From assembly GCA_964635955.1 (NCBI GenBank), contig CAZWQW010000001.1, positions 95,491-143,574 of the forward strand: a DNA stretch of 48,084 nucleotides, given 5' to 3'. Position numbers and translations under genes: made by a program. The stretch is from an uncultured bacterium (GTDB lineage Bacteria > Latescibacterota > MWCZ01). Positions 1-48,084 of the stretch are shown here, in pieces; within the stretch, counting starts at the first letter, position 1, and the number at the start of each line of letters is the position of its first letter. The notes below the pieces were generated by a model. It saw only the letters and a list, made by a program, of their open reading frames with translations. It was not told the DNA's origin and searched no databases.

Positions 1-143
1 ATCTCGTTACTCCGTGCGGGACGCTCAATCACTTCCGTAATCCGCTGGATTGACTCTTCCGAACTGAGCATCGGAGAGGCAAAGGTTAACGAGGCAACAA
101 GAACAACGGTGGTTATTCCAGTGACGCGAAACCTGTTTCTCAT
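1..143 (-). CDS. N-terminal fragment of a signal-peptide protein (gene runs off the window start)
   Basis: ATG at 143..141 follows an AGAGGT Shine-Dalgarno-like motif. The translation MRNRFRVTGITTVVLVASLTFASPMLSSEE reads as a signal peptide. Only 47 codons are visible. Confidence 0.35.
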   Translation of the reverse strand, partial: MRNRFRVTGITTVVLVASLTFASPMLSSEESIQRITEVIERPARSNE

Positions 144-198
144 ATTACACTACCTCTGAATCGTTTTCGAAGGCGGTATATTCACACTACCTTTGAAT
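142..198. repeat. Direct repeat ATATT(C)ACACTACCT(C/T)TGAAT, two copies about 36 nt apart
   Basis: Copy 1 (142-161) overlaps the ATG and RBS of the partial minus-strand gene. Copy 2 is at 178-198. They differ by one indel and one mismatch. Confidence 0.6.
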
Positions 199-318
199 AA
201 TACGCAGACATTGACTCAATCGCCATTCGATGGACAAGAAAGGTAAGGTACTACCATCATCCTCGCACCGTACCGCGCACATTCCGATGATCGCGAGCAC
301 CACCATCGCGTTACGACG

Positions 319-975
319 ATGTTTAATCGGATCGCGCACCGATATGACTCGCTCAACCGCATTATGTCTGGCGGTCTCGATCTCCTCTGGCGCCGTCGTG
401 CAGTCCGCACGATTGACCCACGCATACTCCCGCGCGTCATCGATGTTTGCACCGGCACAGGCGATATCGCTCTGACGCTATCGAATCGAGGTCATCGTGT
501 CATCGCGATAGACGCCGCACACGACATGCTCATACACGCAAAAGCGCGTCCGAACGCTACGAAGGTTCTCTGGATTGAAGGCGACGCGGTAACGCTTCCA
601 CTTGCCACTGAGTCTGTCGATGCTCTCACGATTTCCTTTGGGATCCGTAATATCGCTGACCGCGGCGGTGCGCTTCGGGAATTCGCTCGTGTTGTTCGAC
701 CGAACGGTCGTATCGTTGTTCTGGAAGCGCTTTCTCCAACGTCTCGTTCGGTCGGCGCGCTGATGGGGTTGTACGAGTCTCTCGCATTTCCAATTCTGGG
801 ATGGCTGTTCGCTGGAGACCGTCGTGCGTATGAGTATTTGGCACGAAGCATAGCCGGCTTCGGTGATGCCGACGAGTTCCGACAAGATCTCTGCAGCGCA
901 GGTTGGTCGGACGTACGAGTTACGCGATTCGTGGGAGGCAGCATCGGGCTGTTCGTGGCAACACGATCACCTTAG
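319..975 (+). CDS. ubiE: Demethylmenaquinone/ubiquinone C-methyltransferase (UbiE/MenG family)
   Basis: The N-terminus FNRIAHRYDSLNRIMSGGLDLLWRR matches the UbiE signature. SAM motif I is VIDVCTGTGDIA. Size is 218 aa. Confidence 0.85.
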   Translation: MFNRIAHRYDSLNRIMSGGLDLLWRRRAVRTIDPRILPRVIDVCTGTGDIALTLSNRGHRVIAIDAAHDMLIHAKARPNATKVLWIEGDAVTLPLATESVDALTISFGIRNIADRGGALREFARVVRPNGRIVVLEALSPTSRSVGALMGLYESLAFPILGWLFAGDRRAYEYLARSIAGFGDADEFRQDLCSAGWSDVRVTRFVGGSIGLFVATRSP

Positions 976-988
976 CCTGCGTTCGAAG

Positions 989-1924
989 CTACCGACTAAG
1001 TAACTTGCCAAGCACGCGCGCTGCGCGTTCGCGTACGAGTACGTCTGGATCCGTTTCGGCAAGTTCCATGAGTCCCGGAAGGTCATCCGGTGACGCCGAT
1101 TCGGATATCGCTTCCAATCCGAATACCTTGTCTGCCGCGTTACGTGTCATCAGTATATTGAGAAAGCCTGTCGAATCGTACTGGTATCGTTTCGACAGCA
1201 CGTTCTGAATCTGAGCGCTGTATTGTTCCGGTCCGATCCATTTAGCTTGCGCATCGAATATCAGCGCCCACACGCGGTGGTCGTTCCAGTTCTCCAGCAT
1301 TCGCGCGATATCCGCTCGAACGAGCCAATTACTCTCCTCGAGTAGCGTTTCGCTGACGATCTCGTACCACGCATCCGGACGAGGATTTCGCATTCCCGAA
1401 AGCGCGCGGATACGTTCTTTTATAGCAATCGACTTCAACGCGTAATCTCGCATGAGCGTCGTCTGCGTATCGTCGTTCGAAACGCTGAGACGACGTATTG
1501 TAGCGACCGCCTCCGAATCACCAATCCACCCGAGCGCCTGTAACGCCGACAGCCTCTCATCATGCGAACCTGTGCGTACCCATTCCATCAGTACGGGAAC
1601 GCTCTCTGACGAACCGATTTGCCCGAGTAACGTGATAATCTGAGGACGAAGTTCCGCCGACGAGTGCGCACGTTGAGTTAGCGCGATTACGATAAAATGC
1701 AGGTCGCGCGCCGAGTAAAGCTGCCGTTCTGATCGTTCGCGCACGCGGTCGAACGCCGTATCGAATACTTCAGCGTTTCCGTGCATAAGATCGTTCAGAA
1801 GCGGTTGTAAATAATCTGGCGGCAACGATTGTTGTGCATAGACATGAAGAGGCGTCAGGGCAAGGAATCCGAAGAACACCCACATCCACCGTCGGTACCG
1901 TCGCGGCGACGCGAAACGGTTCAT
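989..1924 (-). CDS. Secreted HEAT/PBS-lyase-repeat protein, last gene of the Bat super-operon
   Basis: Signal peptide WMWVFFGFLALTPLHVYAQQ. HEAT-like repeats such as SESVPVLMEWVRTGSHDERLSALQALGWIGDSEAV. Its start overlaps the BatE-like stop by 1 nt. Confidence 0.7.
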   Translation of the reverse strand: MNRFASPRRYRRWMWVFFGFLALTPLHVYAQQSLPPDYLQPLLNDLMHGNAEVFDTAFDRVRERSERQLYSARDLHFIVIALTQRAHSSAELRPQIITLLGQIGSSESVPVLMEWVRTGSHDERLSALQALGWIGDSEAVATIRRLSVSNDDTQTTLMRDYALKSIAIKERIRALSGMRNPRPDAWYEIVSETLLEESNWLVRADIARMLENWNDHRVWALIFDAQAKWIGPEQYSAQIQNVLSKRYQYDSTGFLNILMTRNAADKVFGLEAISESASPDDLPGLMELAETDPDVLVRERAARVLGKLLSR

Positions 1925-2781
1925 TATATCACCTCAATGACGCGACTCGGTATCCAACCACGCATGCCACTCGGGAGTTCGATCAACGTCCAGGAATCTT
2001 CAACTCGCTCAATCCAAACTTTCGTGCCTTCATGGAGCACGAACGCAACTTTTGCGTTTGAACCTGGTTCGAACCGCGCTTCTGCCTCCGCGCTAAGTAC
2101 GATCGCAGCCGCCCCCGTATCGTCTACGATACGTTGAATACCTACGACTCCCAAAGACGTCACAAGCAGAAATCCGGCGACAATCATCGCGAGGACTGTC
2201 TTTCTCGACTTACGTCCACCGTAAACCCACCACGCGCTGACGAAACACACGCCGATGAATCCCGAAGCAAACCCGAGTGCGAGAATATTCGCGCGAATTC
2301 TTCCTACCGCGTCTCGTAACGTGCTGACGAGCTTGAACTCCGCATTCTCATCGGTCACTCGGTCTACGACGAGCAACGACGCGAATTCGAGATTATTCCT
2401 CGCATCTTCGTTCGCCGGATTCAACCGAACTGCACGCTCGTAGTTGAGTATCGATTGCCCCGTACGTCCGAGCCGAAACCACGCATTCGCGAGGTTGTAG
2501 TACACGGCGCTATTTCTCGCACCCAGATCCAACGCTCGCTGATACCATTCCGTCGCTTCGACAAAGTCGCCTCGTCGGTACGAATCGTTTCCGTGGTTGT
2601 AACACGTCGCAGCCGAATCAGCGGCATACCCCGAAGTCGAAACATGCGATCCCGTTTGTACTTGCGCGTGTGTAGAGATGAAACAGCATAGCACTCCCAA
2701 CGCGATCGTGAGAGGCGCTATCATTCGTATTTGGACCAGACTTGTTCCGCGATGCATATACCGGAATACCTCATTTATCAC
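1924..2781 (-). CDS. batE: BatE-like TPR plus C-terminal SH3b membrane protein
   Basis: TPR repeats (GDFVEATEWYQRALDLGARNSAVYYNLANAWFRLGR), a TM segment, and a C-terminal SH3-like region KVWIERVEDSWTLIELPSGMRGWIP. The start is uncertain: GTG 2781, or ATG 2757 or 2724. Confidence 0.75.
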   Translation of the reverse strand: MINEVFRYMHRGTSLVQIRMIAPLTIALGVLCCFISTHAQVQTGSHVSTSGYAADSAATCYNHGNDSYRRGDFVEATEWYQRALDLGARNSAVYYNLANAWFRLGRTGQSILNYERAVRLNPANEDARNNLEFASLLVVDRVTDENAEFKLVSTLRDAVGRIRANILALGFASGFIGVCFVSAWWVYGGRKSRKTVLAMIVAGFLLVTSLGVVGIQRIVDDTGAAAIVLSAEAEARFEPGSNAKVAFVLHEGTKVWIERVEDSWTLIELPSGMRGWIPSRVIEVI

Positions 2782-4597
2782 TGAGATGTTTTACAAGATC
2801 ACTCAAAACGTCACGACCATCAGAGAACACACGTTCCGCTTCTTCTTTAGAAAGCGTCGACGGTGCATATCGCACACGATCAATTGTCGATAGCAACTCA
2901 ACCGTCCGATTGATGAGTTCGTCTGGAACGTTCTTACCCGCGAGCAGGTCGTGAACTTCCCGCGTCGTTATACTCCCTGCGCGAACATTTGAATGTCCTG
3001 CGATAAGCTCCGAAAGCGCTGTACGGACTGCGCCGATCGACTCAGGATAGCTTCCCTGATCAAGTAGGCTGCGCGCGCGCTTCATTCGTCGCCGAGCCTC
3101 GCCTCGCGCTTCGATTGCACGGATTCGCTCTGGATCACGACCAAGACGTTCTCTCCGAACTCGAGCGCCGAGCGCGACGAGAAAAACGACGAATGCGCCG
3201 ATCTGCACGAACCAATATGACATCGAATGCCATAGTGTACGCGATTCATCTGTAAGGACTGCTTGATCGGGCATGATAAAACGAATATCGGTTCCGACTT
3301 GCCGTATTTGCGACTGCGTAAGCGCAAGCGCCTGATGAGCGCCATCTATGTCACGCGGTCGAACAGTGAGATCGTGCCGCTGAGAAACGGCAGTTCGGTA
3401 TTGTTTCGCTATCGGGTCAAAAAACACGAAAGACGCCGACGGGATGCTGACCCGTCCCGAATGAAGCGGTACAAGGATTCTCTCGTACGACCGCACACCG
3501 CCGTACGTCTGCTCCGACGCTTTGATCTCAGTCGTCACTTGGGGATCGTACGCGCGAAATTCGTTTAAGGCTGGTATGCGAATCTCACCAGCGCTCTTAA
3601 TATTCCCCTCGCCTTCAAGAATGACTCGCCACGTTATTGGATCACCTTGTGTGACGGTATCCTGATCGATGGAACTCCGCACCGAATAGCGTCCCACAGC
3701 ACCCTGAAACCCCGATGGTGCACCCGGTGGTAGCGAGCGCACGCGGATGATACGTACGTCTGATCTAACATGGGCCGTTCGTTGATCATATAACGCTTCA
3801 CCCCAGAAGCTTCGCCGGCCCGTCGGAACCGCTATTGTAGCGGAAAACGCCATCTCAGGAATCCGAAGCTCACCGGCCTTCGTCGGAATTAGAGCAACTC
3901 GAAGAATCGGGAGCACTCGCCTGCGTACTCCGTTTTCGACGTGCTCCCGCGACGGGCTTTGGTCCTCGCGCGCGTCAAAAAGCTTCTCCACCCACGCCGA
4001 TGTAAACTCCGGCTCTTGGGTAATCACACGACTCGAGACGCTGACCCCAATCGATTCAACAAGCGAATACTCAACGATTACCGCTTCACCTTGATACACT
4101 GTATCCGCACTTACCGTGACGTTTACTTCGATTTCCGGAGCTTGCTGCCTCTTGCTCTCGGAGGGTGCCGATCCGCCCACCGTAAGAGATATCGGCTGAG
4201 TCTGATAGGTCTTACCCGAGACTTTGACATCGATCGCGGGAATCTGATACTCACCGGGTTCGCGCGGTATGATGTAAAACGTATACGACGTCGTGGCTTT
4301 TTGCGCCGCACGTCCCTGAATGAATTGAAATTCGCGCGATGTCGATGGACCGAACGGACCGCGAATGTCAAGATTCGGCACCGTCGAGATAACAGGGGTT
4401 GCGACATCGTGTCCGCGTTCATCGGTTACAGACAGTGTAAGGGCGGCTTGCTCGCCAACAGACAGCGTGTTGCGATTGACCGTCGCTTCGACTGACGGTT
4501 CGGCGAATACATTGGATCCACAAAACAACATCGCCAGAATCGCAACGATTACGATCTCGCTGTTCCTATTCCGGATATGGTGCGACACGCTCACCAC
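2771..4597 (-). CDS. batD: BatD-family protein (multi-domain, oxygen-tolerance type)
   Basis: 608 aa. It has a signal peptide, repeated beta-rich BatD-type modules, a late TM (WFVQIGAFVVFLVALGA), and a helical tail with the motif LLSTIDRVRYAP. GTG start overlaps the upstream stop. Confidence 0.8.
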   Translation of the reverse strand: MVSVSHHIRNRNSEIVIVAILAMLFCGSNVFAEPSVEATVNRNTLSVGEQAALTLSVTDERGHDVATPVISTVPNLDIRGPFGPSTSREFQFIQGRAAQKATTSYTFYIIPREPGEYQIPAIDVKVSGKTYQTQPISLTVGGSAPSESKRQQAPEIEVNVTVSADTVYQGEAVIVEYSLVESIGVSVSSRVITQEPEFTSAWVEKLFDAREDQSPSREHVENGVRRRVLPILRVALIPTKAGELRIPEMAFSATIAVPTGRRSFWGEALYDQRTAHVRSDVRIIRVRSLPPGAPSGFQGAVGRYSVRSSIDQDTVTQGDPITWRVILEGEGNIKSAGEIRIPALNEFRAYDPQVTTEIKASEQTYGGVRSYERILVPLHSGRVSIPSASFVFFDPIAKQYRTAVSQRHDLTVRPRDIDGAHQALALTQSQIRQVGTDIRFIMPDQAVLTDESRTLWHSMSYWFVQIGAFVVFLVALGARVRRERLGRDPERIRAIEARGEARRRMKRARSLLDQGSYPESIGAVRTALSELIAGHSNVRAGSITTREVHDLLAGKNVPDELINRTVELLSTIDRVRYAPSTLSKEEAERVFSDGRDVLSDLVKHLSDK

Positions 4598-5166
4598 CGT
4601 GGACCTCGCGACCCACCCTGCTTGTGCGGACGAACCTGCGGTGTTTTTTCCTGTGCCTCGAGGGCGTCGAGAAGCCGAATCGCCTCTTCCTGCGTCATTT
4701 CGTCTTCGGAGCGATTCCCAGGCGGCGCGGCTTGCTCGGATTCCCGCTCCTCGGGTTGCTCGATACGGTCGTCTCGCTCTGACGCTTCTTCGTCATCGGG
4801 CTCGTCGCCGGTCTGCTCATCGGTGTCAGGAGGTTGACTCTGTTCATCCTGCTGCTGTTCTTGCTGCTGATCGATGTGTTGTTGACCTTCCTGTCGCTCC
4901 TGCTCTTCTCGCTCTGACCGGCGCCGCTGGATCGCCTCAGCCAGCTGTTGAGCCTCCCGATTGGATGGGTCTTCCGCCAAGGCTTCTGCGAGATGGCGGA
5001 GCGCCAGCTCCTCCGATGCGGAATCGAACTGAATCGCGCTGAACAGCCCAGCGGCATCGACGACCAGCGAATCAGATCGGTTCGTGTCAGCGTACGCTTG
5101 TCCCCACACAAGTAGCAGCACGGTTACACCGTAAGCGACGGAGTGTCTTGTCACGTGGCGTATCAC
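4591..5166 (-). CDS. Membrane-anchored acidic Gln/Glu/Asp-rich low-complexity protein (split BatC-tail-like)
   Basis: N-terminal anchor VAYGVTVLLLVWGQAYA, then about 90 aa of EREEQERQEGQQHIDQQQEQQQDEQSQPPDTDEQTGDEPDDEE, then MTQEEAIRLLDALEAQEK. ATGA overlap with the BatC stop. Confidence 0.7.
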   Translation of the reverse strand: MIRHVTRHSVAYGVTVLLLVWGQAYADTNRSDSLVVDAAGLFSAIQFDSASEELALRHLAEALAEDPSNREAQQLAEAIQRRRSEREEQERQEGQQHIDQQQEQQQDEQSQPPDTDEQTGDEPDDEEASERDDRIEQPEERESEQAAPPGNRSEDEMTQEEAIRLLDALEAQEKTPQVRPHKQGGSRGPRW

Positions 5167-5828
5167 GATCCGCCCTCGAAGATCAACGCAAGATCGCTGA
5201 GTCGCTCGATGAAGTCGCTGTACTCTTCAGCCGCCGCCTGTTCAGCTTCGACAGTCCGACGCATCAGGCGGAAAGCATCTGTATATCGGCGCTGACGAGC
5301 GAGCGCTTCTGCTTCGCGGGCACGTTGCTTCGCCCATTCGCTTACGTTACGTTGCTCCTGTCGTTGTTGACCATATTCTGATGCCGCTTGGTTGAGAAGG
5401 AGTTGAACGATCTCGAGGTTGTGTTTCGCATCCATATCGTTCGGATCGATCTCGAGTGCTCGCTCATAACTCTCCGCTGCTTGTGCGAGTTGTTGTTGCT
5501 TAAACCGTGTATTACCAAGGTTATACAAAGCTTGTGATCGTAAAGCGCTTTGACTCGTGCCGAGTGCTTCGGTAAAAGCCTCCTCGGCTTCGTCGAACTT
5601 TCCGAGTCCGAATAAAGCGCTTCCTATATTCATCGCGATCTGCCTGTCGTTCGGCGCATCGATCTGCGCTTCACGAAACGCCGCGAGCGCTTCGTCGTAC
5701 CGGCCAGATTCGTAGTGTTCGAGACCTTCTCGCACTCGGAGACCCACCGGATCGTACACAGCCTCACACGAGATCAGTCCGCCGGTAACGACGACGACAA
5801 CGAGCGCGAGCCGTACGATGCGACTCAT
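5163..5828 (-). CDS. batC: BatC-like TPR protein
   Basis: Anchor MSRIVRLALVVVVVTGGLISC followed by TPR repeats (YESGRYDEALAAFREAQ, GKFDEAEEAFTEAL, QLAQAAESYERALEIDP). I chose the ATG at 5828 because it gives an ATGA overlap with the batB stop. The track ORF extends to 5906. Confidence 0.75.
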   Translation of the reverse strand: MSRIVRLALVVVVVTGGLISCEAVYDPVGLRVREGLEHYESGRYDEALAAFREAQIDAPNDRQIAMNIGSALFGLGKFDEAEEAFTEALGTSQSALRSQALYNLGNTRFKQQQLAQAAESYERALEIDPNDMDAKHNLEIVQLLLNQAASEYGQQRQEQRNVSEWAKQRAREAEALARQRRYTDAFRLMRRTVEAEQAAAEEYSDFIERLSDLALIFEGGS

Positions 5829-6865
5829 CCTCGGCCTCCCGTGTTGCGTCGCTCCGGTATGAACGGAATGATTACCAGACATATCGCCGCGATGCCGAGT
5901 GGCCACTGGTACCGGTCAACGCGTGTAACAAGCTGCTCTTCCGCTACACGAGCACGTTCCAATTCGTTTATATCGTCGAGAATTCCCTGCAGTTCCCCAC
6001 CTGAACCACCCACTCGAAAGAAGCCACCGTTCGTTTCCGTCGCCACTCTGCGCAACGTCGCATCGTCAAGCCGGGTTTTCACGACGTTTCCCTGATCGTC
6101 TCGTAGATAGTCAGCTCGTCCATCGCGTCGAATCGGTATGAGATCGCCGTCGGGAGAACCGATACCTACCGTGTATATGCGAACCGAGTGCTCCGCTGCT
6201 TTCGATGCGGCACGTAACGCAGCTTCCGTATCGTGCGACTCCCCGTCGGTAAACACGATCATTGCGCGACTACGACCGTCCGCGTCTTCGAAAAACGCTT
6301 TCAGCCCGGTCTCGATTGCGCGTGCCATGTCCGTTCCTTCATCGGGTACGGTGCCGACGTTGATTTCCCGAAGAAACATTCGTATTGCGGAATAATCGAC
6401 GGTGAGCGGACACTGGACAAACGCGGAACCCGCAAACGGAACAAGCGCGACTCGATCACCCGTCAATCGATTTACAAACTGAGAAACCTCGTGCTTTGCC
6501 GCTGCAAGACGGTTCGGCGCGATATCTTCGGCAAGCATCGAAAGCGACGTGTCGAGAAGGATTACCAGATCGAGCCCCTTTGTCTCGACAATCTGCGTAA
6601 CGCTTCCCCATTGCGGTCGTGCCGCGGCGAGCGTAGCCCACGTAACCGCGCATGCGAGAAGCACCGTGCGAAGCCAACGAAAGCCTGCACTCATATTCGA
6701 TGTAAGTTGACCGAGTAATCCCAGATTCCCGAGACGCGCAAGCGACTTCCGGCGACGCAGCTGCGCCCATCCGAGCAACATCGGAAGTACGGGAACGAGC
6801 AAAAGCAACCAGAGCCGCTCGGGCTCTGCCCACATGGTCGTAAGTGTACCGAGGACAGCATTCAT
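5825..6865 (-). CDS. batB: BatB-like VWA-domain membrane protein
   Basis: N-terminal TMs, VWA MIDAS motif DLVILLDTSLSM, and a C-terminal TM. TAATG overlap with the batA stop. Confidence 0.85.
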   Translation of the reverse strand: MNAVLGTLTTMWAEPERLWLLLLVPVLPMLLGWAQLRRRKSLARLGNLGLLGQLTSNMSAGFRWLRTVLLACAVTWATLAAARPQWGSVTQIVETKGLDLVILLDTSLSMLAEDIAPNRLAAAKHEVSQFVNRLTGDRVALVPFAGSAFVQCPLTVDYSAIRMFLREINVGTVPDEGTDMARAIETGLKAFFEDADGRSRAMIVFTDGESHDTEAALRAASKAAEHSVRIYTVGIGSPDGDLIPIRRDGRADYLRDDQGNVVKTRLDDATLRRVATETNGGFFRVGGSGGELQGILDDINELERARVAEEQLVTRVDRYQWPLGIAAICLVIIPFIPERRNTGGRG

Positions 6866-7878
6866 TACGGAGTCGTCCGGAACACCGTTTGCGCAAGTGC
6901 AAACTGCAACACGAGGAAAACAATACCGAGTACTATCAGATGATACGAGAACGTGAGATCCGTGTAGCGCGGAATCTGAACAGTTTCGATCTCCGTACGT
7001 TCGAGTTCATTAATACGCTCGTAGATCTCTGTAAGAGTCGAGACAGAAGTGGCTCGGAAGAACTGCCCTCCCGTAATGCTGGCGATTTCGCGGAGGATTT
7101 CCTCATTGAGCGTGTCTTCCATGAACTCGACTCGCTCACCAAAAAACGGATCGCGTACTCTTATCGGGGCACGTCCGTGAACGCCTACCCCGACAGTATA
7201 GACCTTCACGCCAACTTGCTTCGCCGCCTGAGCTGCTGTTACCGGATCGATGATGCCGGCGTTGTTGCTCCCATCGGTCAGCAGAATAAGCACCTTACTC
7301 TTCGCTTCACTATGGCGAAGACGGTTCGTTGCGGTTGCTATAGCCATACCGATCGCCGTGCCATCAGGGATGGTACTTCCCATGGTAATGGAAACGTTCT
7401 GAAGAAGGACACGTAGGATTCGGTAATCAACAGTCAACGGGCACTGGAGATAGCTTTCACCGGCGAAAACAACCATACCGATACGATCCGCTTTGCGCTC
7501 CATTACGAATCGTTCGACAACCTCTTTCGCTGCGTCGAGGCGTTCTCTGTCACCGAGATCATACGCGCGCATACTCCCCGATACATCGAGGACCAGCATG
7601 ATATCGATACCTTCGCTTACAACACGCTCCAGTACCTCGCCCGATTGCGGTCGTGCAAGGCCAACGATGAGGAACGTTTCTCCAAGGAGAAACAGCGCGA
7701 AGGTAACGTGACGAACCTGAGTACGTACCGACGCGGGTATTGTCCGCGCGAGGTCCGTGCGGGGATAGCGAAGTGCGCCGCAGGAAACGAGATTACCACG
7801 CACGTACCAATAGAGTTGAATCGGTAGCGCAGCAAGCAGAATGAGCCACCACGGACTCACCCAGTGAAACGACGTCAT
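6865..7878 (-). CDS. batA: BatA-like VWA-domain membrane protein
   Basis: WWLILLAALPIQLYWY N-terminal TM, MIDAS motif DIMLVLDVSGSM, LLTDGSNNAG, and a C-terminal TM. Confidence 0.85.
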   Translation of the reverse strand: MTSFHWVSPWWLILLAALPIQLYWYVRGNLVSCGALRYPRTDLARTIPASVRTQVRHVTFALFLLGETFLIVGLARPQSGEVLERVVSEGIDIMLVLDVSGSMRAYDLGDRERLDAAKEVVERFVMERKADRIGMVVFAGESYLQCPLTVDYRILRVLLQNVSITMGSTIPDGTAIGMAIATATNRLRHSEAKSKVLILLTDGSNNAGIIDPVTAAQAAKQVGVKVYTVGVGVHGRAPIRVRDPFFGERVEFMEDTLNEEILREIASITGGQFFRATSVSTLTEIYERINELERTEIETVQIPRYTDLTFSYHLIVLGIVFLVLQFALAQTVFRTTP

Positions 7879-8891
7879 GAGTCTCCCTCCGCCGTTTCAT
7901 CTGGTGTTACCTTAGCGGCTTCTTCGAGCGCTGTCGAAGTTGACAGCGTCCGCGTCGATGTTACAACATCCTTCGCTCGTTCGATGAGCGACCGAACTTC
8001 TTCGTCGTCAGGTATGAACTTCGCGAACTTCACGAGATCGCATCGTTCCAGAAACGCGAGAATTTCGCTTGATTCGTCTGGTGCTACACCGTTATCCAAA
8101 AACGCGAACCGAATCTCATCTACAGTCATTTCCAGAGCGGCAATGCGGTACCGTCGCGACACATACCTTCGCATCTGGTCAGAGACCGCGTCGTAGAATC
8201 CTGCGACGTCATTCCGTGAGAGATATTCGTCGAGTCGTATTCGGTCGAACTCCGCAAGTTCATCGATGACAACGGGGCGTCGATCCACTTTCGTCTTACG
8301 CCGCCTACGAGCGAGCCAAATCAACAGCGCAATGCCCAATGCGACAGCAAACGCTGTCGCGAATATCAGATTGCGAACCCATGGTCGTAATCGGACAGGA
8401 ACACTTTTCGGTGGCTTGAGACCCCGTAGCGAGTCCGCCGCGGTAACGCCGAGACTGACAATCTCTACGGTAAGCGATTGCGTGGTAAGCTCGCCACTGT
8501 CACCGGAAGCTGTCCAGTATCGAACAGGTAAGGGCGGAATGATGTAGGTGCCGGGTTTGAATGCGGTGATCCGATAGCGACCGCCCTGAACGATGGTTCC
8601 ATCGCTCATTTCGCTCGTTGTTGGAACGTAATCGAGAATGCGAAAGGCGTGCAGGTTGATGCCGTGCGGCGGTATGAGGACCGAGTCGTCTTTATTGTGC
8701 ACGACTCGTACTTCGTAGGAAAAGCGATCTCCGACATAGCCGGAGGTCGTGTCGACGGAGGCGGACACCTCGATTCGTGCGACTGCCGGTACGGTCGACG
8801 CAAGGATCGCCCATACGAGTGCGATCCTGCGCACGACCGCGCCTCGTTTCATTCCAACAAACCGCTCATCGACGTACCCCGGTTCGTTCAT
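7875..8891 (-). CDS. BatD/DUF4381-like single-module paralog
   Basis: Signal peptide, one beta-rich BatD-type module, TM plus RRRRKTK stop-transfer, and a helical tail with FLERCDLVKFAKF. The ATG at 8852 is an alternative start. Confidence 0.7.
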   Translation of the reverse strand: MNEPGYVDERFVGMKRGAVVRRIALVWAILASTVPAVARIEVSASVDTTSGYVGDRFSYEVRVVHNKDDSVLIPPHGINLHAFRILDYVPTTSEMSDGTIVQGGRYRITAFKPGTYIIPPLPVRYWTASGDSGELTTQSLTVEIVSLGVTAADSLRGLKPPKSVPVRLRPWVRNLIFATAFAVALGIALLIWLARRRRKTKVDRRPVVIDELAEFDRIRLDEYLSRNDVAGFYDAVSDQMRRYVSRRYRIAALEMTVDEIRFAFLDNGVAPDESSEILAFLERCDLVKFAKFIPDDEEVRSLIERAKDVVTSTRTLSTSTALEEAAKVTPDETAEGDS

Positions 8892-8915
8892 CGTCCGAAA
8901 CTGTACACAGTGACA

Positions 8916-10298
8916 TCATCGACGAATTGTCGGTGCCGGCTCGTCGAATTCATCGATTGTCGGATTGAGTCTGGTGAAGAGCTCGCGGTTCACGAGGACG
9001 ATCTCGTCGACATCCGAACCGGTGGCGTATACTTTATCCCCACGGAACTCGCCAAACGAAATCGATGCGTGTAATGAATCCGCACCGAAAAGCTCGATCT
9101 TGAGGCGTGGTTTCGTTAAATCCCCACGCCGACCGGTAAACTCTGTGGTGCGAGCCATATCAATGTCGGCGATCAAATGATTCACGCGAGCACGGAAAGC
9201 CGATTGCTCACGCGGAGACCACATGCGCCATAACCCCTGCTCGTTCCGCGAAAGCCGTATCAAGCCGTTCGGACCAGCGATGGCAACACTGTCAATATCG
9301 CGACGTTCGAACATGGCAATGCGACGGTCCCAGAAATTCGCCGTTTCGCGATCCAACGCAAAGAGAACATCCATCGGGAGCTGCATTACCGAGTTCTGCC
9401 GCTCATCGTCCATACCCCAAATACCGATATATCCAGAGCCCGCAAGCGCCGGAACCAATGTACCGATACGAAGACGGTATGTCCTCACGGAATCGTCTTC
9501 GTTTGAAGCCGTTAGAACGACTTCCGCACGTGACGGCTCACCGAGTCCGAAGAACGCCGGCTCTCTCTCGGGATGGTCAAAGAAACGATCAACTCGCTGA
9601 TCGGCGAAAACCTTGAGGAAACGAGCCACCGTGTCGGCATCCGCATAGCGGTCAACGGGCTCAACCATACGCCAACGTCTACCTTGGCGTTCGATCCTCA
9701 TCACATCATTGCCGCGCCGAATACGTAACTCTGTGATTGGTTCTTGCAGATAGTCTTCAAATATCCACTTGTACCGAAGCGCATGAAGCGTAACGAGCAC
9801 ACTCTGGTGCACAGCGATGTTCGTAACGATCACCGAATCCGAACCCGCAAACCGAACGTATCCGAGCTTTTCGTTCGGTGTCGGTCCACCGACAAGTAAC
9901 GTCTCTGCCGGCATCGACTTGTCGCGAAACGTGTAAATCATCGTCGCATTCGGATACCGTAGCGTGTAATACCGCAGGCTATCCTCATTCGCGAGGAAGG
10001 TGCGTTCACGTAACGAAGTCCGGAGATTCTGAACAATCAACTCCCAGTTTCGCGGATCACCTCTCCATTCGACCGGCTCGACGATTCGCCAAAGCGAATC
10101 ACCGAAGCTCACCGCTCTGATGGTATCGATATCAGTCATGATCGTGAGTGTATCGATACCGTCACGCGCGACTCGAACAAGTCGAAGATCGGGACGGCTC
10201 TTTCTCTCGATATCGTCGAGGTGACGCTCGCCGTAGAACACCCATAGCCCAAGAATCAGTGCGAGCGCCACCAACACGATTGTTCGAATCCACTTCAT
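8916..10298 (-). CDS. DUF4340-like protein (usual partner of GldG-type ABC accessory proteins)
   Basis: 460 aa. It has a single N-terminal TM (IRTIVLVALALILGLWVFY) and a repetitive beta-rich body. Its position directly after a GldG-like gene matches the usual partnership. The family assignment is from memory. Confidence 0.65.
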   Translation of the reverse strand: MKWIRTIVLVALALILGLWVFYGERHLDDIERKSRPDLRLVRVARDGIDTLTIMTDIDTIRAVSFGDSLWRIVEPVEWRGDPRNWELIVQNLRTSLRERTFLANEDSLRYYTLRYPNATMIYTFRDKSMPAETLLVGGPTPNEKLGYVRFAGSDSVIVTNIAVHQSVLVTLHALRYKWIFEDYLQEPITELRIRRGNDVMRIERQGRRWRMVEPVDRYADADTVARFLKVFADQRVDRFFDHPEREPAFFGLGEPSRAEVVLTASNEDDSVRTYRLRIGTLVPALAGSGYIGIWGMDDERQNSVMQLPMDVLFALDRETANFWDRRIAMFERRDIDSVAIAGPNGLIRLSRNEQGLWRMWSPREQSAFRARVNHLIADIDMARTTEFTGRRGDLTKPRLKIELFGADSLHASISFGEFRGDKVYATGSDVDEIVLVNRELFTRLNPTIDEFDEPAPTIRR

Positions 10299-10341
10299 AC
10301 GTGTCCGTCCTATCGTTCAAATACGAAACTATAAAGCCGTC

Positions 10342-12111
10342 TCAGACCGTTTTTGTGGGTGTCGGACCGCGACTCCGTCGGTACCACCAAATGAGCATAC
10401 CAATCACCAGAACAAACGCCGGGAACCGCCACACCGAGAACAGGAAGATAAACGTGCTCTGCGCGCGCGTGAGACGAAGCGGTTTGTATCCGGGTTCACG
10501 TGGTTGTATCGCGATGAGGCTTTGATCTTCCGCAAGCCAGTTCACGGCATTCAAGCCGAGAGTCAGGTTTCCCTGTTCTTGGCCGACACCACGGTCGGTA
10601 ATGAAATCCGAATCGCCGAACACGACGATACGAGTCTGAGCGTCTTCAGGTGTGAGTGGATCTGTCGCAGGCGCCGTAAGCGCGACACCGACCGGGAACG
10701 GTCCAGTTCGGTCGTCTGCCGGAGAGAAGGTCTGTCGCGGGTTCGTCAGTAACTCACCGACATCCTCCGTCACCAGCGCGAGGCGCGAACCCGCATGGAC
10801 GATCGATCCTCCTGTCGCATCTCGAAGCTCAGGCCGTGTCGGCCCTCGCCATTGAACTTCACGCGCAAGATAGAATCCGGTAGCGACACCGCGTTCGTGG
10901 AGATCGATAACGATTGGATCTTCCGCGTATTCAGTTGCACGAGCGTATACCGACTGCTGCTCGCCCATATAGTAGCCACCGGAACGTGGCACAAGCCCTC
11001 TCTGTCGCTCAATAATAGCATTCGGAAGCACCTTCGCGCCAAAGCGAGAGAGCAGATCCTCAATACCGACTTGTACCGTGTCGGGATCGAGCATGACGAG
11101 AAGCTTGTTTCCGCGTGCGACGAAATCTTCAATACGCTCGATTTCTACCGGAGCGAATGGCGCTCGCGGTCCAATAACCGCGAAAACGGAGGCGTCCAAC
11201 GGGATATCTTCCTCAGTCAGCTGCCACGGTTCTACTTTGTAATTGAGCTGTTCAAGACTCGATACGAACTGCGAGAGATCGCCGTCGAGGGAACGCTCAC
11301 CGTGCCAACTGCTAAAGTAGATCACCGATGTTCCGGGACGCGTAACTTTGATGAGTGCGCTCGTGAGATCACGCTCGTACGGTCCAGGTACAAGCTCCCG
11401 ACGTCCAGTTTCGCTCTTCAGTACAACCATTGGCGTCGATTGGATGTTCTCCTGTCGAGCAACATCGGGATATTTGTCGGGATCGACCATTTCAAACGTG
11501 AAATACGGTGTTATCTCCGTGTATCTCCGGAGTAGTTCCGCGTAACTATTGCGGCTCGGATGGTCGTCGCGGAAAAACGCGATTGCGTGTACGTTACTCT
11601 CGAGACCGCGGAGCTTTGTCGTGGTCTGTTCTGCCAGGCTTTCCAGTTGCGCTTGAGTGAGATCCCACCGTTGCCGCACATGTCGGGACGCGATGTAATT
11701 CACCATTACGACTACTGCAAGCCCGGCGACAACGTATACCCAAACATTCGCACCTTCAGAACTCGCCCGACCGCGGAGCATCGTAAAAATACCCACTGCG
11801 ACGGTGCCGATCGTCAATACGAGGAACCCGGCGATCGAACCAACGTGGCTAAGCTTGATTCCACCGATCTCGAACCCGAAGACTCCTACCAACGCGAGGA
11901 GTACAATCGTAACACCGACTGATACGGCCGTCCCAAATCGCGGAGTGCGTCCGATGCGCATGAAGAACGCACCGGCAAGGAATGCTGTACCCAGCGCCCA
12001 TGGGATTCCCCACGACCACATCGGTGCGTTAGCCACCCACGCGGTGATACCGTCTACAGCGAGTAGCAGTCCGACAAGGCCAATGACGGAAAGAGGAATT
12101 GAGCGAATCAT
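10342..12111 (-). CDS. GldG-like ABC-transporter auxiliary protein with a polytopic N-terminal extension
   Basis: About 5 predicted TMs in the first ~145 aa. An ABC_transp_aux-like region follows, starting RQRWDLTQAQLESLAEQTTTKLRGLESNVHAIAFF, with a C-terminal TM FIFLFSVWRFPAFVLVIGMLIWWY. It abuts the permease stop with a 0-nt gap. Confidence 0.7.
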   Translation of the reverse strand: MIRSIPLSVIGLVGLLLAVDGITAWVANAPMWSWGIPWALGTAFLAGAFFMRIGRTPRFGTAVSVGVTIVLLALVGVFGFEIGGIKLSHVGSIAGFLVLTIGTVAVGIFTMLRGRASSEGANVWVYVVAGLAVVVMVNYIASRHVRQRWDLTQAQLESLAEQTTTKLRGLESNVHAIAFFRDDHPSRNSYAELLRRYTEITPYFTFEMVDPDKYPDVARQENIQSTPMVVLKSETGRRELVPGPYERDLTSALIKVTRPGTSVIYFSSWHGERSLDGDLSQFVSSLEQLNYKVEPWQLTEEDIPLDASVFAVIGPRAPFAPVEIERIEDFVARGNKLLVMLDPDTVQVGIEDLLSRFGAKVLPNAIIERQRGLVPRSGGYYMGEQQSVYARATEYAEDPIVIDLHERGVATGFYLAREVQWRGPTRPELRDATGGSIVHAGSRLALVTEDVGELLTNPRQTFSPADDRTGPFPVGVALTAPATDPLTPEDAQTRIVVFGDSDFITDRGVGQEQGNLTLGLNAVNWLAEDQSLIAIQPREPGYKPLRLTRAQSTFIFLFSVWRFPAFVLVIGMLIWWYRRSRGPTPTKTV

Positions 12112-12939
12112 CTATGCCCTCCACCGTCGAGATTCTAAGACTCGGTTTGTCACGAACAACATGAATCCGATAAATGTGACGTAGTACAGGATGTCGCGTA
12201 ACCGAATCACGCCTGCGAGAAACCCTTCGACGTGACCGGATACCGAGAGGTACCGCAAAAACTCGCCCGCTGCGAAGTTCCCGACATAACTCGCCGCTGC
12301 CGCGATCGAAACGAAAAACAGGATCAGACTGAAGCTAATCACTGCGCTAATGATCTGGTTTTCCGTTAGCGACGACGAAAAGAGTCCGACACTGATAAAC
12401 GTCGCACCGAGAAGGTAGATACCGAAATAACTCGATATCAAAAGTCCCGTATCAGGTCCGACGCCACTTTCAGCGTACCAATATGCAATCGCTGGGAATA
12501 CGAGCGATACGACGATAATCGCTGTCCACAGCGCGAGCGCACCGAGGTACTTGCCAAGAAGTATGCCTGTGGTCGTAGTGGGCGACGTCCACATGAGTTC
12601 AATCGTGCCGCTGCGGTACTCCTCGGAAAACGTCCGCATGGTGAGGATTGGGATGATAAACGTGAGCAAAAACGTCATCGTACCGTATGTGCGACGTACG
12701 ACGATCTGATCGATGTTCGGTGGCGGAGGAGGTTGCGGCGCTTGCATACCCATCTGCGACATGGCGTGAATCTGCTGCAGGCGCAACGGGTACTCTCGCG
12801 TATAGCGGTTCAGATGATTCATTGACTCCTGAAAGAAGTAGCCGGTGAGGATCAGGAACACGAACGCCATCACATACGCCATCGGCGAGTGCAGGTACCC
12901 CCGGACCTCCTTGAGAAAGATGCTCCATGCTCCATTCAT
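12112..12939 (-). CDS. ABC-2 type transporter permease (GldF-like)
   Basis: 275 aa with six hydrophobic segments. The N-terminus IFLKEVRGYLHSPMAYVMAFVFLILTGYFF is typical of ABC-2 permeases. 4-nt overlap with the ATPase stop. Confidence 0.8.
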   Translation of the reverse strand: MNGAWSIFLKEVRGYLHSPMAYVMAFVFLILTGYFFQESMNHLNRYTREYPLRLQQIHAMSQMGMQAPQPPPPPNIDQIVVRRTYGTMTFLLTFIIPILTMRTFSEEYRSGTIELMWTSPTTTTGILLGKYLGALALWTAIIVVSLVFPAIAYWYAESGVGPDTGLLISSYFGIYLLGATFISVGLFSSSLTENQIISAVISFSLILFFVSIAAAASYVGNFAAGEFLRYLSVSGHVEGFLAGVIRLRDILYYVTFIGFMLFVTNRVLESRRWRA

Positions 12940-13700
12940 ACAGCCTGCTCCTCGCGAGAATCGACAGTCGACGACTCTGTATCATCGCGCTGTCCGCTGA
13001 TTACGCGCATGAAGACCTCTTCGAGTGACGTGTTACCTTCTTTACGAATCTCATCCAGCGTTTCGACCAATCGGATTCGCCCTTCGTGGATGATCGCCAC
13101 GGAATCGCACGTCACGCTCACTTCTGGCAGGATATGCGTACTGAGGATGACTGTGTGCTCCCCGCCAAATCCCTTGATGAGTTCACGTATCTCGATAATC
13201 TGCGCAGGATCAAGCCCGATTGTCGGCTCATCGAGAATAAGTACGTCTGGTTCGTGTACGATAGCTTGCGCCAACCCTGTCCGTTGACGGTACCCCTTCG
13301 ACAACGTCCCGATAAGCTGTTTCCGACGATTTTCCAAACCGCATCGTTCAATCGCGAGATCGATTGCCGCACGACGCCGATTCCGCGGTACACGCTTTAA
13401 CTGCGCTGCGAACTCGACGTATTCGCTCACGGTCATGTCATTATATAGCGGCGGGTTTTCGGGAAGGTATCCGAGGCGCTTCCGGACCTCCATCGATTGT
13501 TCCTGCACATCGAACCCGGAAACACGAGCGGTGCCTTCCGTCGGTGGAAGAAAGCACGTCAAGATGCGCATGGTCGTTGTCTTCCCTGCGCCGTTCGGTC
13601 CGAGAAAACCGAGAATTTGCCCGGTCTCCACGCGGAACGTGACGTTGTTCACTGCCGTGAAGTCGCCGTATCTCTTTGTCAAACCATCGACTTCAATCAA
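12936..13700 (-). CDS. ABC transporter ATP-binding protein (GldA-like)
   Basis: Walker A GPNGAGKTT, signature LSKGYRQR, Walker B VLILDEPT. TTG start lies 8 nt after GGAGGA. Confidence 0.9.
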   Translation of the reverse strand: MIEVDGLTKRYGDFTAVNNVTFRVETGQILGFLGPNGAGKTTTMRILTCFLPPTEGTARVSGFDVQEQSMEVRKRLGYLPENPPLYNDMTVSEYVEFAAQLKRVPRNRRRAAIDLAIERCGLENRRKQLIGTLSKGYRQRTGLAQAIVHEPDVLILDEPTIGLDPAQIIEIRELIKGFGGEHTVILSTHILPEVSVTCDSVAIIHEGRIRLVETLDEIRKEGNTSLEEVFMRVISGQRDDTESSTVDSREEQAV

Positions 13701-13826
13701 CGCACGTATCCTCCTCGTTATGCCACACTCATTTTGCCGATTCGTATGCCGCGAAACTCACAAAAGCGACTCTTTACGGTACCCGTTCAGAATCGTGCAG
13801 ACGAATCGACAGGCATTTTGTTCCAT

Positions 13827-14924
13827 TTACATCCGATTTGACCGTGACGTAAAGAATCGCACAAGGGGATCGACATACGACGCCGACGTCGAGATATCGA
13901 CGAGATCGACACCGGTCGATCGAAACACTCGAGTGCGTTCGACATCGACTACATCGGTGCGACGTTCATACATTCGACGGAATATCGGATCCGATGTATC
14001 GACTACGGCTTGCTCACCCGACTCTGGATCCTCAACCGAAAGCAGTCCGACAGGCGGAAGCGCTTCTTCTCTCGGATCGGTTATTCGAATTGCGACCAGA
14101 TCATGTCGCTTCCGGGCTATTCGCAATGGCTTTTCGAAATCGCTCGCTTCGAAGTCACTCACAAGAAACACGATTCCACGCCGCGTTGTTATCCTGTTGA
14201 GAAAATCAAGTGCTTGCGCGATATCGGTTTTTCGCCCTTCAGACGGTTTTGAAGAACGAAAACACGTTCGTCCAATCAACCCAAGAAGTCCTACCGCGGC
14301 AGCGACAATTCCGGTCACGATTAACCATGCTAACACCGTCGCTGGAACACCGATCCACGCGATTGCCAATACCGTCGCGAGTAATGTCACGGTCGCCGCG
14401 AAGGCTCCAATAAGCGGATGCGCTCGTTTCCCCGTCGCGTCACCGCCATTCGCGGATAATCCGGCAAACTGTGCAACGAGCTCGCGCACCACGCGGAGAA
14501 CGTGCTTTCGCCCCTTTTTCGGCGGAACGAAACGTTCGATGCGGTCAGTGAATACGATCAAACCGACGCGATCGTTGTTCTTAATCGCGCTGAACGCCAA
14601 CAACGCACAGACCTCGACGGCGATTTCCGACTTCGTCTGCTCGACACTGCCGAACTCACCGGACGAAGAGGCGTCTACCATCAACATGACGGTGAGCTCG
14701 CGCTCCTCGTCGAAGATCTTTACGAACGGTCGCCCCATTCGCGCTGTTACATTCCAGTCGATCGAACGGACATCGTCGCCACGATCGTATTCGCGCACTT
14801 CTGCGAACTCGACTCCTTGACCCTTAAATGCTGAATGGTATTCACCACTCAGAACAGTGTTTACCACGTGCCGAGTGCGCAATTCGATGCGCCGGACCTT
14901 TTTGAGAATCTCCTTCGGCAGCAT
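13827..14924 (-). CDS. DUF58 (MoxR-associated VWA-like) protein with an inserted two-helix membrane hairpin
   Basis: Canonical DUF58 blocks are present: SGEYHSAFKGQGVEFAEVREYDRGDDVRSIDWNVTAR, ERELTVMLMVDASSS, NNDRVGLIVF. Residues ~155-230 contain LIGAFAATVTLLATVLAIAWIGV and VLAWLIVTGIVAAAVGLLGLIG. Confidence 0.85.
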   Translation of the reverse strand: MLPKEILKKVRRIELRTRHVVNTVLSGEYHSAFKGQGVEFAEVREYDRGDDVRSIDWNVTARMGRPFVKIFDEERELTVMLMVDASSSGEFGSVEQTKSEIAVEVCALLAFSAIKNNDRVGLIVFTDRIERFVPPKKGRKHVLRVVRELVAQFAGLSANGGDATGKRAHPLIGAFAATVTLLATVLAIAWIGVPATVLAWLIVTGIVAAAVGLLGLIGRTCFRSSKPSEGRKTDIAQALDFLNRITTRRGIVFLVSDFEASDFEKPLRIARKRHDLVAIRITDPREEALPPVGLLSVEDPESGEQAVVDTSDPIFRRMYERRTDVVDVERTRVFRSTGVDLVDISTSASYVDPLVRFFTSRSNRM

Positions 14925-14930
14925 GGAAGT

Positions 14931-15926
14931 TTAAGGCACTTCGATCGTGTCGAATATGCGACGAACAATGTCCTCGCTCGTCGTGTCTTCCGCCTCGGCC
15001 TCGTACGTCGGAATTACTCGATGGCGTAACACATCGACACCGATCGCCTTTACGTCTTCTGGTGTCACATACCCGCGTCTCCGAAGAAACGCGTGCGCCT
15101 TCGCCGCCATTGTCAGCCATATCGTCGCGCGTGGTGACGCACCGTATTCGATGAGGTCGGTCAATTCTGTAAGGCCGTAATCCACTGGTTTCCGTGTTGC
15201 GAATACAAGATCGATCACGTAGTCCTTGATCTTCTCGTCGACGTAAACTTGGCGAACAAGCGATCTCGCGCGCACGATGTCTGATGGTGTAATGAGCTTC
15301 TTCGCCACGGGTACAGACTCTTCGGTCATCCGGTCAAGTATCTGCCGTTCTTCTGCTTTACTCGGATACCCCACAACGACCTTAAGCATGAAGCGATCGA
15401 CCTGCGCTTCCGGAAGCGGATACGTGCCTTCCTGTTCGATTGGGTTCTGCGTCGCAAGTACGAGGAACGGATTATCGAGGGGAAAGGTCTCCTCACCGAT
15501 CGTCACCTGATGTTCCTGCATCGCTTCGAGCATCGCACTCTGCACCTTGGCAGGCGCACGGTTCACCTCGTCGGCAAGGACGACATTCGCGAATATCGGA
15601 CCCTTTTTTACGGTGAACTTTCCAACGTGCTGATCGTAAATCAGCGTTCCGATGACGTCAGCGGGGAGAAGATCGGGTGTAAACTGGATGCGTTGAAAGC
15701 GTGCATCGATTGTGTGCGCGAGGGTGCTAACGGCGAGAGTCTTCGCCAGCCCTGGAACACCCTCGAGAAGGATATGCCCGTCGCAAAACAACCCAATAAG
15801 GAGACGTTCAACCATAGTGCGCTGACCGACGATCACCGTTCCAATCTCGGCCAACACGCGCTCGACAAACGCACTTTCTTCCCGAATCAATTCGTTTGTG
15901 CGTTCAATATCTACGTTACCCGACAT
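14931..15926 (-). CDS. moxR: MoxR-family AAA+ ATPase
   Basis: Walker A LLEGVPGLAKT, Walker B VLADEVNRA. 331 aa, with the typical MoxR C-terminal lid. Confidence 0.92.
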   Translation of the reverse strand: MSGNVDIERTNELIREESAFVERVLAEIGTVIVGQRTMVERLLIGLFCDGHILLEGVPGLAKTLAVSTLAHTIDARFQRIQFTPDLLPADVIGTLIYDQHVGKFTVKKGPIFANVVLADEVNRAPAKVQSAMLEAMQEHQVTIGEETFPLDNPFLVLATQNPIEQEGTYPLPEAQVDRFMLKVVVGYPSKAEERQILDRMTEESVPVAKKLITPSDIVRARSLVRQVYVDEKIKDYVIDLVFATRKPVDYGLTELTDLIEYGASPRATIWLTMAAKAHAFLRRRGYVTPEDVKAIGVDVLRHRVIPTYEAEAEDTTSEDIVRRIFDTIEVP

Positions 15927-16839
15927 TGCGCTCCTCTCGAATCAGCATCGCCGCAAAGCGCAACAAGGTTTCTGCTCCCATCATCTCGTTTGAATCAACG
16001 CTTTTTTGCTCCGCGGCATATCGTCGACAATCGAGGTTGTGTAAAAGGTTCACGTACGCAGTCTGCTCGCTCTCGTCGAGTGACGCGGTCTCAACCACGT
16101 GGAGGAGCTCGTCAGCGCTCATTCCGTCGGTGCGGATACCGAATCTCAACGCAACGATACTGCGTAACGCTGCGAACACACCGTCATAAAACGCCAACGT
16201 ATCACCCGATTCCCGCGCCTGACGAATAATGTTGAGTTCCTCGGCTAACTTCCGATCGCCCGCCAGTATTCGCTCTTGCCGTCTTCGAGTTCTTCGTCTT
16301 GTTCGTACACGAATCCACCCGGCGACGACAACGACGATGACGAGTGCAACGCTACCATAGATGACCTGCGACCAACGAAAACGTCCCGTTTTCGTACCGC
16401 GTACCACTTCGACTGGAACCGGTGCCGTGCTGATTCTCCGCGAACTACCAGTCACCGCGTCTCTGACAACGGTTTCCACTACTCCGACGTGCGCAACGCC
16501 GATTCGTTCCGGCGCGACGATCCACGAAAACGTCTGACGCGTTTTCTGTATTCCGTCCTCGACCCACGATGCGGTTTCCTGCCTACTTCCAACGACACGC
16601 AACCCGTCGAGCGACGGATTCTCCGGCCAGGCCGCGATGTACCGATCCGCCGCTCCTGTCCACTCGACCGTTACATCGACGCGTGTACGTCCGTCGAATG
16701 CCACAGGTGATTGACTGAGTTCCGCGACGATTGAGACCTCGTTGGATGTCACCGCCGCGTTCGCGGAAGCGTCACAACCGAGGAACAATAATAGAGCAAG
16801 CGGAAGTAGGACTGAGTACCGGTACTGGCGCGCGTTCAT
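15916..16839 (-). CDS. BatD/DUF4381-like lipoprotein paralog
   Basis: Lipobox LLFLGC, one beta-rich module, TM plus RTRRRTRRRQ, and a helical tail with LLHNLDCRRYAA. 11-nt overlap with the moxR start. Confidence 0.7.
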   Translation of the reverse strand: MNARQYRYSVLLPLALLLFLGCDASANAAVTSNEVSIVAELSQSPVAFDGRTRVDVTVEWTGAADRYIAAWPENPSLDGLRVVGSRQETASWVEDGIQKTRQTFSWIVAPERIGVAHVGVVETVVRDAVTGSSRRISTAPVPVEVVRGTKTGRFRWSQVIYGSVALVIVVVVAGWIRVRTRRRTRRRQERILAGDRKLAEELNIIRQARESGDTLAFYDGVFAALRSIVALRFGIRTDGMSADELLHVVETASLDESEQTAYVNLLHNLDCRRYAAEQKSVDSNEMMGAETLLRFAAMLIREERNVG

Positions 16840-16860
16840 TGGGATACGCCCCCGACGGCG

Positions 16861-17400
16861 TCAATCAACGGTATTCGCGGACGCTCGCGGTGCATCGTCG
16901 CCGTACGGTACCGGCCAGTCTTGAATGGGGCGACCGATATTCTCCAATAGCCACTTCGCCGATCCGCCGGTCACGAACTCGTGTTCAGGAAACTCTCGAA
17001 TGAGTCGCTCGTACGCGGCGCGCGCACGATTGAAATCGTTCAATCCTTCGTAGATGTGACCCGCGAGAATCAGACTCTTTGCGCGGAACGAGCTCGTGGA
17101 ATACTCGCGTAGCAGCCGAAGGTAGTTTTGTGCCGCGTCGCGATGGTCACCTTTGATCTCTTGGAGAGTCGCGAGCATGAAAAGAGCGCTGTCGGCGTTT
17201 TCATGGTGAGGATGGCGATCAAGGAAAAGGCCGAGGCTTGCGATACCTTTGCTGATCTTCGCCTCGTTCAACGCCGGATCCGCTCCGAGGTTGTTCATGG
17301 CATCCGCGCCGTCTTTTAGAAGGCGATCGGGACCGTTAGAGCACGCGGCAAAGACAATAACGCTTGCCACAATAGCCAAGCCGGTAAAAAACCGTCGCAT
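16861..17400 (-). CDS. TPR lipoprotein (YbgF/BamD-like fold), first gene of the super-operon
   Basis: ATG at 17400 follows GAGAGGA. Lipobox VIVFAAC. TPR-like helices include DHRDAAQNYLRLLREYSTSSF and NDFNRARAAYERLIREFPEHEF. Confidence 0.7.
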   Translation of the reverse strand: MRRFFTGLAIVASVIVFAACSNGPDRLLKDGADAMNNLGADPALNEAKISKGIASLGLFLDRHPHHENADSALFMLATLQEIKGDHRDAAQNYLRLLREYSTSSFRAKSLILAGHIYEGLNDFNRARAAYERLIREFPEHEFVTGGSAKWLLENIGRPIQDWPVPYGDDAPRASANTVD

Positions 17401-17486
17401 ACCGTTCCTCTCTGGAAAGGAGCAGCCGCAGTTCTCTGATGTACGCAACCGCGGATACATCCGGATGAAGCAAACGGGAATGTCGC

Positions 17487-17753
17487 TTATGTATCGCTAC
17501 CAGATGATGAGCTACTGGACGACGATGTTGAGGAGGCTGTGCTTTCGGACTTCGCCTTTTGCTTATACCCTTCGCTCCGATAGTCCGTGATGTAGAAACC
17601 GGAACCTTTGAAGAGAAGTCCGCCGCCTGCAGAAATCAGTCGCTCGACGCGCCCCCCGCACGCCTTACACTCCGTAAGCGGATCAGCAGTAATCGATTGA
17701 TACACTTCGAAACGTTGCCCACACGATTTACACTCGTATTCATACGTCGGCAT
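17487..17753 (-). CDS. FmdB-family zinc-ribbon protein with a Ser-rich tail
   Basis: MPTYEYECKSCGQRFEV...LTECKACGG gives a CxxC...CxxC ribbon. The C-terminal tail is STASSTSSSSSSSSGSDT. Confidence 0.85.
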   Translation of the reverse strand: MPTYEYECKSCGQRFEVYQSITADPLTECKACGGRVERLISAGGGLLFKGSGFYITDYRSEGYKQKAKSESTASSTSSSSSSSSGSDT

Positions 17754-17980
17754 GCCGTGTTCCCTTCACACTCGCGTCGTCTGACGATCTTTTCTACTAC
17801 CTCACGACGCGACAACGGGCAAACACCGTGCCGACGTCCATCGCGGTGGACGAACTATCCACCACACGGGTAACTGACGCGAATACCACTCATTCGGTTC
17901 CCGTAAAAGGGAGAACCTATGCCAGGGCGTCTGCCGGAACGGCAGCGTATCGCTGCCGTCTTTAACCCTACAGACCACCC

Positions 17981-20719
17981 CTATGCTGATTTGCTCTTCC
18001 GTTGACGCACTGCCGCTTCTTCGGCGTGTGCGCGATTTTGCGCAGCTTCTACACGCTCACGGCGATGTTGCCAATCCAATACAAGCGCCGACGCAACCCA
18101 GATCGACGAGTAAGTACCGACGCCGATACCGACAATCAACGCGAGAGCAAAGTCCTTCAAGACATCACCCGCGATGAAATAAAGCGACAGCACCACGAGT
18201 AACGTTGTACCGGACGTGATAATCGTACGAGACAAGGTATCGTTAATCGATCGATTGAGGATTTCCTCGTATGGCAGACGCCGGTACGTTTTCAGACCTT
18301 CTCGAATGCGGTCGAATACAACGATCGTATCATTCAGCGAATATCCCACAATCGTCAACACCGACGCCACAACAGCAAGTGATATTTCATGCCGTATAAC
18401 GCTGAAGACTGCTAACGTGAACATGACGTCGTGGAAGAGCGCGAGTGTTGCCGCCACCGCGAACGGCCACTCGAAACGGAACGACAGATACACAAGAATA
18501 CCGACGAGTGCGAAGAGCACCGCGTAGATTGCCGCACCCTTTAACTCACTACCGATCTTCGGTCCGACCGTTTCCGTACCGAGTACCCAATCGCCCTTCA
18601 GATTCTCCGAGAACGATTCTGCAAGATGGGTACGTAGCGCACCTTCAACAGCCGATGCTTCGATATCCGGGAACTGCTTCACCGTGATGAGTACATCGGT
18701 AATCTCATCGACCGTCTTGATCTCGCTACCGGTCAGGTCGAGCATTTGACCGTCGACTTCGACCTGTCGAAGCGCATTCCGTACCTCAACGATCGGTACC
18801 GGTGGCTGGAATCGGACCTCGAGGCGCGTTCCACCTGAGAAGTCAACACCCCAGTTGAATCCAAGCGTGGAGATGAGCACTACCGACGAAATCACCGCGC
18901 CACCGGAAATCAGATACCACATCTTCCGGACGCGCATGAACTGGAATGTCGTATTCGAGAAGAACGGCTTCCCGATCGAAAGCTCTCTTACTGTCTTGCC
19001 CGTGAGCCACAGTTCGTAAATGGCGCGTGTCACGAACAGTGCCGAGAACACGCTCGTGAAGATGCCTATTCCGAGAATCAGTGCGAACCCGCGAATTGGA
19101 CCGGTACCGAACTGATACAGAACCGCGGCTGTAATGAACGTCGTAATGTTCGCATCCCAAATCGCGGACGATGCATGTTCGTATCCGGCTTCAATGGCCG
19201 ATCGCGCGGTTTTTCCAGTGGCAAGCTCTTCACGAATGCGTTCGAAGATCAGCACATTTGCGTCAACAGCCATGCCGATGGTCAAGAGCAAACCAGCGAC
19301 ACCGGGCAGAGTGAGCGTGCCGTGAAGACCTGCAAGCGCTGCCAAGAGAAGCAGCATATTCATGACGAGACCGGCGATAGCAACAGTACCCGCCAATCGG
19401 TAGTACGCGAGCATAAATAGAATCACCAAACCGCCACCAACCGTAAGAGCGATCTGGCTTGATTCTATCGAGTCTTGCCCGAGAGACGGTCCAACATACC
19501 GCTGTTCCTGCATCTCAACTTCCGCAGGCAGGGCGCCGGATCGGATCGCAATCGCAAGACTTCGCGCTTCTTCACGATCCTCCATACCGGTAATGACCGA
19601 ACGGCCGTCTGTGATATGCGCTTGGATCGTCGGCGCCGAGTACACTACGCCATCGAGAATGATCGCGAGTCGTTCACCTCGATTGCGGCGAGTCACATCG
19701 GAAAAGAGACGAACAGAGTCACTCTTCACACTGAAATTGATGACGGCGCGTCCCGCCTGATCGAGCTCCAAATCGCTGCCTTGTCCAACTCGCGCGTCTT
19801 CAACGCTTGCGCCGGTCATTTCCGGTCGCGTATTCACGTAGAATAGCGGAGCGAGAGGCTGTCCACCCCATGTCTCGACCTTACCGAAGAAGAAGGCGCT
19901 GTGCGCGGGAATCAGCTCCGCGGCTTTCTCTTTAACAAGGTTCAACGCGGCTTCGGCTCGAATGCGGTCTTCAACGCGCACATAGTAATCACCCGCAGGA
20001 CCGACCTGAAGGAGACTCGTAAGTGAGCTTAAACCGACGAGCGGATTCGCTCTGTCGTACGTATCAATTGCGGCGGCTTCACTATCCGCAGACGCAACGG
20101 CCGACTCATCATCGTCCATATCGAACAAGCCGGTTGCAGGCTGCGCAGCGGTTTCTGCGGCTGGAGCTTCAACCTTCTCTTGTGGCTGCTCGAATGTGCT
20201 CGTGGTATCAAAGGCAGCCGCTCCGATAAGCCGTGGCAACGCTGCGTCGATTCGACGGATGACCTCGTCACGTTCCGACATCGGACGGAGCAGATTGAAC
20301 GACAACAGCGCTGTGCGTCCGACAAGTCGCATCGCGGCCGTAACGTCTTCCAGACCGGGAAGCTCGACGATTAATCGCTGCTCGCCCGTCTTCTGAATAT
20401 TCGCTTCCGACACACCATACTGATTCACGCGCTGTTCGATAACTCGGCGGGCGCCTTCGACAGCATCGGGAAGATCCGATTCGGGAAGACTCCGATTCGG
20501 ATCGACTTCCAGTACGAGGAACACCCCTCCTTGGAGATCGAGACCCCGCTTTATCGCTTCAGCCTGTAACCAACGGAAGCGCTGTGGATCCTGAATCTGG
20601 AGTTCCTGACGGTCTTGCCGGTCCAGTCGCCAATACTGGAATGTCGGAACCAGCTCATAGATAGCCCAGCCGAGTAAGATGAGTATCAATACGAGTTTGA
20701 ACTGCAGCCCGCGAGACAT
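17981..20719 (-). CDS. secDF: Fused protein-export membrane protein SecDF
   Basis: 912 aa from the ATG at 20719 (MSRGLQFKLVLILILLGW). It has a SecD periplasmic head, two 6-TM blocks, and SecF-type VVFDRIRE. The longer track ORF would overlap pdxJ. Confidence 0.9.
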   Translation of the reverse strand: MSRGLQFKLVLILILLGWAIYELVPTFQYWRLDRQDRQELQIQDPQRFRWLQAEAIKRGLDLQGGVFLVLEVDPNRSLPESDLPDAVEGARRVIEQRVNQYGVSEANIQKTGEQRLIVELPGLEDVTAAMRLVGRTALLSFNLLRPMSERDEVIRRIDAALPRLIGAAAFDTTSTFEQPQEKVEAPAAETAAQPATGLFDMDDDESAVASADSEAAAIDTYDRANPLVGLSSLTSLLQVGPAGDYYVRVEDRIRAEAALNLVKEKAAELIPAHSAFFFGKVETWGGQPLAPLFYVNTRPEMTGASVEDARVGQGSDLELDQAGRAVINFSVKSDSVRLFSDVTRRNRGERLAIILDGVVYSAPTIQAHITDGRSVITGMEDREEARSLAIAIRSGALPAEVEMQEQRYVGPSLGQDSIESSQIALTVGGGLVILFMLAYYRLAGTVAIAGLVMNMLLLLAALAGLHGTLTLPGVAGLLLTIGMAVDANVLIFERIREELATGKTARSAIEAGYEHASSAIWDANITTFITAAVLYQFGTGPIRGFALILGIGIFTSVFSALFVTRAIYELWLTGKTVRELSIGKPFFSNTTFQFMRVRKMWYLISGGAVISSVVLISTLGFNWGVDFSGGTRLEVRFQPPVPIVEVRNALRQVEVDGQMLDLTGSEIKTVDEITDVLITVKQFPDIEASAVEGALRTHLAESFSENLKGDWVLGTETVGPKIGSELKGAAIYAVLFALVGILVYLSFRFEWPFAVAATLALFHDVMFTLAVFSVIRHEISLAVVASVLTIVGYSLNDTIVVFDRIREGLKTYRRLPYEEILNRSINDTLSRTIITSGTTLLVVLSLYFIAGDVLKDFALALIVGIGVGTYSSIWVASALVLDWQHRRERVEAAQNRAHAEEAAVRQRKSKSA

Positions 20720-20753
20720 ATAGTGGTGACTCCTTCTCCGTAACGCCGCTCGT

Positions 20754-21521
20754 TCAGTCGTGCGACCACGCACCGAGTCGTGCGTCCGTCCGTGCCCGAT
20801 CCATGAGTGACCGCATCTCAGCGACGGCCTGCTGCAAGCCGACGTAGAGAGAACGGGCAATAATCGAATGCCCGATATTCAATTCGGTGATTTCCGGTAT
20901 ACCCGCAACGGGCGCAACATTCTGATAGGTAAGGCCATGTCCTGCGTGTACGTGTAGACCGATACGCGAACCGAGCTCTGCCATCTGTCGAAGCCGCTCG
21001 AGCTGCTCGCTGTGTTCCGCGCCGGAGGAATTCGCGTACTCGCCGGTGTGTAGCTCAACCGCGTCCGCTTCAAGCTCTCGACTGACCTGAACCTGTGCTT
21101 CAGACGGATCGATAAACAACGATATAGCGATCCCACCGTCGTGCAGCCGCCGAATCGCGTCTCGTACACGCTCTTTGTTCCCAACGATGTCGAGGCCGCC
21201 CTCAGTTGTCACTTCTTCCCGCTTTTCGGGCACGAGACACGCAATATCCGGTTTCACAGCAAGCGCGATCGCGAGCATCTCTTCGGTGACCCCCATCTCC
21301 TGATTCAATGGGAGCTGGGAGACTTCGCGCATCAGTCTTAGATCGCGATCTTGAATGTGCCGTCGGTCTTCGCGTAGGTGTATCGTAATCTGATCAGCCC
21401 CGCCGATTTCCGCGAGTAGTGCCGCGCGAACAGGATCCGGTTCTGTCGTACGCCGTGCCTGCCGTACAGTGGCGACGTGATCGAGGTTCACACCCAAACG
21501 AATCGGTTGGACCTTCTGCAT
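20754..21521 (-). CDS. pdxJ: Pyridoxine 5'-phosphate synthase
   Basis: LGVNLDHVATVRQARRTTEPDPV, ITIHLREDRRHIQDRD and ELHTGEYA are characteristic of PdxJ. Confidence 0.92.
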   Translation of the reverse strand: MQKVQPIRLGVNLDHVATVRQARRTTEPDPVRAALLAEIGGADQITIHLREDRRHIQDRDLRLMREVSQLPLNQEMGVTEEMLAIALAVKPDIACLVPEKREEVTTEGGLDIVGNKERVRDAIRRLHDGGIAISLFIDPSEAQVQVSRELEADAVELHTGEYANSSGAEHSEQLERLRQMAELGSRIGLHVHAGHGLTYQNVAPVAGIPEITELNIGHSIIARSLYVGLQQAVAEMRSLMDRARTDARLGAWSHD

Positions 21522-21610
21522 TATTTCCTCACATACGCGGTCTGGCCAAGACTGTAGAAGGTAACGTCCCGACCGCGCGAAAACAAACCACGATCACACC
21601 GGCTCAAACC

Positions 21611-22426
21611 TCAAGCGTCACTGTTGCCCGCACCTTTATCAGTTGCTGCACGCTCTTCCGCTTCAAGATCCGCTAACCGGCGCTTCGCTTTTGCCTTCCA
21701 CACCATGGATGATACGAGTATGCTCACTTCAAAAAGGAGCAGCATGGGCAGCGCCATGGCGAGTTGGCTGAACGGATCCGGCGACGGCGTGAGAAAGGCT
21801 GCAATAATGAAGATGAGTACGATTCCGTACCTTCGGTAACGCTTGAGAACCGCCGGCGACACGATACCGGCAACCGAAAGGATATAGATGAAAACGGGAA
21901 GCTCGAACACAACACCAAACGCAGCCATAAACCCGAGGAGGAATCCGACGTACTCGCGGATATTCCACGTGTTTTCAATTCCGCTGTATCCTGCGTCGAC
22001 AAGTACGCTGAGCAGATACGGCATCATGCTATACGATAGAAACGCGCCCAAGCAGAACAGCACGAGTGTGCTTAATAGTACCCATGGTACCATGCGGCGC
22101 TCGTGTCGGAAGAGCCCCGGCCGTATGAACATCCACATCTGGTACACGATCGCAGGTAAACCGATTACGAGCCCAACAATCAACGCCATATACAGGCGTA
22201 CCATGATCATGGAAAGCGGAGTGAGATTCACCATGCGGACATCCGCGCTGAGTTGCTCAGCGGGCCGCATAACAAACACGAGCATCTGATCGGAGAACGC
22301 AAGCGAGACGATTCCGCCAACGAGAACCGCGATGATCGCCTTGATAAAGCGCCACCGCAGTTCTTCGAGGTGATCCCAGAAGGACATTACTCGTTCGGTA
22401 TCACGAGATGCTGATTTTTGCGTCAT
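21611..22426 (-). CDS. tatC: Twin-arginine translocase subunit TatC
   Basis: SFWDHLEELRWRFIKAI N-terminus and six TMs. 271 aa. Confidence 0.9.
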   Translation of the reverse strand: MTQKSASRDTERVMSFWDHLEELRWRFIKAIIAVLVGGIVSLAFSDQMLVFVMRPAEQLSADVRMVNLTPLSMIMVRLYMALIVGLVIGLPAIVYQMWMFIRPGLFRHERRMVPWVLLSTLVLFCLGAFLSYSMMPYLLSVLVDAGYSGIENTWNIREYVGFLLGFMAAFGVVFELPVFIYILSVAGIVSPAVLKRYRRYGIVLIFIIAAFLTPSPDPFSQLAMALPMLLLFEVSILVSSMVWKAKAKRRLADLEAEERAATDKGAGNSDA

Positions 22427-22483
22427 CTGTTTCGGAAGGATCGAACGAATTGATACTCAGGCATTCGTTTCGTCAACATGATA

Positions 22484-23293
22484 TCATTCTGCGTCTCGAG
22501 CACACCGGAATCCGAGTATGTCGCTTCGGAACGACGGCTCGAATCCCGCACGCGACGTAGTACGTGCATGCGGAAGGGGGTCGAACCACGATCCACCGCG
22601 AATAACACGCTGCGCGTACAGACTATCGGTCGTCACGGTTGCCGGACCGGTTTCTGGTAGGTTCTGGTATGCTGAAGGAAGATACCAATCGGCTACCCAT
22701 TCCCAGACATTTCCAGCCATATTATACACACCCCAGCACGACGCGCCACTCGGAAATGCGTTTACCGGCGCCGGTCCGAGTTCGTACCCATCGACATCTC
22801 CGGCGATGTTCGCAAGCGATCCGATATCCGCGTTCGTGCTGTCGCCCCACGGGTAAATAAAAGCGGACGAGCAGCGCGCCGCGATTTCCCATTCCGTTTC
22901 AGTCGGCAGGCGAACGCCTCGCCAATTGGCATACGCCAACGCATCGTGCCACGACACCCATGTAACGGGCAAGTCGGCTTGTTCCGGCCAGAACGTACCA
23001 TTCGGTCGCCACCGTGGTGGCGCTGGATATCCGGTCTCCTGTACGAACTCGAGATACTGAGCGTTTGTAACCTCGTACTTATCGATGAGAAACGGTTTGA
23101 TGATGACGCGTCGAGTCGGTCGCTCGTTTTCCGCGCCATCTTCACTGCCAATGAGATATTCGCCGCCCGGAATACGAACCATCTCCGGCTGTGGGCGCCG
23201 TTCGACCACTGCAACACGCGGGGTACGTGGACCGCACGCGACGAGTGTCGCCGCGGTAAGGACTACCACCACAACGACATGGCGCGCGTTCAT
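22484..23293 (-). CDS. FGE-sulfatase/SUMF1-superfamily lipoprotein (lacks the catalytic Cys pair)
   Basis: Lipobox TLVACG. VTNAQYLEF, WRGVRLPTETEWE, NVWEWV and RGGSWF...LGFRCARD are present. No CxxxxC follows RGGS. Confidence 0.8.
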   Translation of the reverse strand: MNARHVVVVVVLTAATLVACGPRTPRVAVVERRPQPEMVRIPGGEYLIGSEDGAENERPTRRVIIKPFLIDKYEVTNAQYLEFVQETGYPAPPRWRPNGTFWPEQADLPVTWVSWHDALAYANWRGVRLPTETEWEIAARCSSAFIYPWGDSTNADIGSLANIAGDVDGYELGPAPVNAFPSGASCWGVYNMAGNVWEWVADWYLPSAYQNLPETGPATVTTDSLYAQRVIRGGSWFDPLPHARTTSRAGFEPSFRSDILGFRCARDAE

Positions 23294-24282
23294 ATGTTTA
23301 CACTTTCCTGCGTTCCACGTCGAGACGAACGGTACGCTGCCTCGATCGTCGCCATATTCACCAGACCGTCGTGCCCGGTCACGATCGGCTCAGCTTTACC
23401 GGCGACGCAGTCGGCGAAGTGTTCAATCTGCAACTGATAGTAGTTCTCCCACGGCATAGGTTCGCGTTTCCATTCCTTGCCATCGAAAACCGAAAGTGTC
23501 GCTTTGCCTGTCGTCGGATCAGTCGCAACAAGCGCACTCTTCTCCGATCCGTTGATCTCCACGCATGAGTCGCCACCTTTTGCGCGGAAGCTATGCCCGA
23601 CAATAGCGTGCGCGCCCGATTCCGACCGCATCAACACGCTGACGGTGTCTTCGGTGTCCCAATGTTCGACACGATTCGAAGCGAATGCGGTTACCGTAGC
23701 CATCGGCCCGATGAGATAGGTAAGTAAATCGATCGTATGTGCGCCGAGATCCATCAACGGACCGCCGCCGCCGAGTTCCGGCTTTACCCGCCACGAACCG
23801 CTGTCGAGCTCAATCCACTTGAAGATCGTCGCGCGAACCTCAAGGATTCTGCCGAACTCTCCAGCCGCAATCTGTCGCCGTAATCGTTGGTAAACCGATC
23901 CGAAGCGCATGAGGAAACATACTTGCAGATGCACACCGTTTTGGCCACACACGTCGATCATCCGGCGGCATTCGTCCGAAGACATTGCCATCGGCTTATC
24001 GCACATCACATGCTTACCGGCCTTTGCCGCCGCGATGACCTGCTCTTTGTGGAGATAGACCGGTGTCGCGATATGCACTGCGTCAACTTCGTCGTCCTGA
24101 AGCAGTGCCTTCCAATCGGAATACCCACGACGCGCACCGAACTCCTTGGCGAGCTCGTCGGCACGCTGCTGATCTCGCACCATGAGCGCAACAAGCTCTG
24201 CATCGCGCGCTTGGTTGATTGCCGGCATCGTACGACGTCGGGCGACACCCCCGGCCCCAATCACACCCCAGCGTACCGCCAT
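23290..24282 (-). CDS. Gfo/Idh/MocA-family NAD(P)-dependent oxidoreductase
   Basis: Rossmann N-terminus VRWGVIGAGGVARRR and the EKP-like motif CDKPMA. 330 aa. RBS GAGGAGG. Confidence 0.85.
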   Translation of the reverse strand: MAVRWGVIGAGGVARRRTMPAINQARDAELVALMVRDQQRADELAKEFGARRGYSDWKALLQDDEVDAVHIATPVYLHKEQVIAAAKAGKHVMCDKPMAMSSDECRRMIDVCGQNGVHLQVCFLMRFGSVYQRLRRQIAAGEFGRILEVRATIFKWIELDSGSWRVKPELGGGGPLMDLGAHTIDLLTYLIGPMATVTAFASNRVEHWDTEDTVSVLMRSESGAHAIVGHSFRAKGGDSCVEINGSEKSALVATDPTTGKATLSVFDGKEWKREPMPWENYYQLQIEHFADCVAGKAEPIVTGHDGLVNMATIEAAYRSSRRGTQESVNI

Positions 24283-24449
24283 ACCGAATGCCTCCTCGCA
24301 GCCGAATCCCTGTCAATAACACAATACTCGTCAATGTACAGCGCCGCGTGAAACCGACACAAGGCTGCGACGAACCGTTGGACAGCCGCTGCCGATTGCG
24401 CATTTTTCGTGAGTGCTCGTACGATTCCCATACCATTCAGGAGGAGCTT

Positions 24450-24836
24450 ATGGAACGCATATTCACCACACCCGGACTCCCGGAAGCGCAAGGCGCGTAT
24501 TCAATGGCGACAATCGCGAACGGCTTCGTATTCGTCGCAGGCCAGGGCCCTTGGGACGACAAGGAAAAGCGTTTTCGCGGCGATCTCAGCGTAAAAGAGC
24601 AAACACGCCTCGTACTCGAGTGTATCAAGAAGATTCTCGAACAAGCTGGCAGCAGCATGGAAAACGTCGCACAAGCTCGCGTTTTCCTTCGCGATAAAGC
24701 CGACTTCAAAGAGATGAACGAGGCGTATGCCGAGTATTTCGCGAACATCAAACCGGCTCGCACGACTGTCGAAGCCGCACCGCCGGTCGATATCAAAGTC
24801 GAAATCGACGTCACGGCAGTATTGCCGAGTAAGTAG
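24450..24836 (+). CDS. ridA: RidA/YjgF-family enamine/imine deaminase
   Basis: ATG at 24450 lies 6 nt after AGGAGG. GAYSMATIANGFVFVAGQ and ARTTVEAA are family motifs. 128 aa. Confidence 0.88.
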   Translation: MERIFTTPGLPEAQGAYSMATIANGFVFVAGQGPWDDKEKRFRGDLSVKEQTRLVLECIKKILEQAGSSMENVAQARVFLRDKADFKEMNEAYAEYFANIKPARTTVEAAPPVDIKVEIDVTAVLPSK

Positions 24837-24989
24837 TAGACTCCGATTTTACTCTCTCGCGGCGCATCGTAGCTTTCTGCGGTGCGTCGCGTTATGTTTC
24901 GTCGCGCACACCCAATCCATTGCGTCTGCCACGTTTTCAATCGTTCATTCGAATAAGTTTCCCGTCCACTCTTCTCTTACGATCGATAC

Positions 24990-25706
24990 ATGACGCAACC
25001 TTGGTATGATACCTTCTTCCGCGACGATTACGCGCGATTCGACGATCATCCGGATACGCCCGAGGAAGTCGCGTTCCTCATCGATGTCCTGCCCGATGGC
25101 GGTAGGATCCTCGATCTCGCCTGTGGCGCCGGACGACACGCCGCGCCGCTTTCCGAATCCGGATATGACGTCATTGGACTGGACCGGTCCGACGTTCTCC
25201 TGAACCGCGCGAAAGGTCTCGAATCATCCGCGCAATGGGTGCGTAGCGACGTACGGACTATTCCACTCGCCGACGGAAGCTGCGACGGCGTTATCAGCAT
25301 GTTCAGCAGTCTCGGCTATTTCGACGATGAATATGAGAATTACCACGTACTGTCGGAGGCCGCACGTGTTCTTGCGCCCGACGGACGCCTCGTAATCGAA
25401 ACCGTGAACGTTGGGTTTCTCATCAAGCACGCACCGCCGCAGACGTGGTTTCGTACCGGCAAGCTGACGGTTCTCGAAGCGCGCGAATACGATCCAGTGA
25501 CGTGCCGATCCGAAGTTTCGGTCACCGTGATCGACGGCGCGAAACGACGCGAATATGCGCACTCGATTCGGCTCTACTCAGCAGCGGAACTCGCCATGCT
25601 GTTGGCGTCGATCGGTATTGAAACACTCGACGTGTACGGCGACTTCGACGGCTCCGAAATGACTGTCGACTCGCCGCATATGATCCTCATCGGTGAACGG
25701 ACATGA
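24990..25706 (+). CDS. Class I SAM-dependent methyltransferase
   Basis: Motif I ILDLACGAGRH and post-I DVIGLDRS. 238 aa. No clear Shine-Dalgarno sequence. Confidence 0.8.
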   Translation: MTQPWYDTFFRDDYARFDDHPDTPEEVAFLIDVLPDGGRILDLACGAGRHAAPLSESGYDVIGLDRSDVLLNRAKGLESSAQWVRSDVRTIPLADGSCDGVISMFSSLGYFDDEYENYHVLSEAARVLAPDGRLVIETVNVGFLIKHAPPQTWFRTGKLTVLEAREYDPVTCRSEVSVTVIDGAKRREYAHSIRLYSAAELAMLLASIGIETLDVYGDFDGSEMTVDSPHMILIGERT

Positions 25707-26542
25707 TTCGGCGCATTGTAGCCATCATCATCTTCATTGCGCTGATCGTCATCGGCATCGGTTGGGCCGGCTTCAGAGTAACTCCCTCGATCGATGAACC
25801 GCCGCGTTCGCACTCGAATCTGACCGATCGCACGGCACTCTACGACGGTTTACCCCCGGCGCTTCAGTTCTACCTCCAGCAAACCGTGGGACGAGCACCG
25901 TGGATCACCGACAGCGCCCTTCTATGGGGCACCGGCCAGATTCTTTTCGACACCGGCTTTGGAAAGCTTTGGCTTCCGATTGCGTGGCAGGAAGCCATCG
26001 ACGTTGATCGCGGATTCGTATGGCGTGGGCAGATCATGTGGTGGAAGTGGTCGATTCTCGACGCGATCGATTTCTGGGACTCCGATATGGCGTACGCGCG
26101 GCTCGGGGAAACTATCGTAACGGCGACGTGCCTCCCACGAGCGCAAGCAATGCGCTCACACGCGACACGCGTTTGGCTGCCTTCCACACTGATACATGAC
26201 GACATCACGTGGTCGCGACACGGTAACTGGAATCTCACGATGCGGTACACATCAGTCGGCGAAACGGATAGCCTTACCGTACATTTCGACGCGCGCACGC
26301 GAGCGCTTGCGGAACTCAGTGGTGTGCGATGTCAGGACGACACGACGCGTTCCGCGTGGCGCGTTCGCTTCCACGCATGGGACACGTTCGACGGCGTAAC
26401 AGTCCCGTCTGAAGGCGATGTATCATGGGACAATGATCCGTATTACCGCTTCAACGTAGCGGGGATGACGTTCAACATTTCTGTCGACGATTGGTTCGAC
26501 GCCGCACGGAGTGAGGTTGAACTCGCCGTACCTCCGCAATAA
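25703..26542 (+). CDS. Membrane-anchored hypothetical protein (possibly DUF6544-like, from memory only)
   Basis: ATGA overlap with the upstream gene. N-terminal TM IVAIIIFIALIVIGIGWAGF. GLPPALQFYLQQTVG motif. Trp-rich body. Confidence 0.6.
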   Translation: MIRRIVAIIIFIALIVIGIGWAGFRVTPSIDEPPRSHSNLTDRTALYDGLPPALQFYLQQTVGRAPWITDSALLWGTGQILFDTGFGKLWLPIAWQEAIDVDRGFVWRGQIMWWKWSILDAIDFWDSDMAYARLGETIVTATCLPRAQAMRSHATRVWLPSTLIHDDITWSRHGNWNLTMRYTSVGETDSLTVHFDARTRALAELSGVRCQDDTTRSAWRVRFHAWDTFDGVTVPSEGDVSWDNDPYYRFNVAGMTFNISVDDWFDAARSEVELAVPPQ

Positions 26543-26566
26543 TCGATGGTTCACAGGAGAACATGT

Positions 26567-28399
26567 ATGACAACACTCGTGTCATCACAAACTCCGTACC
26601 GCGTGGCCCCGACTCTCGAATCGATTCCCAACGCAACGTTTGGCATGGACGGATTAGCCGGTGCGCGAATCGCCGCGACGATCGATGGATGGTTGCTTCC
26701 CGCACCGGAAGCGAACCCAGCACTCACCGAAATGCTCGCAGATCGCGATCGCGCGACGAATCGGAATCTCGTGCCATGGGCGGGCGAGTTCGTTGGTAAG
26801 TACCTCCTCGGTTCGATCGGAATCTGGAAGCTATCAAACGACGACCGTTTGAAGCACATGATCGAGCAGGTAATCGATCGTACAATCGCTCTACAAAGCG
26901 ACGACGGGTATATCGGTCCATTCAACGGCGAAACGCGATTACGAGAGAAATGGGACGTATGGGGACACTACCACCTCATGCTGGCGCTCCTCGCATGGCA
27001 TCATGAAACCAGCGACAAACGGTTCCTCTCGGCGACGCGACGGATTGCGGACCTACTCATTTCGTACTTCGTTGAGGGGAATCGTCGTATGCTGACTACG
27101 GACGATCCTGACGGAGAAAAGAACTACGCTATAGCACACGCCGCACTGCATCTCTACCGCGTTACCAGCGAAAAACGATATCTCGATTTCGCGTCGTGGA
27201 TCGAGCGCGAATGGGAAGAACCGCCTGCGGGACGGTATATGTCGAGCGCGCTTGCCGGTGAGCCGGTATGGCAATTCCCTTCGCACCGATGGGAAAGTGT
27301 CCACGATTGGCAGGCAATCGCCGAGCTGGCACTGATAACCGGTGACGACCGCTACGCTCGCGCGATTGAACACATCTGGTGGAGCATCCTCGAAGGCGAT
27401 CGACACAATACCGGTGGCTTTACATCGGGTGAAGCATGCCAAGGTGATCCGTACCACCAAGGTGCAATCGAAACGTGCTGCACCGTTGCGTGGATCGCGT
27501 TGTCGATCGATATGCTACGTGTTACCGGCAACTCGAGAATCGCCGACGAAATTGAGCTCTCCACCCTCAACGGCATACTTGGCGCACAACACCCATCCGG
27601 CCGTTGGTGGACGTACAATACGCCGATGGATGGCGAGAAACGTGCGAGTCAGCACGACATCGTCTTTCAGGCGAGAGCCGGCAGTCCGGAGTTCAACTGC
27701 TGCTCGGCAAACGCGCCACGTGGTATCGGAATGATCTCCGAGTGGGCGGTTATGCAATCAGACGATGGCGTAACGGTCAACTGGTACGGTCCTTCTACGA
27801 TCGATGTCCTGCTCCGGTCAGGCAACCGACTGCGCATCGTTCAAGACACGGCGTATCCCCTCGATGATTCCGTCACGATGCGCCTCGAACTCGCAAAACG
27901 AGAAAAATTCAGTCTCCGACTTCGAATACCGACGTGGTCAAACGATACGAAGGTATCGGTAAACGGCGATGCAGTTGATGGGGTATCGTCCGGAACCTTT
28001 CTCATGCTCAGTCGCGATTGGCGTGCGGGAGATACGATCACGATTTATTTCGATTTTCGTCCGCATGTTTGGGTCGGAGACGGCGCGTGCGTTGGGAAAG
28101 CGTCACTTTACCGCGGTCCGATTCTGCTCGCGTATGATCCGCGCTACGACCAACACGAACCCGATGAGCTCCCAATTATCAATTTACGTACGCTTACCGC
28201 GTCCGTCGAAAAGCCTTCCGGATGGATGGCGCCGTGGTTGCTTGTCACCGGCGACACCGGCACCGGCGACAAGTTGACGCTTTGCGACTTCGCAAGCGCA
28301 GGCGCAACCGGGACACAGTATCGGACGTGGCTACCAGCAACCGGGATGACGCCGGTCGGCTTTAACCGCGATCGGTCGATCTGGTCGCGTCGCCCGTAA
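26567..28399 (+). CDS. GH127-family glycoside hydrolase (beta-L-arabinofuranosidase-like, DUF1680)
   Basis: ATG at 26567 lies 6 nt after AGGAGA. IETCCTVAW and PEFNCCSANAPRG match the Glu/Cys Zn and nucleophile motifs of HypBA1-type enzymes. No signal peptide. Confidence 0.8.
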   Translation: MTTLVSSQTPYRVAPTLESIPNATFGMDGLAGARIAATIDGWLLPAPEANPALTEMLADRDRATNRNLVPWAGEFVGKYLLGSIGIWKLSNDDRLKHMIEQVIDRTIALQSDDGYIGPFNGETRLREKWDVWGHYHLMLALLAWHHETSDKRFLSATRRIADLLISYFVEGNRRMLTTDDPDGEKNYAIAHAALHLYRVTSEKRYLDFASWIEREWEEPPAGRYMSSALAGEPVWQFPSHRWESVHDWQAIAELALITGDDRYARAIEHIWWSILEGDRHNTGGFTSGEACQGDPYHQGAIETCCTVAWIALSIDMLRVTGNSRIADEIELSTLNGILGAQHPSGRWWTYNTPMDGEKRASQHDIVFQARAGSPEFNCCSANAPRGIGMISEWAVMQSDDGVTVNWYGPSTIDVLLRSGNRLRIVQDTAYPLDDSVTMRLELAKREKFSLRLRIPTWSNDTKVSVNGDAVDGVSSGTFLMLSRDWRAGDTITIYFDFRPHVWVGDGACVGKASLYRGPILLAYDPRYDQHEPDELPIINLRTLTASVEKPSGWMAPWLLVTGDTGTGDKLTLCDFASAGATGTQYRTWLPATGMTPVGFNRDRSIWSRRP

Positions 28400-28446
28400 A
28401 TCACGCCGGATGGTGCACGTGTACGCGCGCAAGAGGAGGCGAGACG

Positions 28447-29019
28447 ATGGCGCATCACAAACACGAGCCGGGAACACCGATGCCGTACACGCATGCGGTG
28501 CACCTTCTTAACCCACTACGTGCGCTTGCCCTGTCTCCACGGGCTCTCGTCCGACGGCTTGAACTCAATCCCGATTTCACGGTACTCGAGCTCGGACCCG
28601 GTCCGGGATATTTCAGTCCAGCCGTCGCACGTGCTTTGCCGCAGGGAAAACTGGTACTGGTGGACGTTCAGCAGGAAATGCTCGACATGGCAAAACAACG
28701 CCTTGACCAGAAAGGCGTGACAAACGTCGAATACCGCTGTGGCGACGCGCTTTCGTTACCCGCGGAGGATAACTCGTTCGACGTCGCGTTTCTCGTGTCG
28801 GTGCTGGGTGAAGTGCCCGACCGAGCGAAGAGTCTTCGTGAATTGCACCGAGTACTACGACCGGAAGGTCTGTTGTCGATTACAGAGATGCAGCTGTTCG
28901 ATCCCGATTCAGTTCCGCTTGACGAACTCCGGTCATCCGTCGAATCGGCTGGTTTTCAACGATATTCGCGTGCAGGACGGTTCACGCATTTCACACTCGG
29001 CTTCCGCAAGTCACCGTAA
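28447..29019 (+). CDS. Class I SAM-dependent methyltransferase (UbiE/COQ5-like fold)
   Basis: Motif I VLELGPGPGYF. LVLVDVQQEM and FDVAFLVSVL follow. 190 aa. Confidence 0.8.
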   Translation: MAHHKHEPGTPMPYTHAVHLLNPLRALALSPRALVRRLELNPDFTVLELGPGPGYFSPAVARALPQGKLVLVDVQQEMLDMAKQRLDQKGVTNVEYRCGDALSLPAEDNSFDVAFLVSVLGEVPDRAKSLRELHRVLRPEGLLSITEMQLFDPDSVPLDELRSSVESAGFQRYSRAGRFTHFTLGFRKSP

Positions 29020-29028
29020 CAGCCGCTA

Positions 29029-31485
29029 TTACACATCAACCCGAAAAGGCGCGACATTTGCCGCTTCTATCGTCAAGAACTCGTCTCGACACGATTGGAT
29101 TTCTATCGTCTTCGCGATTCCCGGCACGAGATCGATGTAGTTATCGCTGAACCAAGCACATTCATCAATACATCGTACAAAGAGGAAGTGCACGTAGACG
29201 TCGCTTTCGAGCGTCAACCGAATCGTATCATTACCAACGCGCTCAACCTTCGCACGCACGTCCGCCTGCACGAACTCCCAGTCCTTTCGTACCGCTGCAT
29301 GGTGAACGCGCTCACTGACCACGTCGCCACAACGGAGCTCCGCGTGGATCAACTCGGTCTCACGATTTTCGATACGTAGTCCCGGTGGCATCTCGGAAAA
29401 CAACCGCGTTGCGGCGTTCGGATTCAGCGTTACATCCGCACTTACCTCGCCGAGTAGTGTACCGTCGTGATTGAATCGCCGTAATCGCAACACACCACTC
29501 TGTGTCGTCATGGTATCCGTAACGCCCCAGTATTCCGGGTTTATTTCGTCACCGTAGAACAAACCGATCATCGGCGCGTACGCACGAGCAACCCAGTAAT
29601 ACGCGGCTTTCGGTCGTCCGAAATAGTCAACGAGACTGAAGGTCACCGCGGGCCACGGTTCGTTGTATTGCCAGATAAGCGACCCGCTCGTACCAAACAT
29701 TTTCCGGCGGTACGACTCCACTGCATACCGCATCAGCGTCGCCTGAACCTCTTGGCTCAGCATGATGAAATCGCCGAGTGTTTCCGGTTCACCGAACTCG
29801 GGAAGTACGCCCTTCATCCAGTTGCACACGCCGTGATGAAAGTCCCACGTATGATGAAGAAAGCCCACGCGGTCCCACTGGAACTGAGGTGAGATCATCG
29901 CATCTACCGTCTCCTGTTGCGGCACCGAACGAAAGCCGTATTCGCTGCTGAAGCGCGGCGCATGCTCGTCGTATTTCCGCCAGTTCGGCAGATCGTACCA
30001 ATCGTGGAAGTCTCCTTCTGTCAGCGACATCGTCGCCGCGCCGCCAAAGGGGCTACCCGGCCACCACGGAACGTCAGGAGAAAGCTCTACAACCGCGTCC
30101 GGTAACACGTGCTCGTAGATTCGCGCGCCGTAGTGCCTGTCGGCGTTCTTGTACCACTCATACCCGCCAGCCCACGTATCCTGACACTCATTCTCGCCGC
30201 ACCAGAGCACAACACACGGATGGGAGCGAAGTCGCCGAACCGCATCGGTCGCTTCTTGCGCGACATTTTCCATGAACGTCGGGTCATCGTCAGGATACAT
30301 TCCGCACGCGAACATGAAGTCCTGCCACACCATGATTCCCAACTCGTCGCACAGGTCGTAGAACGTATCGTTTTCGTACGTCCCACCGCCCCACACGCGC
30401 AGCATGTTGAAGTGCGCGTCACGAGCCCGCTCAAGCAGATGGCGGTACTTTTCCGGTGTTGTGTCGAGGGTAAGCGTGTCCGGCGGAACCCAGTTTGCCC
30501 CGCGTGCAAAAACGTCGACGCCGTTGATGCAGAACGTAAACTGCCCGTCGCGCTTCAGTTCGACCGTACGGATTCCAAAACGTCGCGACCGGCGATCCGT
30601 TACTTCGCCGTTTCGTTCGATTTCCGCTTCCACGGTATACAGGTGCTGCGACCCCATCCCGTTCGGATACCACAACTTCGCGTCTTCGACTGTCACTTCA
30701 ACGGTAATCGGAACATCCGACGAAAACGTGTGCTCACCTCTCCACACCGTCTCACCGCCATCGTCGTGGATAGTGAGACGCAGTGTCACAGGTTTTCCTA
30801 AGTCGCTGACCGATCGCGGCTCCGCTAAAATCGACAGGTGCGCGACGCCGTTTGTTACCGATTCCGTGCGTACAGCGAGGTCACCTATCGACGCACCTCG
30901 GTGACAGAGGAGCGAAACCGGTCGCCACAATCCTGTCGGCAAGAGACGTGGTGCGAAGTCCCATCCGAAAGACATCTGGCACAGTCGAACGTACGAGCGC
31001 ACTCGATCACTCGTTGCGCCGATATCGCCTCGAATCCGCTTCCGCACCTCGTCAATGCGCAGATCGCATTCCACAACCAACACATTGCGACCGCCGCGAA
31101 GGATTTGCCGCGTAACATCGAAGCGATACGTCCGATGCGCGTTATCCGTAAAGCCGACCGGCGATCCGTTCAACCACACCGTCGCGAAAAGACTGACTCC
31201 CTCGAACTGCAGTTCGAACCGGTCTGACTTCGCATCATCCGCGGGAACGTCAAATACCGTACGATAGACCCACGTATCGTTCTCGTACCGCTCGAACGCT
31301 TTCGCATTGCAGTCTCGCCACGGCGACGGTGCGCGTCCACACTCGACGAGCGCCGATTGCACCGTCGATGGAATGGTTACCGGTATCCAGTTGGTACAAT
31401 CCAGATCGACGTTCTGGATGTCCGTATGCGATACTTCGTGTGCCGCAGCGAGATGCCAACCCGTGGAGAGCAGTGTCCTCGTCAT
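29029..31485 (-). CDS. GH2-family beta-mannosidase, paralog A
   Basis: 818 aa. FEGVSLFATVWLNG sugar-binding domain, acid/base region VLWCGENECQ, nucleophile region RFSSEYGFRS. No signal peptide. Confidence 0.85.
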   Translation of the reverse strand: MTRTLLSTGWHLAAAHEVSHTDIQNVDLDCTNWIPVTIPSTVQSALVECGRAPSPWRDCNAKAFERYENDTWVYRTVFDVPADDAKSDRFELQFEGVSLFATVWLNGSPVGFTDNAHRTYRFDVTRQILRGGRNVLVVECDLRIDEVRKRIRGDIGATSDRVRSYVRLCQMSFGWDFAPRLLPTGLWRPVSLLCHRGASIGDLAVRTESVTNGVAHLSILAEPRSVSDLGKPVTLRLTIHDDGGETVWRGEHTFSSDVPITVEVTVEDAKLWYPNGMGSQHLYTVEAEIERNGEVTDRRSRRFGIRTVELKRDGQFTFCINGVDVFARGANWVPPDTLTLDTTPEKYRHLLERARDAHFNMLRVWGGGTYENDTFYDLCDELGIMVWQDFMFACGMYPDDDPTFMENVAQEATDAVRRLRSHPCVVLWCGENECQDTWAGGYEWYKNADRHYGARIYEHVLPDAVVELSPDVPWWPGSPFGGAATMSLTEGDFHDWYDLPNWRKYDEHAPRFSSEYGFRSVPQQETVDAMISPQFQWDRVGFLHHTWDFHHGVCNWMKGVLPEFGEPETLGDFIMLSQEVQATLMRYAVESYRRKMFGTSGSLIWQYNEPWPAVTFSLVDYFGRPKAAYYWVARAYAPMIGLFYGDEINPEYWGVTDTMTTQSGVLRLRRFNHDGTLLGEVSADVTLNPNAATRLFSEMPPGLRIENRETELIHAELRCGDVVSERVHHAAVRKDWEFVQADVRAKVERVGNDTIRLTLESDVYVHFLFVRCIDECAWFSDNYIDLVPGIAKTIEIQSCRDEFLTIEAANVAPFRVDV

Positions 31486-31613
31486 TGTGTATTTTTCCCT
31501 CTTCGTAAGGCGATTTTGGAAGATTACGGTACTGGAAACGCGGTCAGGATGAAACGGAGACGGGTTTGATACGCCATCGCCGCAGATCCCTAAGACGCGG
31601 TCTACGTTCTTCC

Positions 31614-31650
31614 ATAAAAAACGAGGACTCCATTACGGCGTCCTCGTCTC
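31614..31650 (-). terminator. Rho-independent terminator after tyrS
   Basis: On the minus strand, ACGAGGAC (31647-31640) pairs with GTCCTCGT (31628-31621) across an 11-nt loop, followed by TTTTTTAT. Confidence 0.75.
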
Positions 31651-31671
31651 CAAAAATATCGGTGATAGCAA

Positions 31672-32883
31672 TCACCCCACTCGTAGCCGCACAAACTTCC
31701 GTTTCCCGACCCGTAGCACGGAACCATCTCGCGGCGTTATCTCCACCGTGTGGTCGCTGATCTTTTCGCCATCTAACGTCACGCCACCCTGTTGCACCAA
31801 CCTACGCGCTTCCGACCGCGAAGGAGCGAGTTTCAAGGAGTCGATGAGGTCGAGGATTCCGATAGGTTTATCCGCTACATGCACTTCCGGGACGTCGTCG
31901 GGAAGCTGATCGCGACGCGAAAAGACTCCCATGAACTCTTCATCCGCCCGCGCTGCCTTTTCAGCGTCGTGGTACCGCGTAACGATTGCCGAGGCAAGTC
32001 GGCGTTTGATATCGCGCGGATTGACTACGCCTGCAGCGAGCTCGGATTTCGCGTGTTCGATGACGTCGGGAGAAGCTCCTGCCGCGAGGGTGAAGTACGA
32101 GACAATCAGATTGTCGGGAATCGACATCACCTTCCCGAACATATCCGCCGGTTCGTCACTCACCCCGATGTAGTTACCGAGGCTCTTCCCCATTTTCGCG
32201 CCACCATCGATACCCGGGAGCATCGGACTGAGCACGGCGATCTGCGGTGTCTGTCCCATGGCGCGTTGGAGATCGCGTCCCTGCAGGATGTTAAACCGCT
32301 GCTCCGTCCCGCCAAGCTCGATATCCGCCTTGATCGCGACCGAGTCGTATGCCTGCAACATCGGGTAGAAAAGCTCGTGCATCGCAAGCGGCAATCCCGC
32401 TTCGAGTCGCTTCGCAAATGTCTCATGCGAAAGCATCTGCGCGATGGTGAAATAATGCCCGATGCGAATCATGTCCGCAAGTCCGAAACCTTCGAACCAT
32501 TCCGTCTGATACACGACCTTCGTCTTTTCGCGATCGAGCACCTTCATGAGCTGTTCGACGTATGTCCGCGCGTTATCGCGAACTCGCTCCTTTGTCAGCG
32601 ATGGCCGCGATTCGTCTCGCCCCGTCGGATCTCCAATCTGAGCGGTATAGTCGCCGATGATGATGATGCCGATGTGCCCCGCGTCCTGGAAGTCGCGCAT
32701 CTTGCTGATCGGCACCATATGCCCTACGTGCACATCGCTTCCCGTAGGATCAATCCCATATTTTACTCGAAGCGGAGTGTCGGTTTCTATCGCTTTTCGG
32801 ACGCGCGCCTCGAGGTCGCCTTCAGGGACGATCTCTTCTACACCGCGACGGATGAGATCCATCTGATCATTCAGTGGTAACAC
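31672..32883 (-). CDS. tyrS: Tyrosine--tRNA ligase
   Basis: HIGH-type motif DVHVGHMVP, KMSKS-type motif KMGKSLGN, and a C-terminal S4-like domain. 403 aa. Confidence 0.92.
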   Translation of the reverse strand: MLPLNDQMDLIRRGVEEIVPEGDLEARVRKAIETDTPLRVKYGIDPTGSDVHVGHMVPISKMRDFQDAGHIGIIIIGDYTAQIGDPTGRDESRPSLTKERVRDNARTYVEQLMKVLDREKTKVVYQTEWFEGFGLADMIRIGHYFTIAQMLSHETFAKRLEAGLPLAMHELFYPMLQAYDSVAIKADIELGGTEQRFNILQGRDLQRAMGQTPQIAVLSPMLPGIDGGAKMGKSLGNYIGVSDEPADMFGKVMSIPDNLIVSYFTLAAGASPDVIEHAKSELAAGVVNPRDIKRRLASAIVTRYHDAEKAARADEEFMGVFSRRDQLPDDVPEVHVADKPIGILDLIDSLKLAPSRSEARRLVQQGGVTLDGEKISDHTVEITPRDGSVLRVGKRKFVRLRVG

Positions 32884-32943
32884 GGATTCCTCGAATTCAC
32901 CGATTTCAGTTTTTCGAACGACGATAACGAACGAGAGAAAATA

Positions 32944-35388
32944 TCAATCGCTTTCCGGTAAAGAAAGCGTCTGCACGACCGCGCCCGCGGCGTTCCCAGT
33001 GTGTATACGGATCGTTCCGGCCATCTCCGTTTTGATTCGAATCTCTCGCGACTCATTCGGATATAGATCGACGAAGTTATCGGAATACACAGCGAGCGGA
33101 TCATCGACCGACACCGAAACAAAATGTGCGTATCTCTCAGTTGTCAGCCGCACTTGCACGGTATGCTGATCGATACGGTTGACAGTCGCGTCAATCGATG
33201 CATCCGTCAGTGTCCAATCGCGGCGATTCCCAGCGTGGTAGGTTCGTTCGGACACGAATCGACCGGCGGTAAGTGCGACATGAATATGCTCGGACGAAGA
33301 GTCATTTATGCGGAGGTCGTTGGGTAGGCGTTCTACCAGGCACGTAGCGCCGTTCGGACGCAGATTGACCGGCATCTTCATATCGCCAAGTACCGTGCCA
33401 TCGTATTTGAACCGCCGGACGCGGAGGATACCCGCGAATTCGGTATCCATGTCATTCGCGGCCCAAACGCTCATTGTTTTCTCATGGAGCATGACCATTA
33501 CCGGTTCATACGCTTTGCGAACCCAGTAATATGCGGCTTTCGGTCGTCCGTAGTAGTCGATTACACTAAACGTCGCGGCTGGCCATGGCTCGTTGTACAT
33601 CCATATAAGCGACCCGCTGGTGTCGTACATTCGGCGACGATACACCTCGATCGCGTACCGCATAAGCGTCGCCTGTGCCTCTTGGGTAAGCATGATATAT
33701 TCGTCAAGCGTTTCCGCAACACCAAACTCGGGTAACACTGCATTCATCCAACCGCACCAACCGTGATGGTATTTCCAAACAACATGTTGCGGCGGATGCG
33801 GTTCCCATTGGATCTCCGACGATATTGCAGTGTCCAACGTATTTCGTTCCGGAATGCTTCGGAAACCGTATTCGCTACTGAATCGCGGAGCGTTCTCGTC
33901 GTACGTCCGCCAGTTCGGAAGGCTATACCAGTCGTGGAAGTCGCCAACGGTGCGTGAACGCGTCGTCGGACCACCGAATGGAGATCCGGGCCAATACGGC
34001 ACATCCTGATTCACACGTGCAACGACGTCGGGGAGAATGTCGTCGTAAAATCGTTCACCATAGTGCCTATCAGCACGCTCGGGCCAGTCTCCGAGAACCC
34101 ATGCTTCTTGGCACTCATTGTTACCGCACCACAAAACAATCGACGGGTGTCGTCGTAACCGTTTCACAACGCACTCGGCTTCGCGTGCGGCGCTCTCGAC
34201 AAACGCCGGGTCGTTATCCGGGTACATGGAGCAGGCGTACATAAAATCCTGCCACACCATGATACCGAACTCGTCACACAGGTCGTAGAACAACGGAGAC
34301 TCGTAAATACCACCGCCCCAGACACGTAATATATTGAAGTTCGCATCACGCGCGCGTTCCAGTAGATGCCTCAATCGTTCTTCCGGTGCGTCAAGCGCAA
34401 GGCTATCCGCGGGAACCCAATTCGCACCCTTCGCAAACACACGTCGCCCGTTTACAGAAAACGTGAACTCATCCTCTTGCAGTATCTTCACCGTTCGCAC
34501 GCCGAATCGGTCGTGTCGTTCGTCGAGCAGTTCCCCGTTCCGTTCCAATCGAGCGATAACGTAATAGCGGAAAGGTTCACCTACTGGCTGCGGATACCAA
34601 AACTGAGCGTTCTCAAGTGTAAAACGCTCTTTGTAACAGTCGTTACCCACGATAGGCCGGTGCAATTCGAACAGCGGTTTTTCGTTGAGTTCTCGATACA
34701 CCGAAACCCGAATGTTTGCAGGGATGGTGTCACTCTCGAATGACCGAACCGAAACATCGATTTCGAGTTCCGCTGTTGCTCCCTCGGTTTTCAATGTGCG
34801 CACCCAGAGGTCGCTGATACTCGCGGCGCGGTGTGCGCGTATAGATACCGGACGCCACAGTCCGATAAGGGGCAGACGCGGTGCGAAATCCCAACCGAAC
34901 ACCATTTGGGGAACACGAAGAAACGGTCTTACGTCGTCAGCGTTTGCCCCAATCTTTTTCGAGATGGTTCCGCGCATCTCTGCAACGGGAATACGACACT
35001 CGACGATGATCTCGTTTACCCTTTCCCGGTGGATATGCGGCGTTGCGTCAAATGAATGTTCGTGATACGCGTTTCGTATCGACCCAATAATCGACCCATT
35101 CAACCAGATATGCGCGTAGACGCTTACGCCTTCGAAAACGACTTCGAACGCATCGGCATCTCGATCTTCCTCCGGTACCGCGAATTCGGTTCGGTATATC
35201 CACGTCTCGTCTTCGACAGAACGGAACCACTCAGCGTTGCGGTCGAGCCAAGGTGAAGGCGCTCGGTCAGCAGCAACAAGCGCAGACTGTACCGTCGTGG
35301 GGACTCGTACATCCATCCAACAGGGACGTTGTGCGCGAACTTCAGAGTTCGCCGCCAATCGCCAATTGGTGAGACGCAATTCGCGCAT
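32944..35388 (-). CDS. GH2-family beta-mannosidase, paralog B
   Basis: 814 aa, collinear with paralog A over the full length. VLWCGNNECQ and RFSSEYGFRS are present. No signal peptide. Confidence 0.85.
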   Translation of the reverse strand: MRELRLTNWRLAANSEVRAQRPCWMDVRVPTTVQSALVAADRAPSPWLDRNAEWFRSVEDETWIYRTEFAVPEEDRDADAFEVVFEGVSVYAHIWLNGSIIGSIRNAYHEHSFDATPHIHRERVNEIIVECRIPVAEMRGTISKKIGANADDVRPFLRVPQMVFGWDFAPRLPLIGLWRPVSIRAHRAASISDLWVRTLKTEGATAELEIDVSVRSFESDTIPANIRVSVYRELNEKPLFELHRPIVGNDCYKERFTLENAQFWYPQPVGEPFRYYVIARLERNGELLDERHDRFGVRTVKILQEDEFTFSVNGRRVFAKGANWVPADSLALDAPEERLRHLLERARDANFNILRVWGGGIYESPLFYDLCDEFGIMVWQDFMYACSMYPDNDPAFVESAAREAECVVKRLRRHPSIVLWCGNNECQEAWVLGDWPERADRHYGERFYDDILPDVVARVNQDVPYWPGSPFGGPTTRSRTVGDFHDWYSLPNWRTYDENAPRFSSEYGFRSIPERNTLDTAISSEIQWEPHPPQHVVWKYHHGWCGWMNAVLPEFGVAETLDEYIMLTQEAQATLMRYAIEVYRRRMYDTSGSLIWMYNEPWPAATFSVIDYYGRPKAAYYWVRKAYEPVMVMLHEKTMSVWAANDMDTEFAGILRVRRFKYDGTVLGDMKMPVNLRPNGATCLVERLPNDLRINDSSSEHIHVALTAGRFVSERTYHAGNRRDWTLTDASIDATVNRIDQHTVQVRLTTERYAHFVSVSVDDPLAVYSDNFVDLYPNESREIRIKTEMAGTIRIHTGNAAGAVVQTLSLPESD

Positions 35389-35443
35389 TCGCCCTCCACG
35401 AGAGTCTGATTACGCTATCGGTAGGTGTTTTTTTGTGAGAATG

Positions 35444-35965
35444 TCAGGTATACGTGATTCGAAACGTCGCGCTATCGTCCGATTCATCGACAATCTCGAC
35501 GCGTGCCGATTCGCCATACATCTCGAGCAATCCGTCGATGATCCCGCGAATATAGGCGAGCATCTTGCGCGGAGACCGGTAGGTTAGATCGACCGACTCG
35601 CCGTTCTCGCGCACTTCAAATTCAGGCGGCTGGACATCGGGAGTGTTGAGAATCGATTCGCGAACGATGTCATTCAATCGCGTGAAGAATGACCTCGAAC
35701 TCGGATGCTCGTCAAACGATCGTCGATATTCCTTTCGGAATTCGTATATCGACCGCTTGCCAAAACCGTAGTAGATCTCGCCCGTCGATCGATTCAACCT
35801 TCTCGCCGACGACCGCACGATGCAGTCAATCGCCCGGTCGGGGTACTCCCAGCCTGATGCGAATAACTGGTTGATTCCACACTCATAGAGAATCTCGTTC
35901 CACCGAAGGTCGGGGTGTTCAGATTCGAGGTAACGACGAAGATGAATGAACAAAACGCCTTTCAT
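35444..35965 (-). CDS. H-NOX (HNOB) domain-like protein lacking the canonical proximal His
   Basis: 173 aa. MKGVLF start, PP and YRSPR (YxSxR) motifs at H-NOX spacing. Val occupies the expected His position (RLNDIVRESI). Confidence 0.7.
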   Translation of the reverse strand: MKGVLFIHLRRYLESEHPDLRWNEILYECGINQLFASGWEYPDRAIDCIVRSSARRLNRSTGEIYYGFGKRSIYEFRKEYRRSFDEHPSSRSFFTRLNDIVRESILNTPDVQPPEFEVRENGESVDLTYRSPRKMLAYIRGIIDGLLEMYGESARVEIVDESDDSATFRITYT

Positions 35966-36052
35966 CGGCGTGTGATCTCCTACGTCGGCGAAGCGTCGAT
36001 AGATTGGTCAGTGAGTATACAGGAATGTGTCGCTCGGGGGAACTCTAAAACA

Positions 36053-36820
36053 TCACTCAATCGTACGATTCCGCGTTTTTCGTTCGTCGATTACCGCTGC
36101 AAGTTCGTCAGGCCAATTCGTTGTCATACCGTCAACACCGATTCCCACAAGCCTACGCATTTCCGGACCACGATCATCACCGAGTCCCCAACATCGAACG
36201 AGTAATCCGGCAGCATGCGCAGCCTTCACAACCTCGCCATCTGTGCGGTTAGCGACCGGCCCGAAGGTATCAACACCCGCTTCGACGCATCGTTCAATCG
36301 CGTCCGATACCGATACATCGTGCAACCGTGTCAGGTACGTTGTCCGCCAATTCGGCGCAATCTGCCGAACACGAACAATCGTTTCCCATTCGAACGCCGA
36401 AGCCGCGGTCCACGATATGGCGTTTCTTCGTTCAACAACGTCGAGGATCTCGTCCACTCGCTCCGTGTCGCATTTCAACTCGACGACGATTTGCGCTCGG
36501 CCACGTACCGTATCAAGCAATTCGTCGAGCGAGGGCACTCGTTCACCAACGAACGTCGCCTCCTTCCAAGAACCTGCGTCAAGCGCACGAACATGACTCC
36601 ACGCAAGGTCGGATACCACCCCTGTACCGTTCGTGGTTCGATCTACGGTCGCATCGTGAATCACAACAGGCACACCGTCTGATGTCAGCCGTACGTCGCA
36701 TTCCAGCCATCGACATCCAAGTTCGATCGCCTTTTCGAACGCGAGTAACGTGTTCTCGGGATACCGCCCGCTGTATCCTCGGTGCGCAATATTCATAAAC
36801 TCGTCGTTCGACACGCTCAC
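36053..36820 (-). CDS. Glycerophosphodiester phosphodiesterase (GDPD family)
   Basis: NIAHRGYSGRYPENTLLAFEKAIELG, ECDVRLTSDGVPVVIHDATVDRTTNG. Confidence 0.88.
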   Translation of the reverse strand: MSVSNDEFMNIAHRGYSGRYPENTLLAFEKAIELGCRWLECDVRLTSDGVPVVIHDATVDRTTNGTGVVSDLAWSHVRALDAGSWKEATFVGERVPSLDELLDTVRGRAQIVVELKCDTERVDEILDVVERRNAISWTAASAFEWETIVRVRQIAPNWRTTYLTRLHDVSVSDAIERCVEAGVDTFGPVANRTDGEVVKAAHAAGLLVRCWGLGDDRGPEMRRLVGIGVDGMTTNWPDELAAVIDERKTRNRTIE

Positions 36821-36843
36821 GCGGTACTCCTATCTACTTCTAT

Positions 36844-37170
36844 CTATTTCGTCGATTCATCTTCGGTCGCTGCGGAATCGCGCGATTCAACCGTGCTTTC
36901 GGATGATTTCGTCGTGTTCTCCGACTCGGAGCTATCATCGGTGCGAGTCCGATTTCGTGACGCGTTCATTCGCTTCGCCTTCGGGAGGTCGCGCGTCGCA
37001 TCATCCGAGACACTATTAAGTTCGTCGGTAATCCCACGCATCTCGCGTTTGAACTCGCGTAATCCTCGTCCGAGACCTCGCGCAACATCGGGTAAACGCT
37101 TCGACCCAAACACGAGAAACACCACAAGGAGTATGATGATCATCTCCCAAGAGCCGACATTCGGCAGCAT
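36844..37170 (-). CDS. tatA: Twin-arginine translocase subunit TatA/E with an acidic Ser/Thr-rich tail
   Basis: WEMIIILLVVFLVFGSKRLPDVARGLGRGLREFK. RBS AGGAGA. Confidence 0.88.
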   Translation of the reverse strand: MLPNVGSWEMIIILLVVFLVFGSKRLPDVARGLGRGLREFKREMRGITDELNSVSDDATRDLPKAKRMNASRNRTRTDDSSESENTTKSSESTVESRDSAATEDESTK

Positions 37171-37176
37171 TCTCTC

Positions 37177-37974
37177 CTACCTTTCCGGTATTCGCCATAT
37201 ACGGCGAAATAACAAAACCGCTCCCGCCGCGGCGACATTGAGCGATTCGACAGAGCCACACATGGGAATTCGCACGTCAATCGCGCCTGCGTCACGCCAA
37301 TCCGAGCTGATACCTTCCGCTTCTCCGCCCAACACGAGTGCTACCGAATCGTGCCCCGCGAGTGCACCGACCGCGTCCGCACCCTGAAGCGATGTCGTGA
37401 CTATCGGAAGCCCGACATTCCCGCACAAACGAACGATCTCTGATGTTTCCGATACCACGCACGTAGGCAACCGGAAATAGGCGCCCATACTTCCGCGTAC
37501 GACTTTCGGATTCGACATCTCGACCGTGCCGCGTGTAGCTATAACACCGCGCGCACCCGCTGCTTCTGCGGTCCGAAGTAGCGTACCGACATTCCCCGGG
37601 TCGCGGACCGCGTCGAGAATGAGCACGTCACCGACTCCGTTTGCTTCCACATCCTCGACCGTCCATTCCGGTTGCTCGACAATCGCGACAACACCTTGCG
37701 GTGTCTGCGTATCACTAAGGCTCAGCAACTCCTCTGCAGTCACTTCGGCGCACGGTATGTTCGCGCTCGATGCGCGTGTCACGAGTGTGTCAAGTCGCGA
37801 TCCAGCTTCTGTTGGAAGATGATAGAGTTGTCGGACTTGTACATCCGCTTCGAGCGCATCCTCGATCAAACGCACACCTTCGATAAGTAACTCGCCAGAC
37901 GAAACCCGACCTTTTCGGGTACGGAGCGATTGGGCGCGTTTCCGGTGCGGAATCATCTTACTCGTTTTCTCCAC
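37177..37974 (-). CDS. TrmH/SpoU-family RNA 2'-O-methyltransferase (RlmB-like)
   Basis: LVLGGEAEGIS and IPMCGSVESLNVAAAGAVLLF. The start is either GTG 37974 or ATG 37956. Confidence 0.82.
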   Translation of the reverse strand: MEKTSKMIPHRKRAQSLRTRKGRVSSGELLIEGVRLIEDALEADVQVRQLYHLPTEAGSRLDTLVTRASSANIPCAEVTAEELLSLSDTQTPQGVVAIVEQPEWTVEDVEANGVGDVLILDAVRDPGNVGTLLRTAEAAGARGVIATRGTVEMSNPKVVRGSMGAYFRLPTCVVSETSEIVRLCGNVGLPIVTTSLQGADAVGALAGHDSVALVLGGEAEGISSDWRDAGAIDVRIPMCGSVESLNVAAAGAVLLFRRIWRIPER

Positions 37975-39025
37975 ATCGCTTCAATGCACCGCGAGCTTCC
38001 GAAATGGCTGTAACAAACCCCTTTTGCGCGTCACTTGGCGGAATATAAGTGGCTGCTTCTCGCAGATACGGCAACGCCTCATTACACCGTCCGAGTTCCG
38101 ACAATATCACACCCAGCTTCCCGATTGCCGTGTAACGACCCGGGCATTCTGAGAGTTCAGGTTCATATGCACTAATCAGGTCGCGGTACGCATCCAGCGC
38201 GGATGCCTTTCGGTCGAGTGCATACAACGCTTCCGCTCGCACTTGGAGAATCGACCGGTTTCGCGGGTATTTTTCCAGCAACGAATCCGCAAGCGTCAAC
38301 GCCTCTTCGTACCGCCCGTCTACGTGCAACGCCCACATGAGTATGTTCTGTGCTGAGATTGATGTTGTATAACCTGCTTCCGAAGCTATCCGCAGCTCCT
38401 GAAGGCCTTGCTCCCGCGTGTCATCCACAAACGGGATCCAACTCCACTTCGCGACGGCTCGGCCACGCCAAAAATGATACGCGCCAAGAGGTAAGAGCGC
38501 ATCGGCGATCTCCGGAGCCTTTCGACGTACGTCATCCAACGCCGAGAGACTTCGACGACTGATTTTCCACGCTTCGAACGGTCGGCCTCGGTCAAGCATA
38601 TCAACAGATTGGAAGCCCAGTGCAAGACCGAGCATATACTGCGCCCAAACGTCGGTTTCATTGAGCCGCAGTCGTTCATTCGCTCGTTCTACCGCGCCGT
38701 TAAGTGCGGCGACAATCGCTGTCTCGTCCAGGAACCCTTCGCAACCGAAATGTTTCGCTTGTAGCGCCACGGCGCGAGCATAATACCCGGTCGGGTCATC
38801 CGGCCAACGTAGGACGTACTCACGTGCAAGACTTTCGGCGACCGCGTGTTCCGCCTGATGACTTTTCTCCTGAATCTCAAGGAGCATCGAGCGTCGTACT
38901 GCGGGCAAACCGAAATCGAGATCGCGAATCTCCTTCGCGTCGTTCATAAGATCCTGCGCAATGCTCGTTGAGTATACGAGACAGAGCACGGTGTACACGT
39001 AGACACATTTTCTTCGCAGCATCAT
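37958..39025 (-). CDS. Secreted TPR-repeat protein
   Basis: I chose the start at MMLRRKCVYVYTVLCLVYSTSIAQ (signal peptide). C-terminal TPRs include RYEEALTLADSLLEKYPRN and ASALDAYRDLISAYEPE. The track ORF extends to 39205. Confidence 0.7.
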   Translation of the reverse strand: MMLRRKCVYVYTVLCLVYSTSIAQDLMNDAKEIRDLDFGLPAVRRSMLLEIQEKSHQAEHAVAESLAREYVLRWPDDPTGYYARAVALQAKHFGCEGFLDETAIVAALNGAVERANERLRLNETDVWAQYMLGLALGFQSVDMLDRGRPFEAWKISRRSLSALDDVRRKAPEIADALLPLGAYHFWRGRAVAKWSWIPFVDDTREQGLQELRIASEAGYTTSISAQNILMWALHVDGRYEEALTLADSLLEKYPRNRSILQVRAEALYALDRKASALDAYRDLISAYEPELSECPGRYTAIGKLGVILSELGRCNEALPYLREAATYIPPSDAQKGFVTAISEARGALKRCGENE

Positions 39026-39213
39026 ACCGCATAAGATGCCCGTAGATGCTCCCCAACGCAAGGAATCTTCTGCAGATCGTTCGCCACCCTTTTGGTTCAA
39101 TCGTCCGGGAGCGACATTCTCACTATGGAGGGACGCGAGGAGTAAACGTACGGCAGGTTCACCCCATTTATTCTCGGTGGACACCTCATCAGCATTAACT
39201 CGCAACGAACCGC

Positions 39214-39852
39214 ATGCGTAAACCTCTCACCAGACGTCAAGAGGAGATCTACCTCTTCATCGTGGAAGAGATTCGCGAAAGAGGTATGCCTCCGACGATT
39301 CGAGAGATCGGTGACAGATTCGGTATGCGGTCGTCGAACGGCGCCCGGGAAGCCCTGAACGCGATCGTTCGAAAGGGATACATTCGGCGACACGATCGAC
39401 TGTCTCGTGGTATCGAACTGGTCGATCCGATACCAGAGTCAAGCCAACGGACGAATGGTCGACAAGTTCCAATCATCGAGGCTTTCCCCGACCGCGAATC
39501 GGATCTTCGCCACGCGACCGTACGAAGACACCTCACCGTTGACTCCGCCTTCTTACCCACAGACGGAGAGGTATTCGCAGTCCGGATCGTTGACAACCTC
39601 CTTACGGATTTCGGTATGCAGCGGGGTGATTACGCGGTCGCATGTGCTCGCGAGCCGTATAACGACGAGTGTTTTGTCGTGACAATCATCGGATATCGAC
39701 CCGTCGTCAGACGGTACCGATCTCGAAACGGGAGCGTCTCCGCTCCAATAGGAAACGGAGGTCCTCACACCACCCTTCCGTGCGACCTTCGCTCTGATGC
39801 GCGAACAATCGGCGAAGTATGCACGCTGATCCGCGCATTGGGGCGTGAATAA
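39214..39852 (+). CDS. lexA: LexA-family repressor homolog with a degenerate S24 self-cleavage apparatus
   Basis: The N-terminal wHTH LTRRQEEIYLFIVEEIRERGMPPTIREIGDRFGMRSSNGAREALNAIVRKGYI is collinear with E. coli LexA. The C-terminal half aligns but lacks Ala-Gly, Ser and Lys. Confidence 0.75.
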   Translation: MRKPLTRRQEEIYLFIVEEIRERGMPPTIREIGDRFGMRSSNGAREALNAIVRKGYIRRHDRLSRGIELVDPIPESSQRTNGRQVPIIEAFPDRESDLRHATVRRHLTVDSAFLPTDGEVFAVRIVDNLLTDFGMQRGDYAVACAREPYNDECFVVTIIGYRPVVRRYRSRNGSVSAPIGNGGPHTTLPCDLRSDARTIGEVCTLIRALGRE

Positions 39853-39979
39853 GTCCTAACTTGGTATCACACCCCGGAATACCTATCTTCCGAGTCGACC
39901 ACATGGGTATTAAAACGAACTCTAAGTGAGTAACAACCTCGATTCCGCGCGCTAATCCCGGACCGAGGAGACTCTCGTT

Positions 39980-41206
39980 ATGTCTAAAACTTCAGGGCGG
40001 ACATCATTCCGATTCGAAATCGGCGTCGTAATCATAACGACGATTGTGCTTTTCATCACCATTACGGCTCTCGTCTATGTTTCTGCGTCGTTTACCTCGA
40101 TCAATATCCCAACAGATAGCAGCACCGTAGCCGTATTACTGATCGCCCTGTTCGCGATCTGCTTCGTTGCCTTGTGGATCGCCACATTCGCTTTACATAG
40201 ACGGCACAATACACACCTAACGCGTATCGCGGACGATCTCGATACCTTACGTCTCGGCAACGGCGCTGTTTCGCTCGATGCGGCGGAGATCGGACCGCCG
40301 CTCGCCACAGCGTTCGATACCTTGACGCTCAATTTCGCAGAGATCAATCGAATTCTTCTCCGAGCGATCAACGAGATCGACTCGACTGCAGGCGACATCA
40401 CTCAATCATCAAACGTTGCCTCGACAGAATTAACAGAATGCGTTACACGCCTCACCGACGCAGAACGGTCCGAAAAGTCGCTGGCCTCTGAAATGTCAAA
40501 CATCATCATCGAGTTCGATTCGATAGTACAAGCGGAACACAAGACATTAGCGTCCGCGCAGAAAGGAAATGAGCTCGTCGCGCGCCTTATCGATCTGCTG
40601 AACCGTCTCGACGACTCAACACGACTCACCTCTCAACACGTCGCCGCATATGTCGATCGTTCAGAGGAGATCAACGACCTTGTCGATGCGATCCAGTCGA
40701 CTGCGTCGAAAACAAACCTGCTCGCTCTAAACGCCGCAATAGAAGCAGCGCGCGCGGGCGACGCGGGGCACGGGTTCGGCATCGTCGCTGAAGAGATACG
40801 AAGTCTCGCTGATCACACGACGCAAATCGCAGATGGTATCTCGGCGATTCTCGAACAACAGCGAGCAGAAACAGTCGATTCCAGATTGCTTCTCGAACAA
40901 ATCGCAGACGACCTTGGCGGCAGTATCGCGCATGCCAACGATTCTCAACGGTTATTGGGAGACGTCGAGCGAAATGTGACCGGTACCCTTGAGCGGGTAA
41001 AGCGCAACGAAGAAGCGGCGCGCGACCAGTTGACAGCAACGAACGCGATCGTCGGGAATCTGACATCGATCGCGCGTGCCATCGAGCACGAGGTTGAACA
41101 ATCGCAACAATCGACAAAGCACGCGGACAATCTACGAGCAGTATCGGAACGTCTTGGTAGATTGGCGCAAACCTCTGAAGGCAACTATAACCCATCAACC
41201 GATTAG
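39980..41206 (+). CDS. Methyl-accepting chemotaxis protein-like transducer without a periplasmic sensor domain
   Basis: Two TMs are separated by a ~10-aa loop. The signalling hairpin tip is [35 protein letters not shown]. 408 aa. Confidence 0.85.
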
Positions 41207-41314
41207 GTACACGAGCTCCTCTCACGAAGGCGCATCGACCTGTGCCGTTGTTTTTGTACACGCTCTACCTTATGTCGTTTCCAACGGATTCAGTCGCGAG
41301 AAGAAGGCCATACC

Positions 41315-42511
41315 ATGTCTGAACAAACACGCGCACAGAAAACCGCAGTCCGAGTCAACGCGAGTGCGCAACGTCGCCTCGAAAGCGGCCATCAATGGGT
41401 CTTCAGCAACGAGGTGCTTGACAAACTGCCGGAGTATGAGTCAGGGCAACTCGTTACGATCGCGACGAACAACGGACGCACCATCGCTGAAGGATATGTC
41501 AACCCACACACACTAATCGCTGTGCGAGCACTTGCTGGTCCAGAAGAGATGATTGATGAACGCTTCTTCCGCGAACGAATCATTGGCGCAGATATGTGGC
41601 GACGCGCACTGTATCCCGAATTACGGACGTACCGCGTGATCCATGGAGAAGCGGACGGTCTTTCCGGTCTCGTTGTCGATCGGTATGCTGATCATTTGAG
41701 TGTGCAGGTACTCACCGCCGGTATGGAGCGTCTTCAACCATTATGGCTTCCGATCCTCGAAGAGCATTTCAAACCTCGCGCGATTATCGCACGTAACGAT
41801 ACGGCGTTCCGTCAATACGAAAACCTGTCGGAAGCAGTAACCGTGCTTTCCGGCTCACCTGCGGACACAGTCGACGTTGAGGAACACGGTGTAAGATTTC
41901 TCGTTGACGTACGTGGCGGTCAAAAAACGGGCTTATTCCTCGATCAAAAGGACAATCGACGCGCTTTGAGTTCGTTCGCGAAAGACGCCACGGTACTCGA
42001 CACGTTCTGTTACGTTGGCGGATGGGGACTCTCCGCGGCGAAGGCTGGTGCAGCCTCGGTCGTCGGTGTCGATTCTTCCGAGTCTGCACTCACGGCTGCG
42101 CGAGAAAACGCTCGAGTGAATGGCGTATCCGACCGGTGCTCCTTCGAGCGTGCGGATGTGTTCGATGCACTTCGCGAGTTTTCCGCTGAAGGACGCGAGT
42201 TCGACATCGTAGTCGTCGATCCACCGGCATTCGCGAAACGACGTTCGCAGATCCCTCAAGCGAAAAAAGGTTACCGTGATATCAATATCCAAGCGCTCAA
42301 ACTCGTAAAGCCAGGCGGTATCTTGGCGACGTGTACATGCAGTCACCACGTATCGTCAGATCAATTCCGGAACCTCGTAGTTCAAGCGGGTCGCGCAGCC
42401 GGTCGCACGCTTCGTCTCATCGAAGCACGAGGCGCGGCGGCCGACCATCCCGTGCTTCTTTCCATGCGCGAAACCGAGTATCTGACGTGTCTGTTACTGC
42501 AGGCGATGTAG
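41315..42511 (+). CDS. rlmI: PUA-domain class I SAM-dependent rRNA (cytosine-C5) methyltransferase (RlmI-like)
   Basis: N-terminal PUA-like RLESGHQWVFSNEV, GLFLDQKDNR, VLDTFCYVGGWG and VVVDPPAFAK. Confidence 0.82.
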   Translation: MSEQTRAQKTAVRVNASAQRRLESGHQWVFSNEVLDKLPEYESGQLVTIATNNGRTIAEGYVNPHTLIAVRALAGPEEMIDERFFRERIIGADMWRRALYPELRTYRVIHGEADGLSGLVVDRYADHLSVQVLTAGMERLQPLWLPILEEHFKPRAIIARNDTAFRQYENLSEAVTVLSGSPADTVDVEEHGVRFLVDVRGGQKTGLFLDQKDNRRALSSFAKDATVLDTFCYVGGWGLSAAKAGAASVVGVDSSESALTAARENARVNGVSDRCSFERADVFDALREFSAEGREFDIVVVDPPAFAKRRSQIPQAKKGYRDINIQALKLVKPGGILATCTCSHHVSSDQFRNLVVQAGRAAGRTLRLIEARGAAADHPVLLSMRETEYLTCLLLQAM

Positions 42512-42532
42512 CGTAACGCCAGTTTCCCGGAC

Positions 42533-42561
42533 TTGGCAGATATGAAATGCGCGCCTATATT
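42533..42561 (+). promoter_or_regulatory. Sigma-70-like promoter for tRNA-Glu
   Basis: TTGGCA (42533-42538), 17-nt spacer, TATATT (42556-42561). It lies 22 nt upstream of the mature tRNA 5' end. Confidence 0.5.
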
Positions 42562-42583
42562 AAGTGTCTATATGCGATACGAC

Positions 42584-42656
42584 GGCGCATTCGTCTAGTG
42601 GCCTAGGACGCTGGCCTCTCACGCCGGTAACACGGGTTCGACTCCCGTATGCGCCA
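42584..42656 (+). tRNA. tRNA-Glu (anticodon CUC)
   Basis: The 73-nt cloverleaf was folded by hand. Acceptor GGCGCAT/ATGCGCC, D-arm GTCT-AGTGGCCTA-GGAC, anticodon stem CTGGC/GCCGG with loop CT-CTC-AC, T-arm ACGGG-TTCGACT-CCCGT. CCA is not encoded. Confidence 0.9.
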
Positions 42657-42660
42657 TTCA

Positions 42661-42697
42661 CGCCTCGGAGCTGTTTCGGCAGCACCGAGGCGTTTTT
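42661..42697 (+). terminator. Rho-independent terminator after tRNA-Glu
   Basis: CGCCTCGG (42661-68) pairs with CCGAGGCG (42685-92), followed by TTTTT. Confidence 0.8.
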
Positions 42698-42857
42698 CTG
42701 TAACCGGTTGATACAACCCCGGGTATAGTACCTTACTTCGTCTTTTCCACCGCGACGCCCACCAACATCATCTTCGATAACTGTCTCTCCGGCAGTTTCG
42801 TATACTTTACTCCGTAAACTATCCTGATCATGCCAACTCAGAGCGAGGCGTTGAGTA

Positions 42858-43148
42858 ATGAGAGTCGACGATCTCGTCAAAGCCAAACGATCGGACATTA
42901 TGCGCGTCGCCGAGCCTCACGGCGCACGCAGCATTCGAGTTTTCGGATCGATTGCACGCGGAACGGCTGACGATCAAAGCGATATTGACTTTCTTGTCGA
43001 AATGGAGCCCGGTCGAAGTCTGTTCGACATGGGTGGACTCGTCATGGATCTCCGAGACCTTCTCGGACGCGATGTCGACGTGGTAACAGAACGCGGACTC
43101 AAACCGCGAATTCGGAATCGCGTTATTCGTGAGGCGATCCCGCTGTGA
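42858..43148 (+). CDS. MNT-type nucleotidyltransferase (antitoxin of HEPN/MNT modules)
   Basis: 96 aa. VFGSIARGTADDQSDIDFLV matches the GSxxRG...DxD minimal nucleotidyltransferase motif. Confidence 0.85.
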   Translation: MRVDDLVKAKRSDIMRVAEPHGARSIRVFGSIARGTADDQSDIDFLVEMEPGRSLFDMGGLVMDLRDLLGRDVDVVTERGLKPRIRNRVIREAIPL

Positions 43149-43248
43149 GATAGATACCGATATTGTCTGGGATGCCATACACAAAGATCTACCTGAACTC
43201 AAACGGCAGATCGAAAGCGCGCTCGATTCGTCAAACGGTTCAGATTAG
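43129..43248 (+). pseudogene. C-terminal remnant of a HEPN (DUF86/HepT-like) toxin gene
   Basis: Frame +1 reads ..EIDTDIVWDAIHKDLPELKRQIESALDSSNGSD*, which resembles the last helix of DUF86 proteins. At most ~40 codons are open (stop at 43084-86), and no Rx4-6H motif is present. Confidence 0.5.
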
Positions 43249-43269
43249 GCCACACTCCCTCGCCTACGA

Positions 43270-44571
43270 TCACACAACTCTCCGCGTCTCAGCTTTTGCC
43301 ATTTGGATCTCGTGAATCATACGATGCGCCCGTGCCAACTCATTCGCAAACAGTGGCAACCGATGCTTCCCTGTATGCGGATCAATTACGCGCATCGGTG
43401 TACGAAATAACCCCGATAATTCCACACGCATGTCACCGTCTGGCACGTCGGATTGGTCGATTGAGTCGACTCTCCAACGAAGTCGCTCCAAAAGCGTATT
43501 CCCGACTCGGAACAAGTCACGCCAATCCCACGTCATCGCGATAGCATACGCCATAGACTCGCAACCTCCGGCGAGCGTGTCGAGCGCCACGCTGAGAGAG
43601 GATTTCGTGAAATCGGAGGCTCGCTCAAGATCACGCCGATTTGCCGGATTCCCTTTCCGCGCCATGACCACATCACTCGAGAGTCGCGCGAAACTGATCC
43701 GCCACCGCGAAACCACCTCCGGCTCCGTCGCAGCATTGACGACGCGATCGAATATGCTCTGCACAGGTATGGTAACCGGTAGATCGCTGACATCGGTATG
43801 TGGCACCTTTGGCAGGTGTATCTCGAGTGGCTGGAGCAGGTCGACACGCGACTCATACGTATCGCCGAGTTCAAGGTCGCGAAGGCGTCGCGCTCGAAGA
43901 TGAGCTGCCTCACCGAGTTGATCGGATAGACTCCGTTTCGTACCGCGGTATTCCGTCCATTCATCGCGAAAAATCCGATTCATCGTCTCGTCGAAGAGTT
44001 CGAGGTCGACCTCGTAAAGCCGATAGACAAACCATTCCCACATCGCGTCATCATATTCAAACGCTGTCGGCAGCGCGTCTATCTTCGTCGCAATTACGGT
44101 GAATTCCCCGGGTGTATGCTCTGGACATACATCCAGATGCGGGCCGAGTACCGTTGCGAGAAACGCCGGATCGAGCGTTCGAATGCGATCCGCGAGCGTA
44201 TCGTCCGGTAACGACATGAGCCATTCGAACCAGTCGAGAACCGCGTCCTCGTCCGGTTCGTCTCCGTTCCAGACGGCGAAGTCCATCACACCGCGGAGCT
44301 GTTCCGGTGTTGCCACCGCGAGTAACGATTGTACACGCGAATTGATATCTTCGTGACTTACGAGAACATACAGGTCAGGGACACTCAACGCTTCGACGAG
44401 CGGTCGCGCGTCATCGAGCAGCGTGATAATGTCGTACCGGTGCTCTACCGAAGCTGAACGCACCAGATCGACTTGGTCTGATCTTTCGATAGCCTTGAAT
44501 CGACTCGATGCCTCGATTCGATTCGCGGAGACTGCGGAAATGAGAGTGTGTACATTGAAGGATTCGTTCAT
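43270..44571 (-). CDS. Hypothetical 433-aa helical-repeat protein (possibly DUF6178-like, from memory only)
   Basis: I chose the ATG at 44571, 7 nt after GGAGG. The track ORF starts at 44601. The sequence is acidic, Trp-rich and helical, with no TM and no catalytic motif I can recognise. Confidence 0.75.
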   Translation of the reverse strand: MNESFNVHTLISAVSANRIEASSRFKAIERSDQVDLVRSASVEHRYDIITLLDDARPLVEALSVPDLYVLVSHEDINSRVQSLLAVATPEQLRGVMDFAVWNGDEPDEDAVLDWFEWLMSLPDDTLADRIRTLDPAFLATVLGPHLDVCPEHTPGEFTVIATKIDALPTAFEYDDAMWEWFVYRLYEVDLELFDETMNRIFRDEWTEYRGTKRSLSDQLGEAAHLRARRLRDLELGDTYESRVDLLQPLEIHLPKVPHTDVSDLPVTIPVQSIFDRVVNAATEPEVVSRWRISFARLSSDVVMARKGNPANRRDLERASDFTKSSLSVALDTLAGGCESMAYAIAMTWDWRDLFRVGNTLLERLRWRVDSIDQSDVPDGDMRVELSGLFRTPMRVIDPHTGKHRLPLFANELARAHRMIHEIQMAKAETRRVV

Positions 44572-44639
44572 AGAGGTTCCTCCGCCGCGAGAGACATCCA
44601 ATCGGAGGAATATACAAGGAATTCTATCATCGGAAAGCG

Positions 44640-44751
44640 TTGTTATACCGAGCTTTATATCGTATATTTAACTCACGAACGTGAGCGAGTAATACGCTAC
44701 GTAAACGCCCGCCAATCCGTGCGACTACGCAGGATCAGCGGGCGTATTTTT
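44640..44751 (+). ncRNA. Candidate small RNA unit: promoter, 5' palindrome and intrinsic terminator, all plus-oriented
   Basis: TTGTTA (44640-45), 17-nt spacer, TATATT (44663-68). Palindrome CTCACGAACGTGAG (44672-85). Stem ACGCCCGC (44705-12) / GCGGGCGT (44738-45), then ATTTTT. Both flanking genes are on the minus strand. Confidence 0.3.
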
Positions 44752-44789
44752 ACGCGAATTTTCTTTTTAGAATCACGACACGCTTGATG

Positions 44790-45179
44790 TTACATCACGC
44801 GACGAGCGAATTTGCGACCGCGTTCTTTCACGTCCGATACTGTGTCGTCCAGCGACTTCAGTTCCTTCTCAACACTCTTCACTTTACGATTCACTGACTT
44901 AGCGATCGCGTCGGTATCGATGTTCTCGTCGTAGAGATCCTTCAATCGATCAACGACGCGCTCGCCCTGTTCGCCAAGATCCTCGAGGTAGTCCAAAACG
45001 CGCTGCCAGAATGTCCGCCGACGACGTCGAATGATCGCTCGAGTAATCAGCAACGTAATAACGCTGACGACAAGAACAACCGCGCCGCCTATTGCTGCGT
45101 ATTCCCAGTTCTCACGCGCGACCTTCTGGACCCGCTTGATCGCTGCGTTGTTCAACGGATCGATCGAAGTGTTTCCCAT
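44790..45179 (-). CDS. Small single-pass membrane protein with a coiled-coil C-terminus
   Basis: RBS GAGGAG. TM YAAIGGAVVLVVSVITLLITRAII followed by RRRRR. Charged helical tail. Confidence 0.7.
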   Translation of the reverse strand: MGNTSIDPLNNAAIKRVQKVARENWEYAAIGGAVVLVVSVITLLITRAIIRRRRRTFWQRVLDYLEDLGEQGERVVDRLKDLYDENIDTDAIAKSVNRKVKSVEKELKSLDDTVSDVKERGRKFARRVM

Positions 45180-45279
45180 CCCAATGTCTCCTCATTCGAA
45201 AACGCCGAAAGCTACACGACATTCGATTTCGTAGTATTCACCAATGAGAACGCTGCAGACCTCGCTCGCGTTCCGTGTA

Positions 45280-46779
45280 CTATCCGATTTCCGCACCCGA
45301 CGGCACCGAGAAGGTAAACGTCGTGCCAACGCCGACCTCGCTCGTCACATCGATGCTTCCACCGTGCGCTTCAAGAATATACCGTACGATTGTCAATCCG
45401 AGACCGGTGCCTTTCACTTGACTCGTGCGTGCGGCTTTCGCCTGATGGAATTTATCGAAAATCGTTGGAAGCTCTGTAGCCGGAATACCGACACCCGTAT
45501 CGGCCACTGCGCAAACAACCGTCTCACCTCGATGCTCACACGTCAACGATATCGCTCCGCCTTCTGGCGTGAACTTGATTGCGTTGCTCAAGAGATTGAT
45601 GAGAACCTGCTCCATACGAGTCGGGTCCACCATCGCGGTTACATCGTCGCGATTCGGCTTCATGCTGACACGTAGCTGTTTTTCCTTCGCGAGCGGCGAA
45701 ACCGTTGCTACCGACCGTCGAATGAGGTCACGCATATCAACGCGCTCAGGAACGATATCGAGCTTACCAGCTTCAAGTTTCGCGGTGTCGAGAAGATCGT
45801 TGATAAGTGCACCGAGTCGTTGCGCATTCGAACGCACTATACCGACGATTTCGCGTTGATCAGGCGACAATTTACCAACGACCTCTTCTTCAAGAAGTAA
45901 TGCAGACTGCTTCACCGAAGCGATCGGTGTTCGCAGTTCGTGTGAAACGTTCGAGAGGAAATCCGCCTTCAGTTCGTCCAGTTCGCCTAACCGACGGCTC
46001 ATCGCATTTACACCGTCGGCAATCTCCTCGAACTCATCGCCGCTCTCAAGTCGCGCGCGGTCGCCAAAGTTTCCTTCTGCAACAGCGGAAAGCGTGTTGC
46101 TCAAACGCTTCGTCGATCTCCTGATACTCCGATTGAGCAGGAACACGGTTCCAAGAAGTAGCGCAACTACGAGCAGCGCGATCGTTGCGACCCGTCGAAT
46201 CATCCGTTGCCGAAACTCGGCGGCGCTTTGAACAAGGTTTCTCGCGTCTTCTCGTGCATGTTGTTGAAGTGTTGACAGCGCATTTTGGAGTCGTTCGTCG
46301 GGCTCATGCCAACGGTGAAGCATCGCTTCGGCTTCATCTGGCAGACCGCTCCTCGCCAATCGCTCTGCTTCGTCGAACACCTGATCAAGGTCCCGCGCCG
46401 CAACACGCAGCGCTTCGATGCTCGATTGTATAGATGCTCGTTCGCCAAAACGAGATCGCGATACCACCATAAGGACGCTATCACGCGGAGCGCGCAGACT
46501 GTTTGCGTAACGTCGCTGAGAGGTAATCTCTGGAGTAACCAAGGAGGAACGGTCGGATTCCAGCGCGCGTACAATCACGTGTCCCCATGCACGCCGCGCA
46601 CGGTCTATATCGTCTGCTACACTGTTGATCGAAAGGAGTTGCTCCTGAGCGTCAGCGGCGAGCCCGAGGTGTTCGTCAACCTTCCGGAGATCGTTCACGA
46701 TCCAAAACGCGCCTCCGACTACCGCCCCGATCATAAGCAGGTTTCCAAGAAGCACTTTTCGAGCGATCGTCAGCCGCAC
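45280..46779 (-). CDS. Sensor histidine kinase (2 TM, ~170-aa extracytoplasmic domain, HAMP, HisKA, HATPase_c)
   Basis: GTG start 6 nt after AGGAG. H-box SHELRTPIASV, N-box LLSNAIKFTPEGG, G-boxes DTGVGI and GTGLGLTIV. Confidence 0.88.
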   Translation of the reverse strand: MRLTIARKVLLGNLLMIGAVVGGAFWIVNDLRKVDEHLGLAADAQEQLLSINSVADDIDRARRAWGHVIVRALESDRSSLVTPEITSQRRYANSLRAPRDSVLMVVSRSRFGERASIQSSIEALRVAARDLDQVFDEAERLARSGLPDEAEAMLHRWHEPDERLQNALSTLQQHAREDARNLVQSAAEFRQRMIRRVATIALLVVALLLGTVFLLNRSIRRSTKRLSNTLSAVAEGNFGDRARLESGDEFEEIADGVNAMSRRLGELDELKADFLSNVSHELRTPIASVKQSALLLEEEVVGKLSPDQREIVGIVRSNAQRLGALINDLLDTAKLEAGKLDIVPERVDMRDLIRRSVATVSPLAKEKQLRVSMKPNRDDVTAMVDPTRMEQVLINLLSNAIKFTPEGGAISLTCEHRGETVVCAVADTGVGIPATELPTIFDKFHQAKAARTSQVKGTGLGLTIVRYILEAHGGSIDVTSEVGVGTTFTFSVPSGAEIG

Positions 46780-46787
46780 GGCGACTC

Positions 46788-47927
46788 CTACCCGGTTATC
46801 ACCGCACGGGCAAATCGCGAACCCGAGTGCGCTTCCGCGAGCCCCTGCATTTCCAGAAGCGTCAGCGAGGTAAGGAGATCCGAGGTATCTTTGCCGAGTT
46901 TCGTCGCAAGATCGTCGATATGAACCGGGTCGACAGTAAGCGCTTCGACGATCGCGCGGTCTTCGCCGGTGAGATGGTCCGGTATCTCAACAGGTAACGC
47001 AATTCGGTCGCCACCAGGTACCGAAACCGAGGTTGCGAGACCGAGGCTTACCAAGAGTTCATCGCCACCCGTAACGACTTGCGCTCCATCGGCTATAAGT
47101 CGATTCACACCGGTAGATTGTTCTCGTGTTATATCACCAGGAACAGCGTATACGTCGCGATTCTGCTCGTTGGCAACCCGCGCAGTTATCAACGCACCCG
47201 AACGTAGCGGCGCTTCCGTCACGATTACCGCACGCGAGAGTCCACTGATGATCCGGTTTCTTCTCGGAAAGTGTGTCGCGTCTGGAGGTATGCCTATAGA
47301 AAACTCACTAACGACTGCACCTTCCAACGCGATCTGTTCGTGCAATTCCTTCGATTCAGGCGGATACGTCACGTCAACGCCACACCCCAACACGGCAACG
47401 GTAGTGCCGCCGCATTTCAACGCGGCTTTATGCGCGACGGTATCAACACCGCGAGCCATCCCGCTGATGATCGTGATACCGTGTTCGACAAGCCTTTTCG
47501 TCAGCCCGTTCGTAACCTGTCTGCCGTACGGTGACGGCCGACGTGTGCCTACGATAGCAACGCCCGGCACCGCAAGAAGGCCCACGTCGCCCCGTACGTA
47601 GAGCAATGCCGGCGCATCATCGAGGACTGCAAGATGCTCCGGATACCCTCCGTCGGTGATCGCGAGAACGGTTACGCCGAGTTCCAGTGCACGATCACGC
47701 TGCCGAAGAACAGCGTCATCCGCCGTTCTCCCAGCAATAGCCGACGCAACAGCCGGTGTTACACCGTCGACGCCAACCAATTCCCCGATCGACGCGCCGA
47801 GTGCATTCTCAGCGGTCCCGAAATAGCGCATGATCGCCGAAAACCGTTTTCCGCCAACACCCGGGGCGGAACTGAGCGTGAGCAGCGCGGCGAGTTCGTC
47901 AGGTGTTCGATCGATCATCCTGTTCAC
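46788..47927 (-). CDS. dprA: DNA-processing protein DprA (Smf)
   Basis: Rossmann-like core VAIVGTRRPSPYG, SGMARGVDTVAHKAAL, FPRRNRIISG. C-terminal winged-helix domain. Confidence 0.88.
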   Translation of the reverse strand: MNRMIDRTPDELAALLTLSSAPGVGGKRFSAIMRYFGTAENALGASIGELVGVDGVTPAVASAIAGRTADDAVLRQRDRALELGVTVLAITDGGYPEHLAVLDDAPALLYVRGDVGLLAVPGVAIVGTRRPSPYGRQVTNGLTKRLVEHGITIISGMARGVDTVAHKAALKCGGTTVAVLGCGVDVTYPPESKELHEQIALEGAVVSEFSIGIPPDATHFPRRNRIISGLSRAVIVTEAPLRSGALITARVANEQNRDVYAVPGDITREQSTGVNRLIADGAQVVTGGDELLVSLGLATSVSVPGGDRIALPVEIPDHLTGEDRAIVEALTVDPVHIDDLATKLGKDTSDLLTSLTLLEMQGLAEAHSGSRFARAVITG

Positions 47928-48084
47928 CTTGATCTAATTCAGTCGGGAGCTGCTGGGTGTACATATCGCGGTTTTCGTCCTGTTTCGGAGGTGCGGCAGG
48001 TCCTTCATCAAGAAGCACCAGCAACTCACGACGCAACTCATCGAGCCCGACATGAGTCACCGCGCTGATTCCGATTACCGCGCG
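47899..48084 (-). CDS. C-terminal fragment of a GTPase-like protein (gene starts beyond the window end)
   Basis: The open frame to the window edge reads ..VIGISAVTHVGLDELRRELLVLL.., which resembles the G5 (SA) region and C-terminal helix of Obg/Era/Der-type GTPases. Stop at 47899-47901 overlaps the dprA start. Confidence 0.35.
   Translation of the reverse strand, partial: RAVIGISAVTHVGLDELRRELLVLLDEGPAAPPKQDENRDMYTQQLPTELDQGEQDDRSNT

Follow-up and report, generated by a model that had tools for sequence, protein, structure and literature searches.

Does a four-gene ABC-2 exporter module that interrupts a Bat operon serve the same envelope pathway as the Bat proteins, or does it only share their location? 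This question is raised by a cell-envelope gene run at positions 989-17400 of the window, the whole 48,084-nucleotide stretch of DNA that we analyzed, from an uncultured Latescibacteria-type bacterium. As the initial annotation had described, the ORF list of the window places 16 ORFs here (G1 to G16), all on the minus strand. We picked start codons from ribosome-binding sites and from gene calls on a 98%-identical contig (L003), and with these starts the ten overlapping or abutting junctions reported earlier were recovered. Genes overlap at G2/3 (-11 nt), G5/6 (-4), G9/10 (-4), G10/11 (-1), G11/12 (-4), G12/13 (-4), G13/14 (-7), G14/15 (-11, becoming +13 if an ATG start is used) and G15/16 (-1), and G6 abuts G7 (0 nt). 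The non-overlapping gaps are 21, 6, 126, 43 and 24 nt, the widest separating the DUF58 gene (G4) from the ABC ATPase gene (G5). The start of G12 was set to 5828 instead of 5906, and the previously assumed G1 start at 17400 is most likely right, the longest ORF reaching 17460. All three VWA proteins, the ABC ATPase and MoxR retain intact catalytic motifs. Nearly all products besides MoxR and the ABC ATPase have a predicted signal peptide, lipobox or transmembrane (TM) segment. Pfam HMM searches backed every gene label proposed earlier and refuted none.

A neighborhood survey found the arrangement to be conserved rather than a one-off, and it occurs in three variants. Variant A, in Latescibacteria-type contigs, repeats the window order, with MoxR 75-100% and DUF4340 28-98% identical. 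It is represented by L003, L001, L005, a JGI contig, L006/L007 (one MAG, whose MoxR is labelled Latescibacteria by NCBI) and L008, each covering different parts of the cluster. In the most divergent of these loci, identity falls to 28-33% for DUF4340 and 43-54% for GldG. Variant B is a second clade of eight more metagenome loci in which the module is packed more tightly, with borders of 28-78 nt and -4 to +7 nt. Its exact MoxR matches carry the NCBI labels Latescibacteria, Handelsmanbacteria or Gemmatimonadota. Variant C (L031 and L074, one contig labelled Neomarinimicrobiota) has the order MoxR-DUF58-DUF4381-like-ABC-permease-GldG-DUF4340, with gaps of +2 and -4 nt joining the first three genes to the ABC module; BatA-E were not found immediately downstream of the module.

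The upstream part of the window cluster resembles that of other Bat operons (all features below are on the minus strand unless stated). G1 (16861..17400) encodes a 179-aa YfiO-like TPR lipoprotein (Pfam TPR_6, TPR_2 and TPR_8) with a signal peptide ending in FAAC, and a ribosome-binding site precedes its ATG at 17400. KSB1, Calditrichota and all three variants have a homologue in the equivalent position. Upstream, at 17487..17753, lies a gene for a small FmdB-like protein (Pfam Zn_ribbon_8, E = 3e-17). In L006, L008 and six variant-B loci a homologue of this gene immediately precedes the TPR gene; in the KSB1 locus L010 the homologue sits 2.2 kb upstream. This conserved gene may be a 17th member of the cluster, as its first gene or a regulator, and would then belong to the same transcription unit. 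G2 (15916..16839) encodes a small, 307-aa, DUF4381-like BatD-domain lipoprotein with lipobox FLGC and a central TM helix at 158-176; its BatD score of 24.1 bits is exactly at the Pfam cut-off of 24.1, and its DUF4381 match is sub-threshold. A G2-type gene also precedes MoxR in the non-fused operons of KSB1 and Calditrichota. G3 (14931..15926) encodes the cytoplasmic MoxR AAA+ ATPase (331 aa; AAA_3, 221 bits, plus AAA_lid_2), with Walker A motif GVPGLAKT and 75-76% identity to MoxR proteins labelled Candidatus Latescibacteria by NCBI.

G4 (13827..14924) encodes a 365-aa VWA-like DUF58 protein with the MIDAS metal-binding motif DASSS. It matches DUF58 (266 bits) in two stretches, and a two-helix hydrophobic hairpin is inserted at about nt 14220-14447. 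This insert is found only in variant A; variants B and C and the non-fused relatives are without it. The 126-nt spacer that follows (13701..13826) bounds the ABC module on its upstream side. No terminator-like fold was found in it (z = -1.5), and only the ribosome-binding site and TTG start are conserved relative to L005. L006 and L008 carry gene X (TPR/SurA_N_3-like, 301-309 aa) at this position, and the spacer is the site at which gene X was lost in the window's sub-lineage.

The embedded module consists of G5 (12936..13700; GldA-like ABC ATPase; ABC_tran, 110 bits; intact Walker A and Walker B), G6 (12112..12939; GldF-like ABC-2 permease, 275 aa; ABC2_membrane_2), G7 (10342..12111; GldG-like auxiliary protein, 589 aa; ABC_transp_aux/GIFT and DUF7088) and G8 (8916..10298; DUF4340 protein, 460 aa; DUF4340, 91 bits). 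G7 scores 74 bits against ABC_transp_aux (Pfam cut-off 34.7), and a TM scan predicts additional TM segments at its N terminus and a TM anchor at its C terminus. G8 begins with a TM helix, after which come tandem beta/alpha modules; in Foldseek, its AlphaFold2 model (mean pLDDT 82) resembles sliding clamps at the domain level only (TM-score <= 0.17). Flavobacterium GldA/GldF/GldG and stand-alone ABC_tran/ABC2_membrane/ABC_transp_aux/DUF4340 modules contain the same four families in the same order, and the GIFT/ABC_transp_aux domain of G7 is set between membrane anchors as in GldG. In contrast to those modules, the window module sits inside a Bat operon and its ATPase is shortened (254 aa versus about 313 aa). 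Fused GldG proteins also differ from the stand-alone ones: those of variant A, and only those, have an additional membrane block at the N terminus (alignment A2), and those of variant B have a duplicated domain. Variant A alone combines the DUF58 hairpin with the extra GldG TM segments.

Downstream of the module the Bat operon resumes. G9 (7875..8891) is the 'small TM' gene ahead of batA and encodes a second small BatD-domain, DUF4381-like membrane protein (338 aa; BatD 27.4 bits, cut-off 24.1; DUF4381 sub-threshold). The KSB1 and Calditrichota operons have a homologue with 33% identity in front of batA, and Gemmatimonadota has a more distant one (27%) there. G10 (6865..7878) and G11 (5825..6865) encode membrane VWA proteins (Pfam VWA) whose best NCBIfam matches are BatA and BatB and whose MIDAS motifs are DVSGS and DTSLS, respectively; the BatA N-terminal domain is sub-threshold in both. 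G12 (5163..5828) encodes a 221-aa BatC-like TPR lipoprotein (TPR_1, TPR_2; lipobox LISC). G13 (4591..5166) encodes a secreted acidic low-complexity protein (191 aa, signal peptide, pI 4.4) with no family match in Pfam. Its homologues are so far confined to L001, L003 and L005, the window's sub-lineage of variant A; KSB1, Calditrichota, Gemmatimonadota and variant B lack one, and the variant-A loci L006 and L008 stop short of its position. G14 (2771..4597) encodes BatD (608 aa; three BatD domains, 128 bits in total) with a signal peptide and a C-proximal TM helix. G15 (1924..2781; probable start ATG at 2757) encodes a BatE-like protein with TPRs, TM helices and SH3 (TPR_11, TPR_2; SH3_4 and SH3_3 sub-threshold). 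The run ends with G16 (989..1924), for a 311-aa periplasmic HEAT-repeat protein (HEAT_2, signal peptide), whose position is kept in L001, L003, L005 and the JGI contig. The next gene, at 319-975, is convergent and encodes a UbiE-type methyltransferase.

We compared this layout with the Bat/MoxR-DUF58-VWA operons of B. fragilis (batA-E), Leptospira (bat), Borrelia (BB0170-BB0176) and Rhizobium (cmdA-D). Common to them and the window are MoxR AAA_3, DUF58, a small DUF4381-like protein, two membrane VWA proteins, a TPR protein, BatD and a TPR/SH3 BatE, and the gene order in the window is canonical. The nearest non-fused operons, in KSB1 and Calditrichota, further resemble the window in having the upstream TPR lipoprotein and small BatD genes. 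Bat operons of these FCB (Fibrobacterota-Chlorobiota-Bacteroidota) phyla ordinarily include both BatD-like lipoproteins and the TPR lipoprotein, none of which is novel here. What sets the window apart is the interrupting module, the DUF58 hairpin and, in its sub-lineage of variant A, the acidic secreted protein, the terminal HEAT protein and the loss of gene X. No description of an ABC exporter inside a Bat operon was found in the literature searched. Consistent with the initial annotation, the canonical Bat operon is contiguous in L009, L010, L011 and L094, and GldG/DUF4340 ABC modules are usually separate (L002, L012, L013 and 70 of 80 sampled loci). An A- or B-like layout was seen in about 4 of the best 150 of roughly 5,000-9,800 50%-identity clusters.

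The ancestral operon ran TPR lipoprotein, small BatD, MoxR, DUF58, gene X, DUF4381-like, BatA, BatB, BatC, BatD, BatE. The window carries a chromosomal derivative in which a GldA/F/G-like ABC-2 module has been captured so that it separates the MoxR/DUF58 part, which is cytoplasmic, from the VWA/TPR part of the membrane and periplasm, and this layout has been inherited across deep divergence. In neighbor-joining trees built on simple distances, the three concatenated ABC genes placed variant C with stand-alone modules (bootstrap 99/100), and all fused loci formed one clade in 0/100 concatenated and 0/50 replicates per single gene. Therefore, the module joined MoxR-DUF58 at least twice. Variants A and B were monophyletic in 47/50 replicates for G6, 21/50 for G7 and 0/50 for G5, a signal driven mostly by the permease. 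Judged from these sequence comparisons, the Bat-ABC association is one that arose at least twice and holds through deep sequence divergence.

The explanation that we favor, with a probability of roughly 0.6, is that the captured ABC-2 module and the Bat products act in one envelope pathway and serve the same structure. The genes would be transcribed together or at minimum co-regulated, and their products would share a pathway spanning the inner membrane and periplasm. MoxR and the VWA-like DUF58 protein, the latter probably tethered to the membrane through its hairpin in the window's lineage, would act from the cytoplasmic face to remodel or load the membrane-anchored VWA/TPR proteins. The ABC-2 pump, with its large periplasmic GldG and DUF4340 partners, may export a lipid- or glycan-like substrate; alternatively, it may pass the energy of ATP hydrolysis on to those partners. 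By either route, the pump would serve an envelope structure common to it and the Bat proteins. NosDFY is an ABC-2 system that energizes periplasmic partners rather than moving a solute across the membrane. It offers a possible analogy in that genes for an ABC-2 ATPase and permease accompany genes for large periplasmic accessory proteins and for maturation or assembly factors, although the cluster is unrelated in sequence to NosD and NosL.

Neutral hitch-hiking is a possible but clearly less probable account, in which the module inserted between genes of the Bat operon at a spot that tolerates insertions, was inherited vertically and shares a promoter at most, its function being unconnected. 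In its favor, a complete contiguous Bat operon is present in each of the four closest relatives that lack the fusion (KSB1, Calditrichota, Gemmatimonadota and a "Proteobacteria" MAG). In Calditrichota L009, NspV and a methyltransferase are inserted directly after DUF58, indicating that this junction tolerates unrelated insertions. The widest gaps in variant A fall at the module borders (126 nt in the window, 113-145 nt in L006/L008) and could harbor internal promoters; Leptospira bat genes look like an operon yet have independent promoters (PMC3557215). Clade-level synteny alone can also yield apparent associations, as with Peptidase_S13, a recurrent neighbor of stand-alone modules (8/146 flanking ORFs). 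However, hitch-hiking fits less well with two independent captures beside MoxR-DUF58 in different gene orders, with retention at DUF4340 identities as low as 28%, with the overlapping or near-zero borders of variants B and C, or with the parallel gain of membrane segments by DUF58 and GldG in variant A.

It is very improbable that the module is a true GldA/GldF/GldG transporter of gliding motility, a sign that the organism has a gliding or type IX secretion apparatus. GldA, GldF and GldG are indeed the top NCBIfam matches of G5, G6 and G7 (the only one for G6), but their scores of 296, 145 and 56 bits fall far below the equivalog cut-offs of 403, 289 and 390. No gld, spr or type IX secretion family was matched among the Pfam-scanned ORFs of the 48-kb window, and modules of this type are widespread in non-gliding phyla. 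The least credible reading, an assembly chimera or one-off rearrangement in a single MAG, for which we found no supporting point, is refuted by the same junctions in independent ENA, Logan, JGI and NCBI assemblies; uniform GC content over the region also speaks against it.

Taken together, the genomic linkage between Bat genes and the exporter is real and conserved, and it is probably functional. That the products form a single envelope machine with a common substrate is plausible from gene linkage. The layout offers modest genomic evidence for cooperation between two poorly understood envelope systems.

The DNA at 989-17400 is a real, intact gene cluster in which an ABC-2/GldG/DUF4340 module lies inside a Bat operon, and it is conserved in several lineages. 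In the ORF listing, minus-strand genes follow one another without interruption from 17460 to 989, and GC content is even over the region (0.53-0.56). In transcription order on the minus strand, Pfam identifies the first eight genes (G1-G8) as a TPR lipoprotein, a small BatD-domain protein, MoxR, DUF58, ABC_tran, ABC2_membrane, ABC_transp_aux with DUF7088, and DUF4340. The next eight (G9-G16) are a second small BatD-domain protein (DUF4381-like), two VWA proteins, a TPR protein, a protein of no family (pI 4.4), BatD, a TPR protein with a sub-threshold SH3 domain, and a HEAT_2 protein. Pfam thus backs each of the 16 gene labels proposed in the initial annotation, and the NCBIfam best matches independently agree for G5-G7, G10 and G11. 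The catalytic motifs are intact: MoxR retains Walker A, the ABC ATPase has both Walker A and Walker B, and DUF58, BatA and BatB each carry MIDAS (DxSxS).

We compared the cluster with a Bat/MoxR-VWA operon gene by gene. MoxR (AAA_3, 221 bits) and DUF58 (266 bits) are adjacent, with 6 nt between them, as such an operon requires. G10 and G11 supply the two membrane VWA proteins: their VWA domains exceed the Pfam cut-off, and their BatA N-terminal domains are sub-threshold at 22.8 and 19.2 bits (cut-off 25.9). The best NCBIfam matches are BatA for G10 and BatB for G11, both below Leptospira-specific cut-offs. BatC (TPR), BatD (128 bits) and BatE (TPR, SH3 sub-threshold) follow downstream in canonical order, with a lineage-specific acidic protein between BatC and BatD. 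Where the cluster departs from the Bat operon is in contiguity from moxR-DUF58 to batA. About 5 kb carrying the four ABC-module genes separates DUF58 from the DUF4381-like gene and BatA, and this insertion is the variant feature of the operon. The module itself is complete: ABC_tran, ABC2_membrane, ABC_transp_aux and DUF4340 all exceed Pfam gathering cut-offs and lie on the same strand with gaps of -4, 0 and 43 nt. The best NCBIfam matches of the ATPase, permease and GldG-like proteins (G5, G6 and G7) are GldA, GldF and GldG, but all fall below the equivalog cut-offs of the gliding proteins (TIGR03522, TIGR03518 and TIGR03521; score/cut-off 296/403, 145/289 and 56/390 bits). Judged from its sequence, the cluster is a Bat/MoxR-type operon that houses a putative GldAFG-like ABC-2 exporter, an arrangement shared by Latescibacteria-type and allied FCB lineages.

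Topology was predicted with a simple scan for hydrophobic segments and lipoboxes. MoxR and the ABC ATPase are predicted to be cytoplasmic, BatA and BatB to be membrane VWA proteins, and GldG and DUF4340 to have membrane anchors and large external domains. G1, G2 and G12 are predicted lipoproteins, and G13-G16 are predicted to be secreted or membrane-anchored. The DUF58 protein carries an insert of roughly 70-95 aa (about 14220-14447, minus strand) with two hydrophobic helices forming a hairpin, which would tether a normally soluble VWA-like protein to the membrane. This hairpin is found only in variant A, the type to which the window belongs; it is absent from the two other fused types (variants B and C, in which the ABC module also adjoins MoxR-DUF58) and from non-fused relatives, and DUF58 in the other loci compared has no TM segment. 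An extra N-terminal membrane block in GldG is likewise specific to variant A. In the AlphaFold2 model of DUF4340 (mean pLDDT 82), three or four beta/alpha modules are arrayed in tandem behind an N-terminal TM helix. A Foldseek search of the PDB with this model returned only sliding-clamp subunits (E about 3e-5, TM-scores 0.11-0.17); the likeness is one of domain topology only, and we dropped it as a functional clue. When solved structures were searched by sequence, GldG gave nothing beyond a faint match to IFT52, and DUF4340 and BatD gave no match.

Among named MoxR proteins, those of Candidatus Latescibacteria are the closest (75-76% identity), followed by those of Calditrichota, KSB1 and Gemmatimonadota (70-74%). 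One of them, P0045, which NCBI labels Candidatus Latescibacteria, is encoded in a MAG that has the cluster (GCA_022706085.1, locus L007) and shares upstream synteny with the window across GFO_IDH, FGE-sulfatase, TatC, PdxJ, SecDF and Zn-ribbon genes. The window can accordingly be assigned to a genome of Latescibacteria type. The same gene order recurs on further variant A contigs, each covering different parts of the cluster: L003/L004 (98-100% identical), L001 and L005 (DUF4340 50%, GldG 61%), a JGI contig (DUF4340 45%), L006/L007 (GldG 54%, DUF4340 33%) and L008 (GldG 43%, DUF4340 28%). The combined arrangement in the initial annotation is therefore one that recurs across lineages. In L006-L008, a TPR/SurA_N_3-like gene of 301-309 aa, gene X, lies between DUF58 and the ABC ATPase (L006 12200-13105; L008 12244-13173). 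Homologues (260-309 aa across loci) come after DUF58 in some Latescibacteria-type loci and in KSB1 and Calditrichota, and the copies in the latter two indicate an ancestral gene that the window's sub-lineage has lost. It is missing from the window and from L005, where a spacer of 126-133 nt takes its place.

Other features of the neighborhood were also observed. Immediately upstream of the TPR lipoprotein gene is a small Zn_ribbon_8/FmdB-like gene (17487-17753, minus strand). The variant A loci L006 and L008 and six variant B loci have it at the same place, a homologue lies about 2.2 kb upstream in the non-fused KSB1 locus L010, and the gene may be the first gene or a regulator of the unit. 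Farther away, 22484-35388 of the window is rich in glycan-degradation genes, encoding an FGE-sulfatase-type enzyme, a GH127-like protein and two GH2 beta-mannosidase-like proteins (814-818 aa) whose genes flank a tyrosyl-tRNA synthetase gene. About 4 kb separates an H-NOX (heme NO-binding) gene (35444-35965) from a gene for a methyl-accepting chemotaxis protein (39980-41206).

The gene starts used here follow ribosome-binding sites and the gene calls of a 98%-identical contig. With these starts, we counted ten overlapping or abutting junctions, the number that had been claimed from sequence; the remaining gaps are 21, 6, 126, 43 and 24 nt. The 126-nt gap (13701-13826) forms the upstream border of the ABC module and, when compared with L005, is unconserved except for the ribosome-binding site and TTG start. 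The spacer gave no support for an internal terminator, as its fold is not significant (z = -1.5), or for an internal promoter, as it has no consensus promoter. Across the cluster we found no convincing terminator and no sigma-70-like promoter, a type that may not be that of the host phylum, and Rfam and tRNA scans gave no match. We infer that the cluster is co-transcribed. The bat genes of Leptospira have an operon-like arrangement yet apparently independent promoters (PMC3557215).

To look beyond close relatives, we scanned metagenome contigs with a diverse GldG alignment. The 80 best loci, at 27-35% identity to the protein of the window, were translated in six frames, and the window's proteins were used as phmmer queries against the resulting ORFs. 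Eight loci with the window's gene order make up variant B, a second clade (L014, L016, L022, L032, L044, L054, L063 and L079). L054, in which each domain was confirmed by Pfam, and L079 span TPR-MoxR-DUF58 through the ABC module to BatA-E. The variant B GldG-like protein is about 1,090 aa with two ABC_transp_aux/GIFT domains (L054 9761-13033; also L016, L022, L032, L044 and L079), and the gap at the module's upstream border is 28-78 nt, that at its downstream border -4 to +7 nt. Variant C (L031 and L074) has a different order, namely ClpB, TPR lipoprotein, MoxR, DUF58, DUF4381-like, ABC ATPase, permease, GldG and DUF4340, with a gap into the ABC ATPase of +2 or -4 nt. No BatA-E genes were found in the roughly 0.8 kb (L031) or 2.9 kb (L074) of downstream sequence; L074 instead has an M48 (HtpX-like) peptidase gene (9187-10035). 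ClpB lies directly upstream at both variant C loci (L031 2051-4663; L074 5-784), which together with the M48 peptidase is a protein-quality-control context, and L031 also has an Omp85/POTRA protein upstream. Exact MoxR matches carry the NCBI labels Gemmatimonadota for L079, Latescibacteria and Handelsmanbacteria for L032, and Neomarinimicrobiota for L031.

Among loci with enough flank, MoxR/DUF58 lies upstream in 8/36 (22%) and BatA/B/D downstream in 4/32, values that are inflated and do not estimate frequency because the 80 loci are those most similar to the window protein and one clade accounts for many of them. An exhaustive search, counted as 50%-identity representatives, gave 9,844 GldG-like clusters at E <= 1e-3 and 5,182 at E <= 1e-10. 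The best 150 include about three that are variant A-like and one that is variant B-like, indicating that the fused form is rare within the family. A genome-collection scan with a DUF4340 alignment returned one locus and was unusable as a survey.

If the fused loci had a single origin, they should form one group in phylogenies of the module. We aligned the ATPase, permease and GldG proteins over 962 columns and built a neighbor-joining tree with 100 bootstrap replicates. Variants A and B were each recovered in 100 replicates, A + B + L014 in 91, L031 + L074 in 99, and all fused loci as one group in 0. The per-gene trees agree on the last point, with 0/50 for each of the three proteins, and the A + B + L014 support comes mainly from the permease (47/50; GldG 21/50, ATPase 0/50). 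L031 and L074 fall among stand-alone modules; by raw identity their nearest neighbors are the stand-alone L087 and L090 (48-52%), about equal to the 53% between L031 and L074. The MoxR tree again places fused loci in separate positions, with L074 sister to the non-fused Gemmatimonadota locus. These separate positions, together with the different insertion junction, suggest that the module was captured beside MoxR-DUF58 at least twice, independently, as far as simple neighbor-joining methods can tell; variants A and B may share one capture.

The non-fused relatives were then considered. Four Bat operons were drawn from the closest MoxR relatives with NCBI labels other than Latescibacteria (Calditrichota L009, KSB1 L010, Gemmatimonadota L011 and a "Proteobacteria" MAG, L094), and in 4/4 the genes run contiguously with no ABC module among them. 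The upstream TPR lipoprotein and small BatD genes are present in KSB1 and Calditrichota too, so these belong to the Bat operon type of those phyla and are not a novelty. The stretch directly after DUF58 in L009 (11864-14331) is an insertion made up of an NspV-like gene, a small ORF and an N6 methyltransferase-like gene, indicating that this junction tolerates foreign insertions. In L011, two HEAT-repeat proteins, which echo the terminal HEAT protein of the window cluster, and an S41/PDZ peptidase are encoded just upstream of MoxR (6628-9943). Distant GldG/DUF4340 homologues are found in stand-alone four-gene modules. The first three of these (L002, L012 and L013) adjoin GrpE-DnaJ, HSP20 with GroES-GroEL, or DnaJ. 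This adjacency proved anecdotal: among 146 flanking ORFs from 70 other stand-alone loci, no chaperone appears in the 25 commonest Pfam families, and the commonest neighbor is Peptidase_S13 (8 ORFs).

The initial annotation had read the cluster as one envelope machine. The linkage behind that reading is conserved and arose by at least two captures; it supports the reading in part, as a guilt-by-association lead toward a possible machine. A functional link is favored by retention of the arrangement across deep divergence, by tighter coupling in variants B and C, by independent capture of the module, and by DUF58 and GldG having gained membrane segments in parallel. It is disfavored by the complete Bat operons of the nearest relatives, which lack the module, by the overwhelming majority of modules being stand-alone, by a DUF58 junction that tolerates insertions, by the wide module-border gaps in variant A, and by the apparently independent promoters of Leptospira bat genes (PMC3557215). 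We infer that the Bat and ABC products share a pathway. That MoxR/DUF58, a GldAFG-like pump with GldG/DUF4340, and BatA-E form one trans-envelope assembly with two cytoplasmic ATPases (AAA+ and ABC) is a more tentative reading, to which we give a probability of roughly one in four. If it is true, the substrate of GldAFG-type pumps and the client of Bat-type MoxR systems would be the same envelope component. Because variant C has no BatA-E nearby, the MoxR-DUF58-DUF4381-like trio, joined in that variant by the TPR lipoprotein, is favored over BatA-E as the pump's direct partner, if it has one.

Published phenotypes of Bat/MoxR-VWA systems differ between organisms (PMC3557215, PMC5700661). MoxR-DUF58-VWA clusters have been tied to envelope integrity in Rhizobium (PMC5700661), and in Borrelia published work located a BatA-like VWA domain on the periplasmic side. 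Both findings are compatible with an envelope role, and neither gives a mechanism. Our full-text search of one literature library found no description of an ABC module embedded in a Bat operon and no substrate for any member of the ABC-2/ABC_transp_aux/DUF4340 modules; the papers listed for DUF4340 or PF14238 name neither.

Both halves of the cluster, the Bat operon and the GldAFG-type pump, are widespread and functionally obscure. We know of no agreed function for the Bat operon since 1999 and, to our knowledge, GldAFG-type ABC-2 pumps have no known substrate. From the linkage one would expect a single envelope process to be the target of both MoxR-DUF58 systems and GldG/DUF4340 pumps. Being conserved and having at least two origins, it is genomic evidence able to direct experiments.
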